Position numbers and translations under genes: made by a program
Notes under the pieces: generated by a model
What the model was told of the DNA's origin: nothing
Database searches by the model: none
The model's input: only the letters and a program-made list of their open reading frames with translations
In this document: positions 1-64,000 of the stretch, piece after piece
Position numbering within the stretch: the first letter of the stretch is position 1
How the letters are laid out: each line of letters starts with the position of its first letter
Source: Candidatus Uhrbacteria bacterium
GTDB taxonomy: Bacteria > Patescibacteriota > Patescibacteriia > GWA2-47-26
Direction: 5' to 3'
NCBI GenBank assembly: GCA_016187515.1
Contig: JACPJN010000007.1
Location: 4,046 to 68,045 of the forward strand
DNA: 64,000 nucleotides

Positions 1-122
1 CCGACGGCTCTGCATGTTATCCTCCATTTTCCGCCGCAGATGTTTGCGGCGACCTGAATACCTTATCTAAAATTGTGAATTCCGGCAAGTTTGTGTATTG
101 GGCCGCTGCGCTTGTTGGAGCG

Positions 123-1271
123 TTAGTAGCGCACCCCATAATTTTCCGGCACAATCTCAATCCAGGTTACTCCCGCGTTGAATTCCACCTCGTGTCCTTG
201 CGCGTCATACCAGCGCATCCGCTCGCGCGCACTCGGTTTTTTCCACACTCCGACCGTAACGCGGCCATCCTGAAATACCAGTCCTTTGCCTTCCCCCAGC
301 GTGGTAAATTCTTTGCGCCCCACGGCATCCAGAATTTTCATTTTCTGAAACGCCACCGCGATATTTTTGGCAATAATCTCTTTCCCGTTCGCGCCGCGAT
401 GCGCGCCATCCCATTGTATCCGCTTGTAGTGATTCTCAAATTTGTCGTAAAGCCACTGCGCACCATAGGGCGCGGCGTAGCCGATTTGAATATCATTCAC
501 ATCTCCGCGCAAATCCGGCGGAGCGTCGGATTTAAACTTCCAAACCCCCACTGTATCTCCCCCTTGGCGAGGGGGAGAAAGAGGGGGTGGAAAATTTTGG
601 TACGCCTTCTCCAGCAACTCCGTATTCGTATACAAATGGTGCGGTCTTGGCCGGCCATCTTTTGCGTAAAAATACTGCGGCTGATACCATTGATCCAAGT
701 CCTGCACGCCATCAACACTCTCCACACGCAACATATTGTAAGCCGCCGGCGAAGATCCCACATGCGCGAAAAGCGTATTAAACTCCGCGGCCCAGTCCAG
801 AAAGTAAGGCCGCGCGCTGCGCACCGGGCCGATTTCGATCGTGGTTTCCGCGTTGTTCCGCGTCAGGGCCGCTGGCACAGCCTTGGAAATTTGAGCGGCC
901 CCTGCGGCCCTTTGTTCCGCGTTGTTCCGCGGAGCCATGGTATACGTGGGTAGTACAAAATACCCCAAAAACCTCGTAATATTCGCTTCGGTCACCGCTT
1001 CAAACACCAGCGCCGCCTCCGCAATCCCCGAGATCGGCTGGGCCTCGATCATGTTTTCCACCAGCACCCCGGCGACCGGCGGATTCTCCTGGCCTTGTTC
1101 CACCATCATCCCGTCAATTGCCCGGCGCACTTTTGGCGTCTCCGCTATCACCGCCTCCTTTGAAACCTCATCCTGCCACGGACGAATCACCCACATCAAA
1201 ACAAAAACAGCCGTGACGATGATCACCGCTATCCCAAGCTCCTTTTTCCGGTCTCTTTTTGTTTTTTTCAT
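123..1271 (-). CDS. DUF3048 (YerB-like) domain protein, N-terminal membrane anchor
   Basis: ORF 123..1358; probable start at MKKTKRDRKK preceded by GGAGG; N-terminal TM helix; motif PISGIAEAALVFEAVTEANITRFLGYF typical of DUF3048; carries an in-frame REP-like insertion (~540-600) and TRNNAE tandem-repeat insertion (841-930). Confidence 0.55.
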   Translation of the reverse strand: MKKTKRDRKKELGIAVIIVTAVFVLMWVIRPWQDEVSKEAVIAETPKVRRAIDGMMVEQGQENPPVAGVLVENMIEAQPISGIAEAALVFEAVTEANITRFLGYFVLPTYTMAPRNNAEQRAAGAAQISKAVPAALTRNNAETTIEIGPVRSARPYFLDWAAEFNTLFAHVGSSPAAYNMLRVESVDGVQDLDQWYQPQYFYAKDGRPRPHHLYTNTELLEKAYQNFPPPLSPPRQGGDTVGVWKFKSDAPPDLRGDVNDIQIGYAAPYGAQWLYDKFENHYKRIQWDGAHRGANGKEIIAKNIAVAFQKMKILDAVGRKEFTTLGEGKGLVFQDGRVTVGVWKKPSARERMRWYDAQGHEVEFNAGVTWIEIVPENYGVRY

Positions 1272-1492
1272 ATTCCTCCATTTCCATTTTTCCCCTCCAC
1301 TGGCGGAGGCGCCGATGCGCGGCGTTTCCGAATGAGGACCCTTGCGCAGCCCCGCCATTGTATTGTTTTCTTTTAAGATGCAACCGATTGGCGGGGCGAG
1401 CAGGAGCGCAGCGGGGATATTCGTGAATGAGAGAAAATGGTTACGCTGACGCGTGTCCGAAGAGGAAATGCCGCGTGGCGGTGCCGGAGCAA

Positions 1493-2185
1493 CTACTTCT
1501 TTTTCTCCTCTTTCTTCCCCTCTTCCTCTTCTTTCTTCGCTTTTTCCGCTTTCTTCTCATCCCCAACAGAGGTAATTTTCTCAATCACCTCTTTTTCCGA
1601 AGGCGCGGGAGCGGCCTCTTCTTCCACTCTGGGCGGCTGGGCCAGGACGACCTTCTCTTCCGCCCGGGTCAGTACCGTAATGCCGCTGGGAATCTTCAGG
1701 TCTTTAACGGCGATCGTATCCTCAAAAGTCCGCAGCGGCGCGATATCCACTTCAATCTCGTGCACCAAATCCTGCGGCAAACATTCCGCCTGGAGTTCTT
1801 GTAAATTCTTGACCAGCACCCCGCCAAGCTCTTTGATCGCCGCGGATTCGCCTTTGAACTTGAGCGGAATGGTCACCTTCAATTTTTCGGTCATGGAGAC
1901 CTGATAAAAATCCACGTGAATGGGCTTAAGATGGAGGTGATGCTTGGCCACCTCCTGAATCAACACCTTAACCGGCGCTTCATCTCCAACCTGAAGATCC
2001 ACCAAGGTGGACTCCCCGGCCTGCTTATACACTTTTTCAAACGCGCGGGCCTCAATCTGCACGTTTTGAGACGGCACATGATGCCCATAGAGCACGGCTG
2101 GGACAACCCCCGCGCGCCGAAGCGCCGGGGCTTTTTTCCCCGCCGTATCCCGCCTCTGCGCTTGTAAACTGATGGTTTGCTGCAT
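1493..2185 (-). CDS. rplY: 50S ribosomal protein L25/general stress protein Ctc
   Basis: 230 aa; N-terminus MQQTISLQAQRRDTAGKKAPALRRAGVVPAVLYG matches L25/Ctc; Lys/Glu-rich C-terminal tail. Confidence 0.85.
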   Translation of the reverse strand: MQQTISLQAQRRDTAGKKAPALRRAGVVPAVLYGHHVPSQNVQIEARAFEKVYKQAGESTLVDLQVGDEAPVKVLIQEVAKHHLHLKPIHVDFYQVSMTEKLKVTIPLKFKGESAAIKELGGVLVKNLQELQAECLPQDLVHEIEVDIAPLRTFEDTIAVKDLKIPSGITVLTRAEEKVVLAQPPRVEEEAAPAPSEKEVIEKITSVGDEKKAEKAKKEEEEGKKEEKKK

Positions 2186-2325
2186 ATTATAGATTTGAGA
2201 GCGCTTTGCAATTCAATACACGTGCACAAAAGAATACCATATCCCGCGTACCCTTGTCAACTCCACCGGTATAGTGTACGATCAAGGCGCTCTTTTAACC
2301 CGTACACTCAAAAAGGAGGAAAGGC

Positions 2326-2623
2326 CATGGGCGAACCCGAACATCCGCTGATTATCCTGCTATTTGGGGCATTCATTGTTCTTTTTTTCGCCGTGCTTAT
2401 CTCTCAAGCGCTCCGCGGATGTCCGCATGCGGACGAAGATGTCCAAGGGGACATTAGAGGCGATCACCAAAGGATGTCTGACCGCGCGATCCGCGACGCC
2501 GGCGCGCCCGGACCGGACCGCTTTACCGGCCGGATCTTCATCCGCCCGGAATTCAAGTACAGCGACCATGCTCCGGACACGGCCGATGATCTGGATTTGC
2601 GCCGGGACGGCGGCACGCTGTAG
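2326..2623 (+). CDS. small membrane protein (hypothetical)
   Basis: ATG at 2326 preceded by AAAGGAGGAAAGGCC; one TM helix (LIILLFGAFIVLFFAVLISQAL); GC-rich relative to flanks. Confidence 0.4.
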
Positions 2624-2686
2624 ACGCCACGCTGCACTTTGTGCTACACTAAACTTGTCCACAAGGACAGAAAGGAGAGAAATCCC

Positions 2687-2827
2687 ATGGGAGACGGCTG
2701 TTACCCAGACCACTTCATCGTCCTCGGCAAGCTCATCGACGGCGGAAGGTTCGGCGAAGACGGCGGACGCGTCTGCGGCGTGACCATCTGCATGGCCCTG
2801 GACAAGACCCACCTCTCGATCCACTAG
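2687..2827 (+). CDS. 46-aa Cys-containing small peptide (hypothetical)
   Basis: MGDGCYPDHFIVLGKLIDGGRFGEDGGRVCGVTICMALDKTHLSIH; preceded by conserved leader tgctacactaaacttgtccacaaggacagaaaggagagaaa shared with peptide gene at 3993. Confidence 0.35.
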   Translation: MGDGCYPDHFIVLGKLIDGGRFGEDGGRVCGVTICMALDKTHLSIH

Positions 2828-2919
2828 GAGTAGCGCGAGAGCGCGCGTCAATGCCCCGATCGCAGCAGCGGGGCTACTCCACGCACCTTCAACTCAACCG
2901 CACGAAAGGAGGAAACGCC

Positions 2920-2946
2920 ATGTGCTCGCTCACGTGCACCACGTAG
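2920..2946 (+). CDS. 8-aa peptide MCSLTCTT (possible mini-ORF)
   Basis: ATG 8 nt after strong SD AAAGGAGG; directly followed by GC-rich hairpin + T-run terminator; leader shares tccacgcac motif with 8840-8900 leader. Confidence 0.25.
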   Translation: MCSLTCTT

Positions 2947-2972
2947 CCACACGGCTACCCGCTCTTCCACGC

Positions 2973-3016
2973 ACCCCGGCAACGCATCTGCATCACGCGT
3001 CGCCGGGTTTTTTTAA
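2973..3016 (+). terminator. rho-independent terminator (copy 1 of duplicated module)
   Basis: ccccggcaacgc...gcgtcgccggg hairpin followed by ttttttt; the same ~55-nt module recurs at 4090-4147. Confidence 0.6.
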
Positions 3017-3019
3017 TCT

Positions 3020-3183
3020 AAGGGACTGTTGCCGAATATCATTTCTACTGCAATTTCCAGATTTCGGCTGCAGCTTTGCAAAAATTGTTCAACAGATACT
3101 CCGTATATGCTTCACAATTTTTGCTTTGCTTCGCTCAAAATCTGAAAATTTCGTTACGAAAGCATATTCGGCAACAGTCCCTT
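3020..3183. mobile_element. MITE-like element with 20-bp perfect terminal inverted repeats
   Basis: aagggactgttgccgaatat at 3020-3039 and its exact reverse complement at 3164-3183 flank an AT-rich 124-bp core; no ORF. Confidence 0.5.
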
Positions 3184-3202
3184 TCCGCAAAGCGATTTCC
3201 AA

Positions 3203-3640
3203 TCAAAATTTGTGTGTGTTTAAAAATTCGCCGGGCGTTATAATAAACACTGGCAATCGTAAATCGGCTAGCTTGATATTGCGAAGAAGATGTTTCTGAT
3301 CCAGAGTCAAAAGAATGGGGGTATCACTCAACAGCGCCCCCAATACAATTGGGATGTCTTTATCCGGGACGCAGGAACGCAGACGATACTCCAACACCAA
3401 AGGAATGTCGGCAAGGGATTGAATGCGGGGTTGAATTGCGGTCAAGTTATTATAATGCCGGGCAACTGCCTCGCTACCTAGCTTTTTCTCAATATTTCGC
3501 TCGGCTTCCGCAAGCGCATGGGCTACCGTGACGACGCGTATCTTTTCCCGCTTAGCCAATTCAATAACAAAGTGCGATCCACCACTGGGTGACCGCACTG
3601 CGGCAAAAAATATATTCGCATCCAAAAATACCGGCTCCAT
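3203..3640 (-). CDS. PIN-domain toxin (VapC-like)
   Basis: 145 aa; N-terminal FLDANIFFAA... with acidic residues typical of PIN nucleases. Confidence 0.65.
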   Translation of the reverse strand: MEPVFLDANIFFAAVRSPSGGSHFVIELAKREKIRVVTVAHALAEAERNIEKKLGSEAVARHYNNLTAIQPRIQSLADIPLVLEYRLRSCVPDKDIPIVLGALLSDTPILLTLDQKHLLRNIKLADLRLPVFIITPGEFLNTHKF

Positions 3641-3664
3641 AGCAAGAAATAGCCCGCCCCTTTA

Positions 3665-3871
3665 TTATACGGTGAGCAATTTTTCCAATCGCGCGCGCGT
3701 GGCACGATCAATCCGATCCATCTTGGCAAATTCGCGAATCCGCTTTTCAGAATATTCCTCAATTCCCCAGCGGAGCTCCGGAATGAAACGTAGCATCTCA
3801 TTATAAAGCGTTGCTCTCCTTTTCAGAATTTCATAACGGCTCTTTGGAAGCGTCACAGTTGAAGAAGACAT
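3665..3871 (-). CDS. putative antitoxin (VapB-like) upstream of PIN gene
   Basis: 68-aa ORF immediately upstream of and co-oriented with the PIN gene, the classic toxin-antitoxin arrangement. Confidence 0.45.
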   Translation of the reverse strand: MSSSTVTLPKSRYEILKRRATLYNEMLRFIPELRWGIEEYSEKRIREFAKMDRIDRATRARLEKLLTV

Positions 3872-3992
3872 AAAAATAGATAATCATTTTACTTATGTGG
3901 TTAAGTATACCAATCCCCTACCCCGCGTGTCAAACTTATCTATTGTGTGCTACACTAAACTTGTCCACAAGGACAGAAAGGAGAGAAAATTC

Positions 3993-4079
3993 CATGCGCA
4001 CGTTCTTTTTCGGACTGGCACTGGTGCTGACCATGCTCACGGCGCCCAACGTGGCCCACGCGTTCGTGATCATGTTCTA
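3993..4079 (+). CDS. 28-aa hydrophobic peptide (type I toxin-like/small membrane peptide)
   Basis: MRTFFFGLALVLTMLTAPNVAHAFVIMF; same leader as 2687 peptide; followed by terminator module copy 2. Confidence 0.35.
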
Positions 4080-4089
4080 GCCCCGCCGG

Positions 4090-4147
4090 CTACGCTCTTC
4101 CACGCACCCCGGCAACGCATCTGCATCACGCGTCGCCGGGTTTTTTT
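4090..4147 (+). terminator. rho-independent terminator (copy 2 of duplicated module)
   Basis: gctcttccacgcaccccggcaacgcatctgcatcacgcgtcgccgggttttttt, identical to 2960-3016. Confidence 0.6.
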
Positions 4148-4168
4148 AATTTTTTCCTCCTCTCCACT

Positions 4169-4367
4169 AAAGTATAAGGATGTCTCGTGACGGCGACTCG
4201 CAGCAAAAATGTTGCGCAGGTCGAGCGGGCAAGGCGTCCCGACCGCGGTCGGGACGAGCGAGACCGAGCACAAGCAACGGCCGCCTCGCTGGGGCGGCCG
4301 ATTGCGGTTTTTGCGCGAGTCGCCGGCACGGGACAGCCGTCGCGCTACCCCCTCACCCTTATACTTT
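4169..4367. other. GC-rich nested-hairpin element (structured RNA or MITE-like)
   Basis: Outer IR aaagtataagg/ccttatacttt (4169-4179, 4357-4367); inner IR gacggcgactcgc/gcgagtcgccggc; perfect palindrome gtcccgaccgcggtcgggac 4236-4255; hairpin ggccgcctcgctggggcggcc. Confidence 0.4.
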
Positions 4368-5442
4368 GCACCACCCCCAGCATTAAAAAATTCGCAAGCA
4401 GCGCGGAACCCCCGAGCGACACAAACGGCAGCGGCAGCCCGACAATCGGCAGAACCCCAAGATTCATTCCCGCGTTAAGCAAAACCTGCACCCCTAAAAC
4501 CAAGAAAAACCCCGCCACGCAAAACATCGCGAAACCGTCAGTAATGGCGCGCAGCAGATTCGCGAGCCGCCACACGATTACCCCATAAGCCCCCAGTACC
4601 AGAAGCACGCCGAAAAGTCCAAGCTGTTCGGCCAGCACCGCGAAGATAAAATCGGTCTGCGCTTCGGGCAAAAACCGCAGCTGCGATTGCGAACCCTGGC
4701 CAAGGCCCCGGCCGGCAATCCCGCCGGCGCCCACGGCAATCACGGATTGGCGAATATTATAGCCATGCCCAAACGGATCCCGTTCGGGATCAAGAAAACT
4801 CAACACCCGCTCTTTTTGATAATCGCGCAAGAAAAATTGCCAGCTCAACAGCGCGGCAAAAACCACCGCGATAATTCCGCCCCACAGGTAGCGTCCGGGC
4901 ACTCTGGCAAAAAGCACCATCCCAAAAGTAATGGCTAAAAGCACAAGCGCCGAACCCAGATCCGGCTGGGCCAGGGTCAGCGCGGTATAAAGCCCGCCCA
5001 AAATGCCGACCCCCAGCATGACTTTCAGATCCACCAGATGCGCTTTGCGATCAAGATAATTCGCGACGACCATAATCAGAATGATTTTGGCGAGCTCCAC
5101 CGGCTGCGCGGTATAACCCAGGATGGAAAGCCAGCCGCGCGTTCCGCGCACGGTCACCCCAAACAGGATCACCCCGGTAAGCGCCGCGGCTCCGGCCACA
5201 TAGAGAAAACGCGTTAGCGAACGCCACACCCGAAAATCCACCAGGGTCAGTCCGAGGGCGGCCGCAAACCCGACCCCCGTAAACACCAATTGTTTTCTGA
5301 AATTGAAAAGCCGCCCGGGGTCTTGCGCCAGATCCACGCTCCAAATCGCTAAGAGCCCGAGGGCAACCAAAATCCCCACCGCTGAAAAAAGGATCCAATC
5401 AATACGCCGAAAAATACGCAAAATTTGCGGCATAAATTCCAA
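4345..5442 (-). CDS. ftsW: SEDS-family peptidoglycan glycosyltransferase FtsW/RodA
   Basis: 365 aa polytopic; motifs PDLGSALVL, LPFVSLGGSALLANF characteristic of FtsW/RodA/SpoVE. Confidence 0.85.
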   Translation of the reverse strand: MEFMPQILRIFRRIDWILFSAVGILVALGLLAIWSVDLAQDPGRLFNFRKQLVFTGVGFAAALGLTLVDFRVWRSLTRFLYVAGAAALTGVILFGVTVRGTRGWLSILGYTAQPVELAKIILIMVVANYLDRKAHLVDLKVMLGVGILGGLYTALTLAQPDLGSALVLLAITFGMVLFARVPGRYLWGGIIAVVFAALLSWQFFLRDYQKERVLSFLDPERDPFGHGYNIRQSVIAVGAGGIAGRGLGQGSQSQLRFLPEAQTDFIFAVLAEQLGLFGVLLVLGAYGVIVWRLANLLRAITDGFAMFCVAGFFLVLGVQVLLNAGMNLGVLPIVGLPLPFVSLGGSALLANFLMLGVVQSIRVRG

Positions 5443-5568
5443 ATCACAAGCACCAAATTACAAGGAAATCTCAAGCTCCAAATCACAAATCACAGTCGTT
5501 TGTAATTTGAAATTTGTGGTTTGGTATTTGTTTGTTTTTTGGGATTTGTAATTTGGCGCCTCTTAATC

Positions 5569-6414
5569 CTACGGCTTAAGATACACCTCCGGGTTCATCA
5601 AATCAATTATCGGCACCACTTCGATATTCGAAATCGCCCCGAGGCGATCAATCCACGTCAGCTCTAGTTTGCGCGTCTGGCCTGATCTAAACTCATCAAC
5701 CGTAACCCCTTGGGCCCCTTGCAGCCGCGAACCCTGGAAAAGCAGCACTAAAAAATCAGCCGCCACATACCCAAAGGCCGTCTTGTTAATCAGTGAAAAA
5801 GTCGCGCGCCCTACGCTCCCTTTTCCTTCCACTACCGCCGGTATGAATTTCGGATCTTGCACTTCAAAATCAAGCCGTTCCTGACGCCACTTGGCCACAT
5901 CCGGAATTTCTTTAGGGTTAATTCGCCGCCAAGAAAGATTTTCTATATTAAATACCAGCGTCCCCGCGCCGGCGGAACGAAGCGTGCGAATAAAGGGACG
6001 CTCTTCTTGAGGCAGCAGAAATCCGTTTTCCACGCGCTGAAGCTCGTCGCCGATTCCGATCGTGTAGGAGAACTCCGCCGACCACTCGGGATTGGGATTT
6101 TGTACGCGCGCCAGCACATCCGTAACCTCCCCGGAACGCAACAGCTCTATTCCGCCAAGCTGCAGATCAACCGGCCGATTGGCCAGACGCGCGGCTTCGC
6201 CGGGAATGGCGGTTTTTAAGAGCTCGAGGTCTTGCAGTTTGCGCTTGTTCGAAAACAAGAGCTCTTGACCAACCCCCCATCCGGAATAGACGATCAGCGC
6301 CCCGTCCAGCGCCAAAATTATACCCAGCGCGGCTTTGCGCAGTACGGCCCGATGCTTGACATACCAAATCGCGGTCCCCAGTTGTTTTTCAGATAGTTCC
6401 GAATCGCTAGGCAT
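5569..6414 (-). CDS. hypothetical membrane-anchored protein
   Basis: ORF 5569..6468; likely start MPSDSELSEKQ; one N-terminal TM helix; no recognisable domain. Confidence 0.4.
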   Translation of the reverse strand: MPSDSELSEKQLGTAIWYVKHRAVLRKAALGIILALDGALIVYSGWGVGQELLFSNKRKLQDLELLKTAIPGEAARLANRPVDLQLGGIELLRSGEVTDVLARVQNPNPEWSAEFSYTIGIGDELQRVENGFLLPQEERPFIRTLRSAGAGTLVFNIENLSWRRINPKEIPDVAKWRQERLDFEVQDPKFIPAVVEGKGSVGRATFSLINKTAFGYVAADFLVLLFQGSRLQGAQGVTVDEFRSGQTRKLELTWIDRLGAISNIEVVPIIDLMNPEVYLKP

Positions 6415-6529
6415 AGTCTTGTATTGTAGCACAAAATGTGATATACTGGTATCTAGTAATCGACCCATGGTGTTATTGAGTGGTTATGTTATTGGATGTT
6501 CAATACTTAATAACTTAATCACTTACTAA

Positions 6530-8704
<2,175 letters not shown>

Positions 8705-8705
8705 A

Positions 8706-8800
8706 ACGGAACACCCCCTCTCGCTCCCCCTCATTAAGGGGGAGAAATCGACAAACAATTTCCTCCCCTTTTCAAGGGGAGGTTGGGAGGGGTCAGGCGG
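8706..8800. repeat. REP-like palindromic elements after gyrB
   Basis: ccccctctcgctccccctcattaagggggag...cctccccttttcaaggggaggttgggaggggtc. Confidence 0.7.
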
Positions 8801-8897
8801 AAACAATTGAATGTCTTACCGCCGGGGCTTGCCCCCGGCTTTTTGCTATGCTACACTCCCCTTAGCCGCACCTTCCACGCACAAAGGAGAAATCGCC

Positions 8898-9221
8898 ATG
8901 CCGTACTGTCTGATTGGTAAGCTCGTTGTCTGGGGCGTGCTACCGCTCGCCTATCTTTTCTTCTCCATCTGGGCCTGCAGTGCGCTAACCCAGGCACTGC
9001 GCAAACCGCTGCTTGGCCACTACTACGGCCCGAACTTCTGGATCGAGAGCGCCTACAACGCGATCGACTACACCGGGCCGAACACCTTCATGGCCGGACT
9101 GAACACGGTCATCGTTTTTCTCCTGGCCCCGTTCCTCAACACGCTCGGCTTCCTTGAATTCGGCATCCGCTACGCCCTCAAGCGCTGGCGCAAGACCGCC
9201 ACCCCCGCCGCGCTCGCCTAG
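8898..9221 (+). CDS. small polytopic membrane protein (hypothetical)
   Basis: 107 aa from MPYCLIGKLVVWGV; SD AAAGGAGAAATCGCC; leader contains gctacact and tccacgcac motifs shared with 2.6-4.0 kb peptide genes; GC-rich terminator with T8 at 9300-9345. Confidence 0.4.
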   Translation: MPYCLIGKLVVWGVLPLAYLFFSIWACSALTQALRKPLLGHYYGPNFWIESAYNAIDYTGPNTFMAGLNTVIVFLLAPFLNTLGFLEFGIRYALKRWRKTATPAALA

Positions 9222-9407
9222 TCCGCGCCTTCCCATCATAGTTTACCCGCCTAACTTTACCCTCTGCCGAAGGAAAGTTTGGCGGGCTCCTTCCCGTGGC
9301 CCACGCCCGCGCGCGCCGCCACGGTGTTTTTTTTAATTTTTGTCTAAGTTCTAAGCCAGGATACGAACCAGCTACCCACCTTGGCAATCACCTCCTGACC
9401 ACCGGAT

Positions 9408-9433
9408 CTATTATAAGCGATCGCTTATAATAG
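9408..9433. promoter_or_regulatory. 26-bp perfect palindrome ctattataagcgatcgcttataatag
   Basis: Exact palindrome read directly; lies between convergent genes. Confidence 0.4.
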
Positions 9434-9479
9434 CTCCTGACTAACGTTGTCCACAAACCCAGTGGCGGACCGAAGAGAA

Positions 9480-9620
9480 ATCCCCCTCGCCCCGACTCGC
9501 TGTGAATTATGAGGGCGTCACGATTCGTAACCCCCTCTAACTCCCCCTTACCCTAAGGGGGAGAAAAATTTCATCCGTGATCCGTGGCTATCCTGTTCTC
9601 TATCCGCGGCTATCCGTAAC
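9480..9620. repeat. REP-like element with 3' extension gtgatccgtggctatcc...ctatccgcggctatcc
   Basis: aatccccctcgcccc...cgtaaccccctctaactcccccttaccctaagggggag followed by the extension; same composite at 21030-21212. Confidence 0.65.
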
Positions 9621-10088
9621 GTGCCTCAAGGCATAGAGCGCCACTCCGGCCGCCACCGAAACATTGAGTGATTCTTTTTTGCCGAGCATGGGGATATGGA
9701 CGATGGCGTCGGCACGTTCCAGTACTCCGCGCGAAACGCCGTTGACTTCATTGCCAACCACGATTGCCACAGGAAACCGTGGTTTAAATTTTTTTATTGA
9801 TTGAGATTTTTTTGTTTGTTCAAGCGCAACAACTTGCACTCCTTGTGCCTGCAATTCCTCCACCACCTTCCACGTCTGTCCCCTTTTCTCCCACGGCACG
9901 GTTTGCTCCGCCCCCAGCGCGACTTTGGCAATTTCTTTGCGCGGCGGGGTACCGGTATATCCGCATAAATATACTTTAGCCACACCAAACGCATCAGCGC
10001 TGCGAAACAGCGACCCCACATTGTGCAAACTGCGAATTCGGTCCGCCACCAGATAAACCGCACCCTTGTGCATAATGCCCCTTGACAT
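9600..10088 (-). CDS. SpoU/TrmH-family RNA 2'-O-methyltransferase
   Basis: ORF 9600..10127; motifs VVGNEVNGVSRGVLERADAIVHIPMLG...SLNVSVAAGVALY typical of SPOUT class; alternative start at 10127. Confidence 0.7.
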   Translation of the reverse strand: MSRGIMHKGAVYLVADRIRSLHNVGSLFRSADAFGVAKVYLCGYTGTPPRKEIAKVALGAEQTVPWEKRGQTWKVVEELQAQGVQVVALEQTKKSQSIKKFKPRFPVAIVVGNEVNGVSRGVLERADAIVHIPMLGKKESLNVSVAAGVALYALRHVTDSRG

Positions 10089-10150
10089 AAAATCTGCCTT
10101 ATTATACACTATTCCCACTGCCCGCAACAGGGCTTTTTTAAGACCAAATT

Positions 10151-10330
10151 ATGCGCCTGATAAACTATCTCAAAGAATCACAGCAGGAAATGAAAAAAGT
10201 GGTCTGGCCGTCTAAAAAAGAAACCACCAATTATACCTTGGCCGTGGTCTTCATCAGCTTGGGTATTGCCGTCTTCTTCGCGATCGTTGACTATTTTCTG
10301 AACATCGGACTGGAAAAAATAATTCGCTAG
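10151..10330 (+). CDS. secE: preprotein translocase subunit SecE
   Basis: 59-aa ORF (below ORF-track cutoff): MRLINYLKESQQEMKKVVWPSKKETTNYTLAVVFISLGIAVFFAIVDYFLNIGLEKIIR; single TM; directly upstream of nusG as in the conserved secE-nusG-rplK-rplA operon. Confidence 0.8.
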   Translation: MRLINYLKESQQEMKKVVWPSKKETTNYTLAVVFISLGIAVFFAIVDYFLNIGLEKIIR

Positions 10331-10335
10331 TTCAT

Positions 10336-10881
10336 ATGCCCAAGCAGACACTCGACCTGGGACGGCGCTGGTACGCGATCCACACCTATTCCGGCTACGA
10401 GGAAAATGTCTCCACCAACTTAAAACAGCGCGTGGAGTCCATGGGGATCGAAGACAAAATCTTCAGCGTCTTGGTGCCCACCGAAAAGAAAATCAAAATT
10501 AAAAGCGGCCGCCGTAAAGTGGTGGAGGAAAAAATCTTCCCGGGATATGTGCTCGTGGAAATGATTGTCACTGACGATTCTTGGTATGTGGTGCGCAATA
10601 CTCCCAACGTCACCGGCTTTGTCGGTTCGGGCACCACGCCCACCCCGATTGCCGAGCTGGAGGTAAAAGCGCTGCTCAAGCGCACCCAAATTGAAGAGCC
10701 AACTTATACCATTGACGTCACCGTCGGCCAACCCGTGCAGATTACCGACGGCCCCTTCAAGGGATTTGAGGGCAAAGTTTCTCAAGTTGATGAGGCGCGC
10801 GGCAAAATCAAAGTCGTGGTCAGCATGTTCGGCCGCGAAACCCCGGTGGAATTGGACTTCCTGCAGATTAAAAAAATATAA
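10336..10881 (+). CDS. nusG: transcription termination/antitermination factor NusG
   Basis: 181 aa; NGN domain RWYAIHTYSGYEENV and C-terminal KOW (GPFKGFEGKVSQVD). Confidence 0.9.
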   Translation: MPKQTLDLGRRWYAIHTYSGYEENVSTNLKQRVESMGIEDKIFSVLVPTEKKIKIKSGRRKVVEEKIFPGYVLVEMIVTDDSWYVVRNTPNVTGFVGSGTTPTPIAELEVKALLKRTQIEEPTYTIDVTVGQPVQITDGPFKGFEGKVSQVDEARGKIKVVVSMFGRETPVELDFLQIKKI

Positions 10882-10887
10882 TACGCT

Positions 10888-11313
10888 ATGGCTAAGAAAA
10901 TCAAGACCATCATCAAACTCCAAATCCCGGCCGGCAAAGCCAATCCGGCCCCGCCGGTGGGTCCGGCGTTAGGCCAGCATGGCCTGAACATCGCGGAATT
11001 TTGCCAGAAATTCAATGCCGCGACTTCAAAAATGGGAGGCGATATAGTTCCGGTGGAAATTACCGTATTTGAAGATCGCACTTACACCTTCCGCACTAAA
11101 ACCCCTCCGGCTTCCGACCTGCTCAAGAAAGCCGCGGGCATTGAAAAGGGCTCCGGAAAACCGCTGACTGAAAAAATCGGCAAGGTCAGCCGGGCGCAAG
11201 TCCGGGAGATCGCGCTGCGCAAACTTCCGGATTTAAATACTAAGGACATTGAGAAAGCCATAAAAACCATCGCGGGTACAGCCAGACAAATGGGGCTGGA
11301 AGTTATCGGCTAA
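10888..11313 (+). CDS. rplK: 50S ribosomal protein L11
   Basis: 141 aa; [35 protein letters not shown] is canonical L11. Confidence 0.95.
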
Positions 11314-11339
11314 GCGGTCCTATTGGACCCAGACGACCT

Positions 11340-12020
11340 ATGACACATGGAACTAAATATCAAGCCGCCGCCAAACTCGTGGACCAAGATAAACTCTACA
11401 AACCGGAAGAGGCCTTGGAGCTCGTAAAAAAAACTTCCACGGCGAAATTTGACGCGGCGGTTGAAATCCACTGCCATCTGGGCATTGACGCGTCAAAAGG
11501 CACCGAGCAAGTCCGCAGTAACGTAAGTTTCCCGCACGGAACCGGCAAAACCAAAAAGGTCATCGCCTTTGTCGGCCCAACCTTGGAAAAGCAGGCCGAA
11601 GAGGCCGGCGCCGACATTGTCGGAAACGACCGCCTGATTGACGAGATCGCCGGCAGCGGCAAGATTGATTTTGACGTGGCGGTGGCCACTCCGGACATGA
11701 TGCCGCGCCTCGCCAAGATCGCCAAGATTCTTGGTCCCAAAGGACTAATGCCCAACCCCAAGTCCGAAACCGTCACTACGGACATTAAAAAAACCATTGC
11801 TGAATTAAAGCGCGGCAAAGTCAACTTCAAAAGCGATAATACCGGAAATGTGCACATCGCCATCGGCCGAGTTTCCTTTGAAACCGTAAAACTGCTGGAA
11901 AATTTTGAGAAATTCATGGACGCGCTGCGCCGCGCCAAACCCTCTTCTTCCAAAGGAATTTTTGTCCGCTCCTGCGCGGTCACCGCCACCATGGGCCCGG
12001 CGATCAAAGTGAGCATTTAA
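11340..12020 (+). CDS. rplA: 50S ribosomal protein L1
   Basis: 226 aa; typical L1 sequence and position after rplK. Confidence 0.95.
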   Translation: MTHGTKYQAAAKLVDQDKLYKPEEALELVKKTSTAKFDAAVEIHCHLGIDASKGTEQVRSNVSFPHGTGKTKKVIAFVGPTLEKQAEEAGADIVGNDRLIDEIAGSGKIDFDVAVATPDMMPRLAKIAKILGPKGLMPNPKSETVTTDIKKTIAELKRGKVNFKSDNTGNVHIAIGRVSFETVKLLENFEKFMDALRRAKPSSSKGIFVRSCAVTATMGPAIKVSI

Positions 12021-12022
12021 AT

Positions 12023-12592
12023 ATGATCTTAAGTGACCGCGACATCAAACGCGCCCTCGCTGAAGGCAGAATTAAGGTCGATCCCCTGCCTGATCTGGGA
12101 GTCCACCTTGGCCCTTGTTCGCTCGATTTCCAGCTTGGCACGACCTTGCGCGTTTTTGAATATACCAAGCACCCGGTGATTGATCCGCGTCAAAGGGAAA
12201 TGTTTGATAAACTCTCCCGCGAGCTGAATGTGCCGGAAGGAGAGAGTTTTATTATCCACCCGGGGGAACTAATCATTGCCTCTACTTTAGAATGGCTCGA
12301 ACTTTCCAATGACTTGGTCGGGCGCCTGGAAGGCCGCTCTTCACTCGGCCGCATCGGGGTGGTGGTCCATTCCACTGCCGCGCGCTTTGATCCGGGCTGG
12401 CGCGGCAGACCGGTACTGGAGCTTGGAAACCTCGGCCGCATTCCGGTCGCGCTTTTTCCCGGCATGCGCATTTGCTCATTTACGTTTGAGCAATTGTCTT
12501 CTCCTGCCGAGCAACTCTACCACACGCGCGCCACCTCAAAATATGCGAACCAAGAAGGGGCCAGTGCGTCTAAATTGGCAGACGAATTATGA
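12023..12592 (+). CDS. dcd: dCTP deaminase
   Basis: 189 aa; MILSDRDIKRALAEGRIKVDP... and SLGRIGVVVH motif; adjacent to dut. Confidence 0.8.
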   Translation: MILSDRDIKRALAEGRIKVDPLPDLGVHLGPCSLDFQLGTTLRVFEYTKHPVIDPRQREMFDKLSRELNVPEGESFIIHPGELIIASTLEWLELSNDLVGRLEGRSSLGRIGVVVHSTAARFDPGWRGRPVLELGNLGRIPVALFPGMRICSFTFEQLSSPAEQLYHTRATSKYANQEGASASKLADEL

Positions 12593-13017
12593 AGGTGCGC
12601 ATCCACAGAAAGGACTCCTCCGTACCCCTTCCGGAATACCAAACTCCCGGCTCGGTCGCGTTTGACCTTGCCGCCTCGGAAGATACCACGGTTCCCCCGC
12701 GTGAAATCCGGCTCATTCCTACGGGTCTGGTGATCTGCACCCCGCCGGGTCATATACTGCTGGTCGCCACCCGCTCATCCACACCAATGAAAAAGGGACT
12801 TATGCTTGCCAATGGCATTGGCATTATAGATCAAGATTTTTGCGGCCCGGATGACGAAATAAAATTGCAGCTTTTCAATTTTACCGACCAGCCCGTGGAA
12901 ATAAAAAAAGGCGACCGCCTCGCCCAGGGGCTTTTTCTCAAACTTGATCGTGTGGAATGGGAAGAAGTAAGCCAACTGGAGAATAAAACCCGAGGGGGAT
13001 TTGGCTCGACTGGGTGA
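12589..13017 (+). CDS. dut: dUTP diphosphatase
   Basis: 142 aa; dUTPase motifs (GSVAFDL, GIIDQDF, RGGFGSTG); 4-bp overlap with dcd. Confidence 0.9.
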   Translation: MKVRIHRKDSSVPLPEYQTPGSVAFDLAASEDTTVPPREIRLIPTGLVICTPPGHILLVATRSSTPMKKGLMLANGIGIIDQDFCGPDDEIKLQLFNFTDQPVEIKKGDRLAQGLFLKLDRVEWEEVSQLENKTRGGFGSTG

Positions 13018-13124
13018 CTGTAATTCAATTTCTCCCCCTTAAGATAAGGGGGAGCTAGAGGGGGTTATGACAATCTCAAAAGCGGCCATAGGGCCGCTTT
13101 TCTCTACTTGCCGCTTGCTCATTG

Positions 13125-13496
13125 CTACTTACTACTTTCCAATACTTCCTCATCCTCCGGCCGCCAGGCCGGATCAACAATTGCCAAAAATTTTAATTCG
13201 CGGTCCCCGGTATTTTCAATAGATTGTTTCCCGTTGGGAGGAATATAAATCGTGTCATCCGGCCCAACTTGTTCTGCTTCATCATCGATATGCATAATTC
13301 CCTCGCCCTCCAAAATATAATACACTTCGGAGGTCTTTAATCTATGCAATAGCGAGCGCTTATGGGGTTTCACTATCGCATGTACAATACTGTAACGCAA
13401 CGCAAGATCGGCTTTTGCCGGATGAATTGGTTCACGCAGAATAGTTTCATCTGCCGCCATAAATTCCTCCAAATCATGAAATTTCTTTATAAACAT
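13125..13496 (-). CDS. cupin-domain protein
   Basis: 123 aa; two-His cupin-like motifs, small beta-barrel size. Confidence 0.55.
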   Translation of the reverse strand: MFIKKFHDLEEFMAADETILREPIHPAKADLALRYSIVHAIVKPHKRSLLHRLKTSEVYYILEGEGIMHIDDEAEQVGPDDTIYIPPNGKQSIENTGDRELKFLAIVDPAWRPEDEEVLESSK

Positions 13497-13511
13497 AATC
13501 AGTTGTTAAAT

Positions 13512-13721
13512 TTACTTAACCACCGAATCCTGAACCCTAAAATACTGCTTAATGTACGCGACAAAGTCCTGACCACAATCAGCGCACAGATCAAAAGATA
13601 AGTTAAGGCCACTGCCGCGAACAGTCCCATCAACCCAGGGGGCATTTTTATTGATAGTATATACTCCGGGCGGCTTCTGCACTTCACATTTGTCACATTT
13701 ATTTATATTCATAACCGTCAT
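13512..13721 (-). CDS. small zinc-ribbon-like protein (hypothetical)
   Basis: 69 aa with CDKC...CADC pairs. Confidence 0.4.
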   Translation of the reverse strand: MTVMNINKCDKCEVQKPPGVYTINKNAPWVDGTVRGSGLNLSFDLCADCGQDFVAYIKQYFRVQDSVVK

Positions 13722-13851
13722 TCATTTTTTTAACTCCACTATTGTATCACCCCATGATTGATTGTCAAATATACAAATTAAATCGTATATAATGCCAAAT
13801 CCGTGGCAATCTGCGATCCGCGGCCATCTGTTACCCATCTGCGGGAATCTG

Positions 13852-14544
13852 TCATATCCTATAAACTACATCTTTTCTTTCCACCACAATTTCCCAGCCC
13901 TTCTTTTTCGCGGCTTGGTAAAGTCCGCGCGAGGGATTAAACGCGATCGCTCTTACCGCCAGCTTAAGCATGGAAATATCGCTTTCGCTATCCCCGACTG
14001 CCACCGAACCGCTAAGAGTCAAATTGTACTTTTTAACGACGTGTTTTACCAAAAACTCTTTATCAAAAACCGAATAAGTATAGCGCGCTTTACCGGTATA
14101 CCGCCTACGCGCGTCGGTTTCCAGCACCCAGCCATACGTTCTGTCAAACCGCAAAAACCGATTATACCAACGCACGATTTCAAACGGGGAGCCGGAAATT
14201 GCGACCAGAAAGTAATTTTTCTTGCGCAGTTTTTCAATCAAATCACGGGTAAAACGGTACACGTGCGATTTTTCCGCCGCAACCACGTCTCGAGATATGC
14301 GCCGCACATCCGCTTGCCGCTTGCCCTTAATGTGGCAAATAAATACTTTGACCAATTTCTCAAGATACGCGTCATAGGTGCCTTTGCGATTAAGCCAGGC
14401 GCGCAAATACGGCTCCACCTCGGCTCGCGCCCGCGCCGGAAAAATCCCCTCATTCACCAGATACGAAAACAGCCGCCGCGTCAAAGACGAGCGAAAAATC
14501 GTGCCATCAACATCAAAAACCGCGAGTTTTCTTTTGGTTGCCAT
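13852..14544 (-). CDS. HAD-superfamily hydrolase (subfamily IB-like)
   Basis: 230 aa; motif I VFDVDGTIF, later GDSESD. Confidence 0.7.
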   Translation of the reverse strand: MATKRKLAVFDVDGTIFRSSLTRRLFSYLVNEGIFPARARAEVEPYLRAWLNRKGTYDAYLEKLVKVFICHIKGKRQADVRRISRDVVAAEKSHVYRFTRDLIEKLRKKNYFLVAISGSPFEIVRWYNRFLRFDRTYGWVLETDARRRYTGKARYTYSVFDKEFLVKHVVKKYNLTLSGSVAVGDSESDISMLKLAVRAIAFNPSRGLYQAAKKKGWEIVVERKDVVYRI

Positions 14545-14574
14545 ATATTTTATTATACGCTATACTGTGAAACT

Positions 14575-15447
14575 ATGAAAGTATACCTAGACATCGTCCG
14601 TCACATTTTAGAGCATGGCGAAATGAAAGAAAACCGCACGGGCGTGCGGGCGCTTGCGATTGCCGGCGCGATGTTTGAACATGACCTGGCCTCGGGCTTC
14701 CCCCTGCTGACCACCAAAAAAATGCCGTTCAAAGTTGTGGCGACTGAACTGGAATTTTTTATTAAAGGCATTACGGACAAACAGTGGCTTAAAGACCGCA
14801 AATGCCACATCTGGGACGAATGGGCCAGCCCACGCCTCGCGGCATACGGACTCGACGAGGAATCCAAGCTGCGCATGCGCAACGAGCGCGATCTCGGACC
14901 AATTTACGGATTTCAGTGGCGTCATTTCGGAACGACATATCGTGGATATGAAGAGAATTATTCTGGCCAAGGCATCGATCAATTGAAAAATGTTGTTGAA
15001 AAATTAAAAAGCAATCCAAATGACCGTCGCATGATCGTTTCGGCGTGGAATCCCCTAGCACTTGGAGAGATGGGCCTACCGCCCTGCCATTATTCATTCC
15101 AAGTTACGGTGATCAATGGCCGGTTAAATCTGCTGTGGAACCAACGCTCGGTAGATACCATGCTGGGTTTGCCTTTCAACATTGCCAGTTATGCGTTGCT
15201 TTTGCATTTACTCGCCAAAGAGTCGGGGCTTAAAGAAGGAAAACTGGTGGGATTTCTCGGCGACGTCCACATTTATGAAAACCACGTCGAGGGCGCGCGC
15301 GAGCAAATTAGCCGCGATCCAAACACCTATCCCCTGCCCACCATCCAAACCGATCCCTGGACCGGCCTTTTCAACTGGGAAGCCCCGCATACACAACTTC
15401 TCGGCTACGAAAGTTATCCAAGAATTGAATTTGCGATTGCGGTGTAA
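14575..15447 (+). CDS. thyA: thymidylate synthase (ThyA)
   Basis: Start MKVYLDIVRHILEHGEMKENRTGV; conserved active-site region WNPLALGEMGLPPCHYSFQV; the tracked ORF 13762..15447 is an artefactual 5' extension antisense to the HAD gene. Confidence 0.9.
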   Translation: MKVYLDIVRHILEHGEMKENRTGVRALAIAGAMFEHDLASGFPLLTTKKMPFKVVATELEFFIKGITDKQWLKDRKCHIWDEWASPRLAAYGLDEESKLRMRNERDLGPIYGFQWRHFGTTYRGYEENYSGQGIDQLKNVVEKLKSNPNDRRMIVSAWNPLALGEMGLPPCHYSFQVTVINGRLNLLWNQRSVDTMLGLPFNIASYALLLHLLAKESGLKEGKLVGFLGDVHIYENHVEGAREQISRDPNTYPLPTIQTDPWTGLFNWEAPHTQLLGYESYPRIEFAIAV

Positions 15448-15450
15448 CCT

Positions 15451-16008
15451 ATGGCAGTATCTCTTATTGCGGCGGTTTCCAAAAATGGAGTGATTGGAGC
15501 GAAAAATGATCTACCTTGGTATTTGCCCGAGGACTTAAAGCATTTCAAAATGCTGACCACGGGAAAAACCGTGCTCATGGGCCGCAAAACCTTTGAGTCA
15601 ATTTTGAAGCGTCTTGGAAAACCCCTGCCGAATCGGAAAAATGTGGTGGTGACAAGGGATGTACATTACGCCCCCCCACCTCAATCCTCCCCCACCAGGG
15701 GGGAGGAAGCTCCCAAAAATTCCCCTCCCCTTGTGGGAGGGGCTAGGGGAGGGGGTGAGGGTGTATGCCTGCACCACTCGGTTGAAGAAGCGCTTGCGCA
15801 CCACCAAGACGAGGAGATAATGGTGGCCGGCGGCGGAGAAATCTTCAAGCAGACCATTGACCGCGCCGACCGGCTCTACATCACCGAGGTACACAAGGAA
15901 GTTCCCGGCGACGTGTATTTCCCCGCGATTGATCCGAACACTTGGAGCGAAACCGCGCGCGAAGACCACGAAGAGTTTTCGTTTGTAACCTACATTCGTA
16001 ATTCGTAG
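15451..16008 (+). CDS. folA: dihydrofolate reductase with in-frame REP-like insertion
   Basis: MAVSLIAAVSKNGVIGAKNDLPWYLPEDLKHFKMLTTGKTVLMGRKTFESI is canonical DHFR; ~30-aa insert PPPQSSPTRGEEAPKNSPPLVGGARGGGEGV encoded by the GGGGAG palindromic repeat at 15671-15765. Confidence 0.85.
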   Translation: MAVSLIAAVSKNGVIGAKNDLPWYLPEDLKHFKMLTTGKTVLMGRKTFESILKRLGKPLPNRKNVVVTRDVHYAPPPQSSPTRGEEAPKNSPPLVGGARGGGEGVCLHHSVEEALAHHQDEEIMVAGGGEIFKQTIDRADRLYITEVHKEVPGDVYFPAIDPNTWSETAREDHEEFSFVTYIRNS

Positions 16009-16040
16009 TATTCGCACAAGATTCGTAATTCGTACACACT
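15995..16040. repeat. TACGAAT element forming the tmk leader
   Basis: cattcgtaattcgtagtattcgcacaagattcgtaattcgtacacact then ATG. Confidence 0.65.
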
Positions 16041-16706
16041 ATGTTCATCGTAATTGAAGGAAGTGATGGCTCTGGCAAAGCCACCCAGCTTGAGCTGATT
16101 GCCAAACACCCTCAACTCCGGGGACAAACAATTACCACGATGGATTTTCCCCAGTACGGCCAAAAAAGCGCCGGCCTGGCCGAAGAATATTTGAATGGAA
16201 AATACGGCGGCGTGCGCGAGGTTTCGCCGTATATCGCCTCGCTCTTCTTTGCGGTGGATCGGTTTGACGCCAGTTTCAAAATTCGCGCGGCGGTAAGCGC
16301 GGGCAAGATCGTAATTTCCAACCGCTACACGCTCTCCAGCGCGGCCCATCAAGGCGCGAAAATAAAAAATTCTGACGAACGGCAAAAATTTTTCCACTGG
16401 CTTAACGAGCTGGAATATGATACGCTGAAGCTGCCCCGCCCGGACCTCACGATCTTTCTCCATGTTCCGGCCGAGATCGGCTATGAACTCATCCTAAAAA
16501 AGCAGCGCCGCGATTATCTGGGCGGGAAAGCGCGCGATATCCATGAGGCCGATCTTGAATACCTAAAAACCGTAGAACAAGCTTATCTCACCCTGTCGGA
16601 AAACGACCCGGCGATCCAGCGGATTGAGTGCGCGCCGGGCGGAATCCTTCTGCCTATCGAACAAATAAACGACTTAATTCTTCAAGAAATTCTCCGGCGA
16701 TTATGA
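16041..16706 (+). CDS. tmk: thymidylate kinase
   Basis: 221 aa; P-loop MFIVIEGSDGSGKATQ; start codon immediately follows a TACGAAT-repeat element with no SD. Confidence 0.9.
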   Translation: MFIVIEGSDGSGKATQLELIAKHPQLRGQTITTMDFPQYGQKSAGLAEEYLNGKYGGVREVSPYIASLFFAVDRFDASFKIRAAVSAGKIVISNRYTLSSAAHQGAKIKNSDERQKFFHWLNELEYDTLKLPRPDLTIFLHVPAEIGYELILKKQRRDYLGGKARDIHEADLEYLKTVEQAYLTLSENDPAIQRIECAPGGILLPIEQINDLILQEILRRL

Positions 16707-17395
16707 TATCCTTAGGCGAACTCATTAAAAAAGTGCTCCTGATTTATTCCGCCCATTTTCGGACTTTTCTGGGAATTCTAATCGCCACCCTTCTCTGGAA
16801 TATCGCGATTAACACCATTCCGGTAAGTATCTCAACCACCTTGCGTTTTGCCATCCCGACTTTTAGCGTCTCCTTCCTGATCGCGGCGTTTACCGAGCTG
16901 GCCTTGATTAAAAGCTACGCGAATTTTATTGAGGAGAAACCGGTTGCGTTGCGCGAGATATTTGCGCAAGCATTCCGAAAACTGCCTTGGTTTATTCTGA
17001 TCCTCCTCATTTGGATGACAATTATGCTGGTGGGGATCACCTTCCTGATTTTTCCGGCGATTATTTTCGGGGTGTGGTTCATATTTGTCGGAACCGTACT
17101 GATGCTGGAGGATGCCCGCGGCTTTAAGGTCTTCAAAAGGAGTAAGACGCTAACGGCCGGATTTTTCTTTCCTCTGCTCTTGCGCGCCGGAGCGATTACG
17201 GTGGCCGCTTTCTTTGTCGCAAGCGCCGCCTCCCAAGGATTTGCCGGCATTTTGACGGCACTCCTGGGTCCGGCTAATCCGTATGGCCCGGTGTTTAGCG
17301 CAATTGTTCGGGCGGTCCTTACGGCCCTGGCGCTTCCCATCATCAGCGGAACTGTCGTTACGCTGTATTTTGAGATGAGGAAATTAAAGGGATAA
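16703..17395 (+). CDS. polytopic membrane protein (hypothetical)
   Basis: ORF 16628..17395; probable start MISLGELIKK at 16703 overlapping tmk stop; about six TM helices. Confidence 0.5.
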   Translation: MISLGELIKKVLLIYSAHFRTFLGILIATLLWNIAINTIPVSISTTLRFAIPTFSVSFLIAAFTELALIKSYANFIEEKPVALREIFAQAFRKLPWFILILLIWMTIMLVGITFLIFPAIIFGVWFIFVGTVLMLEDARGFKVFKRSKTLTAGFFFPLLLRAGAITVAAFFVASAASQGFAGILTALLGPANPYGPVFSAIVRAVLTALALPIISGTVVTLYFEMRKLKG

Positions 17396-17473
17396 CGCGA
17401 ATCCTTACGCCGCGAATCGCGCGAATTATTCGCGTCATTGGCGGGGCAAAGCCCATCCGCGCAATCCTCGCAT

Positions 17474-19012
17474 ATGAATTACGAAGCAATAATCGGATTG
17501 GAAATTCATGTCCAACTTAAAACCAAGAGCAAGCTTTTTTGCGGTTGTGATAATCGCGGAGAAGATGCTCCGCCCAATACCACCGTCTGTCCTGTCTGTA
17601 TGGGACACCCAGGGGTGCTACCGGTTTTGAACAAGCAAGCGCTGGAGTTTGGAATCATGGCCGGACTCGCGCTTAACTGTACCATTCCGGAAAAAGCGAA
17701 ATTTGACCGGAAAAACTATTTTTATCCGGATTTACCGAAGGGCTATCAGATCTCGCAGTTTGACGAACCGATTTGTGTAAATGGACTGGTATCCATTGCG
17801 GTGCCCACGGCACAGAAAGACGCGCGCAAAAACGCGGACATCCGCATCACCCGTATCCATATGGAAGAAGACGCGGCGAAAAGCACGCATGCGGACGGCA
17901 AGACCTACGTGGACTTCAACCGCGCCGGAACTCCGCTTATTGAGACCGTTACCGAGCCGGATTTCCGCTCCCCGCTCGAGGCCAAAACCTTTCTCCAGGA
18001 GTTGCGCCGCATTATGCGCTATCTCGGCGTCTCTGACGCGGACATGGAAAAAGGGCACCTGCGCTGCGATGCGAATATCTCGCTCCGCCCTACTAACCAA
18101 GCTCCCCCCCTTAATGTAAGGGGGGGCACGGGGGGGTTATACCCCAAAACCGAAGTAAAAAATATCAACTCCTTCCGCGCGGTTGAGCGCGCGCTTCAAT
18201 ACGAAATTCAGCGGCAAACCAAGCTTTGGGACGATGGCAAACCGCCTGCGATCACGACAACCCGCGGTTGGGATGATGTGCAAGGGATTACCGTTGAACA
18301 GCGCAGCAAAGAGGACTCTGCCGATTATCACTATTTCCCCGAGCCGGACTTGCCCCCCTTGCTTCTGCGCGAAGTGGTTGACCAAGTACGCGGCCGCATG
18401 CCGGAACTGCCGCGAGCGCGCCGGCTGCGTCTTGCGGAGGAATATGGGTTTTCCCCAGGCGAGACCATGATTTTAACGGAAGAGAAACCGCTGGCGGATT
18501 ATACCGAGCAGGTAATGACCGAGCTGCAAACCTGGATACGCGACCTGGAAGAAGACGGTACCGAGGAGGAGAAATGGGAACGCAACAAAAAGAAACTGAC
18601 CAAACTGTTTTCCGGCTGGTTTATCACTAAACTTTTCGGGCTAATGGAAAAACACGCCGTGGATATTCGCACCATAAAAATCACCCCGGAAAATTTTGCG
18701 GAACTGCTGACCATGATTCACGCCAATCGCGTAAACTCGACCGCGGCGCTGCAAATTCTGGAAGAAATGTTACTCACGGGCGGCGATCCCAGCCAGATCA
18801 TGGAGGAAAAAAAGCTTGAGCAGGTCTCCAATAACGAGGAAATCACGCCGATTGTGCAGGACGTAATCGCGGCTAATCCACAAGCCATCGCTGACTTCAA
18901 AGCTGGCAAAGCTAACGCCCTACAATTCCTGGTTGGCCAGGTCATGAAATCCTCTCGCGGCAAAGCCAACCCGGACCTCGCCCAAAAACTCCTAAAAAAA
19001 CTGCTCCGCTAA
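17474..19012 (+). CDS. gatB: aspartyl/glutamyl-tRNA amidotransferase subunit B, with in-frame REP-like insertion
   Basis: Start MNYEAIIGLEIHVQL; conserved GatB regions; insert NQAPPLNVRGGTGGL encoded by palindromic repeat at 18100-18145. Confidence 0.9.
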   Translation: MNYEAIIGLEIHVQLKTKSKLFCGCDNRGEDAPPNTTVCPVCMGHPGVLPVLNKQALEFGIMAGLALNCTIPEKAKFDRKNYFYPDLPKGYQISQFDEPICVNGLVSIAVPTAQKDARKNADIRITRIHMEEDAAKSTHADGKTYVDFNRAGTPLIETVTEPDFRSPLEAKTFLQELRRIMRYLGVSDADMEKGHLRCDANISLRPTNQAPPLNVRGGTGGLYPKTEVKNINSFRAVERALQYEIQRQTKLWDDGKPPAITTTRGWDDVQGITVEQRSKEDSADYHYFPEPDLPPLLLREVVDQVRGRMPELPRARRLRLAEEYGFSPGETMILTEEKPLADYTEQVMTELQTWIRDLEEDGTEEEKWERNKKKLTKLFSGWFITKLFGLMEKHAVDIRTIKITPENFAELLTMIHANRVNSTAALQILEEMLLTGGDPSQIMEEKKLEQVSNNEEITPIVQDVIAANPQAIADFKAGKANALQFLVGQVMKSSRGKANPDLAQKLLKKLLR

Positions 19013-19185
19013 ATCCCCCTCCCTTAGGGTAAGGGAGGGCGGGGTGGGTTACGAAAATTTTCCTCCCCTGCCCGCGATTTTCCCCCCTGTCCCGATTCTC
19101 GAGAATCGAGGATCCTCGGCCGCAGCCGGGACCCGAGGGGGGATTAAGGGGGGTGGGAGCAAAGGAGGGGTCACACTATCACATC
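19012..19185. repeat. cluster of GGGGAG-type palindromic REP-like elements
   Basis: ccccctcccttagggtaagggagggcggggtgggttacgaa and further G/C-run inverted repeats between gatB and miaA. Confidence 0.7.
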
Positions 19186-20111
19186 GAAAACTTTTTCACG
19201 AGGCGCGCGGCTTCTTTTTTGCTGCGCACCCACACAATCCGCTTATCCCTCCGAAACCACGTCATCTGCCGACGGGAAAAATCTTTAATCGCGTGCGATA
19301 ATGCATCTACCATTGTTGTCAAATTCTCACGATCGTGAGAATTTGACGGTCGCTTTTTTGATTGCAGTCGGCGTAAATAATGACTCATATACCGATATTC
19401 GAGGCCGAATGATTCAAGGCGTTTCCAGGAAATGCCTTGGCGGTGCAAGCGCATCGCTTCCCCCATAAGCCCCTGCTTCAAGCGCGCCTTTAGGCGAGCG
19501 TCAATGCGTTTGTTAAGCACATCTCGTGGCACGGCAAGCCCGATCATTAATACCTTATAAGACGGCGCGTGTTTTTCGCGCTGTTTTGAAAGCGGCACTC
19601 CTGTGGCCAGACAAATCTCAATTGCCCGCTCCAGACGCCGGCGATTGTTTTTATCAATGACACGATATGTGGCAGGGTCTAATTTTTTTAATTTCGCACT
19701 TAATTTCTTCGTGCTCAATCGCGCAAGTCGCGCCCGCAACTTAAAATCCGGTGGCGCATCCGGCAGAACATATCCGTCCACTACCGCCTGCACATAAAGT
19801 CCGGTCCCGCCCACGAGAATCGGCAATTTCCCGCGCCCCAAAATATCCTCAATCGCCCGATACGCCCGCTTTTGATACTGCGCCAAGGTAAAATTCGTCT
19901 TGGGGCTTACCACATCAATTAAATGATGCCGCACGGCCCTATGCCCTTTGCCATAAGCCCTAAGCTCCTTCCCCGTCCCAATATCCATCCCGCGATACAC
20001 CTGCCGGGAATCTGCTGATACAATCTCGCCATTAAAACGCCGCGCCAAATCAACCGCGAGTTTGGTTTTCCCCGACGAAGTCGGACCGACAATAACAATA
20101 ATTTTTTGCAT
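19179..20111 (-). CDS. miaA: tRNA dimethylallyltransferase
   Basis: Start MQKIIVIVGPTSSGKTKLAVDLA (P-loop), conserved MiaA body. Confidence 0.9.
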   Translation of the reverse strand: MQKIIVIVGPTSSGKTKLAVDLARRFNGEIVSADSRQVYRGMDIGTGKELRAYGKGHRAVRHHLIDVVSPKTNFTLAQYQKRAYRAIEDILGRGKLPILVGGTGLYVQAVVDGYVLPDAPPDFKLRARLARLSTKKLSAKLKKLDPATYRVIDKNNRRRLERAIEICLATGVPLSKQREKHAPSYKVLMIGLAVPRDVLNKRIDARLKARLKQGLMGEAMRLHRQGISWKRLESFGLEYRYMSHYLRRLQSKKRPSNSHDRENLTTMVDALSHAIKDFSRRQMTWFRRDKRIVWVRSKKEAARLVKKFSM

Positions 20112-20127
20112 ATACAACTCAATCACC

Positions 20128-20420
20128 CCTCTTAAGATAAGAGGGGGTAGGGGGAGTTATGAACTATGTACATCTCGTAACCCCCTCTAACTCCCCCTTA
20201 CCCTAAGGGGGAGAATTTGATTGATTGTACCACAAAAAAAGAAAGGGCGCCCCGAAGGGAACCCGTGGAACACACTGCTTGGGTGGAACACCCTCACCCT
20301 ACCCTCTCCCATCAAGGGAGAGGGATTGCCCTTTTGCTTCCTCTCCCCTTTGTGGGAGAGGATTGAGGTGAGGGGGGCCCTACCGCGTTTCCCAGCCAAA
20401 ACGGCGCTGGAGCGCGCGGA
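20128..20420. repeat. cluster of REP-like palindromic elements
   Basis: cccctcttaagataagagggggtagggggagttatgaa...cgtaaccccctctaactcccccttaccctaaggggga and more copies to ~20420; tracked ORFs 20187..20552 and 20221..20607 here are artefacts. Confidence 0.7.
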
Positions 20421-20952
20421 GACGAAGACATGCGGCAGTGAGCATGAGTACACCGGCAAGCATACACAGCCCCCATTGCCCGGGCCAGGCAAGAAATGCC
20501 ATGGTCCCGATGAGCACCACCGTGAACGTGGCGGAGCGCACCCGCGCGCCAAAGGTGTTAGGACGGGTGAACCTCGTGGCGATGAGGTAGATTACGAACG
20601 CCAGTGAAAGAGCGATAAACGGTTCCTCGTGCGTGCGGTGTGCGAACCAGTCGTAGCCGAGTCGCCCCAGAAGCACCGCCCCGACTCCGATGTTAAGCGC
20701 GATCACCACGAACCGATGGTACTTGTTGTTCCAGGCGTTGACGACCTGCGGATCGCCCATATAGTTCATGACGGCGCCCAAGATAAGGCGAAGTGCAGTC
20801 GCAACCATATAAAGAATAGCAGCCTCGACCCACTTCCTATTCCAGATCGACATCATAGCTGCCACGCCGCAAATGAAGGCGCAGGGCGCCGTAAGTTTGT
20901 AATTACCCTCGGCACGCACGCGCACAAAACTGAAGCTGACTGGGTTACTCAT
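20380..20952 (-). CDS. polytopic membrane protein (hypothetical), flanked by REP clusters
   Basis: Start MSNPVSFSF preceded by GGAGGTG; 5-6 TM helices; GC-richer than neighbours. Confidence 0.5.
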   Translation of the reverse strand: MSNPVSFSFVRVRAEGNYKLTAPCAFICGVAAMMSIWNRKWVEAAILYMVATALRLILGAVMNYMGDPQVVNAWNNKYHRFVVIALNIGVGAVLLGRLGYDWFAHRTHEEPFIALSLAFVIYLIATRFTRPNTFGARVRSATFTVVLIGTMAFLAWPGQWGLCMLAGVLMLTAACLRLRALQRRFGWETR

Positions 20953-21029
20953 GATGTACACCTCCACCCAAACCTTATCACAAATCCCCGTTTCCGTCAA
21001 GGGCCAGGGCGTGGTAGAATACAACAAAA

Positions 21030-21212
21030 CTCCCCTCTTAAGATAAGAGGGGTTGGGGGGAGTTATGAAGCGGTCGTAACCCCCTCCACTCCCACCCCCT
21101 CTTAATCTCCCCCTCCCGCCAGAGGCGAGGCTCGCCAGAGGCGGCGGGCAGGGGGAGAAAATTGGTTAATCTGTGATCCGTGGCTTATCCGTCATCTATC
21201 CGCGGCTATCAG
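21030..21212. repeat. REP-like element with 3' extension (gtgatccgtggcttatcc...ctatccgcggctatc)
   Basis: Same composite structure as 9480-9620. Confidence 0.65.
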
Positions 21213-21216
21213 TGTT

Positions 21217-22110
21217 ATGAAACACCACACCACCCACTCCACCTCGCGAACCTTGCGCACTGCCATTTTCATGAGTATCGCGGTCGTAATAATCGAAGTT
21301 GCCGGCGGCATTTACACCGGCTCGCTGGCTTTGCTTTCGGACGCCAGCCATGCTTTTTCTGACCTTTTAGCGCTTACCATTACCCTTTTCGCCCTGCGCA
21401 TTGCCGCGCGCCCGCCGACCGCCAAACATACCTTTGGCTATCACCGCGCGGAAGTAATCGGCGCCCTCTTAAATGGCTTGCTGCTTTTAGTCATGGCTTG
21501 GGGGATCGGCAGTGCGGCTTGGTCTCGTCTTGAGTCGCCACCCGACATTCAGGGCGAATTAGTGGCCCTGATCGGTTTTGTCGGCATTATTCCCAATATC
21601 TGGACAGTGGCGCGTTTGCGCAAATCTACAAACCTTAATGTAAAAAGCGCGGCCCTCCATGCCCTCGGTGATGCGGGCGCTTCGGTTGTAGTCGTGATCA
21701 GCGGAGTAATCATCGCGCTTACCGGGCTTACTCAATTTGATGCGGCAGCGAGTTTAATTGTCGTGGCCTTACTGACGATCGGCGCGATACGTCTTCTAAA
21801 GCAAGTATTAATTATCTTACTTGAGGGCACTCCCGAAAACATTGACCGAGAAAATATCTCAAAATTGGTCTGCGCGCTCCCGGGCGTGCGCTCCACCCAC
21901 GACGTGCACCTTTGGACCCTGTGCTCGGACGTGGTGTATTTCACCGGACACCTGGTCATTGATGGAAAACCGGATCTTAAAAAAGCCCAAGAAGTTGTCA
22001 CCGGCGCAACCCGCGCCTTGAACAAAAAAGGTGTTCACCATATAACACTCCAAATTGAGACGCCGGATCACTCGTGCGTGAAAGAAGAGGCCTGCGAAAT
22101 CGTGCACTAG
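21217..22110 (+). CDS. cation diffusion facilitator (CDF) family divalent-metal efflux transporter
   Basis: 297 aa; six TM helices; motif HAFSDLLALTITLFALRIAARPPTAKHTFGYHRAEVIGALLNG; C-terminal cytoplasmic domain. Confidence 0.85.
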   Translation: MKHHTTHSTSRTLRTAIFMSIAVVIIEVAGGIYTGSLALLSDASHAFSDLLALTITLFALRIAARPPTAKHTFGYHRAEVIGALLNGLLLLVMAWGIGSAAWSRLESPPDIQGELVALIGFVGIIPNIWTVARLRKSTNLNVKSAALHALGDAGASVVVVISGVIIALTGLTQFDAAASLIVVALLTIGAIRLLKQVLIILLEGTPENIDRENISKLVCALPGVRSTHDVHLWTLCSDVVYFTGHLVIDGKPDLKKAQEVVTGATRALNKKGVHHITLQIETPDHSCVKEEACEIVH

Positions 22111-22129
22111 ATTTATCCACTGGCCGGAC

Positions 22130-22157
22130 TTGACACCAAAAAGCCAGGGTGTATGAT
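22130..22157 (+). promoter_or_regulatory. sigma70-like promoter TTGACA-N16-TATGAT
   Basis: TTGACA at 22130-22135, TATGAT at 22152-22157, directly after CDF stop. Confidence 0.5.
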
Positions 22158-22163
22158 GAAAAT

Positions 22164-22395
22164 AGAGGACAGCGTGGAGAGGGGGTTTCTCAAGCGATAA
22201 CACAGCCGCGGGGAGAGCGCGTGTGTAAGCTCAAAGAAACCCAGGAATATCAGTTACTCCACCCCCTTTCCCTGTCCGACCACGGACAAAATCTGGTACT
22301 CATACGAGAGCGTCAGGCAGAGCAAACGCGTGCTACGCTATTGGGTTAAAAATATAGGACGAAAATCTCACGGCCGTGAGATTTTCGTCCTTTTT
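22164..22395 (+). ncRNA. candidate ~230-nt sRNA (unknown family)
   Basis: Bounded by the promoter above and a perfect 34-bp hairpin ggacgaaaatctcacggccgtgagattttcgtcc + TTTTT (22357-22395); long-range complementarity ggacagcgtggagaggggg / ccaccccctttccctgtcc; no convincing ORF. Confidence 0.3.
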
Positions 22396-22488
22396 GTTAA
22401 ACGTGAAAATTGCAAAAACCACTCAATCAAAAACTCAATTCTATTAAAAAACCCGCACCCGAAGGCGCGGAATGCAGGTTGGGTCTCC

Positions 22489-22689
22489 TCACTCCAACCC
22501 CTCCAACGAACGAATTATCTGACGCTCCATCTTTTGCCTGTCTACAAACGCTGCCATTACCGTGCGTTCGTACTCGTGCAGTTGTGCATCGCATCGCTTC
22601 AAGGCACGATGGAGTAACACCCACTGCCGTACGCATAGCACTGCAAGTACAGGAATGATCACGCACCAGAGGACAATGGCTTCGAGCAT
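22489..22689 (-). CDS. small membrane protein (hypothetical, 66 aa)
   Basis: SD AGGAGGTGAGTC before ATG; one TM helix; followed by hairpin+T6 terminator at ~22440-22470. Confidence 0.45.
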   Translation of the reverse strand: MLEAIVLWCVIIPVLAVLCVRQWVLLHRALKRCDAQLHEYERTVMAAFVDRQKMERQIIRSLEGLE

Positions 22690-22692
22690 GAC

Positions 22693-23010
22693 TCACCTCC
22701 TAAATCGTGAAAGGTACCACATTGAAAATCCGGGATCACGCCACTCGATCCAGCGGAGCATGCGATGAAGTACTACTCCCATCGCGACCATACCGAGTAA
22801 TGGCCCGAAACTTCGGAGTGCTCCGGTGTCCGCGTAGTCATAGAGGGAGGCAAAAAAGCCAAAACCCAGCAGGAGCACTTTCGGAACATGTCCTCCCCAC
22901 CGATTCATGAACCGATGCGCGGCTCGATCGCGAGCATATTTGTCCACTGCCCAGATAAACAAAATGATAAATAATGGAAACAGGATGAATGTATGCGTGA
23001 TATTGTCCAA
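22693..23010 (-). CDS. membrane protein (hypothetical, 105 aa, TTG start)
   Basis: ORF-track start is TTG; AGGAGG 6 nt upstream; two or three TM helices; co-oriented with downstream 66-aa gene. Confidence 0.45.
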   Translation of the reverse strand: MDNITHTFILFPLFIILFIWAVDKYARDRAAHRFMNRWGGHVPKVLLLGFGFFASLYDYADTGALRSFGPLLGMVAMGVVLHRMLRWIEWRDPGFSMWYLSRFRR

Positions 23011-23059
23011 GGAACACCTCCTACTCCCATCCTACCATAAACAAAAATAAGGGCAAGCG

Positions 23060-23170
23060 CCCTTTCAAATTCTCCCCCCTTAGGGTAAGGGGAGGTTGGG
23101 AGGGGTTACGAACCGTGCAAAGCTCATAACCCACCCTCGCCCTCCCTTATCTTAAGGGAGGGAATTCCAT
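23060..23170. repeat. REP-like palindromic element pair
   Basis: cccccccttagggtaaggggaggttgggaggggttacgaa...cccaccctcgccctcccttatcttaagggaggg. Confidence 0.7.
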
Positions 23171-23180
23171 TATATTGTTG

Positions 23181-25019
23181 CTACACCTTCTCTGCAATTT
23201 CCTTCCTCACCCTCTTCACAAATGCCGCAAGGGTCATCACGGGCTGACGCTGCTGTCCGCGGATGCGGACGGTGAGTTTCTGGAGTGATTTTTCTTTATC
23301 ACCAATAATCAGCATGTAAGGAATTTTTTGCTTCTCGGCTTTGCGGATCTTATAGCCCACCGTATCCGCGCCATCATCCACTTCCACGCGGATCCCCGCT
23401 TCCGCAAGCTGCTTACCCAGTTTTTGTGCTCCGACACGATGCGCTTCCCCGACGGTTCCGATATAGACCTGCACCGGCGAGAGCCAAACCGGAAACGCGC
23501 CGGCAAAGTGCTCAATCAAAATCCCTATGAAGCGCTCGAGCGAACCGTAAATCACACGGTGAATCGCAACCGGCGTTTTCCTGGAACCGTCTTGCGCGGT
23601 GTACTCCAGTTTAAATCGCCGCGGTTGCTGGAAATCAAGTTGAATAGTGCCCATCTGCCACTGCCGCCCGAGCGCGTCATTCATTAAAATATCTACCTTC
23701 GGCCCATAGAACGCGCCATCCCCTTCCTTTATGGTATAGGGCTTACCGCTCTCCTTTAGAATACGCGTCAGCTGCGCCTCGGCCTTGTTCCAGGTGGCAA
23801 TGTCACCCATAAAAATCTCCGGACGCGTTCCGAGTCGGAGTGAGTACTCCAGCTTGAAAATTGCGTAAAATCGTTTGACAATTTCCAGGATTCGCTCATA
23901 TTCTTGGGGAATTTGATCTTCCATCACAAAGCAATGCGCATCATCTTGGCGAAATTCACGCACCCGCAAAAGACCGTTCAGCGTCCCGGACAATTCAAAC
24001 CGATGCAGCATATCCGTATCCGACAGGCGTAGCGGCAATTCCCGATAGCTGCGTCCTTTTGATCCGAAGACCACCATGGCGTTTGGACAATTCATTGCTT
24101 TTATTCCATAGAGCTCACCCTCTACCTCCACTTCACCTTCCCCCTGATCCGCGACAAACATGTCCTGCCAATAATGCTCAAAATGGCCGGAAATCTCATA
24201 GAGTTCCTTTTTATTAAGCAGCGGTGATACAATTTCTTGGTATCCGTATTTTATATGTTCATGCCTCCAAAAATTTATAAGCTCGTTGTAGATGATCACC
24301 CCCTTAGGCAGCCAGTAAGGCATACCCGGGGCGGTGTGGTGAAACATGAATAATTCAAGTTCGGATCCCAATTTCTTATGGTCACGCTTGGCCACCTCTT
24401 CAAGAAAACGCAGATGCGCGGCAAGCGCCTCGGAATTTTCAAACGCCAGTCCGTAAATCCTTTGCAGCTGGGGATTTTTCTGATCACCGCGCCAGTACGC
24501 GCCGGAGATTTTATCAAGCTTAAAAGAATCCGCGCTAATCTCGGAGGTGTTTTCCACATGCCCGCCACGGCAAAGGTCAATGAATTTTCCGGTTTTGTAC
24601 AAAGTGACCGTAGTTGGCTTAGAGCTAAGGGCTAAGGGCTTAGAGTTCGCTGCTCTATGCTCTACGCCCTCTGCCCTTTGCAGTTCAGTAGTCCCGAATT
24701 TCTCAATATCTTCAATCAACTCTATTTTGAACGGCTGCTTCCGTTCTGCAAAAAATTTCTTTGCCTCTCCGGTCGACATCTCCATCCGTTCAAACGCCAG
24801 TTTTTCCTTTACCAGCGCCCGCATGCGTTTTTCCAACTTTCCCAAATCCTCCGGTGTCAGCGTCCGCGGCAGTAAAAAATCATAATAAAATCCATGTTCA
24901 ATCACCGGCCCAACTCCCAACTGGGCTTGGGGAAACATTTCTAAAACCGCACTTGCCAAAATATGGGCAAGCGAGTGACGGATATGCTCAAGTTTGTTCT
25001 TATCTTCTGACATAAACAT
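23181..25019 (-). CDS. thrS: threonyl-tRNA synthetase (no TGS domain), with in-frame simple-repeat insertion
   Basis: Start near MFMSEDKNKLEHIRHSLAHIL; class II motifs, anticodon-binding C-terminus; insert AEGVEHRAANSKPLALSSKP encoded by gcttagagctaagggctaagggcttagag repeats at 24615-24680. Confidence 0.9.
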   Translation of the reverse strand: MFMSEDKNKLEHIRHSLAHILASAVLEMFPQAQLGVGPVIEHGFYYDFLLPRTLTPEDLGKLEKRMRALVKEKLAFERMEMSTGEAKKFFAERKQPFKIELIEDIEKFGTTELQRAEGVEHRAANSKPLALSSKPTTVTLYKTGKFIDLCRGGHVENTSEISADSFKLDKISGAYWRGDQKNPQLQRIYGLAFENSEALAAHLRFLEEVAKRDHKKLGSELELFMFHHTAPGMPYWLPKGVIIYNELINFWRHEHIKYGYQEIVSPLLNKKELYEISGHFEHYWQDMFVADQGEGEVEVEGELYGIKAMNCPNAMVVFGSKGRSYRELPLRLSDTDMLHRFELSGTLNGLLRVREFRQDDAHCFVMEDQIPQEYERILEIVKRFYAIFKLEYSLRLGTRPEIFMGDIATWNKAEAQLTRILKESGKPYTIKEGDGAFYGPKVDILMNDALGRQWQMGTIQLDFQQPRRFKLEYTAQDGSRKTPVAIHRVIYGSLERFIGILIEHFAGAFPVWLSPVQVYIGTVGEAHRVGAQKLGKQLAEAGIRVEVDDGADTVGYKIRKAEKQKIPYMLIIGDKEKSLQKLTVRIRGQQRQPVMTLAAFVKRVRKEIAEKV

Positions 25020-25178
25020 TCTCTTCCTCCTGCGATAAACGCACCCGGCGGTGTGGTAAGGCAATTTTGGGAGCGTCTGCAGTCCTCTCTGCAATTTTAC
25101 CTATGCTCCGTAAATTGCAGAGGGACGGAAGAGGACCCTTGTATTGCCGATCCACACTGCCGGGCGCGTTTTGAGCTC

Positions 25179-26354
25179 CTATTTCTTCACCACCATTTTT
25201 ATCCGATCTGGTATCGTCGGAATCCGCTTTTGCCAAGAAGGAAAAAGCCGCACCGCCACCGCCTCGACCGCGTCAAAACTTTCGAGATATCGCGCGGCTT
25301 CCTCCGGAAGCATTCCGGCCACTTTGACCGGCTCCAAAACCGGACTCCCCGCGGAAAGACGCGCCTGGCCATCCGCGTAGACCTGCAACTGCACCGCTCC
25401 GGTTTTGGCATTCACGCTTTTAATCCGAATGACCAGGGTATCTTTATTAAAACTGATGAGCTCCCGGTCAGAGGGAACATTCGCCAAGACCTTCTCGAGC
25501 GCCAATTTTTCCAGCGCTTCCTTATCGTAAGCGAGCAACTTAACTTTCACTTTGCCAACTACTCCAAGGGTCTGACGCGCTTCGCCCTTTTCCCCGTCAA
25601 AAGTGACTTCCAAAATTTCGCTGTCCGCCGTAACCTCGCCGGCTTGCGCCTCTGGCGCCTTTGAAAATTCTTCTTTGGCGCGGGCAATGGCTTTTTCCAC
25701 CACGGCGTTGCGCGCGCGCTCCAGGTCGTCGGCGACGACCACGCGCACTTTTTGAGCGCCGCCCATCATCGCGGCCTTACTTTCCCCGTAAATCAACAGC
25801 TGCTTTGCCGCGTTCAGTCCGGGAATGGTAAAGCTTCCGGGTGCGATGTCTCCGGAAGGGCCCGTCTGATCCGCGGCCACCGCGACCGCCGTGCTCCCTT
25901 TGGCCGGAACCAGCACGCGTTCTTGAGTACGAAACAAAACTCCGGCGGAGGAAAGAAATCGCGTGGTGGCCACCAAGGGTTGGGGGGCGCTCGTGGTATT
26001 TATAACGGTGATTGTCCCCTCGGACCGGCCTTGCTTTTCCGTAGTTCCGCTGGCTTCAAACTGCAATTCCTCCTCCATGATTTTTTCCTCATAGACCCCG
26101 GCAACCGCCGAAGAATAATCCAGTCCGTCATTTTCCGCCGCCGCTGGCCTCGCAGTGGCCAAAAATTCCGCGCTCCGCAGTTCGTCCTTGGGCGTGATAA
26201 TAATCGTGGCCTTGGCCACCGAGAAAAACACAATAATTCCCACCAAAAGCACCGTCAGCACCACAAAGGAGATCGCAATGCGGCGATAGATCATGGAAAG
26301 CGAGGGGAGGGCTGACTGTCTATGCTTAGTCATATAAATCGCTAATAACATCAT
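25179..26354 (-). CDS. hypothetical membrane-anchored protein
   Basis: 391 aa; single N-terminal TM (ISFVVLTVLLVGIIVFF); no recognisable domain. Confidence 0.45.
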   Translation of the reverse strand: MMLLAIYMTKHRQSALPSLSMIYRRIAISFVVLTVLLVGIIVFFSVAKATIIITPKDELRSAEFLATARPAAAENDGLDYSSAVAGVYEEKIMEEELQFEASGTTEKQGRSEGTITVINTTSAPQPLVATTRFLSSAGVLFRTQERVLVPAKGSTAVAVAADQTGPSGDIAPGSFTIPGLNAAKQLLIYGESKAAMMGGAQKVRVVVADDLERARNAVVEKAIARAKEEFSKAPEAQAGEVTADSEILEVTFDGEKGEARQTLGVVGKVKVKLLAYDKEALEKLALEKVLANVPSDRELISFNKDTLVIRIKSVNAKTGAVQLQVYADGQARLSAGSPVLEPVKVAGMLPEEAARYLESFDAVEAVAVRLFPSWQKRIPTIPDRIKMVVKK

Positions 26355-26401
26355 TATAACACACTTGAAGCTGCCGCGTACTTTTCGCTATCCACAAGCG
26401 T

Positions 26402-27421
26402 CTATACCGCGGGTTGCGCGCGGCCCGCTGCGGATTTACCGGCTCTACCCTTGGCCACCAGCGCCGTTTTGGTCGGTTCGGCAATTTCATAACCCTGGCT
26501 GAATATTTCCGCTTCCAAACGGGTAATTTTTCCGGCCAATTGCTGAAAGGCGTTTAACAGCATACGCCTCTTCTTGTGCAGCGCCGTAATCCGGATAGCA
26601 TGCTCCTGCTCTGTTTCACCGCGCCTACGCGGCGAATCTGTGTCAATATCCTTGATCGCGTACAAAAGATCGGCGCGTTCTTTCTTGGCCTTCCAAAGCT
26701 GCTCTTCCGGGCTCACCCTCGCTTTCTCCATCTTAACCACCTCGTTTGCTTCCGGCCGCACAAAATCAATCAGCCGCCGCGACGCCTCGGCAATACGCTG
26801 GTAGCAGGAAATTTGCAGGTTCCTTTCCAGTGCCGACAAAATATCGGCCGGACGCACTTTCCTGACGGGTTGATCCAGCGCGCGCTCGGACTCAAATACA
26901 CGGCGCGCTAAGGCAAAATCATTACTGTTAAAACCGCCGCCTTCCACCACTCTGCTTAGCAGATCCAGAACTTTAATTTGCGACTGCCGCAATTCAATGG
27001 CCTGCGGAATTTGCTCTTTATCACGCTCAACCTGTTTTTCCAGGACTTTGAGGTTTGCATTCCAGACCTCCACACTGCTTCCAAACCGTTCCAGCGCGCT
27101 TGGTAAATTTCGGCCATCCGCAAAATAAGCGTATTCCAATGCTTCCAGTTTGTTGATGAGAACCGCGGCCTGGTCGTCTCCGCCGCGCTCAAGCGTTGCT
27201 AACTCCCTTTCCAATAAGACAAACTCCGCCTCCGGCGAAATGTATTCAATTTGCTCCGGGACTGATTCCTGCCTTTCGGGGCTAACCGGTCTTACCGAAT
27301 CTCCCAAGCGTCTCGTAAAACGACCGGAAGACACTTCTCCTCCGGAGGATTGTCGGGATCTGCTTTCCCCCTGCGAAACCGGGGCCGACTCATAACTTCG
27401 TCGTGAGTTTTCTCTGGACAT
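26402..27421 (-). CDS. hypothetical coiled-coil protein
   Basis: 339 aa; TTGACA-N17-TATCAT promoter immediately upstream (27428-27457 on minus strand); heptad-rich. Confidence 0.45.
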   Translation of the reverse strand: MSRENSRRSYESAPVSQGESRSRQSSGGEVSSGRFTRRLGDSVRPVSPERQESVPEQIEYISPEAEFVLLERELATLERGGDDQAAVLINKLEALEYAYFADGRNLPSALERFGSSVEVWNANLKVLEKQVERDKEQIPQAIELRQSQIKVLDLLSRVVEGGGFNSNDFALARRVFESERALDQPVRKVRPADILSALERNLQISCYQRIAEASRRLIDFVRPEANEVVKMEKARVSPEEQLWKAKKERADLLYAIKDIDTDSPRRRGETEQEHAIRITALHKKRRMLLNAFQQLAGKITRLEAEIFSQGYEIAEPTKTALVAKGRAGKSAAGRAQPAV

Positions 27422-27518
27422 ACCTTTATATGATACCTACCCGGATCCCGATTGTCAAAAACTTGACAAACTTGAAAATATGTGTTAAACAGTAAGTACG
27501 GGAAAGGAAAGCGCTAAA

Positions 27519-27980
27519 ATGATCCAAACAATGGCCCCCATACCGAAGATCTGGCGGGCCATGATGGTCCGCCCGCAAGCGCCGAAAGGAGGACCCCAAC
27601 CCGGGGTCTTGCAAGTTCTTCTTTACCATACGGACGATTCACCCGGTCTGCTTCCAAAACCACCGGAGGGAGTGCGTGTGAAACTGAATTTTGCGGATGG
27701 TCTGGGAAGCGAAGTATGGCAGGAGCAGCGGCGCCGGCTTGTACATGGTACAATCTTGACGCTCGTTCTGAAAACATGGCGCGAGCTTTCCCTGGGAGGA
27801 GAACTACTGACCAGCTGCGCAAAGCCAGAGATTCTCCAAGTGCTCGCGGGTTTTTCGCTCCTGGTTCCGAACTTGCCTGAGCTGCGGTTCACTCGTGAAC
27901 CGCATCCGGAAAGCATTGTGTTTCTGCCGGAGGCACAGACCTCACTGGGGGTACAACCTCCAAAGGAGAAACCTCCATGA
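27519..27980 (+). CDS. hypothetical protein (153 aa)
   Basis: Convergent with 28047..29189 gene with a shared hairpin+T-run between them; alternative minus-strand ORFs overlap, so the call is tentative. Confidence 0.3.
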   Translation: MIQTMAPIPKIWRAMMVRPQAPKGGPQPGVLQVLLYHTDDSPGLLPKPPEGVRVKLNFADGLGSEVWQEQRRRLVHGTILTLVLKTWRELSLGGELLTSCAKPEILQVLAGFSLLVPNLPELRFTREPHPESIVFLPEAQTSLGVQPPKEKPP

Positions 27981-28046
27981 CCTGGACACGCGCTCGCCGC
28001 TCTACTCAAAAGCGGAGGCCTGCCTCGCAGACCCCCGCTTGTTTTT

Positions 28047-29189
28047 TTATTCCGGAGCTTGTGCGATTCTCTCCATATCTTCCGCGTGCCTCCGGCGTTC
28101 GCTTTCGTCAGCTTCTGCCTTCAACCACTCTTCTTTAAGTTGTGTTTTTCTCCCTTCCAGCGCTTCCAGCGCTTCACCCAAAGGCGCGAGTTGGCGCAAA
28201 TCAGCCAGCTGATCATCCTTCCCGATCTTCTCGATTTGTTCCTTGATATTGTCAATTTCTAGATCTACTCTAGCCAGCTCTACGTCAATCCTGCGCACTT
28301 GCTTCGCCGCCTGTTCAACCAATTGGCGCAATCCGATGGCGCGTATTTTTCGCTCGGGTACGGATCGTGATTCTAGACCCATAGTTGGAGAAATTAAATT
28401 CTTATTTGGATCTTCTGAAGCAGGGGGGCTCTTTTGAGTATCCTCCCAAGGCAATCGCTCCCGCGTCGCGTCTATTCGTTTCGGACTGATGAGCGCTGCC
28501 GGTCCAGCGACCTCTTCCGGGGCTTCCTGTACTGGTTGCTCTGCGGTTCTAGGAGCATTAAATTTACCCTGTCGCGCCTCCACCAGCGCACGCGCAACTC
28601 CCAGTGGCTGTTCAGTTATAAAACGCTTCTCCCACTTTTCCAGTGGTGGAGAGCCGCGCGGGGTTTGGGCGGACGCTTGTTTCTCGGCAGCAGGCGCGTT
28701 GGGCTGACCGCGGAGCGCCCGCTCAAGCGCCGGATGACCGGCCATAAATTTCTGTTCCCACGGCTGAAGCTGTAACTCGGTAGGAGCGGAAGGATCAATC
28801 TGCCCGGCCTCCGGCGCCCTCACCCCATATTCTTCCGCGACATATCTAATCGCGTCAACCGGAGTTTTAAGTTGCCCGGCCTGCGCTTCCAATTGGGCCA
28901 AAAGTTCTGCGGCGCGCTGGCGCGCCGCGTTAACACGCGCCGGATCCCCGGAAGGGGTCGCGCGGCCTAACTCCGCAAGAATCGCGCCGGTATAAACCGC
29001 GGTATCACGTAATTTCTGATCCACCCGCCCGCGCGCCTGTCCGCGTTGAATCACCGCGCGCTGATCTGCGGTCAAATCCGGCCGCGGCGGACCGCCTTCT
29101 TTGCCTTCAGCGCCTTCTACCGGAAAAAGCACCTCTGGTCCGGGCGCTTTTGGCCTATTCTCGCTTATATTTTGTGCCCTGTCTGCCAT
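28047..29189 (-). CDS. hypothetical coiled-coil protein
   Basis: 380 aa; Ala/Glu/Gln-rich heptads, no known domain. Confidence 0.45.
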   Translation of the reverse strand: MADRAQNISENRPKAPGPEVLFPVEGAEGKEGGPPRPDLTADQRAVIQRGQARGRVDQKLRDTAVYTGAILAELGRATPSGDPARVNAARQRAAELLAQLEAQAGQLKTPVDAIRYVAEEYGVRAPEAGQIDPSAPTELQLQPWEQKFMAGHPALERALRGQPNAPAAEKQASAQTPRGSPPLEKWEKRFITEQPLGVARALVEARQGKFNAPRTAEQPVQEAPEEVAGPAALISPKRIDATRERLPWEDTQKSPPASEDPNKNLISPTMGLESRSVPERKIRAIGLRQLVEQAAKQVRRIDVELARVDLEIDNIKEQIEKIGKDDQLADLRQLAPLGEALEALEGRKTQLKEEWLKAEADESERRRHAEDMERIAQAPE

Positions 29190-29195
29190 ATAATT

Positions 29196-32100
29196 TTAGT
29201 TTATCACGACTTGACCTTGTCCCACAATATCCTCAATTGACCGGATCAAGCGCTCTTCCGGATCAATCTGAAAACCCGTCTGAATCGTGCGCTTTACGCC
29301 GTTTTGGCTAAGCACAATGTAGACCGGGGTTGATCCTCGGGTGGACGCAAAAAACGTGCGCAGGGTCTCGAGCGTCGCGCGGTCGTGGTTTTGGAGATGG
29401 ATGAGGAGACGTTTTGATGAGGTATTAGGTACTTGGGTACTTGGGTACCTGGGGTCTTTCATAGTGTTCTTGTCTACTAATACCCTAGGATCCTGAGATC
29501 CTAATTGCCCAGCGCTCTCCGCTGTCAGCACCATCGCCCGCTCGCACACCACCCGTTTCTCCTCGCCGCCTCCGCGTCCCCACACGCATAAAAGCGCCCC
29601 GTCAGACCAGATACCCGGGTTTTCTTTGTACGTTTTCGGAAACGCGACCACCTCGCAGGAACCGGTCAAATCCTGCAGCCGTCCGACGGCCATGCGTTCT
29701 CCGTTTTTGGTGGTACGCGTTTTACATTCCGTAAGCGCTCCGGCCACGCAAAGCGGCGCTCGGTCCGGCACCTCCAGCAGCGCGGAGATCGGCGTCACTT
29801 TGCCGTCCAGCGCCTGTTTAAACTCCTCCAGCGGATGCGCGGTAACGTAAAGTCCAAGCAATTCTTTTTCCCATCGCAACTTTTCTTCACGAGCGGCCGG
29901 CGGAGCGTCTTTGATGCTCAACCGATTCACCTCCGGCAAGCCGGTAAAAAGCGTGCTCTGCTTTGACGGCTCCGCAGTCGCACCACGATGAAACGCCAGC
30001 ATGGCTTCCATATTTTCAAGCATCACCCCGCGATCGCCAAAGCAATCCATCGCGCCGGATTTGATTAAACTCTCCAGCGATTTTTTATTGAGATTCTTAT
30101 GCTGGACGCGCTTAAGAAAATCCTCCAGGTTCTCATAGGCGCCGCCTTGTTCCCGCTCCTCGATCACCGCCTCCACCACGTCCGATCCCAAATTTTTAAT
30201 CGCCAAAAGCCCAAAACGGATGGTCTGATCATCCACATAGGTAAAATCCTTATGACTCTCATTTACATCCGGCGGGAGCACTTTGATTCCCGCTTCTCGC
30301 GCGCCCATGATCACTTCCGCCAGTTTATCCGTATTTCCCGCCTCCGCGGTCAAAATCGCGGTAATAAATTCCGCCGGCCAGTGCGCTTTCATGTACGCGG
30401 TCTGATAAGCCACCATGCCATAGGAAGCGGCATGGGAATTATGCACAATAATATCGTTGGCCACAAAATTATGGGTTTCCGGAACAGTAAGATCATACGT
30501 CATTGCTTCACCCCTAGAAATAATACTTACTACTTCATCCCAATACACATCCGAGTGCGCAAACTCCGTGAGCACTTCCGAATGAAGCGCTTCGGCTATT
30601 ACCGCAACCGTTTCTCGTAAATATCCTTTTTTGGCATCATCATTACATAAAAGACGCTCCGCAATGTTATGAGTTCGCGCAAATCCTTTCAAACTCATCT
30701 CCGTTTTGATAATTTCCGATTTAATAATCGGCAACACTCCCGCTGGAATAATGTCCTTACTTCCGCGCGCGCTCCAAGCCGAGATCGCTCCATTCAACAC
30801 TGGGTGGTGCGCCACAATCTCTGAAAGCGTGGCGCGCTTTTCTCCAATAAGATATTGTCCTACGGTTTGTTCGAATATCTTAATGTTCGTATGTCGTGAT
30901 ACATGAATTGTCCATCCGGTTTTGACCGTATCGCGATACTTAAAATGCTTTTCGTGCACCGTACTAATCATTCCCAGCCGCAACAAAAGATGTTGCATGT
31001 CATAAGCAAGCAATCGCGAACTGGTCGCATAGTACAATTGCCCTTCACCCTCATCGCTATGCACGCAACCGTCCCCTTGCCACATTTTTCCCAAAAGTAC
31101 ACAAAGCTGCTCGCGATTGAGTAAAAATACGAATGTCGGGAACACTTTGCTCGTAGCCTTGCAATCGAGCAATTCCCATTCCTGTGCAAACGAACGCAAC
31201 CCGTTCGGTTGCTTTTGGTTTTGCTTTCCGACATACACGGATACCGCCGACCTTGATCTGTCGATCGTAATGCGCGCATTGCTAAATTGTTTCGCATGCG
31301 ATATAAAATCGGCAATCTCCTCTTCCGCTTTGGAATAATAGTATATTCCGTACGGATGGCAGAAATTTCCCTCAGCCAAAAGATATCCTAACGCCGCGAG
31401 TTTATAATCATCAATTGGATAAGCGCGTTTAGGCAGTGGCGCGTGACGTGCGGTTGCAATACGGTCGCCGTGCTTTAACTCTGCGAGTGTAGCCCAGCTC
31501 CCAAATTTTCTGAAAGGGTGATTTGCCGTTGCTTTTATGCGTAGACCGCGACGGGTAATGACTTCAAATATCGGCTTTACACCGTTTTGTTGTACGGCTC
31601 CTATTGGTCGCTTGTCCAAGGTAAGATCATCCTCAAGGGATAGAAGAGTAATCTTGGAATTGCTTGATCTATACAATTCCTCTACCGTCCTTCGAACGCC
31701 TGACACCGCGTCGTAAATAATAGTGTCTCCCGTAATACATTTGTTAAAACCATACGCCGCAAACGGTTCAATCAATGCCCAGATTTCCTCGGCGCGCGCT
31801 CGCACCAGCCCTTTTTTAACGCAGCCGCTTAAAAATTTCTCGCGCTGGGCCACCATTTCGCGCGGAATTTTTTTACCCATGGCTTTGCGTAATTTATCGG
31901 CTTCTTCCCAAGTATAACCCGCTAGTTCAATGGCGATCATGAGCACGTCGTCCTGATAAACTAAAATACCATAAGTACGCTCCAAAATATTCTGCAGTTG
32001 CGGCACCAAATACTGAATCAGCCGCGGATTATGCTTGCGCTTAATATATTCCGGAATGGACTCCATCGGACCCGGGCGAAAAAGCGCGACCATCGCCATG

Positions 32101-33995
32101 ATGTCGTGAATACTTGAGGGTTTGAGTTCTTTCAAATAGCGGGTCATGCCTGAACCGGACAGCTGAAATACGCCCATGGTATCCCCGCGCGAGAGCATTT
32201 CAAAAGTTTTCTTGTCTTCTGGCGGGAGCTTATCAATATCCACGGACACGCCTTTAGTTTTCTTCACGATCTGTACCGCATCGCCCAAGATGGAAAGATT
32301 GCGGATTCCCAACATATCCATCTTAACTAAGCCCGCGGCCTCCACCGCGTGCATGTCATACTGGGTAATAATATGATCGCCCTGGGCTTCTTTTTGAAGC
32401 GGCGTAAAATCCGTAAGTTTGGTGGGCGCAATGACCATGCCGGCCGCGTGTACCGAAGCGTGGCGCGCGCAACCTTCCACTTTACGCGCCAAATTCAGCA
32501 CGCGTTTCGTATTGGCATCCTCATGGTACATCTTCCCCAGCTCGGGATTTTCCTCCAACGCCCGGTCCACGGTCATGTGAAATCCTTGCGCCCCGGGCGG
32601 GATCATTTTGGAAAGTTTGTCGCCAAAGGAATATGGAAAACCCAGTACGCGCGTGACATCGCGCACGGCCGCACGCGGCAACATGGTCCCAAATGTACAG
32701 ATTTGCGCGACTTTATCGCGCCCGTATTTTTCTCGCACGTATTCAATCACCTCATCGCGGCGATTATCCGCAAAATCCACATCAATATCCGGCGGACTCG
32801 GACGCGACACGGTTAAAAATCGTTCAAATGGCAAACGCAAATCCAGAGGATTGACCGTAGTAATATCAATGAGATAAGACACGAGCGATCCCGCGGCCGA
32901 ACCGCGCGTGGTCACCACAATTCCTTGCGCGCGCGCCCATTTCACATAGTCCGACACAATTAAAAAATAAGTAGAAAAACCGGTTTTTTTGATTACCTCA
33001 AGTTCATACTCAATACGCTGAAGGACAGTCCTTTGGTCGAGTAAAGGACTGTCCTTCTTCAATCCAAACCTCTCCTGCGCCGCTTTCCACACTAACTCTT
33101 CCAAATACTCATGATGCGTCCTTCTCTCTGGTACCGGAAACTGCGGAAACGCCCATTGGTTAAGCGTAAGCTCCAGATTGCAGCGCTCGGCCACCTTTAG
33201 CGTATTTATGATAACTTCCGGATGGTCTTTCCACTGCGCCGCCACTTCCTCTGGAGATTTAAACGAGTGATCCACGCCCGTCATGTTTAACCGGCCTTTG
33301 TCCGTGACAAATTTACCTGTTTGCACGCACACCAGTACATCTTGCGCCTCGCCATCGTCGGCATGCAAATAGTGGCTGTCTACCGTGGCCACCGGCACAA
33401 TACCGAGCTCTTCGCATAATTTAAACATGCCGCGATTGACGGTTTCTTGTTCTGGAATCTCGGGGTGTTTCTGCACCTCGGCGAAAAAATTCTCTTTGCC
33501 AAAAATCTCTTGAAACTCTTGAGCAACGCGTTTTGCTTCATCGAATTGTCCGCGCGCGATCAGCCGCGGAATCTCACCGCGCAAACAACCGGAGAGCGCA
33601 ATAAGCCCTTTGCCATACGCGCGCAGGGCGGCTTTATCAATGCGCGGTTTATAATAATAACCTTCCAGATGCGCGAGCGTGGTCAGCAACATTAAATTCC
33701 GATAGCCCTCCTCATTGCGCGCGAGCAAGGTTAAGTGGTGGTAATCCTTGTCCACGCCCGCGCGCTTTTCTTCTTTTTCTCCGAGTGCCATGTAGGCCTC
33801 CATGCCAACAATCGGCTTGATTTCCTGCCTTCTACATTCTTGATAAAATTCCAACGCGCCATACATCACGCCGTGATCGGTTAAGGCAAGCGCCGGACAC
33901 CCAAACTCTTTCGCCCGCGCCACCAACTCCGGAATTTTCGGAAGACCATCAAGTAAGCTGTAATGGGAGTGGGTATGCAAGTGGACGAAGGGCAT
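29196..33995 (-). CDS. dnaE: DNA polymerase III alpha subunit containing an intein
   Basis: 1599 aa; N-terminal PHP domain MPFVHLHTHSHYSLLDG; polymerase core; the conserved FNK-SHAA motif is interrupted by an intervening sequence. Confidence 0.9.
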   Translation of the reverse strand: MPFVHLHTHSHYSLLDGLPKIPELVARAKEFGCPALALTDHGVMYGALEFYQECRRQEIKPIVGMEAYMALGEKEEKRAGVDKDYHHLTLLARNEEGYRNLMLLTTLAHLEGYYYKPRIDKAALRAYGKGLIALSGCLRGEIPRLIARGQFDEAKRVAQEFQEIFGKENFFAEVQKHPEIPEQETVNRGMFKLCEELGIVPVATVDSHYLHADDGEAQDVLVCVQTGKFVTDKGRLNMTGVDHSFKSPEEVAAQWKDHPEVIINTLKVAERCNLELTLNQWAFPQFPVPERRTHHEYLEELVWKAAQERFGLKKDSPLLDQRTVLQRIEYELEVIKKTGFSTYFLIVSDYVKWARAQGIVVTTRGSAAGSLVSYLIDITTVNPLDLRLPFERFLTVSRPSPPDIDVDFADNRRDEVIEYVREKYGRDKVAQICTFGTMLPRAAVRDVTRVLGFPYSFGDKLSKMIPPGAQGFHMTVDRALEENPELGKMYHEDANTKRVLNLARKVEGCARHASVHAAGMVIAPTKLTDFTPLQKEAQGDHIITQYDMHAVEAAGLVKMDMLGIRNLSILGDAVQIVKKTKGVSVDIDKLPPEDKKTFEMLSRGDTMGVFQLSGSGMTRYLKELKPSSIHDIMAMVALFRPGPMESIPEYIKRKHNPRLIQYLVPQLQNILERTYGILVYQDDVLMIAIELAGYTWEEADKLRKAMGKKIPREMVAQREKFLSGCVKKGLVRARAEEIWALIEPFAAYGFNKCITGDTIIYDAVSGVRRTVEELYRSSNSKITLLSLEDDLTLDKRPIGAVQQNGVKPIFEVITRRGLRIKATANHPFRKFGSWATLAELKHGDRIATARHAPLPKRAYPIDDYKLAALGYLLAEGNFCHPYGIYYYSKAEEEIADFISHAKQFSNARITIDRSRSAVSVYVGKQNQKQPNGLRSFAQEWELLDCKATSKVFPTFVFLLNREQLCVLLGKMWQGDGCVHSDEGEGQLYYATSSRLLAYDMQHLLLRLGMISTVHEKHFKYRDTVKTGWTIHVSRHTNIKIFEQTVGQYLIGEKRATLSEIVAHHPVLNGAISAWSARGSKDIIPAGVLPIIKSEIIKTEMSLKGFARTHNIAERLLCNDDAKKGYLRETVAVIAEALHSEVLTEFAHSDVYWDEVVSIISRGEAMTYDLTVPETHNFVANDIIVHNSHAASYGMVAYQTAYMKAHWPAEFITAILTAEAGNTDKLAEVIMGAREAGIKVLPPDVNESHKDFTYVDDQTIRFGLLAIKNLGSDVVEAVIEEREQGGAYENLEDFLKRVQHKNLNKKSLESLIKSGAMDCFGDRGVMLENMEAMLAFHRGATAEPSKQSTLFTGLPEVNRLSIKDAPPAAREEKLRWEKELLGLYVTAHPLEEFKQALDGKVTPISALLEVPDRAPLCVAGALTECKTRTTKNGERMAVGRLQDLTGSCEVVAFPKTYKENPGIWSDGALLCVWGRGGGEEKRVVCERAMVLTAESAGQLGSQDPRVLVDKNTMKDPRYPSTQVPNTSSKRLLIHLQNHDRATLETLRTFFASTRGSTPVYIVLSQNGVKRTIQTGFQIDPEERLIRSIEDIVGQGQVVIN
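30439..31739 (-). mobile_element. DnaE intein (~434 aa) with LAGLIDADG homing-endonuclease domain
   Basis: Begins CITGDTII right after extein AYGFNK and ends DIIVHN followed by +1 Ser (SHAASYG); LAGLIDADG-like blocks LAALGYLLAEGNF and LLAYDMQHLLLRLGM; coordinates +-1 nt. Confidence 0.8.
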
Positions 33996-34007
33996 AGTAA
34001 ATTTCTA

Positions 34008-34135
34008 ATTGCTTTAATTATTCTAATTGACCTAAACAATACCCAAGACCCAATAAACAAATTTGGGATTTTCGAGCTTAGGATTTGTTTAGAATAATTA
34101 GGTCAATTAGGTGAATTAGAAATTCTCAACAACCC
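34008..34135. repeat. left ~125-bp AT-rich flanking repeat (internally palindromic)
   Basis: ctaattattctaattgacctaaacaa...ttaggtcaattaggtgaattag; direct repeat of 34803-34935. Confidence 0.6.
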
Positions 34136-34153
34136 CATCCTACCACACCCCCC

Positions 34154-34195
34154 TTGACAGGGCAACCGCTGCAATGCTATAGTCTTCTTAGGAGG
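34154..34195 (+). promoter_or_regulatory. promoter TTGACA-N18-TATAGT plus SD AGGAGG
   Basis: TTGACA 34154-34159, TATAGT 34178-34183, AGGAGG 34190-34195, 8 nt before ATG. Confidence 0.55.
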
Positions 34196-34203
34196 TTGCC
34201 ACC

Positions 34204-34311
34204 ATGTCGAGCAACGTCGTATACTGGCGCACTGCCAGCTTCTGGAAAGTCTACGGGTTTCTGCTCGCCTTCACCGCGCTTCTGATATATGCCCTTGCGT
34301 ACTTCGTGTGA
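34204..34311 (+). CDS. 35-aa hydrophobic peptide (type I toxin-like small membrane protein)
   Basis: MSSNVVYWRTASFWKVYGFLLAFTALLIYALAYFV; below ORF-track cutoff; strong promoter and SD; terminator aaaaaccatctctcgccgaggtggttttttga at ~34395-34430. Confidence 0.5.
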   Translation: MSSNVVYWRTASFWKVYGFLLAFTALLIYALAYFV

Positions 34312-34448
34312 TTTTTCGAAGCATGAGTAGTTCCGCTCCTTCCCGTCCCGCCCTCTTGGCGAACCGCGCAAGCACTTGCCTCGCGCCGTCCGCCCCATTC
34401 AAAAAACCATCTCTCGCCGAGGTGGTTTTTTGATTTATGTCCAGATTA

Positions 34449-34802
34449 TTATTCCTCTCCTTCGTCTTCTTGTTGTTCGGCTGCTTCTTCCTTCATCTTC
34501 TCGTGCTTTTTCCGCCGAGGAGACGCTCGGCGTTCGCTTCGCCGATCCATCAGATACGAACCGACATATTTTACTCCCTCGGCAATGCCGGAAAAAATGC
34601 TTAACGACCGCTCCAATTTTTCCTTTAAACTTTCAAATATGCCTAAGGCCTTATTTATCTTCTCCCGTACATCCTCGGTCATCCCGCGCGCCTCGCGCAT
34701 GATGGCGATAAAATAATACAACAACCAGCAGACAAAAATCGTAAACCACAGTACGCAAAAAGCCAGAACGAGATAGAGAATGTCCTTTGCATCAGCGACC
34801 AT
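34449..34802 (-). CDS. small membrane-anchored coiled-coil protein with charged tail
   Basis: Probable start MVADAKDILYLVLAFCVLWFTIFVCWLLYYFIAIM (TM) then coiled coil and RRASPRRKKHEKMKEEAAEQQEDEGEE tail; convergent with the 35-aa peptide gene. Confidence 0.45.
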   Translation of the reverse strand: MVADAKDILYLVLAFCVLWFTIFVCWLLYYFIAIMREARGMTEDVREKINKALGIFESLKEKLERSLSIFSGIAEGVKYVGSYLMDRRSERRASPRRKKHEKMKEEAAEQQEDEGEE

Positions 34803-34935
34803 AAACAAATTTCTAATTATTCTAATTATTCTAATTGATCTAAACAAATCCTAATGCCTTAATTTCCAATTTTATAATTTGGGATTTGGGACTTATTTAG
34901 GTCAATTAGGTGAATTAGGTGAATTCTCAATTTGG
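34803..34935. repeat. right ~130-bp AT-rich flanking repeat
   Basis: ctaattattctaattattctaattgatctaaacaa...ttaggtcaattaggtgaattaggtgaattctc. Confidence 0.6.
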
Positions 34936-34936
34936 G

Positions 34937-37447
34937 TTAATCTCGCACCTTAGCATCAAACCTCTCTTTTAGCATGCGAGACAATTTTATGTGCACCTTC
35001 TCCGCTTCTTGCGCCGTCAGCGTTCGCTCGGCCGAGGCATACTGGATATGAAACGCCAGACTACGGTGTCCCTCCGGCACGCCCTTGCCTGCATACTGAT
35101 CAAACAGTTCCACGCCGGCAATGAGCGGATCAAGTTTGGCAATCGCGCCATGAATCACGGCGTACTCTTTTTCTTTGCTCACTACAAAGGCAATGTCACG
35201 CTTGACCGGCGGATACGCCGGAGGCGGCTCATACGCTCGGCCTTGACCAATCAGCGGATAGACCACGCGCATTTCCCACTCTAAAAACGCAACCCGCTGC
35301 TCTATGCCATAAGCCCTAAGCAATTGTGGATGAAGTTCACCCACTACCCCCAGTATATCACGCCCGGATTTTACGAGCAATACGCGAGAGGGGTGGTAAT
35401 GCTTGACCCACGGCGCCTTAATTGACCCGACTTTTTCATATCCAAAATTTGGCAAGGCCAAAACTTCCGCCAAATGTTCGGCCACGCCTTTTGCCGCGTA
35501 AAAATGCGCACCCTCGCGTTCTTCGCGCCCGGCACTCAACACAATGAGCTTTTGTCGTTCGTCGGGTAATTCTCCCGCACGAGGATGATATTCGCTCGAC
35601 AATTCAAACAATTTCAACTCATCCCGCGTTTTTTCATTTTCCGCCACAGCTTTGAGGAGCGAAATTCCCAGCCACGGCCGCATGTGCGCCATCTCGGAGG
35701 TCAAAGGATTGGCAAGCGCCAGCGCGTCGCGGTCCGGATCAAACCCGGCGCGCGCAACACTATCGCGAGCAACAAATGAATAGGTGTAAAGTTCGGTAAA
35801 TCCTGCGCCGCGCAACGCCTCCTTCACTTCGTGTTCGTGCGTAAATTGCACACTTTGTATCTCGAAAGGAAGATCGCCTTGTGGAAGCACACCGGGAATC
35901 CTGTGATATCCATACATCCGCGCGACTTCCTCGGCAATATCCGCAACCCCGTCCGCTTCAACCTCGCGCCAATACGGAAATTTTACGCCCCACTTTTTTG
36001 CGCCTCCCGATACGGAAAACCCAAGCGCGGTTAAATATTTTTTCATTTGCGGCGCCGGAATTTCCACGCCGATTTTCTTCGCCACCTCCACAGGCGCGAC
36101 TTTCACCGTTTTTCCTCCCCTTAAGGTAAGGGGAGGCGAGGAGGGGTTATGCCGATCCACCATCCCCACCACCTTCCCTCCGGCAATCTCGGCGGTCAAC
36201 TCCATCAATCGCGCCGCCGCAAACTCCGGCAACGGCACAGGCAATCCTTTATTAAACCGCACAGAACTCGCCGAGGTAAGCCCAATCTGATGCTCGCCGC
36301 GGCGAATCGTGAGCGCATCAAAATTCGCAATCTCGTACACGATCCGCGTTGTCCCCGCGCGCACCCCGGTTTCTTCTCCGCCCATGATGCCGGCAATCGC
36401 CACTGGCCGCTGGGCATCAGCAATCACTAGAATATTTTCATCAAGTTCGTAGGTATTCCCATCTAATGCTAAAACCTTTTCCCCTTTCTTCCCCATCCGC
36501 ACCACTATTTTTTTCCGTGTCCCATCCGTTTTATTTCCGTGTCTTTCTGTGTTATGAAGACGCTCAGCATCAAAAGCATGACACGGCTGCCCATACTCTA
36601 GTAGTACATAATTCGTGATATCCACGATATTATTTATCGGCCGCACCCCAGAGGCCATAAGCCGCCGCTGTATCCACCACGGCGACGGCCCCACCTTCAC
36701 GCCTTCCATCACCACCGCCATGTACCGCGGACACAACTTTGGCACTTCAACTTTAACGTCCAACCAATCTCCTCCCCTTAGGTTAAGGGGAGGTCGGGAG
36801 GGGTTATGACCAATTTTCAATTTTACATTTTCAATTTTACATTTTACATTGAATATCGCCCCCACCTCGCGCGCCAACCCAACTATGCCCATAGCGTCCG
36901 GACGATTGGTTGTTATTTCCACCTCAAGTACCACATCATCTAATCCAAGTGCTCTAGCCACTGGCACACCCACGCGCGCGCCCGTGGCAGTCAAATCTAA
37001 AATCTCCCGCTCTTTGTGTGGAAACATTTCATATAGCCCAATCTCATTGGCCGCGCAAATCATGCCTTCACTTTTGACGCCACGAATTTCTGTCGGTGTT
37101 AATTCCATTGGTTCACCTTCTCCATGCCAGCGCACTTTTGCTCCCGGCAGAGCTACCGCCACCAACATTCCTTCTTTAATATTCGTTCCCCCACACACAA
37201 TAGTTCGTGGTCGTTCGTCTTTATTGTTCGTGGTCGTTCGTGCTATACGCAGCTTATCGGCATTTGGATGCGGCTCTATTTCCACAATCTTCCCGACTAC
37301 AATCGCCGGATCCAGTCCTACCACCATTGGCCGCATTCGCTCCACGGAAAACGCATGAAGCGACAAGCGCTCCGCCACTTCCTCTGGGCGGGCTTTAAGT
37401 CCTGGCAAAAACTCACGCAGCCAATTATAGGAAACCAATAGGTTCAT
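34937..37447 (-). CDS. pheT: phenylalanyl-tRNA synthetase beta subunit, with multiple in-frame repeat insertions
   Basis: 836 aa; tRNA-binding N-domain, B3/4, B5, FDX-ACB; inserts from REP elements (PPLNLRGG at ~36110-36150; SSPPLTLRGG at ~36770-36808) and tandem repeats (36815-36850, 37195-37250). Confidence 0.9.
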   Translation of the reverse strand: MNLLVSYNWLREFLPGLKARPEEVAERLSLHAFSVERMRPMVVGLDPAIVVGKIVEIEPHPNADKLRIARTTTNNKDERPRTIVCGGTNIKEGMLVAVALPGAKVRWHGEGEPMELTPTEIRGVKSEGMICAANEIGLYEMFPHKEREILDLTATGARVGVPVARALGLDDVVLEVEITTNRPDAMGIVGLAREVGAIFNVKCKIENVKLKIGHNPSRPPLNLRGGDWLDVKVEVPKLCPRYMAVVMEGVKVGPSPWWIQRRLMASGVRPINNIVDITNYVLLEYGQPCHAFDAERLHNTERHGNKTDGTRKKIVVRMGKKGEKVLALDGNTYELDENILVIADAQRPVAIAGIMGGEETGVRAGTTRIVYEIANFDALTIRRGEHQIGLTSASSVRFNKGLPVPLPEFAAARLMELTAEIAGGKVVGMVDRHNPSSPPLTLRGGKTVKVAPVEVAKKIGVEIPAPQMKKYLTALGFSVSGGAKKWGVKFPYWREVEADGVADIAEEVARMYGYHRIPGVLPQGDLPFEIQSVQFTHEHEVKEALRGAGFTELYTYSFVARDSVARAGFDPDRDALALANPLTSEMAHMRPWLGISLLKAVAENEKTRDELKLFELSSEYHPRAGELPDERQKLIVLSAGREEREGAHFYAAKGVAEHLAEVLALPNFGYEKVGSIKAPWVKHYHPSRVLLVKSGRDILGVVGELHPQLLRAYGIEQRVAFLEWEMRVVYPLIGQGRAYEPPPAYPPVKRDIAFVVSKEKEYAVIHGAIAKLDPLIAGVELFDQYAGKGVPEGHRSLAFHIQYASAERTLTAQEAEKVHIKLSRMLKERFDAKVRD

Positions 37448-37451
37448 AATT

Positions 37452-37811
37452 TCATCTTTCCTTATCTTTCACATAAATACCTTCATTATCCGTACCAGCT
37501 AAGATTGGTCCTACTAATTTCCATCCTTGTTGCTCCAAATCCCCTTTTCTTTTTTTCTCAATCACATCGCGCCGTATATCTACCAGCTTTTCATCATAAA
37601 AAAGAACTCTCCCAGAACTACTTAACACGATACTCTTTTTATCTATTAAAGATTCTGGTACACCTTTATTATATCCTCTTTCCCAATCAAAAAAATCAAC
37701 TTCAACGTTGACTACCGTCCAACCTCTTTGCTGTATTTCGTTTCTTTTTTGTGTTTCAATTGCAATTCGTGCTAAAGCTTCGCTTCTTGGTCCCAAATCG
37801 GCAGATGACAT
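37452..37811 (-). CDS. hypothetical 119-aa protein wedged between pheS and pheT
   Basis: Tightly packed with pheS stop and pheT start; no recognisable domain. Confidence 0.45.
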   Translation of the reverse strand: MSSADLGPRSEALARIAIETQKRNEIQQRGWTVVNVEVDFFDWERGYNKGVPESLIDKKSIVLSSSGRVLFYDEKLVDIRRDVIEKKRKGDLEQQGWKLVGPILAGTDNEGIYVKDKER

Positions 37812-37812
37812 A

Positions 37813-38952
37813 CTAAAATTGTTCCAAAAAATTTAAGTCATTATTATACAACACCCTGATATCATCAATGCGCAAACCCTGCTTCATCATGTAGCTCCGC
37901 TCCACTCCAAACCCAAACGCAAATCCACTCCACACTTTTGGATCAAGTCCGCCTGCTTTTAAAACATTGGGGTGTACCATGCCGGCGCCAGCAAGCTCAA
38001 GCCAGCCGGACTTACAAAGTCTGCACTTCTCCCCTCCCCTTAAGGTAAGGGGAGGTTGGGAGGGGTTATGAACATAACCAGTGCCATGACACACGCCACA
38101 TGATACATCTACTTCAAACGACGGTTCGGTAAATCGAAAGTGAAACGGCCGCAAACGAATTCTACGCTCCGGCCCAAAAAAGACGCGCGCGAAATATTCA
38201 AGCGTTCCCTTCAAATGCGTCACTGCGACATTCCGATCAATGAGGAGTCCTTCAAACTGATGAAACATCGGCACATGCGACACATCTGATTGCCTACGAT
38301 AACACTTAGCCAGGTTGATCATCCGAATCGGCGGCTTGCGTCGTTCCATCTCGCGCACTTGGCCATTGGAAGTATGCGGTGTAAGCACCATTTTTCCAAA
38401 CTTTGGATGCTCAATGTAATTTCCGCGTTGTTCCGCGATATGCTCTAGCGAGACGTTCCGCGTGGTTCCGCGACCTACAAAATAGGTCTCCCACTCATCC
38501 CGCGCTGGATGTCCCTTCGGCATGTTCAACGCCTCAAACGCATAATAATCCCAATCTACCTCCGGATACCGCATCCGATAAAATCCCAACTGCGCGAAAA
38601 TCCGGGTAATCTCCTCAATCGCCTGGGTCGTAATATGCAAATGCCCCAGCGGCGGCCGCGTCCCCGGAAGCGTCACATCCAGTTTCTCTTGCTCCGCCAG
38701 CTTGCCCAGCGCCACACCTTCCAACTCTTTTACGTGTTGTTGTAGTGCTGTCATGATGTACTGCTTTAGTGTATTCAACTCCTGTCCCGCTTTTTTCCGC
38801 TCCTCGCCTTTCATTTCCGCAAGTTCGGAAAATAATCCGGTCATGGTTCCTTTTCTTCCCAAAAATTCAATACGCACAGCCTCAAGCCCGGCCGCGTCAC
38901 GCGCCGCCTCAATCTTCTTTTTCACGATGTTCTCAATTTCCTTAAGGTCCAT
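37813..38952 (-). CDS. pheS: phenylalanyl-tRNA synthetase alpha subunit, with in-frame REP-like and tandem-repeat insertions
   Basis: 379 aa; class II catalytic core; insert HNPSQPPLTLRGGEKCRLC from REP at 38030-38072; gttccgcg tandem repeats at 38400-38470. Confidence 0.9.
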   Translation of the reverse strand: MDLKEIENIVKKKIEAARDAAGLEAVRIEFLGRKGTMTGLFSELAEMKGEERKKAGQELNTLKQYIMTALQQHVKELEGVALGKLAEQEKLDVTLPGTRPPLGHLHITTQAIEEITRIFAQLGFYRMRYPEVDWDYYAFEALNMPKGHPARDEWETYFVGRGTTRNVSLEHIAEQRGNYIEHPKFGKMVLTPHTSNGQVREMERRKPPIRMINLAKCYRRQSDVSHVPMFHQFEGLLIDRNVAVTHLKGTLEYFARVFFGPERRIRLRPFHFRFTEPSFEVDVSCGVCHGTGYVHNPSQPPLTLRGGEKCRLCKSGWLELAGAGMVHPNVLKAGGLDPKVWSGFAFGFGVERSYMMKQGLRIDDIRVLYNNDLNFLEQF

Positions 38953-38964
38953 ACAACAACTTTT

Positions 38965-39005
38965 TCTCCCCCTTAGGCTAAGGGGGAGTTAGAGGGGGTT
39001 ACGAA
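38965..39005. repeat. REP-like palindromic element
   Basis: ctcccccttaggctaagggggagttagagggggttacgaa. Confidence 0.7.
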
Positions 39006-39116
39006 ACTAAATTATACCCTCCCCCACATTCCCTCCATCATACACGATTACACTTGACAAAACAACTCCGCCATGCGACAATACACATACCTGTCAGAAA
39101 ACCACGGAGGAACGCC

Positions 39117-39647
39117 ATGTCTATCCGCACCGTTCTTTTTTCCATAATGCTCGCGCTAGGATGTGGTACAATTTCCCATCCGCAGACCCCCCATCCGCAG
39201 ACCGGAGTCTACCACGCCACCCTGGGCTCGAACGCTGACCATCCCATCTGCGAAGCAGCCCTGCGCCAGTTTGTCGTGCCAGGCGAGGTGACCTTTGTCC
39301 ATTTCTGGGCAAGCTGGTGTACGGCGTGCGCTGTCGTATCCGAACACATACAACAGCGATTCGCAGATCAGATTAGGATTGTATATCTCGACCTTGGGGA
39401 TCCGCGCAATGCCAGCGAGGATATCATGCAACTATGCGGCCATAAAGGACTTCCAATTGATATCGTTTACAGCCGTACTGGCCGGATGATCCTCAACGCC
39501 TCACCCTACAAGATCGTGCGCAACCGCTCAATTGTCCAATCCTACGATCCCCAACAACCGGAGGGGATTATAGAATATATCACTTTCCTCGATGCCGTAG
39601 TGACGAAGCTCCTGAAGCTACCGCCATCTCCCCATCGGCTCAAGTGA
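39117..39647 (+). CDS. thioredoxin-fold lipoprotein (TlpA/ResA-like thiol-disulfide oxidoreductase), cassette A
   Basis: SD GGAGG; MSIRTVLFSIMLALGC lipobox signal peptide; WCTAC active site (FVHFWASWCTACAV); GC-rich. Confidence 0.7.
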   Translation: MSIRTVLFSIMLALGCGTISHPQTPHPQTGVYHATLGSNADHPICEAALRQFVVPGEVTFVHFWASWCTACAVVSEHIQQRFADQIRIVYLDLGDPRNASEDIMQLCGHKGLPIDIVYSRTGRMILNASPYKIVRNRSIVQSYDPQQPEGIIEYITFLDAVVTKLLKLPPSPHRLK

Positions 39648-39797
39648 CCAACTCGCGCGGACTCTCACCGGTTCGCACCTTTTTTTCTATGGGACTATTG
39701 CCGGGACTGTTGCCGAATGTGCTCTCGTAGCGAAAAGCGCGCCCGCCCCTTCGACATCCAACTCCGGCTATGCTTCCTCTGGCGGCCATTTTCTCCC

Positions 39798-39843
39798 GCC
39801 CCGCCCGCGCGCTTCCTGCGCCGGCCGGGGTTTCTTTTTTATT
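39798..39843 (+). terminator. cassette terminator module (copy A)
   Basis: ccccgcccgcgcgcttcctgcgccggccggggtttctttttt; near-identical copies at 40893-40938 and 41744-41788, each followed by att(a/g)acgcaccaccat. Confidence 0.65.
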
Positions 39844-39995
39844 AACGCACCACCATCTCGATCGCAGCCAGAATTGATTCCCGTTTTTTAAAGTCGCCTC
39901 GCTTGACGTATTTCAATGCTCCGTACAATTCTTCTAAATTTTTCTGGAGACCACTGATTTTCCTGGAAACCGCCGTCGACAACTACTGTCCATTC

Positions 39996-40031
39996 TGTCC
40001 CAAAATCTCACGGCCGTGAGATTTTGGGACA
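39996..40031. repeat. 36-bp perfect palindrome TGTCCCAAAATCTCACGGCCGTGAGATTTTGGGACA (copy 1)
   Basis: Exact inverted repeat followed by aatttttgttttg; identical copies at 40991, 41807, 42915, 46695. Confidence 0.85.
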
Positions 40032-40089
40032 ATTTTTGTTTTGCGATCCTCGTCAAGTGGATAACCCCCCCTTTTTTTCTACACCCCCC

Positions 40090-40118
40090 TTGACAATCAA
40101 ACAAAATCATGCTATTAT
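40090..40118 (+). promoter_or_regulatory. cassette B promoter TTGACA-N17-TATTAT
   Basis: TTGACA 40090-40095, TATTAT 40113-40118; embedded in a ~110-bp module (39996-40125) almost identical to 40991-41125. Confidence 0.65.
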
Positions 40119-40194
40119 AGCAGGATGCCTTTTGGCGTCCTGTGTGGCATTTCGCCGCGCGGCATGAACTTTCCATCAGCAAAAAGAGGACATC

Positions 40195-40851
40195 ATGCTC
40201 GTTCATTGGTTGTTCAAGGACGTCTTCATGATGGTGGCAATCGGTTTCATCGCGGTGGTCGCGCTCACCATCATCCTACATGCGGTGATGCGACCCATCC
40301 TGCGGAAGCTCACACTTGGCGACTACGAGAAATTCCTCCACAAGCCGAGCAACTATGTGGTGCAGGAGTATCCCTCTGCGTCCCACGGTGGCGGCGCGCT
40401 CAACAGGGCTGCAGTGAGACGACATGCCGAACGTTGGGCTAAGCTCGGCAACGAATGGGGACTCGCCATGGTGGCCTGCGTGGCGATCATCGCTGCAGTG
40501 ATGATCTTCGGCATCCACACGGCGAGCCAGAATTCCAATCCCCTGGAGGTGATCACGCCATACCTCAACTGGATTGGTGTGTGGTTCTTCCTTGCCATCG
40601 CCTGCCTGGTGCCGCACAAGATCTGTCTGACCATCGCGCGGTGGTACGAAAACGGCGCCGAGAACGGGAGGTTGCCGCCCCTGCCCGGCGCCCCCGAGAA
40701 CTCGCTGGCTCGGATCTCAATATCGGTCAAGAACGATCCCGATCCTCTCCCCTATGCGATCAAGGACATCAACCAGTTCGTCGCGATGGTGGTGGAGGGA
40801 CCACAATTCTCGTGGTGGCGGTACCAGCTTCGTCGGATGTTTTGTCGGTAG
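40195..40851 (+). CDS. membrane protein (hypothetical, ~3 TM), cassette B
   Basis: 218 aa; SD AAAGAGG; TM helices; no known domain. Confidence 0.5.
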   Translation: MLVHWLFKDVFMMVAIGFIAVVALTIILHAVMRPILRKLTLGDYEKFLHKPSNYVVQEYPSASHGGGALNRAAVRRHAERWAKLGNEWGLAMVACVAIIAAVMIFGIHTASQNSNPLEVITPYLNWIGVWFFLAIACLVPHKICLTIARWYENGAENGRLPPLPGAPENSLARISISVKNDPDPLPYAIKDINQFVAMVVEGPQFSWWRYQLRRMFCR

Positions 40852-40892
40852 TGGACCGTACCTACATGTGTCCCACCGGCGAAACTCTCTGT

Positions 40893-40938
40893 TCCGCCCC
40901 GCCCGCGCGCTTCCTGCGCCGGCCGGGGCTTCTTTTTT
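40893..40938 (+). terminator. cassette terminator module (copy B)
   Basis: ccgccccgcccgcgcgcttcctgcgccggccggggcttctttttt. Confidence 0.65.
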
Positions 40939-40990
40939 ATGTGCAGGTTGTGTGTATATGAGCTTTTCCCATTTGCCACCCGTTTGCCAC

Positions 40991-41026
40991 CCGCATCCGA
41001 TTGTCCCAAAATCTCACGGCCGTGAG
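40991..41026. repeat. 36-bp perfect palindrome (copy 2)
   Basis: Identical to copy 1. Confidence 0.85.
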
Positions 41027-41092
41027 ATTTTGGGACAATTTTTGTTTTGCGATCCTCGTCAAGTGGATAACTCCCCCCTTTCTACATCCCTC

Positions 41093-41121
41093 TTGACAAT
41101 CAAGCGATTATATGCCATTAT
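41093..41121 (+). promoter_or_regulatory. cassette C promoter TTGACA-N17-CATTAT
   Basis: TTGACA 41093-41098; -10 41116-41121. Confidence 0.6.
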
Positions 41122-41162
41122 TAAACTAGGCAACCCCGCCTGAAAGTGAAAGTGAGGATACC

Positions 41163-41723
41163 ATGCAGCGAACCTTTGTTCTTTTCGTCTTTCTTGGCGC
41201 CGCCTGCGGCGGCAAGGCAGGCCCGACGCGTCCCGAGCTCGGCAGTACCGAATGCTATGCTGCCCAAGCGCTCCCTCAAATCCGGGGCGATCGGCCTCTG
41301 CACTGCGCGTTCCAGGATCAGCTGCCTGCCGAGGTGTCTCACCTCGTCGCGATGGCACGCCTGAGGATTGAGTGCGATCCGGAAAAAGTGATGGCCGCGG
41401 TGTCGTTTAACCACCACTTGCCGGAAGAAGAACCGAAATTCATTGAGGTGGCATGCAATGATGACTACCCAACCGAGCTCGTCTGCGGATGGACTACCAA
41501 CTTCCGCATCACCGCCCACGACTTCGGCGAAGGAACAACTCGGGTAATCATCCGAAGCGACTGCCCTTTGCCCGAATACGGAGGCGTCCGCTGCAGCGAT
41601 CAGATTCCCCCGCATGCAATATTCACCTCAACAGAAAGACATTGCGAGACGGGTGACGCGCTGCTTATCAATCCGGTCAGCTCCAACCAGGAAATTACGG
41701 TCTGGGCCGACCCGATCGACTGA
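41163..41723 (+). CDS. Cys-rich secreted/lipoprotein-like protein (hypothetical), cassette C
   Basis: 186 aa; signal peptide MQRTFVLFVFLGAAC; at least 9 Cys; SD GAGGA. Confidence 0.5.
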   Translation: MQRTFVLFVFLGAACGGKAGPTRPELGSTECYAAQALPQIRGDRPLHCAFQDQLPAEVSHLVAMARLRIECDPEKVMAAVSFNHHLPEEEPKFIEVACNDDYPTELVCGWTTNFRITAHDFGEGTTRVIIRSDCPLPEYGGVRCSDQIPPHAIFTSTERHCETGDALLINPVSSNQEITVWADPID

Positions 41724-41743
41724 TCGCTCCACCAACCCGTTCC

Positions 41744-41788
41744 CCCCCCGCCCGCGCGCGCCCACGCGCCGGCCGGGGTTTCTTTTTT
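41744..41788 (+). terminator. cassette terminator module (copy C)
   Basis: cccccccgcccgcgcgcgcccacgcgccggccggggtttctttttt. Confidence 0.65.
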
Positions 41789-41806
41789 ATTGACGCACCA
41801 CCATTC

Positions 41807-41842
41807 TGTCCCAAAATCTCACGGCCGTGAGATTTTGGGACA
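41807..41842. repeat. 36-bp perfect palindrome (copy 3)
   Basis: Identical sequence; between convergent cassette C and PaaX-like gene. Confidence 0.85.
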
Positions 41843-41941
41843 ACCTTTGTTTCTAGATCCTTTTCGAGATCCTCTTTCTTCCGCCCCTTTTTGTACCATC
41901 TAGTGCTCGATAATACTCAACCAACGCTTGATACTTTGGTA

Positions 41942-42649
41942 CTATTTTGACTTTCTCCTTTTCTGCTTCACTTTAAAATATGCACGCGGTGATAAATCAT
42001 AAATCTCACCATCTTCCTTCTGTCGCTGCATCTGCCGCCAAACCCGTATTACGCGCGGGCTGCATTTTTTACAGTCGGCTTCAATCAGCGCGTAATATCG
42101 GTGCAAGCCAAGGTACTTTAATAAGCCGTGTAGCGCTGGTTCGGGATTGTACTTTGTAACCCACACGGAAAACTGCCACATTTGAAATCCGCTTGCTTTA
42201 AGAAGTTTCCGTAAGTGATCGCGATGCTTTCGCAACCGTTCTGGAATATCAAAAATTACCACCCGCCAGGCGCGATCCCACTTTTGTTTGCGCTGATCTT
42301 CCATGTGCTGTATAAATCGTATCCGCAGTATTTCGTACTTACCCTTGGCAGTCAAACGATACAACTGCTCCTCTCCTTCTTGCACTAACTCGATGTAATG
42401 TTCCTGCTTTAAATAGTGGATACGCCGCATCAGCCGCCTATATTCTCGTTTTCTGCGCGCGCGTTCACGTTCTATATAGGCCACTGGTCCAAAGCCGCCT
42501 AAACTCCAGCGTACATGCGATGGCACGTGGATACCTCCCCCCTTTAGATTTGTAGCCTGAAGTTCGAGCAATGCGATTTGTAACTCTTGCAGTTGTAATC
42601 GAGTACTCATAGATATGAGACCGCTGAACAATTGATTATTCGTGTTCAT
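41942..42649 (-). CDS. PaaX-family transcriptional regulator (winged HTH + PaaX_C-like domain)
   Basis: 235 aa; YRLTAKGKYEIL resembles PaaX wHTH FYSLTxKG; WDRAWRVVIFDIPERLRKHRDHLRKLLKASGFQMWQFSVWV matches PaaX_C WDGxW...LxxxGFGxLxxGVW; family match is inference from motif recall, no search run. Confidence 0.55.
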   Translation of the reverse strand: MNTNNQLFSGLISMSTRLQLQELQIALLELQATNLKGGGIHVPSHVRWSLGGFGPVAYIERERARRKREYRRLMRRIHYLKQEHYIELVQEGEEQLYRLTAKGKYEILRIRFIQHMEDQRKQKWDRAWRVVIFDIPERLRKHRDHLRKLLKASGFQMWQFSVWVTKYNPEPALHGLLKYLGLHRYYALIEADCKKCSPRVIRVWRQMQRQKEDGEIYDLSPRAYFKVKQKRRKSK

Positions 42650-42914
42650 TCGTAAGGCCGCCTGGCCAGGGCAGCGCAGGAAACCGGCGATTCCGGCGGC
42701 CGTCTATTCGCCTGCCCCGCACCAAGCCGCAGTCGGCGCCTCTTTAATACCCTAGGGATAGCCGCAGGCGGCATCCGTGGCTCGCCCAGCCATTCACCAC
42801 TGCCTTTCTTCGGGCTTTGGTGCTGGGGTGGATATTCGTGTGAACCTGCGCAGGTGTTAGTTCTTCAACATTCTCAGATATGCGCTTCAAAGGGACATTC
42901 AGCATCCGGCTTTT

Positions 42915-42950
42915 TGTCCCAAAATCTCACGGCCGTGAGATTTTGGGACA
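42915..42950. repeat. 36-bp perfect palindrome (copy 4)
   Basis: Identical; upstream (gene sense) of PaaX-like gene, beyond a ~260-nt GC-rich leader. Confidence 0.85.
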
Positions 42951-43044
42951 AAAGCGCACGGTTACGTTTTTGTAATTTTATGTACAATTTTTTTCGAAAT
43001 CACTCCGCGAAATCACTCCGGAGATTTCAATTCTACGATGCATA

Positions 43045-44211
43045 TCACCGCAGTGCATTCTTGACTACTTCCACAATTCTCCCCCCATACCTCCCCACAT
43101 CGCGGACGCTGACCGCGGCCACCAGCAGAATCAGCAAGACAAAACCCGCGGCGTGCACCCAGCCCTCAACGCGCCGGGCCACCGGCCGGCCGCGCAACTT
43201 TTCAATCAAAATAAACAGGATGCGTCCGCCATCCAGCGCCGGAAACGGGAGCACATTTAGAATTGCCAGGTTAATCGAAAGGATGGCCATAAACTGAAGC
43301 AGATTTACTAATCCTTGCCGCGCCGCCTGTCCGGTTAACACCGCGATGCCAACCGGACCGGTAAGATCCGCGCCAACCGGCCTACCTAAAACCGCGTCCC
43401 GGATCAGTTCCGCGAAAGCTACCACAATCGTTTTTGAAAGCACCGCAGTAATTTCCACCGCTTTAGGGACCGCGAGCCACAGCGGATAGCGGACGGTTCC
43501 CACATCCGCAATCATCACGCCGATTCCCGGAGCTTTGGTTTTTTCTAAAATAATCGGCGTAACTTCTGCCTGTCGTAGCTGACCTTGGGCCTGAAATTCA
43601 ACGCGAATGGGTTGGCTTAAAAACTCGGCCGCCACATTTTTAACCGCCTCCGCTTTCTCAAGCGGCTGGCCATTTAGCGAAATAATCCGCGCGCCAGGGG
43701 CAATTCCGGCGCGCTCTGCCGGGCCACCGGGCAGCACTCCCATTACCTCCACATGCCGATCTTGTATCCGCGCGTGCGCGGAAATGTCATCTTCAATTAC
43801 TTGCGGAAAACCAAGGGCAAATCCTCCCGAAATCAAGACGACCGCGAGTAACGCATTCATGAGCACTCCGGCGGCAATAATCCAGACCCGTCGGTAAGCC
43901 GGCAGTCCGGCAAAACTATCCCCGGACTCGATTTCTTCTCCGGATTCGCCTTTGATTCTCACAAATCCGCCAAACGGAAGCGCGTTGATGGAGTAAACAG
44001 TCCCTCCCTCGCGCGCCTTAAAATCTTTCGGATTGCCCCAGACGATCTTACGACGCCCGTTCACCCGCTGAATGCCTACTACCCGCGGGGGAAATCCAAA
44101 TCCAAATTCATCTACCCGCAAACCCGCGCGCTTGGCGGTAATAAAATGCCCGAACTCGTGGACAAAAACTAAAACGGAGAGGACGAGGAGGAAAATGAGG
44201 AGAGTGAGCAT
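43045..44211 (-). CDS. rseP: RIP metalloprotease RseP (site-2 protease, M50 family)
   Basis: HEFGHFITAK HExxH in first TM, PDZ domain, LDGG motif; probable start MLTLLIFLLV. Confidence 0.85.
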   Translation of the reverse strand: MLTLLIFLLVLSVLVFVHEFGHFITAKRAGLRVDEFGFGFPPRVVGIQRVNGRRKIVWGNPKDFKAREGGTVYSINALPFGGFVRIKGESGEEIESGDSFAGLPAYRRVWIIAAGVLMNALLAVVLISGGFALGFPQVIEDDISAHARIQDRHVEVMGVLPGGPAERAGIAPGARIISLNGQPLEKAEAVKNVAAEFLSQPIRVEFQAQGQLRQAEVTPIILEKTKAPGIGVMIADVGTVRYPLWLAVPKAVEITAVLSKTIVVAFAELIRDAVLGRPVGADLTGPVGIAVLTGQAARQGLVNLLQFMAILSINLAILNVLPFPALDGGRILFILIEKLRGRPVARRVEGWVHAAGFVLLILLVAAVSVRDVGRYGGRIVEVVKNALR

Positions 44212-44328
44212 AGAATATAGTTGTGGGTGTAGTTGTCGCAGCCCGTACCGTCTACGGTGTAGTCCTACGGCCAATTGACAACACCTTATGACGAAACCGA
44301 TACGAGCAGCGAAACCGCCACCGTATAA

Positions 44329-45153
44329 CTACAGCCTTGCGGCTTTAAGATTAATGGACATTCCGAGCCATTTTTCCGCCAGTTCCTGAAATTTCGGCGT
44401 TTTTTTGCTGACATAGAATTCGTGTTTCGGAGCACTCATAACTCCCCTAACCCCTCTTACCTTAAGAGGGGAATCCGATTGATCGTTCCTCCCCTTAAGG
44501 TAAGGGGAGGCAGGAGGGGTTATGAACTGTTGAACTTCACGCGCCACCGTCTCCGCCGAATCCACGAGCTGCACACGATTGCCCACAATATCAGCAATCA
44601 CGCCTTTAAGCCAGGGGTAATGCGTACACCCTAAAATAAGCGTATCAACCTGCGCGCGCTGAAACGGCGCAAGATACTGCTCCGCCACTTCATAGGTCGT
44701 CGGATGCACCAAGCGCCCAGCTTCAACCAGCGGAACGAACAAGGGACATTCCCGGGCATTAATGCCGCGGCACCATTTTTGATACGCGCCGCTTTGCACA
44801 GTGGTCCGCGTGCCAATTACTCCAATCCGGCCATTATGTGTCCGGCGCAGCGCTTCGCGCACGGCCGGAGTAATCACTTCAAAAATCGGCACGCTGGGAA
44901 ATTCCTTGCGCAACGCTAATCCCGACACCGCGGAGGCCGTATTGCAGCCCACCACAATCATTTGCGCTTTTTTCTTTAGTAAAAACTTCGCGTTTTGCAG
45001 CGCGTAGCCCGCCACGGTCTCCGGCGGCTTATTGCCGTACGGCGTTCGCGCCGTATCGCCAAAATAAATAATTTTCTCGCGGGGTAGCGCCGCCATTACG
45101 GCTTTCGCCACGGTCAATCCGCCGAGTCCTGAATCGAAAATTCCGATTGTCAT
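44329..45153 (-). CDS. murI: glutamate racemase with in-frame REP-like insertions
   Basis: IGIFDSGLGGLTVAKAV, GCNTAS, GCTHYP motifs; inserts DSPLKVRG(VRG) encoded by REP copies at 44440-44528. Confidence 0.85.
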   Translation of the reverse strand: MTIGIFDSGLGGLTVAKAVMAALPREKIIYFGDTARTPYGNKPPETVAGYALQNAKFLLKKKAQMIVVGCNTASAVSGLALRKEFPSVPIFEVITPAVREALRRTHNGRIGVIGTRTTVQSGAYQKWCRGINARECPLFVPLVEAGRLVHPTTYEVAEQYLAPFQRAQVDTLILGCTHYPWLKGVIADIVGNRVQLVDSAETVAREVQQFITPPASPYLKGRNDQSDSPLKVRGVRGVMSAPKHEFYVSKKTPKFQELAEKWLGMSINLKAARL

Positions 45154-45950
45154 AGAACCCCAAGCCAAGAGCGAATAAATTGTTTTGTCTGCTTTGGACC
45201 GGAAACCGCAATGCACTTAACTCCAGTACGGCGCACGGCAAAGTCGTTGCCACCGGGAAATAACGCATCGCCGATAAATAACATCTGCCGTTTTGGAACA
45301 TGTAAATGTTTTTCAATCTGTCGTATCCCATAGGCCTTATCAATACCCTTTTTGGTCACATCAATGGAGGTATAACCCGCAGCACGAACTTCCAAGTTCG
45401 GTAAACGACGCTGCAGAGCGCGCGCGAGTTTCATTTTAATCTTTTTATTCCCTGCCAGCCACTGCTTTTTAAGTTCTACCCCGCGCTGACCTAAGGACGC
45501 GACAATTTCCTGTCCCAAAGCGGAAAAAGTCACTTGCGTGCCGCGATCTTCAATCACCGAGCCATAAACCTTCTTGGGATGCACATAACCAACTTCTCTG
45601 AATGCCTCTTGGAAAGCTTTGCGGATCGCCTGTTTTTCTCTTTTGGTAAGTTTCAATTCATACACCTTTTTCCATCCAGACGCGTAACGATAAAAAGCCG
45701 TGGCCGTGGTGGGAAACAGAAAAAGATTTCCCAGCAACTTTGTTGGCGCGCGCAAATGACCGATAAATTGACTTTTAAAAACGTCGTATTTGCCGCCGCC
45801 GATAACCGCCACTATTTTCTTTTTTAATAGTGCCTTAAGCAGTCCCGACATCTCTTTATCCATTGGGGATTTGGTCTCGGTAAGCGTCCCGTCCAAGTCA
45901 AACACAATAAGCGTTTGCTTGATTAGATCGGCATCTTGGCGGGCTTGCAT
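45150..45950 (-). CDS. HAD-superfamily hydrolase (IIB-like)
   Basis: Motif I LIVFDLDGTLTE, motif IV FIGDALFPGGND. Confidence 0.65.
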   Translation of the reverse strand: MQARQDADLIKQTLIVFDLDGTLTETKSPMDKEMSGLLKALLKKKIVAVIGGGKYDVFKSQFIGHLRAPTKLLGNLFLFPTTATAFYRYASGWKKVYELKLTKREKQAIRKAFQEAFREVGYVHPKKVYGSVIEDRGTQVTFSALGQEIVASLGQRGVELKKQWLAGNKKIKMKLARALQRRLPNLEVRAAGYTSIDVTKKGIDKAYGIRQIEKHLHVPKRQMLFIGDALFPGGNDFAVRRTGVKCIAVSGPKQTKQFIRSWLGVL

Positions 45951-46031
45951 ATAATAGTTTCCCATTATATACTATCTACATCAATTCGCCAATTCCATAA
46001 TTCATGCCTCATAATTCATAATTCACTCAAT

Positions 46032-46589
46032 ATGCCTACCTACCTTTGGATAATTCTCGCCGTCGCCGCCGTCCTAGTTCTTTGGGTCATTGCCATCTAT
46101 AATGGCCTGATAACTCGCCGAAACCGCGTGCAAGAGTCCTGGTCTGATATTGATGTTCAGCTAAAACGCCGCTATGATCTTATCCCCAACCTCATGGAAT
46201 CCGTCAAGGGATATATGCAACATGAGCGGGGCACGCTTGAAAAAGTTACTGCGGCGCGTACCGCGGCAATGGGCGCGAAAACCATGGCCGAACATGCCAA
46301 ATCAGAAAACATGCTGACCGAAGCATTAAAATCCATTTTTGCCGTAGCGGAAAATTATCCGGATCTCAAGGCCTCGCAAAACTTCCTCCAGCTCCAAGAT
46401 GAACTTTCCGACACGGAGAACAAAATCCAAGCCGCCCGACGGTTCTATAACGGGAATGTCATGAACTTTAACACGCGCATCCAAAGTGTGCCCGCCAATC
46501 TCGTGGCCGGCATGTTCAGCTTCAAAACGCGAGAATTTTTTGAACTTTCCGAACCCGCCGCGCGCGAGGCGGTAAAAGTGCATTTTTGA
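46032..46589 (+). CDS. lemA: LemA family protein
   Basis: N-terminal TM then LemA signature region NRVQESWSDIDVQLKRRYDLIPNL...; terminator ccccgcccccacaaaggcgggtttttgttttt at 46630-46660. Confidence 0.8.
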   Translation: MPTYLWIILAVAAVLVLWVIAIYNGLITRRNRVQESWSDIDVQLKRRYDLIPNLMESVKGYMQHERGTLEKVTAARTAAMGAKTMAEHAKSENMLTEALKSIFAVAENYPDLKASQNFLQLQDELSDTENKIQAARRFYNGNVMNFNTRIQSVPANLVAGMFSFKTREFFELSEPAAREAVKVHF

Positions 46590-46694
46590 TTCGCGAATGA
46601 TTACAAATTACTCACGAATGTATACGAATCCCCGCCCCCACAAAGGCGGGTTTTTGTTTTTCTGGAAACTACTGTCTGAAACGACCGCCTCTCC

Positions 46695-46730
46695 TGTCCC
46701 AAAATCTCACGGCCGTGAGATTTTGGGACA
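46695..46730. repeat. 36-bp perfect palindrome (copy 5), with extended imperfect arms 46683-46740
   Basis: Between convergent lemA and 46914..47525 gene. Confidence 0.85.
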
Positions 46731-46913
46731 TAGGCGGTTCGCGCACCTACCCATTACTAAACGTCCCGCATTGGGCGCGATCGAGCCAAATACGGGACGA
46801 CTTGTGTATACCGGTGCATACCGGAAAGGCAGCGGTTAGGATAAAAAACAAGCCCGGGCGGAAGAAAACGAATCTTCCACTCGGGCCGAGGAACAGGAAC
46901 AGGGGCCGACTGA

Positions 46914-47525
46914 CTACTGCGCCGCGGCGACCGGCGCGGTCAGGTCGCGATGCTGGACGTGATACAGGCGCCAGAGCGTAAGGATCGTGAGCACTCCTTC
47001 GACGACGACAACCACTCCCCACACCGTCCTACCCAGCATCAAAATACCAAAGAGCGTAACCGCCCCCACTCCGAAGATCGCAATCGCCCACCCGTACGGT
47101 ACACCCAACAACGCATCTGCGGAGGGGGCGAGGACGAGGGCGAAGACGAAGGCGACAACAACGAAGACGTAGATGGCGGTACCGATGGCACCGACGGTGT
47201 CGACGGCGGCGATGGTGGCGGTGGTGGTGGCGGTGGTTTCGAGGGCGAGGGCGATGGTGGCGGCGAAGATGGCGACGATGGTGGTGGCGGTGGTGGCGAA
47301 GATGGCTGCGGCGGCGCGGAAGGCGACAACGACGACGGCGAAGGCGGTGGCGATGATGGCGGAGGCGGCGGTGGCCTCCTCCTGACTCGCATTTGCCAGA
47401 AGAGCGATGTGGTACGCTCCTGCCGCTACCAGGAGCCCGCTGATTGTGAAAAGAACGATTTTCTTCATCGTTATACCCTGCTTTCTTTTGTTTTGGGTTT
47501 GGGAACGATAATCCTTATATACCAC
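46914..47525 (-). CDS. low-complexity Ala/Thr/Val-rich polytopic membrane protein (hypothetical)
   Basis: Signal/TM MKKIVLFTISGLLVAAGAY; body encoded by (GGY/GCC)n simple-sequence DNA 47160-47400; TTGACA-N17-TATATA promoter just upstream (47516-47544, minus strand); other frames also open so frame choice rests on promoter and N-terminal signal. Confidence 0.4.
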   Translation of the reverse strand: MVYKDYRSQTQNKRKQGITMKKIVLFTISGLLVAAGAYHIALLANASQEEATAASAIIATAFAVVVVAFRAAAAIFATTATTIVAIFAATIALALETTATTTATIAAVDTVGAIGTAIYVFVVVAFVFALVLAPSADALLGVPYGWAIAIFGVGAVTLFGILMLGRTVWGVVVVVEGVLTILTLWRLYHVQHRDLTAPVAAAQ

Positions 47526-47564
47526 ACTTTCGACATATTGTCAAGTTTGGGGTACAATATGATG

Positions 47565-47642
47565 TGTACGAATTACGAATCATCGTACGAATACAACGAA
47601 TTCGTAATATTCGTGCAACATTCGTTGATTCGTACACAAATA
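47565..47642. repeat. TACGAAT palindromic element forming the htpX leader
   Basis: tgtacgaattacgaat...cattcgttgattcgtacacaaat then ATG; terminal inverted repeats TGTACGAAT/ATTCGTACA. Confidence 0.7.
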
Positions 47643-48532
47643 TGTACTCCCAAATCACCTCCAATAAACGCAAAACCTGGCTGCTCATCATAATTTTCCT
47701 CGCCGTGGTGCTGGGGATTGGGTATTTGTATGACTATCTTTACGGCTATGGATCGGGTGGGCTGATTTTTGCCGCAGTGATTGCACTGGTTATGGCGCTT
47801 ACCGGCTACTACTCTGGCGATAAGCTGGCGCTTGCCGTCTCCGGCGCAAAGCCCGTAACCCGCGAACAAAACGCTTATCTTTGGCGCCTGGTAGAAAATC
47901 TTTGCATTTCTCAAGGTCTGCCTATGCCGCGGCTACACATTATTCAAGATAGCGCCATCAACGCGTTTGCCACTGGCCGGGATCCCAAACATGCTTCGGT
48001 AGCGGTAACCACCGGCGCGCTTGAAAAACTGGAAAACGAAGAACTGGAAGGCGTGCTCGCTCACGAACTTTCACACGTAAAAAATTATGACATCCGGGTC
48101 ATGACGATTGTGATTGTGCTGGTTGGCATTGTGGCGCTGGTTTCCGACTGGATGCTGCGCATGCATGTGTTTGGTTTAGGCGGACATCGTGGCGGCCGTG
48201 ATCGCGGCGTACACCCGCTCTTTCTGGTGGTCGGCATCATTCTTATGGTACTTGCTCCGCTGATCGCCCAGCTTATCAAACTCGCGGTCTCGCGCCGCCG
48301 CGAATATCTGGCCGATGCTTCCGGCGCGCTGATGACGCGCTATCCGGAAGGGCTGGCGCGCGCACTTCAAAAAATCGGCGCGCAAAAACAGCCAATGCTT
48401 CGCGCCAATGAAGCCACCGCGCACCTTTATATTGCCAACCCTTTTGGAAGCACACGCAAATGGCTTACCCAGGCCTTCTCGACCCACCCGCCAATTGAAG
48501 AACGCGTAAAAATTTTAAGACAAATGGCTTGA
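47643..48532 (+). CDS. htpX: M48-family zinc metalloprotease HtpX
   Basis: Start MYSQITSNKRKTWLL; HELSHV HExxH; TMs; ATG directly after TACGAAT palindromic element. Confidence 0.85.
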
Positions 48533-48533
48533 T

Positions 48534-49487
48534 ATGGCCGACGTAAGTAAGACCAAGGGTGCTCCGGGTGAGCCGGGAAAAAATGTAAAAAAAATCGGCG
48601 AAATTAAAATTACGGTTCCCCACCCCCCGGCCGGACTATCCCCACAAACGTCCAGTCCTGGTACAATGGAAAGCGGCCCCCCACCCCCAGAACCGCCCGC
48701 GCCCCAAAAACCCCCAGGCCAGCCCGGCCAAGGCGCTCGGCCGCCAGTACAGCCAGTTCAGCCCCTACCGCCGCCTCAAGGTCCCCGAGAAGGCCAAGGG
48801 CCTCCGGATAGCCAAGAGCAATCCGGTCCTGGTTCAACGCGTTCCCCAGGACCCCAACCCGGCCCAGCCCCGCAAGACCAACTCGAAATGCTGGCCGAAC
48901 TGGCGAGGCAAGAAGACGCCCAAAAAGAGAAATTGGGACAGCAAATCCAGAAGGACGAAAGCGCTGCCGGGCGCGCCCATCTTATCGAGCTCATTGCCCA
49001 GACCATTGTTAATGGTTTGGAATTCATTGATCGCCTGCTGAAACTGCTGGGGAATATCGCCAAACCCATCCCGGTCCTGGGTTGGATTATACAGATCCTT
49101 GTCTGGATCGCGCGCGGTATCGTAATTTTACTGAAGTTCATTCCCAACGGGGTGGCGAAGGGGGAACGCAAAGATGAAGATCGCCTGCGCAAACGCGCCT
49201 TAAAGTTGAGAAAAGAAGCGGGAATTAAATCTCCGCCCCCTCCGGATAATCCGCACGGGACCACCGAGATTCCCGCCGCAGGATTAATCGAGGAGGACGT
49301 GCGTTTCCCGGTGCTCAACCTGGTTCGTCCGGCCCCGGCTCCCCAACCCATCACCTTGCTGCCCGGACTTTTGAAAATAAACCCGCCGCTTTCCGGAATT
49401 TTAAAAATATTCATTATCGCCGGAGGGGCCGCGCTGCTGCTTATAAGTTTAGGCGGGCTGGTTACTTTCATGCAATCTCAATCCTAA
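48534..49487 (+). CDS. Pro-rich membrane protein (hypothetical)
   Basis: 317 aa; ~130-aa Pro/Gln/Gly-rich N-terminus, then TM helices. Confidence 0.45.
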   Translation: MADVSKTKGAPGEPGKNVKKIGEIKITVPHPPAGLSPQTSSPGTMESGPPPPEPPAPQKPPGQPGQGARPPVQPVQPLPPPQGPREGQGPPDSQEQSGPGSTRSPGPQPGPAPQDQLEMLAELARQEDAQKEKLGQQIQKDESAAGRAHLIELIAQTIVNGLEFIDRLLKLLGNIAKPIPVLGWIIQILVWIARGIVILLKFIPNGVAKGERKDEDRLRKRALKLRKEAGIKSPPPPDNPHGTTEIPAAGLIEEDVRFPVLNLVRPAPAPQPITLLPGLLKINPPLSGILKIFIIAGGAALLLISLGGLVTFMQSQS

Positions 49488-49499
49488 CCTCCAAACTGT

Positions 49500-50723
49500 A
49501 TGAGTCAACGTCTTAAACGCATCCTCGCGATTGCCGGATTCGTGGTGATCATCCTGTTAATCGGATTTCTGCTTTGGCGGGTGTTTTATCGCCCAATTTT
49601 TACGCCTGCCCCGCCCGGCGCTGCCCCGCTGGTCTTGCCGGAGGATAGCAAAGGATTGCCGACCGCGCCTCCGGCCCGCCCGCGCGCTCCGCTTGCTCCC
49701 GGCGTCCCGGGTACTCAAGAGGCGCCATCCCGGATTGCCGCCGGCGGAGTAACCGCGGTACAAACTCTAGCGGATACCGCGGTGCTAGCCCCCGCGCTGG
49801 CCCCGCAAGGAGAAGCCATTCAATACTACAATCGCGAAGATGGTAAATTCTATCGCGTTTCCGTAGACGGCCGCATAGAGGCCATTTCCGACAAGGTCTT
49901 TTTTAACGTCTCCAAAGTAATCTGGGCGCCCGACCGGAAAAAATCCATTTTGGAATATCCGGATGGCGCGAACATTCTTTACGATTTTGAAACCAAACGC
50001 CAAGTCACCTTGCCGCCGCATTGGGAATCCTTCAGTTTTTCAACCTCTTCGGATCAAATCGCGTTTCTATCTTTAGGCCTGGATCGCGATCACCGCTGGC
50101 TCGGGATCTCTTCCGCCGACGGCTCGCAAAGTAAGCCAATTGAACCCTTGGGCGACAACGCTGCCAAAGTTCAGGTAGAATGGTCGCCCAACAATCAGAT
50201 GATCGCGCTTTCCTCAACCGGACTGACCGCCGCGATCGGTGAGCAGGAAATTCTGCCCATTGGTCTGCATGGCGAGAATTTCCATTCCCTCTTGGTCAAT
50301 GGGATTGGATTCCGCGCGCGCTGGTCGCCCGACGGCGAGCGGATTCTTTATAGCGTCAGTTCCTTCCAAAATGATTGGAAGCCCGAGCTCTGGATTGTCC
50401 GCGGCGCCCCGAGTCAGATCGGCGCCGGGAAAATTCCGGTTGGCTTAAATACCTGGGCGGACAAATGCGCCTTTGGAGGCGCTCAAACCGTTTACTGCGC
50501 GGTTCCAAAAAACCTGCCGCGCGGGGCGGGGTTGTATCCTTTGGCCGCGGAAAACGCGCCGGATGAGCTTTGGAAAATCAATCTTGTAAGCGGCGCTCGC
50601 GAAAAAATCGCGATTCCCACCCAAGATATTACCATGCAATCCCTGGTTGTAACCGGGCAAGAAAACGCGCTTTACTTTACCGACCAGGTCTCCGGCCGAC
50701 TGTACAAAATTGATTTAAAGTAA
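49500..50723 (+). CDS. membrane-anchored beta-propeller (TolB/PD40-like) protein
   Basis: N-terminal TM; repeated WSPD/WAPD blades (VEWSPNNQM, ARWSPDGER, VIWAPDRKK). Confidence 0.55.
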   Translation: MSQRLKRILAIAGFVVIILLIGFLLWRVFYRPIFTPAPPGAAPLVLPEDSKGLPTAPPARPRAPLAPGVPGTQEAPSRIAAGGVTAVQTLADTAVLAPALAPQGEAIQYYNREDGKFYRVSVDGRIEAISDKVFFNVSKVIWAPDRKKSILEYPDGANILYDFETKRQVTLPPHWESFSFSTSSDQIAFLSLGLDRDHRWLGISSADGSQSKPIEPLGDNAAKVQVEWSPNNQMIALSSTGLTAAIGEQEILPIGLHGENFHSLLVNGIGFRARWSPDGERILYSVSSFQNDWKPELWIVRGAPSQIGAGKIPVGLNTWADKCAFGGAQTVYCAVPKNLPRGAGLYPLAAENAPDELWKINLVSGAREKIAIPTQDITMQSLVVTGQENALYFTDQVSGRLYKIDLK

Positions 50724-50812
50724 ATCAAGTAAAGCAGGTAAATCAGGTAAATCAAGCTGGCAAAAACTTGATTTACTTGTCTCGCTTGTCTCGCTCAATT
50801 TATTCAATCGCC

Positions 50813-51481
50813 ATGCGTACCACCCCCTACATCCTGATCGTACTTTTGGCGCTTTTGGCTGCCGCGTTTGTCGGATTTTTGGCCTACTATTCTTATCGCC
50901 CATTTACACCCGAAGCGCCGCCAGCCCCGTTGGCCGCGGAACAAATTACAGCCACCGCCGCGCCTGCCAAACCTTTTATCGCCGGCACTGATCCGGTCTA
51001 CGGCGATCAATCCGCGGAAATCACGATTGTGGAGTTTGGAGATTTTATGTGTCCGGCTTGCGCCGAGGTAAACGCTACGCTCTACGCTGTACTGAACGAA
51101 TTTAAAGGAAAGGTTCGGCTGGTTTGGAAAGATCTGCCCAATACGTCCCGCCATTTTCTTGCCCTAGATGCGGCCAAAGCCGCTCGCTGCGCGCAAGAGC
51201 AAGGCGCGTTTTGGCCATATCACGATTTGCTCCTGGCCCGCCAGAGCGAACTAAATGCCGAACTGCTCCCGAGGATCGCCCAGCAATTGCAGCTTAAGGT
51301 GGGGGACTTTTCCGCCTGCCTGGCCTCGGACCGATCGGTTGGTCTTATTGAGCGCTCCAAAAACGAGGCGCTTCTGCTCCAAGTTGACGCCACGCCATAC
51401 TTTTTTATCGGCGAGCGACGGATTTCAGGAGCAGTAAGCCCGGAAACCCTTCGACAAATCCTGGATGCAAATCTCAAATAG
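50813..51481 (+). CDS. DsbA/BdbD-like thiol:disulfide oxidoreductase, membrane-anchored
   Basis: N-terminal TM; CPAC active site (FGDFMCPACAEV); thioredoxin fold length. Confidence 0.7.
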   Translation: MRTTPYILIVLLALLAAAFVGFLAYYSYRPFTPEAPPAPLAAEQITATAAPAKPFIAGTDPVYGDQSAEITIVEFGDFMCPACAEVNATLYAVLNEFKGKVRLVWKDLPNTSRHFLALDAAKAARCAQEQGAFWPYHDLLLARQSELNAELLPRIAQQLQLKVGDFSACLASDRSVGLIERSKNEALLLQVDATPYFFIGERRISGAVSPETLRQILDANLK

Positions 51482-51482
51482 T

Positions 51483-52790
51483 ATGAGGCGTCTAATCGTC
51501 TTCTCAATTTTTAATCTCCTGCTAATGGTACCGGCAACAGTACACGCAGTGGGCTCGTGCGCCACATTGCAAAATGCGCTCATTGAACAATGGAGAGCAG
51601 TATGTGCCGTCGGTCTTTATGAGGGCAGCACGCTTAATTCAAATTTCTGCGACAACATTACCGATCCTGATCGCCATCTCAATATGTGTCGCAGAGATGA
51701 TGTAAATAGACGGTGTGTGGCGCGCGATTCAGCTATTGTAAGCTTGTGTAATTATGGTCGTAGCCAAGGAATCTGTGCAGGCCTTTGCGCTCAAGATATA
51801 ACTATTCCAGAAACAGTCCCCCCGCCCGGACCCACCGAACCGGAGTTGGCCGCCGAAGGAGTCATCCTCCCGCGCCTGCAGATTGATATTCCCACCCTGC
51901 AACCGTTTACTCGTCCGCGCACCTATCAAGAAGGCGAACAAGTATTTCTAGACATTGGTTTTATTGGCCAATATATTGTCGGGCTTTACCAATATCTGGT
52001 GGGCATTGTCGGGATTTTAGCCGGAGTCATCTATACCTGGGCCGGATTCCGCTGGCTGACCTCCGGCGGCGATCCGGAAAAAATCGGCGATGCCAAGAAA
52101 AAAATCGCCGGAGCCACCATGGGACTCGTGCTGGTACTCGGCTCCTATCTCGTGCTTTATCTGGTAAACCCCGCATTAACGGTCTTTGAACCGCTGCGAA
52201 TTGAGTATGTAAAACGGATTCCACTGGAGACCCCGGAAGAATCGGACAACTCCTTTGATGCCGCGGCCGCGACGTTATGCCCAGGCGCCAATGAGTTCCA
52301 ACCCGTACCGCGCACCGCGACTAACCTCGGATTGCGAACCGGGAAAGATCTGCTTATACCGGAGGCCGGACAAAAACTGCTGGAGGCCGCGCGCATTGCG
52401 GATGAGCGCGGCTATGGCCTGTGGGTCTGCTCGGCTGGGCGCACTCTTCAACAACAACAAGCACTTTGGGATAGCGCCTTACGGCAGCACGGCAGTGAAG
52501 AGGTGGCTCGCCGATATGTGGCGCAACCGCGCTGCGGCGCGCCGCATTTAACCGGCCGTACCGTGGATATAACCTTATGGACCAAAGATCTTGCCCAACC
52601 AGTAACCGGCGACGGCTGCACTAGAAGAAATGTCAGCGCCGCAAATGCCGCGCAAACCACGGCACAGCAGCGCGTACTTCAAGAAATAATGTTTACCGCC
52701 GGATGGCGCCGCTACTGTGGCGAATGGTGGCACTTTGAGTTTGGCACTCCCCGTGCGCAGCGTGCCGGAAGCAGCCCCTGCGCAAATTAA
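51483..52790 (+). CDS. fusion: Cys-rich secreted N-domain + two-TM pilin-like segment + C-terminal peptidase M15 (VanY-like D,D-carboxypeptidase) domain
   Basis: Signal peptide MRRLIVFSIFNLLLMVPATVHA; two TM helices YIVGLYQYLVGIVGILAGVIY...ATMGLVLVLGSYLVLYLV around a charged loop (VirB2/TrbC-like topology, inference); LAS/M15 motifs H-x6-D (PHLTGRTVDI) and EWWHFE. Confidence 0.55.
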   Translation: MRRLIVFSIFNLLLMVPATVHAVGSCATLQNALIEQWRAVCAVGLYEGSTLNSNFCDNITDPDRHLNMCRRDDVNRRCVARDSAIVSLCNYGRSQGICAGLCAQDITIPETVPPPGPTEPELAAEGVILPRLQIDIPTLQPFTRPRTYQEGEQVFLDIGFIGQYIVGLYQYLVGIVGILAGVIYTWAGFRWLTSGGDPEKIGDAKKKIAGATMGLVLVLGSYLVLYLVNPALTVFEPLRIEYVKRIPLETPEESDNSFDAAAATLCPGANEFQPVPRTATNLGLRTGKDLLIPEAGQKLLEAARIADERGYGLWVCSAGRTLQQQQALWDSALRQHGSEEVARRYVAQPRCGAPHLTGRTVDITLWTKDLAQPVTGDGCTRRNVSAANAAQTTAQQRVLQEIMFTAGWRRYCGEWWHFEFGTPRAQRAGSSPCAN

Positions 52791-52961
52791 AAAACCCCGG
52801 CGCGGAGGTCATGGACCGTTTTGGTCGCTCCGGCCAGGGGTACTGCTGGTTCACGCGCACTTACCGCGCGCGTTTTCTTCGGCTTGCTCGAAGGCAAGCC
52901 GGCGCAACCTATCCGCGAAGATCCGCGTACACGTTGCGTTATGGTGAGCTAGCGAGGTCCG

Positions 52962-53249
52962 CTAGCTGAAGAGGGACGGCCTTCCCGCGGGCCGCGCCAG
53001 GGCCGGGTACCGGCCGCTGCGCAGCGCCGAGCCGAGCCACGGACGCCCGGTGGCGCGCCGGTAGGCCTCGCCGGCCTCCAAGCCGCCCCGCGTGAGGCGC
53101 TCGTAGATCCCCACCTCACTGCCCGTCATGCCGGAGCAGACGGCCTTGTCGCGATGCACGACCGTTCCGTCCGGCAACTGGAGCTGATTGGCCGGCTCCA
53201 GCCGCAGGTGGCAGCCGGGGCAGCCCTCCTCGCCATTTCCCCTGATCAT
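52962..53249 (-). CDS. small Cys-containing protein in ~70 % GC island (hypothetical)
   Basis: Start MIRGNGEEGCPGCHL after purine-rich SD AAGGAAGAGGAAAGGAAAG; local GC far above window average. Confidence 0.35.
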   Translation of the reverse strand: MIRGNGEEGCPGCHLRLEPANQLQLPDGTVVHRDKAVCSGMTGSEVGIYERLTRGGLEAGEAYRRATGRPWLGSALRSGRYPALARPAGRPSLFS

Positions 53250-53556
53250 GGTCTTTCCTTTCCTCTTCCTTTGTTTGACTGCTTTCCCCCTTCTCACGCG
53301 GCAAGCGCAGTCCGGGCTTTTCCGCGTGTTTTTTGCGCGCCTTTTTTTGAATTAGCCAAAGCCCTCCTTTGGTTTTGCTGCGGCGCGAGCGTGAAATTGA
53401 CTCTCCCGAATACTGAAGTTAACAGGGATGGCAGCCCTGCACCCCTAAAGTATTCAATCAATTTCCGTGCTCACGATCTCCCGCGCCAAGCGTGAAAAAG
53501 CGCGAATACGGAAAAGTTGAACCTATTCTACAATAGACGATTAAAATTGTCAATAC

Positions 53557-55953
53557 TTACTCCAAATGCGCCTTTCCTTCTTTTTGCATAATCTCGGCCC
53601 GTAATTGTGGATAACTGCGCAACTCCGGATCCTGGGCAAGCAACTCCTGTGCGGCCGCTTTGGCCGCTTTGGCAATCTCGACATCCGCAAAAGAGGCAAT
53701 TTTGAACTCCGGGAACCCGGACTGGGCGGTTCCGCTATAGATTTCCCCTGGGCCGCGCAGTGCTAAGTCGCGCTCGGCCAGCTCAAAACCGTTGTCACAC
53801 TCTAAAAACGCCTTAAGGCGTGCCGGACCCCTCCTCACCTCCCCTTCTCCTCCCGAGGCGGATCCGCCTTGGGCGGAAAAAGGGGAGGAAATTTCCCCCC
53901 CTGCCCGAGGGGGGGTTCGGGGGGGTGGGAGATCATCCACCATCAGCAAACAATACGATTGCGCCTCTCCGCGCCCGACTCTACCCCTAAATTGATGCAG
54001 TTGTGCCAAACCAAAATTCTGTACCCCTTCGATCACCATGACGGTAGCATTCGGAACATCAATGCCCACCTCAATCACGGGAGTGGCCACCAGGATATCA
54101 ATCCTGCTCATTTTGTCATTCTGAGCCGGAGGCGAAGAATCCCGTCCACCACGAGAATCACGGGATCCCTCGCTTGCGCTCGGGATGACAGAAGCGAATT
54201 CCTCCATCACTTTCTCGCGTTCTTTGCTCTTCATCCGGCCATGCAAAAGTCCTACGTGCAAATCTGGGAATATGTCATTTTTCAAATGCTCAAACACTTC
54301 GGTGGCGGCTTTGACTCCTAGGGTGTCGGAGGGATCAATAATCGGACAAGTCCAAAATACCTGATGGCCGGCGGCAACTTGCCCGCGCACAAAGTCATGA
54401 GCTTGTTCGCGGGACCAGACCGCATCCTCACCCTGCCCCCCTCCCCTAACCCCTCCCACCAAGGGAGGGGGATTTGTTTTTACTCCCTCTCCCCTTGTGG
54501 GAGAGGGCGGGGGTGAGGGGTGGTCCGCCACCAAAATCGTCTCAATCCTCTGCCTCCCTTTCGGCATTTCTTTGAGCACCGAGATATCCAAATCGCCATA
54601 AAACACGAGCGCTAAACTGCGCGGAATTGGCGTGGCGGTCAGCGTGAGCAAATGCGGCATCAGACCGTCGCCGCGTTTTTCTTTAAGCGCCGCGCGCTGG
54701 GAAACCCCAAACCGATGCTGTTCATCCACAACCGCGAGCACCAGATTTTTAAACTTCACGCCGCCCTGGATTAGCGCGTGGGTGCCAACGATTACATCCG
54801 CCTCGATCAGTTGCTTCTTTCTTTTCTCCTCTCCGATGCGCAAAGCAATCGTAATTCCCTGCGGTTCCAGAAATTTTGAAAATGTCTTAAAATGTTGGCG
54901 CGCCAAAATCTCGGTCGGCGCCATAATCGCCACTTGCCCCCTCGACGCTAGACCCTCGACGCTAGACCCTAAAACGGCATTGAGCGCCGCAATCGCCACC
55001 ACCACGGTTTTCCCCGATCCCACCTCTCCTTCCAGGAGACGATTCATAGGGTGAACGAATTGAACTGAACTACCGTTGTTTAGTTGTTGAGTTGTTCGGT
55101 TGTTCAGTTCTTTGCGGCCACTCATATCGCAAAGAATCTCCCACGCGGCCTTGCGCTGATCATCAGTCAACTGGAACGGAAGTCCTTCCACGAACTTTTT
55201 AGTCACCGCTTCGTGAAATTCTACCTCGGGCGCCGAAATTTTTTTCAGCTCGCGCTTGAGGGACACCGCGAATAATTGCAAACGCAGTAATTCATCAAAC
55301 TTCAGCCGCCGGCGGGCCTCCTCCAGCTTGGCTTCATCCGGCGGGAAATGTATCGCGGTAAGCGCCTGCGGAAGGTGGGTCAACCCATAGCGATCCTTAA
55401 TCGCAACCGGAAGCGGATCCGGCACGCTTCGCGCAAGCGGAAGCGCCTGACGCACTAAAAACCGGATCTGCTTTTGCGATAACTTTTCAGTGGAGGGATA
55501 GACCGGCACCAGCCGCGCCGCATGCGTCGCGGGGCGTTTACTCACCTTCTCATACATCGGCGAGGAAAGATAAAGTCCGCTCCCTTCATCTTTCGCGTAC
55601 CCGACGAGATAAACTTCATCGCCGGATTTAAACATTTTCGCGACCCACGGCTGATTAAACCAAACCACGCGTACCGACCCGGTCCCGTCCCCCACCACGG
55701 CCTGGGTAAGCAGCTTGCGTTTCCACTTGCTTCGCGCGCTTTCAATCAGCTCCACTCTCCCGCGCACCACCACCCGCTCCCCGGGACGCACCGCTTTTAT
55801 TTCCGTCAGGCGAGAAAGATCGTCCCAGCGCGAGGGAAAATAAAAAAGAAGGTCCTGGGCGGTAAGGACCCCAAGGTGACGTAACTGGGAGGCAACTTTC
55901 GCGCCAATATGGGACAGTTCCGTGACAGGACTTGATAATATAGCCCGGATCAT
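53557..55953 (-). CDS. recG: ATP-dependent DNA helicase RecG with multiple in-frame repeat insertions
   Basis: 798 aa; wedge/OB N-domain, helicase motifs (GSGKT, DEQHRFG, TATPIPR), C-terminal domain; inserts from REP elements at 53828-53932 and 54428-54522, a second hairpin element at 54100-54190, and tandem repeats at 55060-55110. Confidence 0.9.
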   Translation of the reverse strand: MIRAILSSPVTELSHIGAKVASQLRHLGVLTAQDLLFYFPSRWDDLSRLTEIKAVRPGERVVVRGRVELIESARSKWKRKLLTQAVVGDGTGSVRVVWFNQPWVAKMFKSGDEVYLVGYAKDEGSGLYLSSPMYEKVSKRPATHAARLVPVYPSTEKLSQKQIRFLVRQALPLARSVPDPLPVAIKDRYGLTHLPQALTAIHFPPDEAKLEEARRRLKFDELLRLQLFAVSLKRELKKISAPEVEFHEAVTKKFVEGLPFQLTDDQRKAAWEILCDMSGRKELNNRTTQQLNNGSSVQFVHPMNRLLEGEVGSGKTVVVAIAALNAVLGSSVEGLASRGQVAIMAPTEILARQHFKTFSKFLEPQGITIALRIGEEKRKKQLIEADVIVGTHALIQGGVKFKNLVLAVVDEQHRFGVSQRAALKEKRGDGLMPHLLTLTATPIPRSLALVFYGDLDISVLKEMPKGRQRIETILVADHPSPPPSPTRGEGVKTNPPPLVGGVRGGGQGEDAVWSREQAHDFVRGQVAAGHQVFWTCPIIDPSDTLGVKAATEVFEHLKNDIFPDLHVGLLHGRMKSKEREKVMEEFASVIPSASEGSRDSRGGRDSSPPAQNDKMSRIDILVATPVIEVGIDVPNATVMVIEGVQNFGLAQLHQFRGRVGRGEAQSYCLLMVDDLPPPRTPPRAGGEISSPFSAQGGSASGGEGEVRRGPARLKAFLECDNGFELAERDLALRGPGEIYSGTAQSGFPEFKIASFADVEIAKAAKAAAQELLAQDPELRSYPQLRAEIMQKEGKAHLE

Positions 55954-55985
55954 GTAGAATAACTTCTAATGGTGTTCCAAACTTT

Positions 55986-56057
55986 GCCCCTGTAGTTCAA
56001 TGGATCGAATGCAAGATTGCGGATCTTGTGATCCAGGTTCGATTCCTGGCGGGGGCA
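55986..56057 (+). tRNA. tRNA-Arg (anticodon GCG), no encoded CCA
   Basis: 7-bp acceptor gcccctg/cgggggc with one U.G pair; anticodon stem caaga/tcttg, loop ttGCGga; T-arm ccagg-ttcgatt-cctgg; acceptor extended by tgttccaaacttt / agagtttggaaca. Confidence 0.6.
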
Positions 56058-56258
56058 GAGTTTGGAACAGCATGTCCCGATCGCGATCGGGATGATCTAG
56101 GTTCTGCGCCAAAGGCGCATCCGCCTCAGGCGGAGATTCCTGGCGGGGGCAGAGTTTGGAACGGCATGTCCCGATCGCGATCGGGATGATCTAGGTTCTG
56201 CGCCAAAGGCGCATCCGCCTCAGGCGGAGATTCCTGGCGGGGGCAGAGTTTGGAACAG
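56058..56258 (+). repeat. tandem 94-bp direct repeats (2 units + partial) each ending in the last 17 nt of the tRNA
   Basis: gattcctggcgggggca at 56041, 56135, 56229 (period 94); unit contains palindrome cccgatcgcgatcggg and two short hairpins. Confidence 0.8.
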
Positions 56259-56259
56259 A

Positions 56260-56751
56260 TTAGATTCTTAACATCCGGGCCAGCCAGTCGGAGATCGGCT
56301 CTTCGGTTTTGGAAGTATCCTCGCGGACCAGTCCGCGCAAAATCGCGCGGATACTATCGGGGTTAATCTCGCCAAGCGGGATTGGCAAACGCGGCCGCAA
56401 TCCTCCAAATTCAAAATAAAGCGTTTTTACCGCGGGCGGGGCATCCACCACCCAAAAATGATCTATATCTTTCCAGGGATAAAAACGCTCTCCCAGAGCA
56501 ATGCCGCGCTGCGCGATAATAAACCGATAGGCCCGCGGAGGCCGTAAACTGTGGGTCGCGAAAATAATGCCAAACATTATAACAATGAACGCGAAGAGAA
56601 AATTGCGGCTGCTCACGGCATAAATCAGCAAAAGTATCCCCACCGCTGCCGCCGCGATCGCCCAAGCCAATCCGCGGGCATGCTGATGATATTCCCGGAT
56701 TTCCCAGGAAAGTAACTCCGGCCCGTAATTACCCGTATTTGCTGTGGTCAT
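56260..56751 (-). CDS. membrane protein with PH-like C-terminal domain (hypothetical)
   Basis: 163 aa; two TM helices then soluble domain. Confidence 0.4.
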   Translation of the reverse strand: MTTANTGNYGPELLSWEIREYHQHARGLAWAIAAAAVGILLLIYAVSSRNFLFAFIVIMFGIIFATHSLRPPRAYRFIIAQRGIALGERFYPWKDIDHFWVVDAPPAVKTLYFEFGGLRPRLPIPLGEINPDSIRAILRGLVREDTSKTEEPISDWLARMLRI

Positions 56752-56776
56752 AGGCAGTATTTTAAGTATACCACAT

Positions 56777-57535
56777 CTACACCTCCAGGATAGCGCCCAA
56801 AACCCAGAGTACCGCCACGCCTAAACCAAACGCGAGCATGTGCGATAAAATATGCCCCCGCCGCAGTTCTTTGTGTATTTCCGGGAGCAGATCAACGGTC
56901 GCGATATAGATAAAGCCGCCACCGGCAAGCGCGATAAGCGGTACTTCGACGCTCTCGGCTACCCCGGCGATAAAATAAACCAGCACTCCTCCGGCAATCG
57001 CGGCCAGCGCGGAAAACAGATTCCAACGAATCGCCTGTGCCCTGGTCATGCCCATCTGCTGCAACACGCCAAAATCGCCAACCTCCTGGGGAATTTCGTG
57101 AAGCAATACCGCGATCGCGGTAACCAACCCCAACGGCAGTGAAATCAAGAGTGCCGCGGCAATCGCGATCCCGTCTAAAAAATTATGCACCGTGTCGCCA
57201 ATAATCACCATGCTGCGGCGCGTTTTGTGAACGTCACAAATGCCTTCATGACAATGCGAGATCAACAGCAACTGCTCAATTACATAAAAAATCAGCAATC
57301 CAGTAAACACATAAAGCAGTACGCGGCCGGGCTCCACCCCCTCTAAATGTTCAAAGGCCTCCGGCAACAGATCAAAAAACGCCGCCGAAAGCATGGCCCC
57401 GGCCGCGAAAGAAACCAAATGCATCAGCCGTTCTTGGTTGCGCGCCAGGCGGCCGACAATGAAAAGCGCGGCCAGAACCCCGAGTACTCCTCCGATAATG
57501 GTGAGCCCGATAATTAATAGTAAAGTCATAAACAA
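56777..57535 (-). CDS. ZIP-family zinc/iron permease (ZupT-like)
   Basis: 252 aa, ~8 TM; signature HNFLDGIAIAAA and LHEIPQEVGDFGVL. Confidence 0.8.
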   Translation of the reverse strand: MFMTLLLIIGLTIIGGVLGVLAALFIVGRLARNQERLMHLVSFAAGAMLSAAFFDLLPEAFEHLEGVEPGRVLLYVFTGLLIFYVIEQLLLISHCHEGICDVHKTRRSMVIIGDTVHNFLDGIAIAAALLISLPLGLVTAIAVLLHEIPQEVGDFGVLQQMGMTRAQAIRWNLFSALAAIAGGVLVYFIAGVAESVEVPLIALAGGGFIYIATVDLLPEIHKELRRGHILSHMLAFGLGVAVLWVLGAILEV

Positions 57536-57584
57536 TAGCCATTACATTTTTACCTGTCAATAATATCAAAAAGACACCCGGGAG

Positions 57585-58700
57585 TCAAACTCGCTTTCGC
57601 GCGAATCTCTCTCCGTACACGGCCAGAAAGGTGGCGATCGGAAAAGCGAGAGCGATCGCGGTGCTGCCGGCCAGCGTCCTAACAATTTCAACCGCGATAA
57701 TTTCACTATTTATCACTTGTCCATACGTCATCGCGACTTCTTCATTAAGTTTGAAAAGGAGCAAGAGGGGTAGTGATGCTCCCGCATAAGTAAGAAATAG
57801 AGTATTAACGATTGCCCCCAGATGGCTGTTGCCCACCTTAAATGCCATCTTAAATACTGGCCTGGAAGATAGCTCGGGATTGGCCTCCCTAATTTGCGCA
57901 ACGGTTTCGATCTGGCTGACTACCGCGTCATCAAGCACGCCGAGGGTGCCAATCAGCATCCCCGCTAAAAGCAAGCCCTGAAAATTAATCGCGCCCTTTC
58001 CAAGCGACATCAGATAAAGCGATTCCTCGGTCAATCCCGTCAGACGAGTTAGGTAGGTAAATAGTACCGAGATGCCCAGCGCTAAAAGCAGCGCGCCGGC
58101 AATGCTGACCGTCGCGAGATGGGCCCGGCTATTCCATCCTTCCGTTATGTAGATAGACAATACTACAACAGCCAGCGCTCCTAAAACGCTAACCAGTACC
58201 GGATTAGTTCCGTTTAGAATGCGCGGTATAATAAACCCCAGGATTACCGTAAAAGTCATGGCCAAACTCAAAAGCGCCCGCAAACCTTTGCGCCGGCCAA
58301 CCGCGATGATACTCAAAATAAAAAATCCGGCCAATAAATAAAGGTACGGCCGTCGGACATAATCAGTCACGGTAAATATCTCTTTGCCATCCGGTACTTT
58401 GTCATAATAGACAATCACCCGATCGCCTTTTTTATAAACTCCGGCATCAATAATATCGAGCTCGGAAATTCCCTGCGACAGCGCCTCGCGGCCTTTCCAA
58501 ACTCCGGTCAGACCGCGCAGGCGTAAATCCTGCTGGGTGACTTTTGATCCATCTTCACGAGTAAACGCGCGCTCGCGGATAATCTCGATGACCCGCGCTT
58601 CAAAAGTTTCACTAACGATAAGTGACGGCGGCGCATCCTGCGCTTTGGCAATGAGCGGCAACAGTAGTACGATAATACATAGCAGTCGAGATAATCTCAT
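57585..58700 (-). CDS. YibE/F-family membrane protein
   Basis: N-terminal signal/anchor, periplasmic-like domain, then ~6 TM; assignment from overall architecture and sequence recall. Confidence 0.55.
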   Translation of the reverse strand: MRLSRLLCIIVLLLPLIAKAQDAPPSLIVSETFEARVIEIIRERAFTREDGSKVTQQDLRLRGLTGVWKGREALSQGISELDIIDAGVYKKGDRVIVYYDKVPDGKEIFTVTDYVRRPYLYLLAGFFILSIIAVGRRKGLRALLSLAMTFTVILGFIIPRILNGTNPVLVSVLGALAVVVLSIYITEGWNSRAHLATVSIAGALLLALGISVLFTYLTRLTGLTEESLYLMSLGKGAINFQGLLLAGMLIGTLGVLDDAVVSQIETVAQIREANPELSSRPVFKMAFKVGNSHLGAIVNTLFLTYAGASLPLLLLFKLNEEVAMTYGQVINSEIIAVEIVRTLAGSTAIALAFPIATFLAVYGERFARKRV

Positions 58701-58875
58701 ATAATTAAGCCAGTATATCATATTTCCAAACCATAAACCACCCTTGCGGGGTGGCTTGTTTTACTTCAGTAGATGGCGGGCCGTACGGGATTTGCCTTGC
58801 ACTACGCAGAGTGCATGGCACCCTGTACCCTATGTGGTGCAGGGTGAACCCTCATTCCGTGACCCCGCCCAAAGC

Positions 58876-58921
58876 GGGCCGTAGGGGATTTGAACCCCTG
58901 GTCTTCTCCGTGACAGGGAGA
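58876..58921 (-). pseudogene. tRNA-Asp(GUC)-like 3' fragment (anticodon arm + T arm + acceptor 3' strand); 5' half absent
   Basis: minus strand tctcc-ctGTCac-ggaga, variable agacc, T-arm agggg-ttcaaat-cccct, acggcccg; a second copy of the 3' end (caaatcccgtacggcccgcca) at 58783-58803; region closes with hairpin+T terminator ~58745-58765. Confidence 0.45.
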
Positions 58922-58932
58922 CGTGTTAGATA

Positions 58933-59277
58933 TTATTTCACAGCAGCGACAATCTTCGCAAATACGGCCGGGTGCTCAATGGCGAGTGTGGAAAGCACTT
59001 TGCGGTCAAGAGTAATGCCTTTCTTGTGCAGCGCGGAGATCAGCGTGGAGTACTTCATGCCTTCTTCGCGCGCGGCGGCATTGAGCCGAATATTCCAAAG
59101 CGCCCGGAATTCCCGCTTTTTGCGGCGGCGATCAACATAGGCGTGCGCGCCGGCCTTCAAAACCGCCGGCTTCATGAGCGTTATCTTGGACTTGCGTCCC
59201 CACTTGTACCCCTTGGTCGCGGCTAAAAATTTCTTCCTTCGTTTGATTCGATGTGTTCCTCGTTTGACTCGTGGCAT
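58933..59277 (-). CDS. rplT: 50S ribosomal protein L20
   Basis: MPRVKRGTHRIKRRKKFLAATKGYKWGRKS canonical L20. Confidence 0.95.
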   Translation of the reverse strand: MPRVKRGTHRIKRRKKFLAATKGYKWGRKSKITLMKPAVLKAGAHAYVDRRRKKREFRALWNIRLNAAAREEGMKYSTLISALHKKGITLDRKVLSTLAIEHPAVFAKIVAAVK

Positions 59278-59362
59278 ATTGATCGGTGAATCAAGTGAAT
59301 CAAGCAAGACAAGCAAGTCAAGCTGCTTGATTTACCTGATTTACTTGCTTTACTTGATTTAC

Positions 59363-59560
59363 TTATTTAGCGTATGGCAGCAACTTCTTCACGTTGGGCG
59401 CGTGATGCTCGGAAAGCGATACATCCCGCCGCTTTTCGCGCGTTACTTTCCCCGGCTCGCGCGCGTTAAAATGATCCTGCCCGCCTTTGCGAATTAGAAC
59501 TTTTCCGGTTCTGGTAATTTTGAACCGCTTGGAAAGCGACTTTGGGGTCTTGAGTTTCAT
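59363..59560 (-). CDS. rpmI: 50S ribosomal protein L35
   Basis: 65 aa MKLKTPKSLSKRFKITRTGKVLIRK. Confidence 0.9.
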   Translation of the reverse strand: MKLKTPKSLSKRFKITRTGKVLIRKGGQDHFNAREPGKVTREKRRDVSLSEHHAPNVKKLLPYAK

Positions 59561-59567
59561 ACATTTT

Positions 59568-59659
59568 GTGTACGAATTACGAATCTTGAACGAATATTAC
59601 GAATGTTGTAAATTCAAATTCGTAGTATTCGCAACGCCATTCGTTGATTCGTACACAGA
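59568..59659. repeat. TACGAAT palindromic element between infC and rpmI
   Basis: tgtgtacgaattacgaatcttgaacgaatattacgaat...attcgtagtattcgcaacgccattcgttgattcgtacaca; 11-bp perfect TIR; shares 20-mer cattcgttgattcgtacaca with the htpX copy. Confidence 0.7.
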
Positions 59660-60196
59660 TTATTTCTTCGCAATGACCATGGACAATACTCCGCCTTGTT
59701 TTTGAAATGGCTGGTCAATTCTGATCTCCGTAAATAAGGCCACAAAGTCCTGAAGAATTTTACGCGCCAGCTCCACATGCTGACGTTCGCGGCCGCGCAA
59801 AATAATTTCTATCCGTACGCGATTCCCTTCGTCCATAAACCGCTGCGCCATCTCTCTGCGCACCCCCAGATCATGGTCACCGATTCGCAGCGACAACCGC
59901 ACCCCCTTCACCTCCACTTCTTTGGCATGCGCTTTTTGCTTGCGCATCTCTTTAGTTTTTTGATATTTATATCTTCCGTAATCAGTAATTTTCGCAATCG
60001 GGGGTTGCGCATTGGGATTGATAAGCACAAGATCTAGCCCTTGCTCGCGCGCGAGCGTAAGCGCGGCCGCAGTATCCATAACATCAAGGTGTTCGCCTTG
60101 ATCGTTGATAACCCGAACCTGCGGGGCAGTAATGCCGGTGTTAAACCGGATTAACGGCCCTTGGGGTTTTTGCGGTCTTCTTCGAGAAATTCGCAT
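59660..60196 (-). CDS. infC: translation initiation factor IF-3
   Basis: IF3 N and C domains (VRVINDQGEHLDVMD..., KEVEVKGVRLSLRIGDHDL); true start may be non-AUG. Confidence 0.85.
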   Translation of the reverse strand: MRISRRRPQKPQGPLIRFNTGITAPQVRVINDQGEHLDVMDTAAALTLAREQGLDLVLINPNAQPPIAKITDYGRYKYQKTKEMRKQKAHAKEVEVKGVRLSLRIGDHDLGVRREMAQRFMDEGNRVRIEIILRGRERQHVELARKILQDFVALFTEIRIDQPFQKQGGVLSMVIAKK

Positions 60197-60229
60197 TGGG
60201 GAAGAGTTATTGAGTTATTGGTTATTAAG

Positions 60230-60628
60230 TTATTGGGTGGTTGAATCCTTGCGCCGCTCCAACAGATAGTGGATATACCCGTTCAACACTTTTCTCGCCG
60301 CGAGGTATTGTGCAATCAGTTGCTCACATGCTTCCAGTGGCGCCTGATGCAAATCACGGGCGGCGATAATGTGGTTGCGTGTCTCTTCAAGCGAACCTCG
60401 CGCCTGTCTGCAAAACTGAATATTCTCCTGATAATGGAACCTCCCAAATCCCTCCGCGATATTTGCGGGTGTTGAGGAACTACACCGTCTAAGCTGAGGC
60501 ACACGATTATACTTCTCATCAGCAGGCAATAATTTCACAAACTCATACACCTCAAGCATGATCTGATGAGTCAATCGCCATGCTTCTAGCTGGGTAAAAT
60601 CTACAATCTTCTCTTGCATGTATCTCAA
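60230..60628 (-). CDS. four-helix-bundle protein (23S rRNA intervening-sequence protein family)
   Basis: 132 aa; hallmark NIAEGFGR motif and length of that family; family match is inference from motif recall, no search run; immediately downstream of ssrA. Confidence 0.6.
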   Translation of the reverse strand: MRYMQEKIVDFTQLEAWRLTHQIMLEVYEFVKLLPADEKYNRVPQLRRCSSSTPANIAEGFGRFHYQENIQFCRQARGSLEETRNHIIAARDLHQAPLEACEQLIAQYLAARKVLNGYIHYLLERRKDSTTQ

Positions 60629-60668
60629 CCTAATAACTCAATAACTTAATAACTCGGTACTCTCAATT

Positions 60669-61106
60669 GGTGGAGGTGGAGGGAGTTGAACCCTCGTCTA
60701 GTAAATCCTTCGCATTCAACACTACAAGCTTAGCTTTCTTTGGATTTTTGGAACGCGCCTGAAAGAAAGCAAACAGCGCGCTCCTAGTCTTTGCCAATCT
60801 CAAGCATGTCGGGTAAGACCTCCGTCATGCTCCATCCTCTAATTACAGGAGTGCCCCGCTAGAGGAATCGCGGGACTCCTGACACACTGCTTAAAAAGCG
60901 GCGTGTGCAAAGGCCGGAGCTCTGAAAGTGCTGAAAGCATTTGTCAGAGTATTCCAACCCATAGATACGTTCTTGGCATGTATCAATTTCCCTGACCGTT
61001 TTATCCCGACCTAAGTCGGGATCCCGACTTTACGTCGGGACGAGTGGACAGAGTTGCTCGGCTTGCGTCAAAGTGCGTTGAACTCCTATCGATGCCCGTC
61101 ACCCCC
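60669..61106 (-). ncRNA. ssrA: tmRNA (SsrA)
   Basis: minus strand 5' GGGGGUGACGGG... and 3' ...GAGGGUUCAACUCCCUCCACCUCCACCA: tRNA-like acceptor with G3.U70, T-arm GGGUUCAACUCCC, encoded CCA; 5' end preceded by a perfect hairpin; smpB adjacent; tag-peptide frame not assigned. Confidence 0.7.
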
Positions 61107-61249
61107 AAATCTATGCGGCTTTTAGCCGCATAGATTTGGGGGTGCAAAGTTATTTAGTTATTGAGTTATTACAATCGATCAAACCAACGTAATAACTCAA
61201 TAACCAATAACCTAATAACTCTCACCTCATAACCCAATAACTCAATAAC

Positions 61250-61696
61250 CTAATAACTCCTTCTCAATTTCTCCCGAATTTCGCGATCCACGGCGCGTTT
61301 TTTAATCACCTCGCGTTTCTCGTATTTTTTGCGTCCGCGGGCCAGCCCGAGCTCGACTTTCAAACGGCGTCCCTTAGTATACAGGGAAACCGGTATTAGT
61401 GTCAAGCCCTGGCTATGAATCTTCCCCATGAGCTCCTTAATCTCGCGGCCGTGCAGCAGCAATTTACGACTGGCCGTCGGATCATAATCTTTTAAAGATC
61501 CGGCCTTTTTGTAGGCCCCAATATGGGCATTCAAGAGCCAGACCTCCTCGCCTTTGAGTGTGGCATAGGCGCCTTTAAGCGATACATTGCCGGCACGCAC
61601 CGATTTTACCTCCTGACCGGTAAGCACAATCCCCGCCTCGTAGGTTTTAAGGATGTCGTAATCAAATTTGGCACGCGGATTTTTGGCAAGGGTCAT
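61250..61696 (-). CDS. smpB: SsrA-binding protein SmpB
   Basis: 148 aa; canonical SmpB body and basic C-terminal tail. Confidence 0.9.
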   Translation of the reverse strand: MTLAKNPRAKFDYDILKTYEAGIVLTGQEVKSVRAGNVSLKGAYATLKGEEVWLLNAHIGAYKKAGSLKDYDPTASRKLLLHGREIKELMGKIHSQGLTLIPVSLYTKGRRLKVELGLARGRKKYEKREVIKKRAVDREIREKLRRSY

Positions 61697-63099
61697 AGCG
61701 TCCGGGTGCCGACAAAGCTTTGCCCGTGCGGAATTATTTTCTCGCTTCCTAAAATTACTATCTTGCTCCTTTTTTTAAGTCCGGATTTTTTTGCCTGCGC
61801 GAGAAGCAATTTCAAAAGCGCGTCCATGGTTTTTACCCGCGGCACGAGAAACGGCCGGACGCCCCAGGAAAGATTTAATTGATGCACAACACGCCAATCG
61901 GGTGAGCCCACGATAAGCGGCACTTCGGTACGATAGCGCGACAGTAAACGTCCGGTATGCCCCGTAAGCGAGCCGGCCAGGATTGCTTTGGCCTCTTCAG
62001 TACGCGCGCGCACAGCCGCAAGCAGCGCTACTTCTTCTTCGCGCGGCCCATGAGTAATCTCGCCTCCGATTGAGAGATCATCAAACCTTGATGCTTCGGT
62101 TTTTTTAATAATATGTGCCATGGTCGCGACCGCTTCCACCGGAAATTGCCCGCTGGCGCTTTCTCCGGAAAGCATGGTCGCGTCGGTGTGATCAATTACG
62201 GCATTGGCCACATCCGAGGCCTCGGCCCGGCTTGGCCGGGGGCTTCGTTCCATGGAGGCCAGCATCTCGGTGGCCACAATTACGGGCACAGCCATCCGCC
62301 GGCATTTTTCAATCAGCTCTTTTTGAATAATCGGCACTTCTTCAGGACTGGTGGCGAGTGCCAGATCGCCTCGCGCGATCATAATGCCGTCGGCCTCACG
62401 CAGAATTTCGTCAAAATTCTGCACGGCTTCGCGGGTTTCGATTTTTACAATAATATGGAGCTCTGGTTTTTTTAAAAGTCGTCTAAGCGCAACTACATCC
62501 GCAGGGCGTTTTACAAACGAAAGCGCCACAAAATCAATATCTTGACCGCGCGCCCAAGCCGCGTCGTTTTTGTCTTTACTGGTCAGCGACGGCAAAGGTA
62601 GCGACACGCCGGCAATCGCAATCCCCTTGTGCGATTTTAGCTCGCCCCCCAAAGTCACTTTCGCATGAATATCGCGGTCACGCACTTCCTCAACCACACA
62701 CTCAATCGTCCCGTCCGCGATCAAAAGATGCGCTCCTTTTTTCGCGTACTTGTGGAAATTCGGCACGGCAATGGGTATTTTAGTTATTGGGTTATGAGTT
62801 ATTGAGTTATTAGATTGTGTGGTAAAGACCAATTTTTGTCCAATTACTAATTTCAAATTACTAATTACCAATTCCCCGATCCTTGCCTTCGGTCCTTGCA
62901 AATCAATCAGAATCGCGACCGGCTCTCCTGTTTTTTTAGCCGCCGTGCGAATTGTACGAATTGCACGACCGTGCCACGCGTAAGTGCCGTGCGACATATT
63001 TAATCGGCACACGTTCATTCCGGCACGGATCATTTTTTGAAGTGTGGCTGGCGTCTCGGAGGATGGACCGATGGTGCAAATTATCTTAGTACGCTTCAT
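61693..63099 (-). CDS. pyk: pyruvate kinase with in-frame repeat insertion
   Basis: 468 aa; MKRTKIICTIGPSSETPATLQKMIRAGMNVCRLNMSHGT, catalytic MIARGDL; insert ISNLKLVIGQKLVFTTQSNNSITHNPITKI encoded by ttattgagttatt-type repeat DNA at 62775-62880. Confidence 0.9.
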   Translation of the reverse strand: MKRTKIICTIGPSSETPATLQKMIRAGMNVCRLNMSHGTYAWHGRAIRTIRTAAKKTGEPVAILIDLQGPKARIGELVISNLKLVIGQKLVFTTQSNNSITHNPITKIPIAVPNFHKYAKKGAHLLIADGTIECVVEEVRDRDIHAKVTLGGELKSHKGIAIAGVSLPLPSLTSKDKNDAAWARGQDIDFVALSFVKRPADVVALRRLLKKPELHIIVKIETREAVQNFDEILREADGIMIARGDLALATSPEEVPIIQKELIEKCRRMAVPVIVATEMLASMERSPRPSRAEASDVANAVIDHTDATMLSGESASGQFPVEAVATMAHIIKKTEASRFDDLSIGGEITHGPREEEVALLAAVRARTEEAKAILAGSLTGHTGRLLSRYRTEVPLIVGSPDWRVVHQLNLSWGVRPFLVPRVKTMDALLKLLLAQAKKSGLKKRSKIVILGSEKIIPHGQSFVGTRTL

Positions 63100-63191
63100 A
63101 GCGAGAGTTATTAGGTTATTGAGTTATTAGGTTATTAGTTTGTGAGTCACGATAACTTAATGACTTAATAACTTAATCACTTAATAACCCA

Positions 63192-64000
63192 TTACTGCTT
63201 TAACTCCTCCAACTCCACCTTCACCTCCCGTTCTTTTCCTTGACTCAATATTTTAAGCGTCACGGTATCGCCCGGCTGGTGTTTTTGAATCTGTCCGGCC
63301 AGCGGACGGTCTTCGGTAATCTTGACGCGATCAATCTCCAAAATTATATCATTCTCGCGCAGACCAGCTTTATCCGCTGGCGAGGCCGGAGCAATGGCCA
63401 GATTCGTCCGCTCCGCACCCCGCACAATCAGCGCCCCATAATCAACCGGCAGTTGATTTTCTTGTTTAAGCTCCGGGGTAATAATCACATACCGCACTCC
63501 GAGCCACGGCCGCACAATCCGCCCGATCTTGATCACGCTCTCAATCACCGGCTTGGCTTGATTTACCGGAATGGCAAAACCCAAATTCTGGCCGGCTTGC
63601 GAGACCGCGGTATTAATGCCAATCACCTCCCCTTTCATGTTGACTAAAGGCCCGCCGGAATTTCCCGGATTAATCGCCGCGTCCGTCTGAATCGCCTCTT
63701 CAATTACCTCCGAGCCAATCCCAGGTCCGCCGGCGGTAACTCGCCGCTTAATACCCGACACTACCCCGCGGGTAATGGTGTTGGAAAATTCGGAAAGCGC
63801 GTTGCCAATCGCGATCACGGATTCGCCAATCTGTAAATTATCAGAGTTTCCGAATTTCACCGTGGGTAATCCCTGGGCCTCTATTTTAATAAGCGCCAAA
63901 TCAATAAACGGATCCCGCGCCATTACTTTAGCATCATACCGCTTTCCTTCCGAGGTGACCACGGTATAAGTGGCCGCCTCGTCAAACACCACATGTTTAT
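63192..64000 (-). CDS. HtrA/DegP-family serine protease (partial; N-terminus beyond window)
   Basis: Trypsin-like active site GNSGGPLVN, followed by PDZ domain. Confidence 0.8.
   Translation of the reverse strand, partial: KHVVFDEAATYTVVTSEGKRYDAKVMARDPFIDLALIKIEAQGLPTVKFGNSDNLQIGESVIAIGNALSEFSNTITRGVVSGIKRRVTAGGPGIGSEVIEEAIQTDAAINPGNSGGPLVNMKGEVIGINTAVSQAGQNLGFAIPVNQAKPVIESVIKIGRIVRPWLGVRYVIITPELKQENQLPVDYGALIVRGAERTNLAIAPASPADKAGLRENDIILEIDRVKITEDRPLAGQIQKHQPGDTVTLKILSQGKEREVKVELEELKQ

Follow-up and report, generated by a model that had tools for sequence, protein, structure and literature searches.

Three-arm, triplex-motif repeats in frame within housekeeping genes of a Candidatus Uhrbacteria bacterium and their possible partnership with DUF559 endonucleases

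What are the short G-rich repeats that recur both between and inside the genes of a tiny-genome groundwater bacterium? The 64-kb window, i.e., the whole stretch of DNA analyzed here, comes from a metagenome-assembled genome (MAG) of Candidatus Uhrbacteria (Patescibacteria), and its PheS shows 100% identity with a protein from Candidatus Uhrbacteria. An earlier note on this DNA described at least 17 dispersed copies of one imperfectly palindromic, REP-like element. These copies are real, since an nhmmer search of the window with a seed profile recovered 17 strong copies, plus weaker ones, where that note had placed them. CCCCT..AGGGG hairpins numbered 29, with 1.7 expected, and a dedicated search for three-arm units with perfect 7-nt arms yielded 25 (Table 1), versus none in 20 Markov simulations. 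A cyanobacterial origin, to which GCGATCGC sites had seemed to point, was rejected, given the identity of PheS and a mere 6 copies of these sites. Each of the proposed intergenic sites (8706-8800, 9480-9595, 13025-13065, 19012-19185, 20128-20420, 21030-21165, 23060-23170, and 38965-39005) holds at least one unit. The idea of a single element family has to be corrected: the repeats fall into two sequence families, 19 of the 25 units belonging to family 1, with a TTAnnnTAA loop, and 6 to a BoxC-like family, with a TTGTG loop. Units occur singly or as inverted pairs of two subtypes.

Table 1. Positions of the repeat units in the 64-kb window
Feature	Position (nt)	Strand	Remarks
Triplex-motif unit in DUF3048 gene (123-1358, -)	546-586		One hairpin flanked on both sides by a mirror arm; peptide PPLSPPRQGGDTVG
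Intergenic head-to-head doublet	8713-8802		Unit (-) 8713-8748 and unit (+) 8755-8802
Single family-1 unit, intergenic, adjoining SpoU methylase gene	9521-9569	-	
Single family-1 unit directly 3' of dUTPase gene	13026-13076	+	
BoxC-like head-to-head doublet, in frame in DHFR (15451-16008, +)	15671-15757		About 28 aa added (PPPQSSPTRGEEAPKNSPPLVGGARGGGEGV)
Family-1 unit, in frame in GatB (17438-19012, +)	18097-18146	+	Encodes APPLNVRGGTGG; 10-aa gap here in Aquifex GatB
Family-1 unit, GGGAGGG/GGGTGGG type, overlapping GatB stop codon	19011-19060	+	
Tail-to-tail pair at miaA start	20119-20220		Unit (+) 20119-20167 and unit (-) 20172-20220
BoxC-like head-to-head doublet, intergenic	20285-20378		
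Single family-1 unit, GAGGGG/GGGGGAG type	21025-21072	+	
Tail-to-tail pair downstream of ThrRS	23066-23166		Unit (+) 23066-23116 and unit (-) 23119-23166
Family-1 unit, in frame in PheT (34937-37447, -)	36109-36157	+	Encodes HNPSSPPLTLRGG
Second family-1 unit, in frame in PheT	36763-36815	+	Encodes HNPSRPPLNLRGG
Family-1 unit, in frame in PheS (37813-38952, -), between two CxxC pairs	38027-38077	+	Encodes HNPSQPPLTLRGG
Single family-1 unit, intergenic, just upstream of pheS start	38959-39009	+	Not crossed by any open frame
Head-to-head doublet, in frame near MurI (44329-45216, -) C-terminus	44436-44530		
All-G triplex-motif unit (CCCCCCC..GGGGGGG..GGGGGGG) within 30-aa RecG insert	53889-53926	+	
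BoxC-like head-to-head doublet, in frame in RecG (53557-55953, -)	54427-54522		54485-54519 is the exact E. coli TMECO pattern

The unit is not the plain imperfect palindrome first proposed but a three-arm motif, in which a C-rich arm 1 pairs with arm 2 and arm 3 mirrors arm 2, with A or T opposite A; the BoxC-like family follows the same plan as family 1. Covariation bore this out: among 208 parsed units, arm 3 was the mirror of arm 2 in all of at least 8 arm types, and no tabulated arm type had a base other than A or T in arm 3 opposite A. Because a C-rich arm is followed by a pairing G-rich arm and a mirror G-rich arm, a single DNA strand can fold into a hairpin plus third strand. In an alignment of 161 units, information content drops to zero right outside the triplex segment, and the same units showed no target-site duplication, flanking direct repeats, terminal inverted repeats, or evidence of recent copying. 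Under the ITxF definition, class II purine-motif intrastrand triplexes have pyrimidine, purine, and reverse-Hoogsteen arms on one strand, with stems of 6 to 15 nt and loops of 1 to 6 nt (Holder et al. 2015, PMC4666352). The 25 perfect units agree with the class II purine-motif form of this definition in block order and in stem and loop lengths, the first loop of family 1 being 3 nt if TTA/TAA is counted as stem, as well as in arm pairing (Watson-Crick arms 1 and 2, antiparallel arm 3, and G.G-C plus A.A-T/T.A-T triples). Other folds were also considered. A hairpin of arms 1 and 3 is feasible only in some A-type copies with G.T wobble, not in other types; outer-stem pairing of arm 3 within doublets is possible but imperfect and leaves single units unexplained; and a G-quadruplex fits the G-tracts but does not require mirror symmetry.

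Repeats of the BoxC/PIT/TMECO kind have been known since the 1990s, and we know of no origin, mobility mechanism, or partner protein for them. Their intrastrand triplex motif was described in E. coli and other bacteria (Holder et al. 2015, PMC4666352), where BoxC/PIT elements are traced, by citation, to Hoyne et al. 2000. In that work, TMECO oligonucleotides formed triplexes by CD and NMR on single-stranded DNA; double-stranded DNA gave no triplex, nor did DMS footprinting in vivo reveal one, and the authors state that they found no mobility genes near TMECOs. The E. coli TMECO, with 23 copies per 4.6 Mb, is "always intergenic," and its inverted pairs always combine an A with a B subtype (PMC4666352). 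The repeats in the window share with these elements the order of C-rich, G-rich, and mirror G-rich arms, loops of 3 to 6 and about 3 nt, the class II purine motif, the inverted A/B doublets, and high conservation in multiple copies. Accordingly with the pairing rule, the inverted pairs at 8713/8755, 20119/20172, 23066/23119, and 44436/44485, as well as at many other loci, combine different arm types. The second family is near-identical to BoxC in sequence: the pattern CCCTCNCCC N3-6 GGGNGAGGG N3 GGGNGAGGG has one exact match, within recG, and the other five BoxC-like units deviate by one or two positions or in loop length. In contrast, the 19 family-1 units, with their 7-nt arms and TTAnnnTAA loop, do not fit this pattern; the density (25 per 64 kb) and the Patescibacteria MAG host likewise set the window apart, and the DUF559 gene link described below goes unmentioned in PMC4666352. 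Given the arm plan shared with known elements (Y-arm, R-arm, mirror R-arm), the claim of a mere REP-like palindrome with a new type of sequence is not supported. In our assessment, the repeats are probably intrastrand triplex-motif mini-elements of the BoxC/PIT/TMECO kind that have been copied into many sites.

Unlike the E. coli elements, 12 of the 25 units lie in frame within genes (two each in DHFR, PheT, and MurI, three in RecG, and one each in GatB, PheS, and the DUF3048 gene), and such frequent genic insertion looks new. The two copies claimed for RecG are present, together with a third. Host frames are open on both sides of the copies in all seven genes, in agreement with the earlier note, and both unit orientations occur in genes. 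Since the frames are intact, the genic copies are not pseudogenes. Solved-structure homologues (PDB) of DHFR, GatB, PheT, PheS, MurI, and RecG have gaps exactly at the inserts, and in close relatives the PheS site is either empty or holds different single or double units. In-frame copies were also found in other genomes, in TsaD, GDH, PrmC, and other genes. These data support the view that the genic segments are in-frame, lineage-specific inserts in housekeeping genes. Their placement in surface loops is weakly suggested, as AlphaFold modeled PheS with no more than moderate quality (mean pLDDT, 67.7) and with low confidence at the insert.

The main repeat family itself is not lineage specific. 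Its 33-nt core recurs nearly unchanged in at least 113 stretches, which belong to Desulfobacterota, Nitrospirota, Gammaproteobacteria, Patescibacteria, and Kapaibacterium; this spread over many phyla looks new. In viral contigs, the pattern was found in only 9 stretches.

When 2279 ORFs from 113 loci were clustered all against all, DUF559 emerged as the only recurrent ORF family overlapping units; no recurrent transposase or Y1 family was found at the units in this set. The orphan protein family DUF559/YcjD is very large. The genes in question encode proteins of about 125 aa with a Vsr-like PD-(D/E)XK fold, carry the JGI annotation "very-short-patch-repair endonuclease," and are embedded in the elements, their stop codon falling within the hairpin loop, an arrangement that looks new. 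DUF559 loci picked by protein alone also had doublets on their flanks and the stop codon in the loop. Unit-encoded tails stand at the end of about two-thirds of the 120 closest DUF559 homologues, and each DUF559 clade goes together with a repeat family of its own. In E. coli, a degenerate BoxC forms the end of ycjD, and TMECO #9 follows 168 nt downstream; the end ..PSP[RQ]PSP, which is BoxC translated, occurs in about 95 of 120 YcjD homologues, and most enterobacterial ycjD homologues have the tail ..PSPRPSP. In a spread sample of 59 E. coli chromosomes plus IHE3034, the median number of TMECO places per genome was 20 with ycjD versus 7 without it, a difference that is significant when kinship is ignored and is confounded by phylogeny, as B2 strains lack both ycjD and many TMECOs. 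Some E. coli genomes without ycjD retain 14 to 24 TMECO copies. tblastn found no DUF559 gene in the 64-kb window, and a literature search on the unit sequence strings, the inserted peptides, and DUF559 with repeats returned nothing relevant.

Could the units be ordinary MITEs or REPs, i.e., non-autonomous IS derivatives moved by a DDE or an HUH/Y1 RAYT transposase, with an incidental triplex-like symmetry? They are short, dispersed, hairpin forming, and often arranged in inverted pairs like REPINs or BIMEs, and in-frame genic copies are generally known for RPEs and some MITEs. Nonetheless, conservation ends at the edge of the 40-nt unit, and the terminal inverted repeats and target duplications of IS-derived MITEs are lacking. 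The repeat-flanked Y1/HUH gene of a REP/REPIN-RAYT system did not emerge as a recurrent family at the units in the 113 loci, DUF559 being the only family to recur, and mirror covariation with A/T tolerance is unexpected in a transposase binding site, which makes this origin quite unlikely. It is also unlikely, if somewhat easier to entertain, that the units are host-selected DNA or RNA signals kept for their usefulness (a terminator, an mRNA stabilizer, a replication or recombination signal, or a G-quadruplex), with DUF559 a mere neighbor whose terminator the unit is. Many intergenic copies directly follow or precede genes (e.g., those at dUTPase, the GatB stop codon, and pheS), the core sequence has been conserved in different phyla, quadruplexes could arise from the G-tracts, and the predicted hairpins are stable (-12 kcal/mol; -25 to -28 kcal/mol for doublets, with z scores of -4.7 to -6.5). 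However, a search of the window against Rfam placed no family at gathering score on any unit, finding only a tmRNA and tRNAs, and both orientations occur in genes, a harmful place for such signals. Moreover, PIT elements lack promoter or terminator activity, and purine-motif triplexes are not formed in RNA (Holder et al. 2015, PMC4666352). A quadruplex would leave the mirror covariation with arm 1 unexplained, and the presence or absence of units at the PheS site in relatives favors insertion over conserved function.

The MAG source and the low complexity of the inserted peptides could instead point to ancestral low-complexity linkers or to assembly or frameshift artifacts. This reading is already contradicted, and we give it hardly any credence: the same nucleotide unit recurs between genes and within seven genes unrelated to one another, PDB homologues and close relatives lack the segments, the frames are intact on both sides, and similar in-frame copies occur in independent assemblies from other projects.

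We return to triplex-motif mini-elements as the preferred reading. A unit of about 40 to 45 nt comprises a C-rich arm, a loop, a pairing G-rich arm, a spacer of 2 to 4 nt, and a mirror G-rich arm, and the folded strand is predicted to lay its third strand in the hairpin groove via G.G-C, A.A-T, and T.A-T triples. Such units would have been copied to many sites of a very compact genome; with no target-site duplication, terminal inverted repeat, or recent copy, their mobility is deduced from distribution. Genic copies would survive where a stop-free frame runs through the unit (the loop has TAA/TAG in other frames), where the unit length keeps the frame, and where the added 10 to 35 Pro/Gly/Ser/Leu/Arg-rich residues fall in a tolerant loop. 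The proposed functional analogy with Rickettsia palindromic elements (RPEs) holds in that short repeats have entered the housekeeping genes of a reduced genome, keeping the frame and adding tolerated peptide segments. RPEs, reportedly described by Ogata and colleagues in 2000 as 100- to 150-bp repeats restricted to Rickettsia, differ in having no three-arm triplex plan and an unrelated sequence; judged by this description rather than by an RPE consensus, the units of about 40 nt in Uhrbacteria and several phyla are not RPEs.

Copying or maintenance may depend on the small DUF559 endonuclease, whose gene lies between doublets in other genomes as RAYT lies between REPINs. REP/REPIN sequences are said to be served by the RAYT (Y1/HUH) transposase, work credited to Nunvar and colleagues in 2010 and to Bertels and Rainey in 2011. 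As in that system, inverted hairpin doublets flank a single-copy, chromosomally fixed small nuclease gene, and copies are fewer in genomes without it; unlike it, the partner has the PD-(D/E)XK fold rather than HUH, and the stop codon of the gene lies inside the element. Our favored, if tentative, inference is a widespread REPIN-RAYT-like partnership in which the YcjD-like, Vsr-fold nuclease would create or maintain the dispersed copies, including the in-frame ones in essential genes. Its basis might be the action of a PD-(D/E)XK nuclease on triplex or mismatch-bearing foldback DNA, a suggestion that we hold just as tentatively. Judging from the arm sequences, foldback of an A against a B subtype unit would give G.T and A.C mismatches, and the G.T mismatch is the lesion recognized by Vsr. 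DUF559 shares a small nicking-type nuclease fold with Vsr and Vsr-like free-standing homing endonucleases but lacks a cognate cytosine methyltransferase, intron, or intein context.

The link with DUF559, which two separate repeat families display and which extends from E. coli to Patescibacteria, is a specific, recurrent physical association that offers a testable hypothesis for both orphans. Frequent in-frame triplex motifs in aminoacyl-tRNA synthetases, RecG, GatB, MurI, and DHFR provide a second example of the RPE phenomenon, one with a broad phylogenetic range. Such genic inserts matter when candidate-phyla proteins are annotated or their structures predicted, and they bear on ideas of how new peptide segments arise.

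A repeat finder and an nhmmer profile recovered repeat copies at all places where the earlier note had seen palindromic elements, with 17 strong and several weaker copies in the window. The G+C content of the window is ~52%, and its PheS shares 100% identity with a Candidatus Uhrbacteria protein, so the fragment comes from a Patescibacteria (CPR) genome. The CCCCT..AGGGG motif occurs 29 times in the window versus 1.7 expected, and a purpose-written search counted 25 perfect 7-triplet units in the 64 kb versus 0 in 20 first-order Markov simulations. By arithmetic, the unit density is ~0.4 per kb, ~80 times that of E. coli.

The unit is ~40 to 45 nt long. The window together with 113 further loci yielded 246 non-overlapping copies, and 208 of these copies could be parsed. 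The main family (family 1) consists of a C-rich arm 1, the loop TTAnnnTAA, a G-rich arm 2, 2 to 4 nt, a G-rich arm 3, and TTA(YGAA). In the parsed units, arm 2 reverse-complements arm 1 and arm 3 mirrors arm 2, a relation kept across at least eight arm types (arm 2/arm 3: GGGGAGG/GGAGGGG, GAGGGGG/GGGGGAG, GGGGGAG/GAGGGGG, GGGAGGG/GGG[AT]GGG, GAGAGGG/GGGTGAG, GAGGAGG/GGAGGAG, GGGGAAG/GAAGGGG, and GGGGGGA/AGGGGGG). In all arm types tabulated, the arm-3 base facing an arm-2 A is A or T. This covariation obeys the rules by which an antiparallel purine-motif triple helix would pair its bases (G.G-C, A.A-T, and T.A-T). The unit is a three-arm motif rather than a plain palindrome, and neither a protein site nor a G-quadruplex would require mirror symmetry. 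When 161 units were aligned in register, information content was zero right outside the span from arm 1 to the TTA segment after arm 3. As single-stranded DNA, a single unit is predicted to fold into a hairpin on either strand (Table), and doublets, i.e., inverted pairs of units, reach −25 to −28 kcal/mol (z-scores −4.7 and −6.5). Single family-1 units lie eight times on the + strand and once on the − strand, and GC skew is negative throughout the window; this orientation may reflect a strand or replication bias, although the numbers are small and genic copies are frame constrained.

E. coli BoxC and the PIT elements described by Hoyne et al. 2000 are one and the same repeat, named TMECO, which is classed among the class II purine-motif intrastrand triplex motifs and has the form CCCTCNCCC N3-6 GGGNGAGGG N3 GGGNGAGGG (Holder et al. 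2015, PMC4666352). Single-stranded TMECO DNA folds into a triplex in vitro, and no triplex was detected in duplex DNA or in vivo; in its inverted pairs, type A is always joined with type B, and neither a transposase nor an integrase was found in its neighborhood (PMC4666352). A segment of recG matches the published pattern exactly. Judged by sequence, the second family in the window, with loop TTGTG or TTGAT, is the BoxC/TMECO element, and the main family, whose arms are shorter, is its sister. Inverted pairs of the units studied here also follow the A/B rule. Whereas the 23 TMECO copies of MG1655 are reported as "always" intergenic (PMC4666352), 12 of the 25 perfect window units reside in long open frames. 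Of the earlier proposal of a new palindromic REP-like family resembling the Rickettsia RPEs, the in-frame, lineage-specific inserts with RPE-like behavior were supported; the new palindromic family was not, as the elements belong to the BoxC/PIT/TM class.

The genic units are distributed over genes for a DUF3048 protein (one), DHFR (two), GatB (one), PheT (two), PheS (one), MurI (two), and RecG (three); the DUF3048 host, as named earlier, was confirmed by Pfam and the other six by NCBIfam. The predicted peptides are HNPSQPPLTLRGG-type segments. Solved-structure homologues have a gap of 17 residues at the PheS insert, between both CxxC pairs, a gap of 10 residues at the GatB insert, smaller gaps at the PheT inserts, a gap at the MurI insert, a gap of ~28 residues at the DHFR insert, between chain positions 68 and 72, and gaps at the RecG inserts (~35 and ~30 residues). 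Among 19 PheS sequences of 60 to 84% identity, the site is empty in six relatives (P0002, P0003, P0009, P0014, P0017, and P0019), holds one unit in the window protein and two in P0004 and P0005, and carries other, dissimilar-looking fillings in P0006, P0008, P0010, and P0011; DNA of both empty and doublet alleles was seen. Because this site varies among relatives and homologues are gapped, the inserts are lineage specific, as the earlier note had predicted, and recurrent at a hot spot. Gapped homologues and empty PheS sites rule out ancestral linkers, and pseudogenes were ruled out for the insert-bearing host genes. The AlphaFold model of PheS has a moderate mean pLDDT of 67.7, with low confidence at the insert. 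With the unit in forward orientation, two of the three frames meet TAA or TAG in the loop; in reverse orientation, one or two do, and persistence inside a gene would be limited to open-frame copies.

Other inserts and repeats were also observed in the window (Table). Relative to homologues, RecG carries two lineage-specific inserts that are not triplex units, and PheS has one, at which PheS relatives show other repeat-like peptides (sequences in recG/pheS: ELNNRTTQQLNNGSSVQFVH; VIPSASEGSRDSRGGRDSSPPAQNDKMS). The reverse frame of one unit encodes a peptide resembling the LRLRGG C terminus of ubiquitin-like proteins, probably a coincidence of TTAAGGGGAGG. A second dispersed repeat, the perfect 36-nt palindrome TGTCCCAAAATCTCACGGCCGTGAGATTTTGGGACA, recurs about every 1 kb; its flanks are shared in part, and terminator-like segments are repeated along with it. 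Clusters of tandem octamers of the AACTTAAT and GTTATTGA types surround the tmRNA gene, and similar AATTTTCA/AATTTTAC octamers lie in the coding frame of PheT (KCKIENVKLKIG), adjoining a triplex unit. Since a 94-nt tandem repeat begins with the last 17 nt of tRNA-Arg(GCG), the 3′ end of this tRNA is present three times, which could be an integration-site scar.

Table. Positions in the window of triplex-motif units, non-triplex inserts, and other repeats.
Feature	Position	Remark
Second-family units	15671-15757, 20285-20378, 54427-54522	Plan as in main family
Exact TMECO pattern match	54485-54519	In recG
Single unit	38027-38077	−12 kcal/mol hairpin
Reverse frame of unit	38033-38065	Encodes ..PPLTLRGG
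RecG non-triplex insert	~55053-55116	aa 280-300
RecG non-triplex insert	~54109-54189	aa 589-615
PheS non-triplex insert		aa 160-186
36-nt palindrome	39996-40031, 41002-41037, 41807-41842, 42915-42950, 46695-46730	Perfect
36-nt palindrome, partial	22362-22385; 19321-19344	Core; variant
Terminator-like segments	39796, 40894, 41744	Repeated with 36-nt palindrome
Tandem octamers	6503-6550, 60206-60246, 60626-60665, 61134-61269, 62775-62830, 63107-63200; also 36806-36850
tmRNA gene	60668-61106
tRNA-Arg(GCG)	55985-56058
94-nt tandem repeat	56041-56258	2.3 copies
58-nt terminator-like sequence	2960-3017, 4093-4150	Identical, 1.1 kb apart
ORF	46950-47693	Mostly GGC/GAY codon repeats; Gly/Asp-rich low-complexity protein

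A search of a species-representative genome collection for an exact 33-nt family-1 pattern with 27 specified positions gave at least 113 matching stretches. Among the matches listed are Desulfobacterota (Geobacter, Desulfuromonadaceae, and Desulfobulbaceae), Nitrospirota and Thermodesulfovibrionia, Gammaproteobacteria MAGs, many Patescibacteria lineages, and Kapaibacterium; in these matches, in-frame genic copies account for 11 of the 60 copies from CPR sources (a set that contains the window) and for 10 of the 186 copies at other loci, with hosts elsewhere such as TsaD, glutamate dehydrogenase, PrmC, a PfkB kinase, and glycosyltransferases. The same pattern was seen in nine putative viral contigs of IMG/VR (L126 to L134).

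When every ORF at the 113 loci among the matches listed was clustered, the sole recurrent family overlapping units was a ~125-aa protein, present at six loci of different phyla and as a fragment in a seventh. It belongs to Pfam DUF559 (PF04480; E ~1e-35), a Vsr-like nuclease family whose only solved relative here is 3HRL, a structural-genomics "endonuclease-like protein." The geometry is constant: a B-type unit precedes the gene, with the ATG within or just past its TTA tail, and a reversed A-type unit lies at the gene end, with the loop TAA as the stop codon. About two-thirds of the best 120 homologues of one DUF559 protein have unit-encoded C-terminal tails (..TPPxLPL[STL] or ..NPSxPPL[TKN]). 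Loci selected solely by their protein have a doublet upstream, and two of the four examined also have one downstream, with what is left of the 5′ end of a second DUF559 gene following it in one locus.

E. coli K-12 ycjD, also a DUF559 gene, ends ..RRSPSP* within a degenerate reverse BoxC whose loop contains TGA, and TMECO #9 of Holder lies 168 nt downstream. Part of the ycjD 3′ end (..ETVLENIRQGLNR..) is duplicated between ycjD and TMECO #9 (L117, the K-12 locus, 1351240-1351420), and some E. coli annotations run through into longer proteins ending PLAPLGRGLG, a translated forward BoxC. An ..PSP[RQ]PSP ending, i.e., a translated reverse type-B BoxC, is found in ~95 of the best 120 YcjD homologues, including those of Enterobacter, Klebsiella, Kluyvera, Lelliottia, and Leclercia. 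For the Enterobacter asburiae gene, a B(−) unit has the DUF559 stop codon in its loop, and an A(+) unit follows after 10 nt.

Of 5426 complete E. coli genomes, 3378 have ycjD, which is a single-copy gene. In a spread sample of results from a chimeric ycjD-plus-TMECO query, ycjD-positive genomes (n = 37) had 11 to 30 further TMECO places (median, 20) and ycjD-negative genomes (n = 22) had 1 to 24 (median, 7), some keeping many; the excess in ycjD-positive genomes gave a one-sided Mann-Whitney P of 1.3e-7, not corrected for phylogeny. Strain IHE3034, with one TMECO in Holder's tables (PMC4666352), has no ycjD between fabI and sapF. Salmonella was not among the named YcjD homologues (best 120), and TMECO is absent from it (Holder et al., PMC4666352), which fits a link but is suggestive only.

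Given the tails and geometry at family-1 and BoxC loci, each of two DUF559 clades has its own repeat family, and this clade-by-family match speaks for a specific association over a neighborhood that arose by chance. We favor, tentatively and at somewhat below an even chance, the view that the units spread in partnership with the Vsr-fold nuclease DUF559, much like REPINs with RAYT. Speculatively, an A unit folded on a B unit would leave one G.T and one A.C mismatch per arm pair; G.T is the kind of lesion recognized by Vsr-type enzymes, so such foldbacks might fit this partnership. Counted against it are the window itself, which has no DUF559 gene in its 64 kb, the absence of transposition signatures (no terminal inverted repeats or target duplications in the 161 units aligned in register), and the negative in vivo triplex result in E. 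coli (PMC4666352).

Altogether, the best-supported reading is that the window repeats are densely spaced triplex-motif mini-elements of an already described kind, with many copies tolerated in the reading frames of housekeeping genes; their genic insertion, spread across phyla, and link to DUF559 go beyond the descriptions found in the literature.

Follow-up and report, generated by a model that had tools for sequence, protein, structure and literature searches.

The window, the whole 64,000-nucleotide stretch analysed, comes from a member of Candidatus Uhrbacteria (CPR/Patescibacteria), a tiny-celled groundwater bacterium. As listed in Table 1, short tandem arrays, typically two to five copies of a 7-10-nt unit, lie in its intergenic spacers and inside essential enzymes. 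A TRF search of the whole window returned 69 arrays, while 12.2±2.9 were found in shuffled sequences. In coding sequences, 43 arrays were observed against 9.8±2.9 in shuffles, and those scoring at least 40 with a period not divisible by three numbered 10 against 0.53±0.68. The enrichment over codon-preserving shuffles is 4- to 20-fold. The preliminary description treated the coding tracts as independent of the REP elements. Independence from the rest of the genome is not supported, since the families to which the tracts belong are much denser in the spacers, where 8.3 kb hold 21 fully intergenic arrays (26 non-coding arrays when edge cases are included), while the 55.7 kb of coding sequence hold 43. 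The unit families present number at least eight; they are unrelated, were grouped by eye from TRF consensus units rather than by formal clustering, and are mostly intergenic. A single dispersed micro-repeat had been proposed instead. While a CGCGGAAC-type unit is indeed dispersed, the CGGAACAAC core is shared by only three to four loci; the exact sequence was found 5 times, in three genes only, and tolerating one mismatch raises the count to 26 (16.4±4.4 expected).

Table 1. Tandem arrays and hairpin elements in the window.
Feature	Position	Strand	Composition	Basis
DUF3048-gene element	845..931	-	CGCGGAACAACGCGGAA unit pair around 48-nt GC-rich hairpin	sequence
Intergenic paired octamer arrays	6469..6544	.	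GTTATTG / ACTTAATA	TRF, sequence
gyrB element	7217..7306	+	(CAACGGAG)x5.5 (7217-7260), 10-nt spacer, (GTTCAGTC)x4.5 (7271-7306); encodes residues ~225-254	TRF, translation
thrS element	24616..24681	-	opposed heptamer arrays RRAGRGC + YCTWAGC (coding strand), 5-nt loop	sequence
dnaE array	29428..29453	-	(CAAGTACC)x3.2, translated as PRYPSTQV	TRF
Intergenic hairpin	34000..34124	.	TTCTAATTA / AATTAGGTS nonamer arrays	z -5.0
pheT-a	36811..36850	-	heptamer array (AAAATGT/AAAATTG)x5	TRF, codon view
pheT-b	37201..37241	-	17-18-nt direct repeat (ACGAACGACCACGAAC) x2, tRNA-binding domain loop	sequence
pheS element	38420..38472	-	two CGCGGAACNACGCGGAA mini-hairpin units around 17-nt spacer	sequence
Second recG repeat	54939..54970	-	14-nt unit x2.3, translated as GSSVEGLASR	TRF, 100% matches
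recG element	55051..55121	-	(NNAACAAC)x4 octamers opposite GTTCAGTTC units, translated as KELNNRTTQQLNNGSSVQFV	TRF
Hairpin	59284..59371	.	opposed nonamer arrays AAGTGAATC / CTTGATTTA	z -4.8; inverted repeat I4
pyk right array	62782..62812	-	AATAACTC-family octamers, translated as NNSITHNPIT	TRF
pyk left array	62840..62874	-	five heptamers, AATTAGT family; ELVISNLKLVIG, residues 76-87	
Intergenic hairpin directly upstream of pyk	63103..63190	-	opposed octamer arrays	z -5.3; inverted repeat I7

Eight in-frame repeat sites in essential genes had been described. All of them were read back in the correct genes, whose identities were confirmed by Pfam, and all their arrays lie in the gene frame of intact ORFs without stop codons. 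Could the repeats be assembly or chimera artefacts? The source is a metagenome-assembled genome (MAG), and repeats are a classic cause of misassembly. However, a Logan contig from SRR12113432, an independent assembly, is 100% identical over window positions 5520-9431 (3,912 nt), gyrB arrays included, which refutes the artefact for gyrB. Moreover, the reading frames are intact, and comparable arrays are found at orthologous sites in at least five other assemblies from different projects. An artefact is thus hardly conceivable. ThrRS and pyruvate kinase proteins with the repeat segments also recur on Logan contigs.

Are the tracts insertions, as was stated? True insertions of 19-29 residues, relative to orthologs or the family profile, were found in gyrB, recG, pheS, and the DUF3048 gene, while the thrS, pheT-b, and left pyk arrays lie in segments whose length is normal among relatives. 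The gyrB arrays, translated into 31 protein letters, give GyrB about 24 extra residues compared with most Uhrbacteria GyrB sequences. The recG array proper spans 55062-55110, and the 20 residues are missing both in T. maritima RecG (1gm5) and in the 71%-identical L005 RecG, relative to which the second recG repeat coincides with an 8-residue insertion. The 19 residues of the pheS element (GRGTTRNVSLEHIAEQRGN) are missing in L002 PheS. The DUF3048 domain is matched by Pfam as two stretches, and the element, translated as RNNAEQRAAGAAQISKAVPAALTRNNAE, directly precedes the better of them (residues 171-254, profile positions 59-143). At the thrS element, the window ThrRS exceeds E. coli ThrRS (1qf6) by about 24 residues, the length being that of a hypervariable linker present clade-wide. 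Likewise, pheT-b exceeds the Pfam tRNA_bind model by about 17 residues and is shorter by 2 residues than the L002 segment aligned with it. The pheT-a array adjoins an in-frame REP-like element (36768-36810), and at the same site L002 has a perfect nonamer array, (GCAGATTAA)x5.4. The dnaE array follows the OB fold, in a C-terminal linker that is not conserved; the Pol III alpha alignment ends before the array, and the segment is missing in L068. The right pyk array adds about 6-10 residues compared with relatives without this array and is common to L008 and L010. As the preliminary description supposed, most tracts sit in tolerated loops. This is supported by structure models, in which GyrB residues 229-252 (AF2; between strands 219-224 and 255-260) and pyk residues 98-104 are disordered loops with pLDDT below 50.

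The left pyk array is different. Compared with solved pyruvate kinases, the length is unchanged; native residues are replaced and none added, and the model has short strands (73-74 and 82-84) with a block-mean pLDDT of 81-88. In six species, residues 76-87 are encoded by a heptamer array of exactly equal length and position, while the units are AATTAGT, GAAATTC, GTTCACA, GAATTAG, AAAATGT, and GAGTTAG; L006 carries a perfect (GTTCACA)x4.4. The lag-7 self-identity is 0.72-0.86 (background 0.25±0.11, 99th percentile 0.69), while the array segment is less identical between species (0.54) than its 5′ flank (0.71). L007 and L010 show the same A-to-G difference in most units. In the same GyrB loop, L009 carries paired heptamer arrays whose family is not that of the window gyrB element but that of the window thrS element. 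The orthologous spacer upstream of pyk holds a hairpin in five relatives (z -4.1 to -6.4), and thus in 6/6 species with the window, the sequences being unrelated. The retention of an array or hairpin with differing units at the three sites is apparently concerted evolution.

Many elements are built from two opposed arrays which pair with each other, leaving periodic mismatches. When thirteen elements were folded, 7/13 reached z ≤-3.0 (range -3.0 to -6.4). The elements of gyrB (periodic 4+2 bp pattern, z -3.0), thrS (z -3.3), DUF3048 (z -4.1), and recG (z -6.4) fold well, and so do four intergenic elements, the fourth of which (5437-5519) has z -2.3. An inverted-repeat search recovered the same elements. 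These paired-array hairpins had escaped the preliminary description, as had the conservation of position during unit turnover between species. The octamer arrays upstream of gyrB stop 5 nt short of its start codon. The hairpin of 59284..59371 most likely lies between the ribosomal protein L35 and L20 genes, a greedy ORF over it (59174-59497) being probably spurious, and its unit family recurs at 50718-50756 and in the L005 pyk upstream spacer. A second copy of the 34000..34124 hairpin lies downstream of pheT, at 34806-34934 (inverted repeats I1 and I3; direct-repeat family D11). The hairpin upstream of pyk and the right pyk array share a unit family.

It may be speculated that the hairpins serve as signals in RNA or DNA, for instance as mRNA 3′-end stabilisers, processing sites, or terminators lacking a U-tract; their structure would be maintained by selection, the periodicity would be a by-product of stem growth, and the genic copies would be regulatory within mRNAs. 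Most short intergenic spacers are in fact occupied by hairpins, the hairpin upstream of pyk is strong in all six species, and the two pyk coding arrays of L010 pair strongly (z -6.4). However, the folding of the window pyk element (z -0.6), the pheS element, pheT-b (z +0.7), the dnaE array, and the L009 gyrB insert (z -0.1) does not exceed that of shuffles, and the left pyk array is kept in relatives lacking the right-hand partner array. No Rfam family matched any of the hairpins. A signalling role would also leave unexplained the tandem periodicity and the unit families common to several loci, and I consider it quite unlikely.

Translation leaves a trace in the arrays. No stop codon occurs in the seven stop-capable gene frames, as opposed to 26 in the other fourteen sense frames, and the stop-free share of the possible unit orders is small (product about 1.6e-4). 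The third unit of the right pyk array has lost 1 nt, and an in-frame TAA is thereby avoided. In 9/10 elements, the peptide read in the gene frame is hydrophilic, with a mean Kyte-Doolittle value of -0.82 compared with +0.67 for the antisense frames. Related low-complexity cases are 'cryptic simplicity' and the inserts of Plasmodium housekeeping proteins. Low-complexity regions of prokaryotic proteins have been attributed to replication slippage (PMC10120016). The window tracts resemble such regions as DNA-driven loop expansions which are tolerated by selection and yield hydrophilic, disordered peptides. However, the units there are usually 1-6 nt long or whole codons and produce repeats of amino acids, whereas the window units of 7, 8, or 10 nt are read in three frames, so that only the DNA shows the periodicity.

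It had also been suggested that the tracts are contingency loci, hypermutable repeats whose copy-number changes switch or tune proteins. The heptanucleotide repeats of Haemophilus HMW1A are reportedly such a simple-sequence locus. Short-unit tandem repeats in genes and the perfect arrays of L006 and L002 would fit this idea. However, contingency loci are long, perfect, and variable within populations, and belong to surface or accessory genes or promoters, whereas the window arrays are short, lie in essential genes, and are imperfect (80-94% matches in TRF). A change by one unit (7, 8, or 10 nt) would shift the frame of gyrB, thrS, pheS, pheT, or recG. The array regions do not differ between any of the independent samples compared (for example P0132/P0363, with 22 contigs and four MAG accessions; P0002/P0362; P0241/P0361), and neither slippage events nor length polymorphism of arrays was seen across these samples and MAGs. 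Since the units are not multiples of three and the arrays do not vary across samples, a contingency function is very improbable.

A further possibility is that small non-autonomous mobile elements (MITEs, REPs, or small dispersed repeats) are moved by a trans-acting enzyme into hairpin or permissive targets, species differences resulting from repeated insertion or replacement. The same 17-20-mer recurs in two unrelated genes, pheS and the DUF3048 gene, with two copies in each and the same layout of two units, spacer, and two units, and half of the pheS insert is flanked by a possible GAGCAT duplication. The CGCGGAAC family is spread across many genes and contigs; GatB, PheS, and other long ORFs carry such arrays in frame on many metagenome contigs of low GC. 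The thrS-type heptamer pair in a relative's gyrB points in the same direction. The window genome also carries true REP-like G-rich elements, clearly dispersed, which occupy the very genes and loops that hold the tracts. On the other hand, the left pyk array replaces native residues at the same length and position in six species, no family consensus extends beyond the short unit, and the core motif with one mismatch barely exceeds chance outside arrays. A scan of 40 window ORFs revealed neither a transposase nor a RAYT. Mobile elements are thus unlikely, though the least improbable of the alternatives.

Known repeat systems are similar only in part. In cyanobacteria, the short tandemly repeated repetitive (STRR) heptamers comprise several unit families per genome and are abundant between genes, reportedly lying mainly outside genes, while the small dispersed repeats are about 20 nt and apparently dispersed. 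The window has tandem heptamer arrays of several families, abundant between genes, as STRRs are, but in another phylum; they also lie inside conserved enzymes, read in three frames, often as opposed pairs at positions conserved across species. REP, BIME, and REPIN sequences are likewise short hairpin repeats filling intergenic spacers, but their consensus is fixed and RAYT transposases mobilise them, whereas the window stems have a tandem period and hairpins at orthologous sites have no sequence in common. Rickettsia palindromic elements (RPEs) are hairpin repeats found in frame in unrelated housekeeping genes and translated at fold-compatible positions (reviewed in PMC10969869). The window tracts resemble RPEs in these respects. 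However, RPEs measure about 100-150 bp, and both their family consensus and their peptide are conserved, whereas the window tracts are 26-90 nt, built of 7-10-nt units of many families which turn over at a fixed site.

On balance, I favour as the best model a frame-blind slippage or gene conversion at the DNA level, followed by selection at the protein level. Units, and likewise the two hairpin arms, would exchange sequence by short-patch gene conversion or template switching, and this, together with replication slippage, would maintain the homogeneity of an array while its unit sequence drifts. The model assumes an elevated slippage rate in the window genome. In a 33-nt array, in-frame turnover would be possible only by steps of ±3 units or by length-neutral conversion, both hypothetical here. 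Local slippage alone is insufficient to explain why unrelated genes and many genomes contain identical 17-20-mers, which require some transfer between loci or genomes; some unit families, which occur across many CPR genomes, have probably spread between loci. Among metagenome contigs of GC ≤0.50, 39/49 occurrences of the CGCGGAACAACGCGGAA 17-mer lie amid at least three unit cores, and within long ORFs of these contigs the 17-mer is in sense orientation 27 times and antisense 6 times. One permissive GatB loop holds arrays of this kind in L068 and L025, a REP-like element in the window, and nothing in L091. Weakly constrained DNA, in spacers and in permissive protein segments alike, would thus be continually remade into short tandem arrays by a process blind to the reading frame, and selection would keep the versions which are frame-preserving, stop-free, hydrophilic in the gene orientation, and located in loops or, in pyk, a version which instead mimics the native strand pattern.

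All eight repeat tracts listed in the preliminary description were present when the sequence was read back, each within an intact ORF and in the frame of its host gene. The names assigned there to the DUF3048, ThrRS, DnaE, PheT, PheS, RecG and pyruvate kinase (PK) genes were confirmed by Pfam. The GyrB of the window is 100% identical to an annotated Candidatus Uhrbacteria bacterium protein, and its closest kin are found in Uhrbacteria and Parcubacteria (CPR/Patescibacteria). An assembly artefact is contradicted by an independent Logan contig that is base-identical to window positions 5520-9431, gyrB arrays and two intergenic arrays included, and the ThrRS and PK proteins were found again on Logan contigs. 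By TRF, the window has 69 arrays, compared with 12.2±2.9 in shuffles preserving the codons within genes, and the dominant periods are 7, 8 and 9. The counts were 43 versus 9.8±2.9 for coding arrays, 26 versus 1.2±1.3 for non-coding arrays, and 10 versus 0.53±0.68 for coding arrays that score at least 40 and have a period not divisible by 3. The density is about 2.5-3 arrays per kb between genes versus 0.77 per kb in coding sequence, and the copies inside coding sequence are the unusual feature. Arrays unlisted in the preliminary description include heptamers of the GCCCTAT family in MiaA, PheT and DnaE, as well as AATTCAT heptamers close to the LemA N-terminus. The coordinates are collected in the table below.

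Coordinates and hairpin scores of repeat tracts and other features of the window
Feature	Position	Strand	Remarks
DUF3048 gene	123-1358	-	Pfam; element with hairpin z -4.1
gyrB (GyrB)	6545-8704		hairpin z -3.0
thrS tract			hairpin z -3.3
recG tract			hairpin z -6.4
Intergenic hairpin	34000-34122		z -5.0
Intergenic hairpin	59284-59371		z -4.8
Intergenic hairpin	63103-63190		z -5.3
pheT-a	36811-36850	-	heptamer array
pheT-b	37201-37241	-	17-18-nt direct repeat, two copies
pyk left array	62840-62874	-	residues 76-87
pyk right array	62782-62812	-	
GCCCTAT-family arrays	19936-19962 (miaA); 35293-35321 (pheT); 33599-33627 (dnaE)		
AATTCAT heptamers	45991-46025 (lemA)		
Two further RecG inserts	about 54109-54189 and 53841-53884		residues 589-615 and 675-710
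DnaE intein	about 30438-31700		residues 766-1186; Pfam
REP-like CTCCCCTTAAGGTAAGGGGAGGTTGGGAGGGGTTATGA, genic	36768-36812, 36111-36155 (pheT); 38030-38074 (pheS); 18101-18145 (gatB); 54486-54519 (recG)		
REP-like CTCCCCTTAAGGTAAGGGGAGGTTGGGAGGGGTTATGA, intergenic	8757, 13029, 19014, 20121, 21027, 23070, 38963, 44485		
ORF call over arrays	59174-59497		probably spurious
ORF call over arrays	46914-47693		considered spurious
23S rRNA-intervening-sequence protein gene	60230-60628	-	four-helix bundle
Opposed octamer arrays GAGTTATT / AATAACTC	60204-60236, 60632-60655		
tmRNA gene	60668-61106	-	Rfam 112.8 bits
19-nt unit, two copies	61003-61040		inside tmRNA gene
tRNA gene	55986-56057		region with 94-nt repeat, 55986-56258
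Palindrome TGTCCCAAAATCTCACGGCCGTGAGATTTTGGGACA	39996-40031, 41002-41037, 41807-41842, 42915-42950, 46695-46730		variant 22362-22385
Terminator-like repeat, family D14	39796, 40894, 41744		GC-rich
PaaX/Cas2-like-domain protein	41942-42649		
GGC/GAC-rich tract	47126-47375		
ORF over GGC/GAC tract	46914-47525	-	
ORF over GGC/GAC tract	46950-47693	+	
Thymidylate synthase ORF	13762-15447		561 residues

The proposal that one dispersed micro-repeat has colonised these genes could not be upheld. At least eight unit families were counted by eye in the window, among them AATAACTY; AATTAGK; TAAATCAAG; TACGAAT; GAACAACN with GTTCAGTM; RRAGRGC with YCTWAGC; AAAATGT; and CGCGGAACAA. The elements are 26-90 nt long, and their copies have only a 7-10-nt unit in common. 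The supposed shared core does exist, since exact CGGAACAAC occurs five times, but it is confined to three genes, and the versions in recG differ from it at one position. At a tolerance of one mismatch, it is found 26 times versus 16.4±4.4 expected, which is barely above chance, and the excess lies within arrays.

A frequent design is an array followed by a short spacer and an opposed array. Such pairs form long hairpins in which a mismatch recurs at one fixed place per unit, and an inverted-repeat search recovers the elements that fold as hairpins. In the DUF3048 and pheS tracts, a spacer separates two pairs of CGCGGAACNACGCGGAA mini-hairpins. The Rfam scan of the window gave one tmRNA and two tRNA matches only, and no hairpin was matched at the gathering score. 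Are the tracts simply functional hairpins? Such a purely structural model suits the hairpins between genes, possible terminators or stabilisers, but not several of the coding tracts. The idea that everything is a hairpin was rejected because four coding elements (pheT-b, pheS, dnaE and the window pyk pair) showed no significant hairpin on folding.

The view of the tracts as in-frame insertions stood for gyrB, recG, pheS and DUF3048, while the pyk left, thrS and pheT-b tracts replace sequence. Relative to most Uhrbacteria, GyrB is longer by about 24 residues, at a loop corresponding to that of an insert in Mycobacterium GyrB; the insert (residues 229-252) lies between two strands with a pLDDT below 50 (AF2) and is spanned by the peptide SNGTTEQR. 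Neither the RecG of T. maritima nor that of a relative with 71% identity has the 20 residues of the recG insert, spanned by the peptide ELNNRTTQQLNNGSSVQF. In total, the window RecG carries five inserts amounting to 122 residues and at least three repeat classes. In pheS, 19 residues are missing in the relative L002. The DUF3048 element lies just ahead of the stretch that Pfam matches best, and the domain match is split into two stretches. The thrS product is 24 residues longer than E. coli ThrRS, in a hypervariable linker that is equally long clade-wide, and at pheT-b the length is within 2 residues of that of L002. The pyk left array aligns without gaps to solved pyruvate kinases and encodes short strands of the B domain (pLDDT 81-88), while the right array gives an extra loop modelled as disordered (residues 98-104, pLDDT below 50). 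The dnaE array is in an unalignable C-terminal linker.

A purely transpositional model, in which a MITE/REP-type mobile element delivered the tracts, would fit the pheS and DUF3048 elements, and the opposed arrays could act as inverted ends. The pheS and recG sites are each empty in relatives, and pheS has one possible 6-nt duplication (GAGCAT), the only hint of this kind. However, transposition does not fit the fixed-length pyk array, and the pyk, thrS and pheT-b tracts substitute for sequence instead of adding to it. No transposase or RAYT turned up in a scan of 40 ORFs of the window (64 kb of genome).

Two more in-frame inserts were seen in RecG, one of which is palindromic and translates to SEGSRDSRGGRDSSPPAQNDK. 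It resembles inserts in P0123, the pyruvate kinase of a relative, and in the PheT of L002, which suggests a third widely shared element class. The DnaE, of 1,599 residues, contains an intein with a LAGLIDADG homing-endonuclease domain.

Seven arrays have units capable of forming a stop codon. No stop occurs in their gene frames, versus 26 in the other fourteen sense frames. The unit variants coincide exactly with the places where the consensus unit would be an in-frame stop; thrS has TCTAAGC in place of CCTTAGC, and pyk has TAG changed to TTG, with one unit that has lost 1 nt. The stop-free fraction of unit orders, multiplied over the seven arrays, is about 1.6e-4. Of 10 elements, 9 have a hydrophilic gene-frame peptide (mean Kyte-Doolittle -0.82), while the antisense frames average +0.67; the sole exception is the pyk left array, which codes for part of the folded B domain. 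Intron-like excision and translational bypass were dropped because the constraints on frame, stop codons and hydropathy argue for translation.

The main new result, which comes from comparing orthologous sequences, is the concerted evolution of the pyk array at a fixed position and length. The window was compared with the loci of five relatives (69-77% protein identity). Each of the six species has an equally long tandem heptamer array at codons 76-87, built from a unit of its own: AATTAGT in the window, and GAAATTC, GTTCACA, GAATTAG, AAAATGT or GAGTTAG in the others. The lag-7 self-identity is 0.72-0.86 in every species, compared with a gene background of 0.25±0.11 (99th percentile, 0.69). 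Between species, the array is 0.54 identical versus 0.71 in the adjoining 90 nt. Thus, the units are more alike within a species than between orthologous arrays. Two of the relatives, L007 and L010, differ by one A-to-G change repeated in most units, and the protein changes from I to V and from N to S. Other sites show the pattern as well. The spacer 5′ of pyk has a strong tandem-unit hairpin in all six species (z -4.1 to -6.4), the sequence of which is not shared. The gyrB loop of the relative L009 has the heptamer pair GAGCAAA / CCTAAGC, a family present in the window thrS, and the pheT-a site of L002, the one useful relative from a genome-collection scan with PheT, is a perfect (GCAGATTAA)x5.4 array. 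Array densities per kb are 1.08 in the window, 0.98 in L010, 0.61 in the relative L005 and 0.31 in L002, compared with 0.19 in shuffles.

It had been suggested that the tracts might be contingency loci. The comparison of array regions speaks against this, as they are identical within 90%-identity clusters and the contigs compared: the L010 pyk (four MAG accessions, 22 contigs), the L009 gyrB and the thrS of the window genome. Length variants sought among cluster members were not found, whereas contingency loci differ in copy number between close genomes or samples. The tracts of contingency loci are also long and perfect and belong to surface or dispensable genes, while the window arrays are short and imperfect (2-5.5 copies, 80-94% matches) and lie in the essential genes gyrB, thrS, pheS, pheT, recG, dnaE and pyk. 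Identical array regions, units with lengths not divisible by three, and imperfect arrays together argue against phase variation.

Is this common in other CPR lineages? A metagenome scan for CGCGGAACAACGCGGAA matched at least 120 stretches. Among the matches listed, those in contigs with a GC content above 0.50 have further units nearby in 19 of 79 cases and lie in ORFs in sense (30) and antisense (34) alike. These look like chance matches, and thus only low-GC matches were taken as evidence. Among the listed matches in contigs with a GC content of 0.50 or less, 39 of 49 are within tandem ACGCGGAAnn arrays, and long ORFs run in sense 27 times versus antisense 6 times. The usual peptides of these arrays are AEQRG, RGTTRK and RNNAE. 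By tblastn and alignment, GatB was recognised in the contigs L068, L025 and L091 and PheS in L062; an ORF of L127 is TsaD-like by sequence motif only. The same GatB loop (NISLRP / KTEVKN) holds arrays in two lineages and a REP-like element (PPLNVRGG) in the window, and is empty in a fourth. Thus, across CPR lineages, different repeat classes make repeated use of permissive loops, and the array phenomenon appears to be widespread in CPR.

Several essential genes of the window contain in-frame copies of the G-rich REP-like hairpin element CTCCCCTTAAGGTAAGGGGAGGTTGGGAGGGGTTATGA. The three copies in pheT and pheS agree in frame and orientation and are read as NPSxPPLxLRGG. L002 shares the pheS copy and has a second one adjoining.

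Cyanobacterial STRR heptamers and small dispersed repeats are analogues of the window arrays. Like STRRs, the window arrays have head-to-tail 7-nt (6-10-nt) units in several families, far above chance, and by density they lie mainly outside coding sequence. REP/REPIN hairpins are a further analogue. Rickettsia palindromic elements, which are in-frame inserts in housekeeping genes (PMC10969869), come closest. The gyrB, recG, pheS and DUF3048 insertions resemble them in lying in frame in unrelated housekeeping genes and in being compatible with the fold, but the Rickettsia elements have a family consensus of about 100-150 bp and a conserved peptide, which the window elements do not. Low-complexity regions produced by slippage are another analogue (PMC10120016). 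No description of such arrays in CPR was found in the literature searched on CPR repeats, small dispersed repeats and STRRs. Most notable is that 7-nt units evolve in concert within conserved enzymes, where they are read in three frames.

A few other repeats and genes deserve description. The 23S rRNA-intervening-sequence protein gene lies between infC and the tmRNA gene and is exactly bracketed by opposed octamer arrays. It is not among the called genes of the syntenic regions of the relatives L005 and L006, and thus it has the appearance of a gene inserted into the loop of a hairpin. The tmRNA gene has octamer arrays on both flanks, and a duplicated 19-nt unit in its interior forms two small hairpins. 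A tRNA gene is followed by 2.3 copies of a 94-nt unit, each with GCGATCGC palindromes; since the repeat begins inside the 3′ end of the tRNA, the last 17 or so nucleotides are present three times. These could be scars of serial integration at the tRNA. The perfect 36-nt palindrome TGTCCCAAAATCTCACGGCCGTGAGATTTTGGGACA occurs five times within 7 kb, with three copies near a D14 repeat, among small ORFs without Pfam matches and a PaaX/Cas2-like-domain protein; the layout resembles a cassette array. The dense GGC/GAC-rich tract has periods of 3, 9, 12 and 24 nt and is open on both strands, with no Pfam match for either ORF. In the thymidylate synthase ORF, the enzyme domain covers only residues 274-561 and the N-terminal 273 residues have no Pfam match; a wrongly called start codon or a gene fusion may account for this.

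How might the arrays arise? The observations are consistent with a DNA-level process blind to the reading frame, which would keep them homogeneous as their units drift, and selection at the protein level would filter the results. The likeliest candidates are replication slippage, of which no event was observed, and either template switching or short-patch conversion, from one unit or hairpin arm to another. Transfer between loci, by ectopic conversion or a mobile-element mechanism, would be needed as well, because identical 17-20-mers occur in unrelated genes and genomes. Diversity-generating retroelements were dropped (no template repeat and no adenine-specific pattern), as were iterons or other protein-binding arrays (too many unrelated units in one genome). 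A bolder and rather doubtful idea is that this CPR clade has an active frame-blind homogenising process, or an undiscovered enzyme targeting hairpins or repeats, that rewrites weakly constrained DNA, including segments of core enzymes, into 7-10-nt arrays. Stretches of essential proteins would then evolve through concerted change of a DNA unit read in three frames, and the same permissive loops of GatB, PheS, GyrB and PK would be recycled by different repeat families across the radiation. If true, this would amount to a separate way in which protein sequences evolve, and it would point to unusual replication or repair biology in CPR.

The tracts inflate the apparent protein divergence of these genomes and can mislead alignments, phylogenies and gene callers. 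They also mark permissive loops usable for protein engineering. Slippage and template-switching rates in CPR, the role of intergenic hairpins as terminators or stabilisers, and the spread of the 17-20-nt units have become testable. It appears to be a DNA repeat process, and not codon-level evolution, that shapes parts of essential proteins in at least one CPR clade, and this process can occupy even a structured segment, the B-domain strands of pyk, rewriting it in concert.

Follow-up and report, generated by a model that had tools for sequence, protein, structure and literature searches.

The window analysed here, a 64-kb stretch of DNA (64,000 nt) from an uncultured groundwater bacterium of Candidatus Uhrbacteria (CPR), carries gyrB, a 299-aa gene, ftsW, the L25 gene and a DUF3048 gene, an order that is kept in most of about 80 Patescibacteria loci. 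The synteny comparison revealed that ftsW is followed directly by L25 in 63 of these approximately 80 loci. The two genes lie 93 nt apart in the closest relative but 2160 nt apart here, and positions 2262-4344 (about 2.1 kb) are therefore an accessory, lineage-specific insertion at an otherwise conserved ftsW-L25 junction, which upholds the accessory status given to this region in an earlier note on this DNA. At the left edge of the insertion lies the promoter of the L25 gene, and the closest relative (L008) has the same TTGACA...atatggTAT(T/C)CT promoter directly after ftsW. ORFs A, B and D, the PIN gene and its partner were not found in the relatives. The term GC-rich islet, under which the region had been described, holds for 2400-3000 and 4050-4500 (GC 0.60-0.63; flanking genes roughly 0.45-0.60) but not for 3000-3900, an AT-rich stretch inside the islet (0.39-0.45). 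The small ORFs reported earlier are present, with slightly corrected coordinates, and the non-ORF parts of the islet have no codon periodicity. All features are listed in Table 1.

Table 1. Features of the ftsW-L25 insertion and of the ORF E cassette (positions in the window)
Feature	Position	Strand	Basis or remark
L25/Ctc gene promoter, TTGACA-N18-TATTCT with TG	2231..2260	-	promoter scan; left edge of insertion
ORF A upstream region: candidate promoter TTGTCA-N17-TACGAT, E-type translation start region GTACACTC..AAAGGAGGAAAGGCC	2254..2326	+	scan, alignment
ORF A, 98 aa	2327..2623	+	NCBI hypothetical protein HYW17_02930
Leader L1: predicted extended -10 promoter TGCTACACT 2642-2650, hairpin 2655-2670, SD GGAG 2674-2677	2640..2682	+	repeat, fold
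ORF B, 46 aa, soluble, 3 Cys	2687..2827	+	NCBI HYW17_02935
B-C spacer: two GC-rich hairpins, then decayed E-type leader GCTAC-TCCACGCACCTTC..CCGCAC-GAAAGGAGGAAACGCC	2828..2919	+	alignment to ORF E leader
ORF C, 8 codons, MCSLTCTT	2920..2946	+	between copied E-type leader and E-type terminator
Terminator T1 (predicted): mini-hairpin TAGCC-ACAC-GGCTA at stop codon, box CCCGCTCTTCCACGCAC, stem CCCGGC..GCCGGG 2975-3007, T7 run	2944..3017	+	repeat, fold
AT-rich 164-nt hairpin, MITE-like, just downstream of PIN gene	3020..3183	.	fold -67 kcal/mol, z -9.6
PIN-domain toxin, VapC-like, 145 aa	3203..3640	-	PF13470 PIN_3, 29.3 bits (cut-off 27)
68-aa partner upstream of PIN gene, candidate antitoxin	3665..3871	-	24 nt from PIN gene
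Leader L2, = L1: -10 box 3948-3956, hairpin 3961-3976, SD GGAG 3980-3983	3946..3988	+	repeat, fold
ORF D, 28 aa, MRTFFFGLALVLTMLTAPNVAHAFVIMF	3994..4080	+	codon bias; too short for protein homologue searches
Terminator T2 (predicted), = T1 over 4093-4150	4078..4150	+	repeat, fold, covariance model
GC-rich 200-nt long hairpin, right edge of insertion	4168..4367	.	fold -114 kcal/mol, z -6.1
ORF E cassette: promoter TATGCTACACT, leader with TTCCACGCAC and SD, ORF E, terminator ~9286-9335	8846..9335	+	alignment, homologues
ORF E, 107 aa, small membrane protein, two hydrophobic stretches	8898-9221	+	hydropathy

ORFs B and D are preceded by the same 43-nt leader, as had been claimed, and the two copies (2640-2682 and 3946-3988) are 100% identical. 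This element is a predicted promoter (extended -10, TGCTACACT) followed by a short 5'UTR with an SD site, and no extended -10 site other than those of L1 and L2 was found on the islet's + strand. The small leader hairpin noticed earlier (TTGTCC-ACAA-GGACAG) was predicted by folding in both transcripts. It stops 3 nt short of the SD, which lies outside it; in the minimum-energy folds the SD is unpaired or weakly paired, and any weak pairing is not with that hairpin. Occlusion of the SD by the hairpin, which the earlier note had suggested, finds no support in the predicted folds. The second repeat, previously given as a 55-nt terminator module, is a perfect 58-nt repeat (2960-3017 = 4093-4150), and with small indels it reaches back to the TAG stops of ORFs C and D (2944-3017 and 4078-4150). 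The 58-nt element is a predicted intrinsic terminator in both places, at 2975-3014 and 4108-4147.

The junctions between L25 and ORF A, between gyrB and ORF E and at the PIN pair were confirmed by independent Logan assemblies from several samples. The Logan short-read unitigs stop inside the 43- and 58-nt repeats in every sample (L001 ends 30 nt into L1), and how the B-C and D cassettes are ordered depends on reads crossing these repeats. Breaks of this kind speak for an assembly artefact, by which L-B-C-T and L-D-T, as two alleles, or else a small circle (L-X-T-hairpin-PIN pair) would have been stitched in tandem, as does the fact that recombination between the direct repeats would yield circles of 1306 or 1133 bp. 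We regard such an artefact as extremely unlikely: the sequencing reads probably exceed the repeats in length (an assumption), and the unique junctions from T to the hairpin and from the PIN promoter to L are present in independent contigs (L007). A linear path using every junction requires the tandem order.

Both repeats have counterparts in the ORF E cassette. TGCTACACT and TCCACGCAC reappear upstream of ORF E (at 8849 and 8874), bearing out the earlier observation that leader motifs recur before the 107-aa gene at 8898, and TCCACGCAC occurs four times versus 0.39 expected. L1 and the ORF E promoter and leader are identical at 39 of 57 positions (z 6.3). The ORF C leader, which is without an intact -10 box, matches the ORF E leader at 38 of 56 positions (z 5.8-11), and the ORF A leader aligns with those of ORFs E and C with z 4.8-5.6. 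Two related Uhrbacteria loci, L088 and L089, hold homologues of ORF E with 56% and 36% identity in the same position behind gyrB; both homologues have a promoter and an SD of their own and a related terminator, and the GC3 of the three family genes is 0.84, 0.77 and 0.70. T1 and T2 are homologous to the 3'UTR/terminator of these three genes, and the pattern CCCGCTC(C)TTCC..CCACGCA..CCCCGGCA..GCCGG-T7 is common to them and to the 3'UTRs of the ORF E homologues in L088 and L089. A covariance model (R1), which combines the CCCGCTC(C)TTCC box with a GC-rich hairpin and a T-run, had only five significant matches in 1.24 Mb, namely T1 (86.7 bits) and T2 (90.8 bits), both of which belonged to the training set, and the three ORF E 3' ends. 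L, the ORF C leader and T are diverged paralogues of the ORF E promoter/5'UTR and 3'UTR/terminator, and this kinship to the regulatory flanks of ORF E was missed by the earlier reader. The islet would therefore have been assembled by duplication and re-use of E-type modules around unrelated orphan coding sequences.

AAGGAG stands 5-10 nt ahead of the ATG in all five of ORFs A-E, in agreement with the strong SD claimed at every small ORF. Both strands of the window hold eight AAGGAG-N5-10-ATG sites, five of which belong to these ORFs, and the core genes are mostly without such SD sites. The predicted SD/anti-SD duplex energies of ORFs A-E range from -9 to -11.9 kcal/mol (ORF A, -11.8 kcal/mol) versus a median of -2.2 kcal/mol for 45 long genes. 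All three ORF E orthologues retain the SD, even though their leaders have otherwise turned over. SD-led initiation is exceptional in this genome, a point that the earlier reader missed. It counts against the explanation favoured below that, as reported for Parcubacteria, roughly half of these bacteria are without the anti-SD motif (PMC9297842). The 16S rRNA gene of this host lies outside the window, and the SD sites described here are sequence predictions.

The small ORFs also stand out in composition. GC3 of ORFs B, D and E is 0.87, 0.89 and 0.84, in frame with the SD-ATG; core-gene fragments have a GC3 of 0.57 (sd 0.09-0.10), and only 0.2-0.3% of same-length fragments reach 0.83. GC3 exceeds GC2 both in ORF B (0.87 vs 0.41, Fisher p 8e-6) and in ORF D (0.89 vs 0.36, Fisher p 7e-5), and the codon score of ORF D is above that of 97.6% of shadow ORFs. 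Owing to this strong in-frame codon-position signal, ORFs B and D are likely real coding sequences. In ORF A, GC at codon positions 1/2/3 is 0.70/0.44/0.66, a pattern that would suit a gene on one strand as well as on the other, and ORFs A and B are overlapped by an antisense ORF of 163 codons; both points count against the explanation favoured below.

ORF A has a single N-terminal hydrophobic helix (about residues 7-28) followed by an Asp/Arg-rich tail, as judged by hydropathy. Among 5.8 billion proteins its only match was itself, and an exhaustive HMMER search of 1.84 billion representatives returned itself and one weak match (E 1e-4) to repeated stretches of a 3045-aa protein; ORF A has no Pfam or NCBIfam match. 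ORF B, which NCBI annotates as a 62-aa product from TTG 2639, likewise found only itself among billions of proteins. Its GRAVY is 0.18 with no hydrophobic stretch, and its AlphaFold2 model is uninformative (pLDDT 43). Residues 11-31 of ORF B bear a weak resemblance to the ATP-lid motif of GyrB (shuffle p 0.0005), and ORF B was the sole non-GyrB match of the GyrB profile in 387 chunks of 2.16 kb; BLASTP and PDB searches did not find this similarity. At the DNA level, the match of ORF D to gyrB does not reach significance (p 0.085). The spacer at 2828-2919 has no codon periodicity, and the TAG stop of ORF C falls within the repeated terminator module. ORF C is disfavoured as a gene and is probably an incidental by-product, since a decayed copy of the ORF E leader here runs straight into an E-type terminator; the earlier claim that it is a peptide gene was not sustained.

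The ORF C unit, with eight codons between its decayed leader and the terminator, agrees with a reading in which the islet is decay debris, left behind when at least one duplicated ORF E cassette, possibly with a gyrB-like fragment, underwent large deletions. The leaders and terminators would then be scars, and the ORFs behind the copied SD-ATG would no longer be, or would never have been, functional. In L089, too, a second E-type leader has decayed; it has no ATG and lies between the terminator and the homologue of ORF E. ORF lengths of 8, 28, 46 and 98 codons equal the random expectation after an ATG at 62% GC (about 0.029 stops/codon, our own calculation), every searchable ORF is an orphan, and the resemblance of ORF B to the ATP-lid motif points the same way. 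However, ORFs B and D retain the strong in-frame GC3 bias together with an intact promoter, SD and terminator, the GyrB similarity was not recovered by BLASTP or in the PDB search, and the gyrB DNA match of ORF D is not significant. Furthermore, L1/L2 and T1/T2 are 100% identical, unlike old debris, and the duplication is therefore recent or homogenised. On balance decay is an unlikely explanation, although one that deserves serious weight.

A PIN toxin-antitoxin pair and two long hairpins lie among the small ORFs. The PIN protein, with the N-terminus FLDANI, scores above the PIN_3 cut-off, and to this extent the VapBC pair named earlier stands; the 68-aa partner has no significant Pfam or NCBIfam match. 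As in VapBC systems, a PIN_3 protein is encoded behind a small co-oriented gene 24 nt away, with a sigma-70-like promoter of the pair's own (TTGACA-N18-TATACT, predicted at 3933-3904), but the upstream partner here matches no known antitoxin family. The first gene of the PIN operon is without an SD and the GC3 of the PIN gene is 0.48, and the pair therefore differs in composition and features from the small ORFs of the islet. The 164-nt hairpin has 26-nt terminal inverted repeats (3020-3045 and 3158-3183) that are 92% complementary. The earlier designation MITE is right as to a real hairpin with terminal inverted repeats, but the element is single-copy in all sequence searched, neither the 64-kb window nor viral contigs containing another copy, and no flanking duplication is evident in the sequence. 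The outer arm of the 200-nt hairpin is an inverted copy of the last ftsW codons.

The division of the peptides into Cys-bearing, soluble-looking ones and strongly hydrophobic ones, drawn previously, applies in part: ORF B is soluble with three Cys, and ORF D is hydrophobic and basic (GRAVY 1.57). Only ORF D is hydrophobic, ORFs B and C being not. A small membrane-damaging type I toxin, for which ORF D and perhaps ORF A had to be considered, would suit the 28-aa length, hydropathy and charge of ORF D and its place in an accessory islet with repeated flanks, adjoining another toxin-antitoxin pair. This role, raised in the earlier note, is nevertheless very unlikely. Consensus scans, which weak or atypical promoters could escape, found no sigma-70-like or extended -10 (TGnTAnnnT) site on the minus strand opposite or next to ORFs B and D; the terminator is unidirectional, the SD is not sequestered by the leader hairpin, no toxin family is matched, and ORF B, behind the same leader, is not hydrophobic.

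ORF D also resembles a signal peptide, with n-, h- and c-regions made up of Arg2, a 15-residue hydrophobic core and A-H-A, and with only five residues (FVIMF) thereafter. Cleavage after A-H-A, with Ala at -3 and -1, could release FVIMF as a signal, and ORFs B and C, which contain Cys, could be bacteriocin or RiPP precursors. Such secreted roles, also put forward before, are highly improbable. Neither the islet nor its neighbours (L25, the PIN pair and FtsW) include genes for a modification enzyme, an ABC exporter, immunity, a receptor of the Rgg/RNPP type or a two-component system, and no Rgg, RNPP or TPR regulator was found within the islet or its flanks. ORFs A, B and D have no precursor-family match or leader motif, ORF B is without a leader or cleavage motif, and searches of the islet and its neighbours, including the 299-aa hypothetical gene, against Pfam, NCBIfam and PADLOC returned nothing relevant.

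For the observed repeats, insertion, module homology, atypical SD sites and atypical GC3, the explanation that we lean towards, with slightly better than even confidence, is that the insertion consists of autonomous, moron-like units that encode orphan small proteins and were built from re-used E-type control modules. The self-contained transcription units would number two or possibly three and be arranged as (A)-L1-B-(C)-T1 and L2-D-T2. Each would be read from a sigma-70-type extended -10 promoter (TGCTACACT) into a 5'UTR of about 30 nt with a small stem-loop at its start and a near-perfect SD left exposed, and would end at the GC-rich intrinsic terminator; the 5' stem-loop may stabilise the mRNA rather than regulate. 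The units are presumed to be transcribed and ORFs A, B and D to be translated, giving a putative single-pass membrane protein (ORF A), a small soluble Cys-bearing protein (ORF B) and a hydrophobic signal-peptide-like peptide that may insert into or cross the membrane (ORF D). The PIN pair and the two long hairpin elements would be nested between the units. A bolder version, which we consider improbable, supposes a portable expression cassette, made up of one lineage-specific control set (extended -10 promoter, 5' stem-loop, perfect SD and dedicated 3'UTR/terminator) in a CPR lineage whose core genes hardly ever use an SD. This cassette would be copied repeatedly, capturing new small proteins or giving birth to them; if it were true, the islet would show small genes arising through the re-use of modules.

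Several known systems resemble parts of the islet. Ldr/Rdl and Ibs/Sib of E. coli are type I toxin-antitoxin repeat loci of enterobacteria, and type I toxin mRNAs typically hide the SD. The islet shares with them a short hydrophobic peptide gene (ORF D), duplicated units, conserved flanks and a structured 5' end, but it has no promoter for an antisense RNA, its SD is exposed, there is no homology and its second unit encodes a soluble peptide. SHP/Rgg, Phr and the enterococcal sex pheromones are short hydrophobic peptide pheromone precursors of Firmicutes. ORF D is similarly very short, with a secretion signal and few hydrophobic C-terminal residues, but it belongs to another phylum, has no homology to them and has no cognate receptor or processing genes nearby. 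The ORF E family, as drawn up from the window together with L088 and L089, shares its flank sequences with L, the ORF C leader and T, and its high GC3 and SD-led start with ORFs B and D, but the coding sequences of ORFs A-D have no similarity to ORF E. Phage morons are autonomous promoter-gene-terminator units inserted between phage genes (PMC2920897). Like them, the islet units have their own predicted promoter (2642 and 3948) and factor-independent terminator, a composition unlike that of their neighbours (GC3 0.87-0.89 vs 0.57) and orphan cargo, and they are inserted between genes that are adjacent in relatives. Unlike them, they stand between the chromosomal housekeeping genes ftsW and L25 of a CPR bacterium and not in a prophage, there being no phage genes near the islet and no match in phage or viral collections, and here one set of regulatory modules serves several unrelated coding sequences.

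The neighbourhood of the islet was compared across 80 Patescibacteria loci collected by an FtsW scan, most of which keep the gene order gyrB, 299-aa gene, ftsW, L25 and DUF3048 gene. In L008, the closest relative, whose FtsW is 63% identical, only 93 nt separate the ftsW stop from the L25 ATG, compared with 2160 nt in the window, and the L25 promoter, TTGACA...atatggTATYCT, is recognisably common to both. The islet ORFs A, B and D, the PIN protein and the PIN partner were undetectable in any of the related loci, and ORF E, the small membrane protein gene downstream of gyrB, is also missing from L008. Thus, the stretch 2262-4344 is an insertion specific to this lineage, placed immediately upstream of the L25 promoter, and the accessory islet with expression modules proposed in the earlier note is supported. 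Gaps between ftsW and L25 fall into two size classes across 63 loci, 13-177 nt and about 394-550 nt; the sole longer-gap locus inspected, L062, holds in its gap a 119-aa Cys-rich ORF (CPFC...CLSC; 11133-11492), which is absent from the window and L008. That the islet was created by misassembly is hardly credible: Logan contigs break within the repeats, so that how the B-C and D cassettes are arranged depends on reads spanning 43-58 nt, but independent Logan contigs contain the unique junctions of the islet. Elsewhere in the window, at 55985-56258, a tandem array of 94-nt units (two and a third of them) comes after tRNA-Arg(GCG). Every unit opens by repeating the final 18 nt of the tRNA, an arrangement that resembles stacked att-site scars left by an integrating element.

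Features of the islet and its flanks (positions in the window)
Feature	Position	Strand	Remarks
L25/Ctc	1493-2185	minus	flanks islet
ORF A	2327-2623		98 aa; NCBI hypothetical protein HYW17_02930, Candidatus Uhrbacteria genome
Leader L	2640-2682 = 3946-3988		43 nt, perfect repeat
ORF B	2687-2827		46 aa; NCBI HYW17_02935, Candidatus Uhrbacteria genome
ORF C	2920-2946		8 aa
Terminator T	2960-3017 = 4093-4150		58 nt, perfect repeat
Long hairpin 1	3020-3183		AT-rich, z -9.6
PIN_3 toxin	3203-3640	minus	with 68-aa upstream partner
ORF D	3994-4080		28 aa
Long hairpin 2	4168-4367		200 nt, GC-rich, -114 kcal/mol, z -6.1
FtsW/RodA	4345-5442	minus	flanks islet
GyrB	6545-8704		flanking region
ORF E	8898-9221		107 aa; 5 kb from islet ORFs

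The earlier description of the DNA, in which tiny ORFs with strong Shine-Dalgarno (SD) sequences share a leader and a terminator, was confirmed with minor coordinate corrections. The leader module L runs from an extended -10 element (TG-C-TACACT) through a hairpin (TTGTCC-ACAA-GGACAG) to the SD, AAAGGAGAG, and the ATG, and predicted folds place the hairpin at the extreme 5' end of the transcript with the SD outside it. The terminator module T is predicted to fold into a GC-rich stem of 6+4 bp followed by U7, and with indels allowed its repeat reaches back to the TAG stops of ORFs C and D. ORFs A and B share a reading frame, with a single TAG and the first leader copy between them (2621-2686), and the NCBI start of ORF B, TTG 2639, falls within the promoter. 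A special meaning for all the TAG stops was dropped, since 41% of the long ORFs in the window also end in TAG and one repeat holds two of the small-ORF TAGs. The predicted folds of the whole transcripts gain no stability over shuffles (z -1.3 and -1.5), and at neither gathering nor permissive thresholds did Rfam give anything relevant within the islet; the transcripts are therefore read as mRNAs and the structured small-RNA reading was set aside. Among the RNA genes of the window, tmRNA (60668-61106) encodes an unusually long tag of 28 residues, AKNVSMGWNTLTNAFSTFRAPAFAHAAF.

The PIN pair has its own TTGACA-N18-TATACT promoter, no SD and a GC3 (third-codon-position GC) near 0.48, a composition unlike that of the small ORFs. 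A long hairpin comes after each T copy. The second of these repeats the final ftsW codons (4354-4367), inverted, in its outer arm (4169-4182), and may serve as an ftsW 3' stabiliser or terminator, or mark the end of the insertion. Because neither hairpin had a second copy in the sequence searched, the label MITE used in the earlier note is unverified. A second accessory-looking region, 39796-46730, contains five copies of a perfect 36-nt palindrome, TGTCCCAAAATCTCACGGCCGTGAGATTTTGGGACA, and a terminator repeated three times (39796, 40894 and 41744), which together bracket hypothetical ORFs; one of these ORFs, at 40195-40851, has a high GC3 (0.78). This genome seems prone to duplicating control modules.

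Two homologues of ORF E were identified, one in the protein database (P0003, 56% identity) and one on a Hainich groundwater contig (36% identity), and both loci, L088 and L089, carry the gene in the same place, after the gyrB terminator. A strong SD and a related terminator are retained in both loci, and the promoter TATGCTACACT in L088. Homology is plain between the 3'UTR of L089, CCCCGCTCTTTCC..CCACGCA..CCCCGGCA..GCCGG-T7, and T, CCCGCTCTTCCACGCACCCCGGCA..GCCGGG-T7; a covariance model built on the five terminators recovered these five and no others from 1.24 Mb of related DNA. L matches the ORF E promoter/leader at 39 of 57 positions (z 6.3) and the ORF C leader matches that of ORF E at 38 of 56 (z 5.8), with local alignments at z 8.5-11, and the start region of ORF A is a shortened form of the E-type leader sequence. 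On these homologies the islet is put together from copied regulatory flanks of ORF E family genes. ORF A itself showed no similarity to ORF E by BLASTP (E 3.4). Between its ORF E homologue and terminator, L089 also contains a second, decayed E-type leader without an ATG, which resembles the ORF C unit of the window.

Exact 20-23-nt cores were also scanned for: those of the leader had no match in species-representative genomes, JGI metagenomes or viral contigs, and those of the terminator and of the hairpin inverted repeat had none in viral contigs, the only set scanned. A blastn search with 2262-3020 returned nothing from phage and plasmid collections. A REP-like intergenic hairpin family (..CCCCCTTAnnnTAAGGGGG.. 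plus GGGGGTTAYGA) is present in more than 10 copies in both orientations (8706-8801, 9525-9566, 13029, 18101, 19014, 20121-20215, 23070-23164, 36111, 36768, 38030, 38963 and 44485), and is common to related Uhrbacteria (L008 6880-6960, L089 90-190).

ORF length is no evidence of coding, since at 62% GC stops make up about 0.029 of codons by our own calculation, and an ATG can be expected to open runs of 8-98 codons. Even an exhaustive HMMER search left ORF A an orphan, ORF B is an orphan in protein searches and ORF D is too short for homology search. Pfam, NCBIfam, PHROGs and PADLOC gave no meaningful match for ORFs A, B, D and E; a weak PHROGs match of ORF A to the uncharacterised phage family phrog_31944 (E 4e-4) covers its hydrophobic helix, and the AlphaFold2 model of ORF B was uninformative (pLDDT 43). 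GC at codon positions 1/2/3 is 0.61/0.41/0.87 in ORF B, 0.54/0.36/0.89 in ORF D, 0.55/0.45/0.84 in ORF E and 0.60/0.41/0.57 in core genes, of which just 0.2-0.3% of same-length fragments reach a GC3 of 0.83. The periodicity is in frame with the SD-ATG and was not found in the non-ORF islet parts 2828-2919 and 4151-4344, and the ORF E orthologues have GC3 values of 0.77 and 0.70 against 0.53-0.61 in their neighbours. On this evidence ORFs B and D have the look of true coding sequence, in one compositional class with ORF E. The status of ORF A is ambiguous from its composition (0.70/0.44/0.66) and a 163-codon antisense ORF, and ORF C is too short to judge, its context arguing that it is incidental.

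Residues 11-31 of ORF B (IVLGKLIDGGRFGEDGGRVCG; 2717-2779) resemble the GyrB ATP-lid motif (6875-6937; shuffle p 0.0005), and ORF B was the sole non-GyrB match to a GyrB N-terminal profile among 387 chunks of 2.16 kb; BLASTP and PDB searches returned nothing of this likeness, which we treat as a weak lead. A 14-nt match of ORF D to gyrB DNA was not significant (p 0.085). The gyrB gene also carries, at 7214-7268, an in-frame tandem repeat of 8-nt register encoding a reiterated NGTTEQRS-like insert. The weak ATP-lid resemblance and the ORF C unit would suit an islet of decay debris; against this account, unlikely but still to be taken seriously, stand the 100% identity of the modules and the strong in-frame GC3.

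AAGGAG-N5-10-ATG occurs at eight sites in the 64-kb window, five of them at ORFs A-E; a sixth, at 27977, is coincidental, lying inside the 3' end of a gene. With the canonical anti-SD, which may not be that of the host, the small ORFs have duplex energies of -9 to -11.9 kcal/mol, and 45 long genes have a median of -2.2 kcal/mol, only three of them reaching -8. SD motif density across the 80 related loci is about 0.05 per kb, and core genes there and in the window are largely without SD sites. Tsurumaki et al. 2022 found the anti-SD motif undetectable in about half of Parcubacteria (PMC9297842), and the SD-poor core genes fit such a loss in part of this group; the window and related DNA examined contain no 16S rRNA 3' end. 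The SD is kept in all three ORF E orthologues while the remaining leader has turned over, which suggests that it is used. Tandem 8-nt repeats of the AACTTAAT/AACTCAAT type stand directly upstream of gene starts, e.g. gyrB, at the usual SD place (6503-6550, 60206-60246, 60626-60665, 61185-61269 and 62775-63200), and may be a lineage-specific start-region or promoter feature.

The functions previously suggested for the peptides fared poorly. A type I toxin is improbable: ORF D is hydrophobic, as such a toxin would be, but it alone among the small ORFs, the strand opposite B and D shows no promoter-like site, and no family match was obtained; the proposed occlusion of the SD by the leader hairpin finds no support in the predicted folds, in which that hairpin does not sequester it. 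ORF D resembles a bare signal peptide, with Arg2, a 15-residue hydrophobic core, A-H-A and then FVIMF, and is plausibly secreted or membrane-inserted. A secreted peptide, whether RiPP, bacteriocin or signalling pheromone, is nevertheless very improbable, as no gene for modification, export, immunity or a receptor lies nearby and the searches matched no family.

We lean, with modest confidence, towards autonomous, moron-like units for orphan small proteins, built by re-using E-type control modules: these would have been copied around unrelated orphan coding sequences to give autonomous transcription units, with ORF C as a by-product. Expression of the units would show how new small proteins are gained and made in a reduced, symbiotic CPR genome by module recycling, one promoter/ribosome-site module and one terminator module serving unrelated orphan coding sequences, and that SD-led initiation is confined to a few accessory genes, the rest of the genome dispensing with it. 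The units would then offer a handle on two questions, the continued use of the SD interaction by Parcubacteria ribosomes and the origin of orphan small genes in CPR genomes; if not expressed, the islet is ordinary accessory-region debris. By the definition of phage morons in PMC2920897, the islet units share with morons a predicted promoter and terminator of their own and a distinctive composition, and differ from them in lacking a phage context; by this analogy they are units that probably work like morons without being morons.
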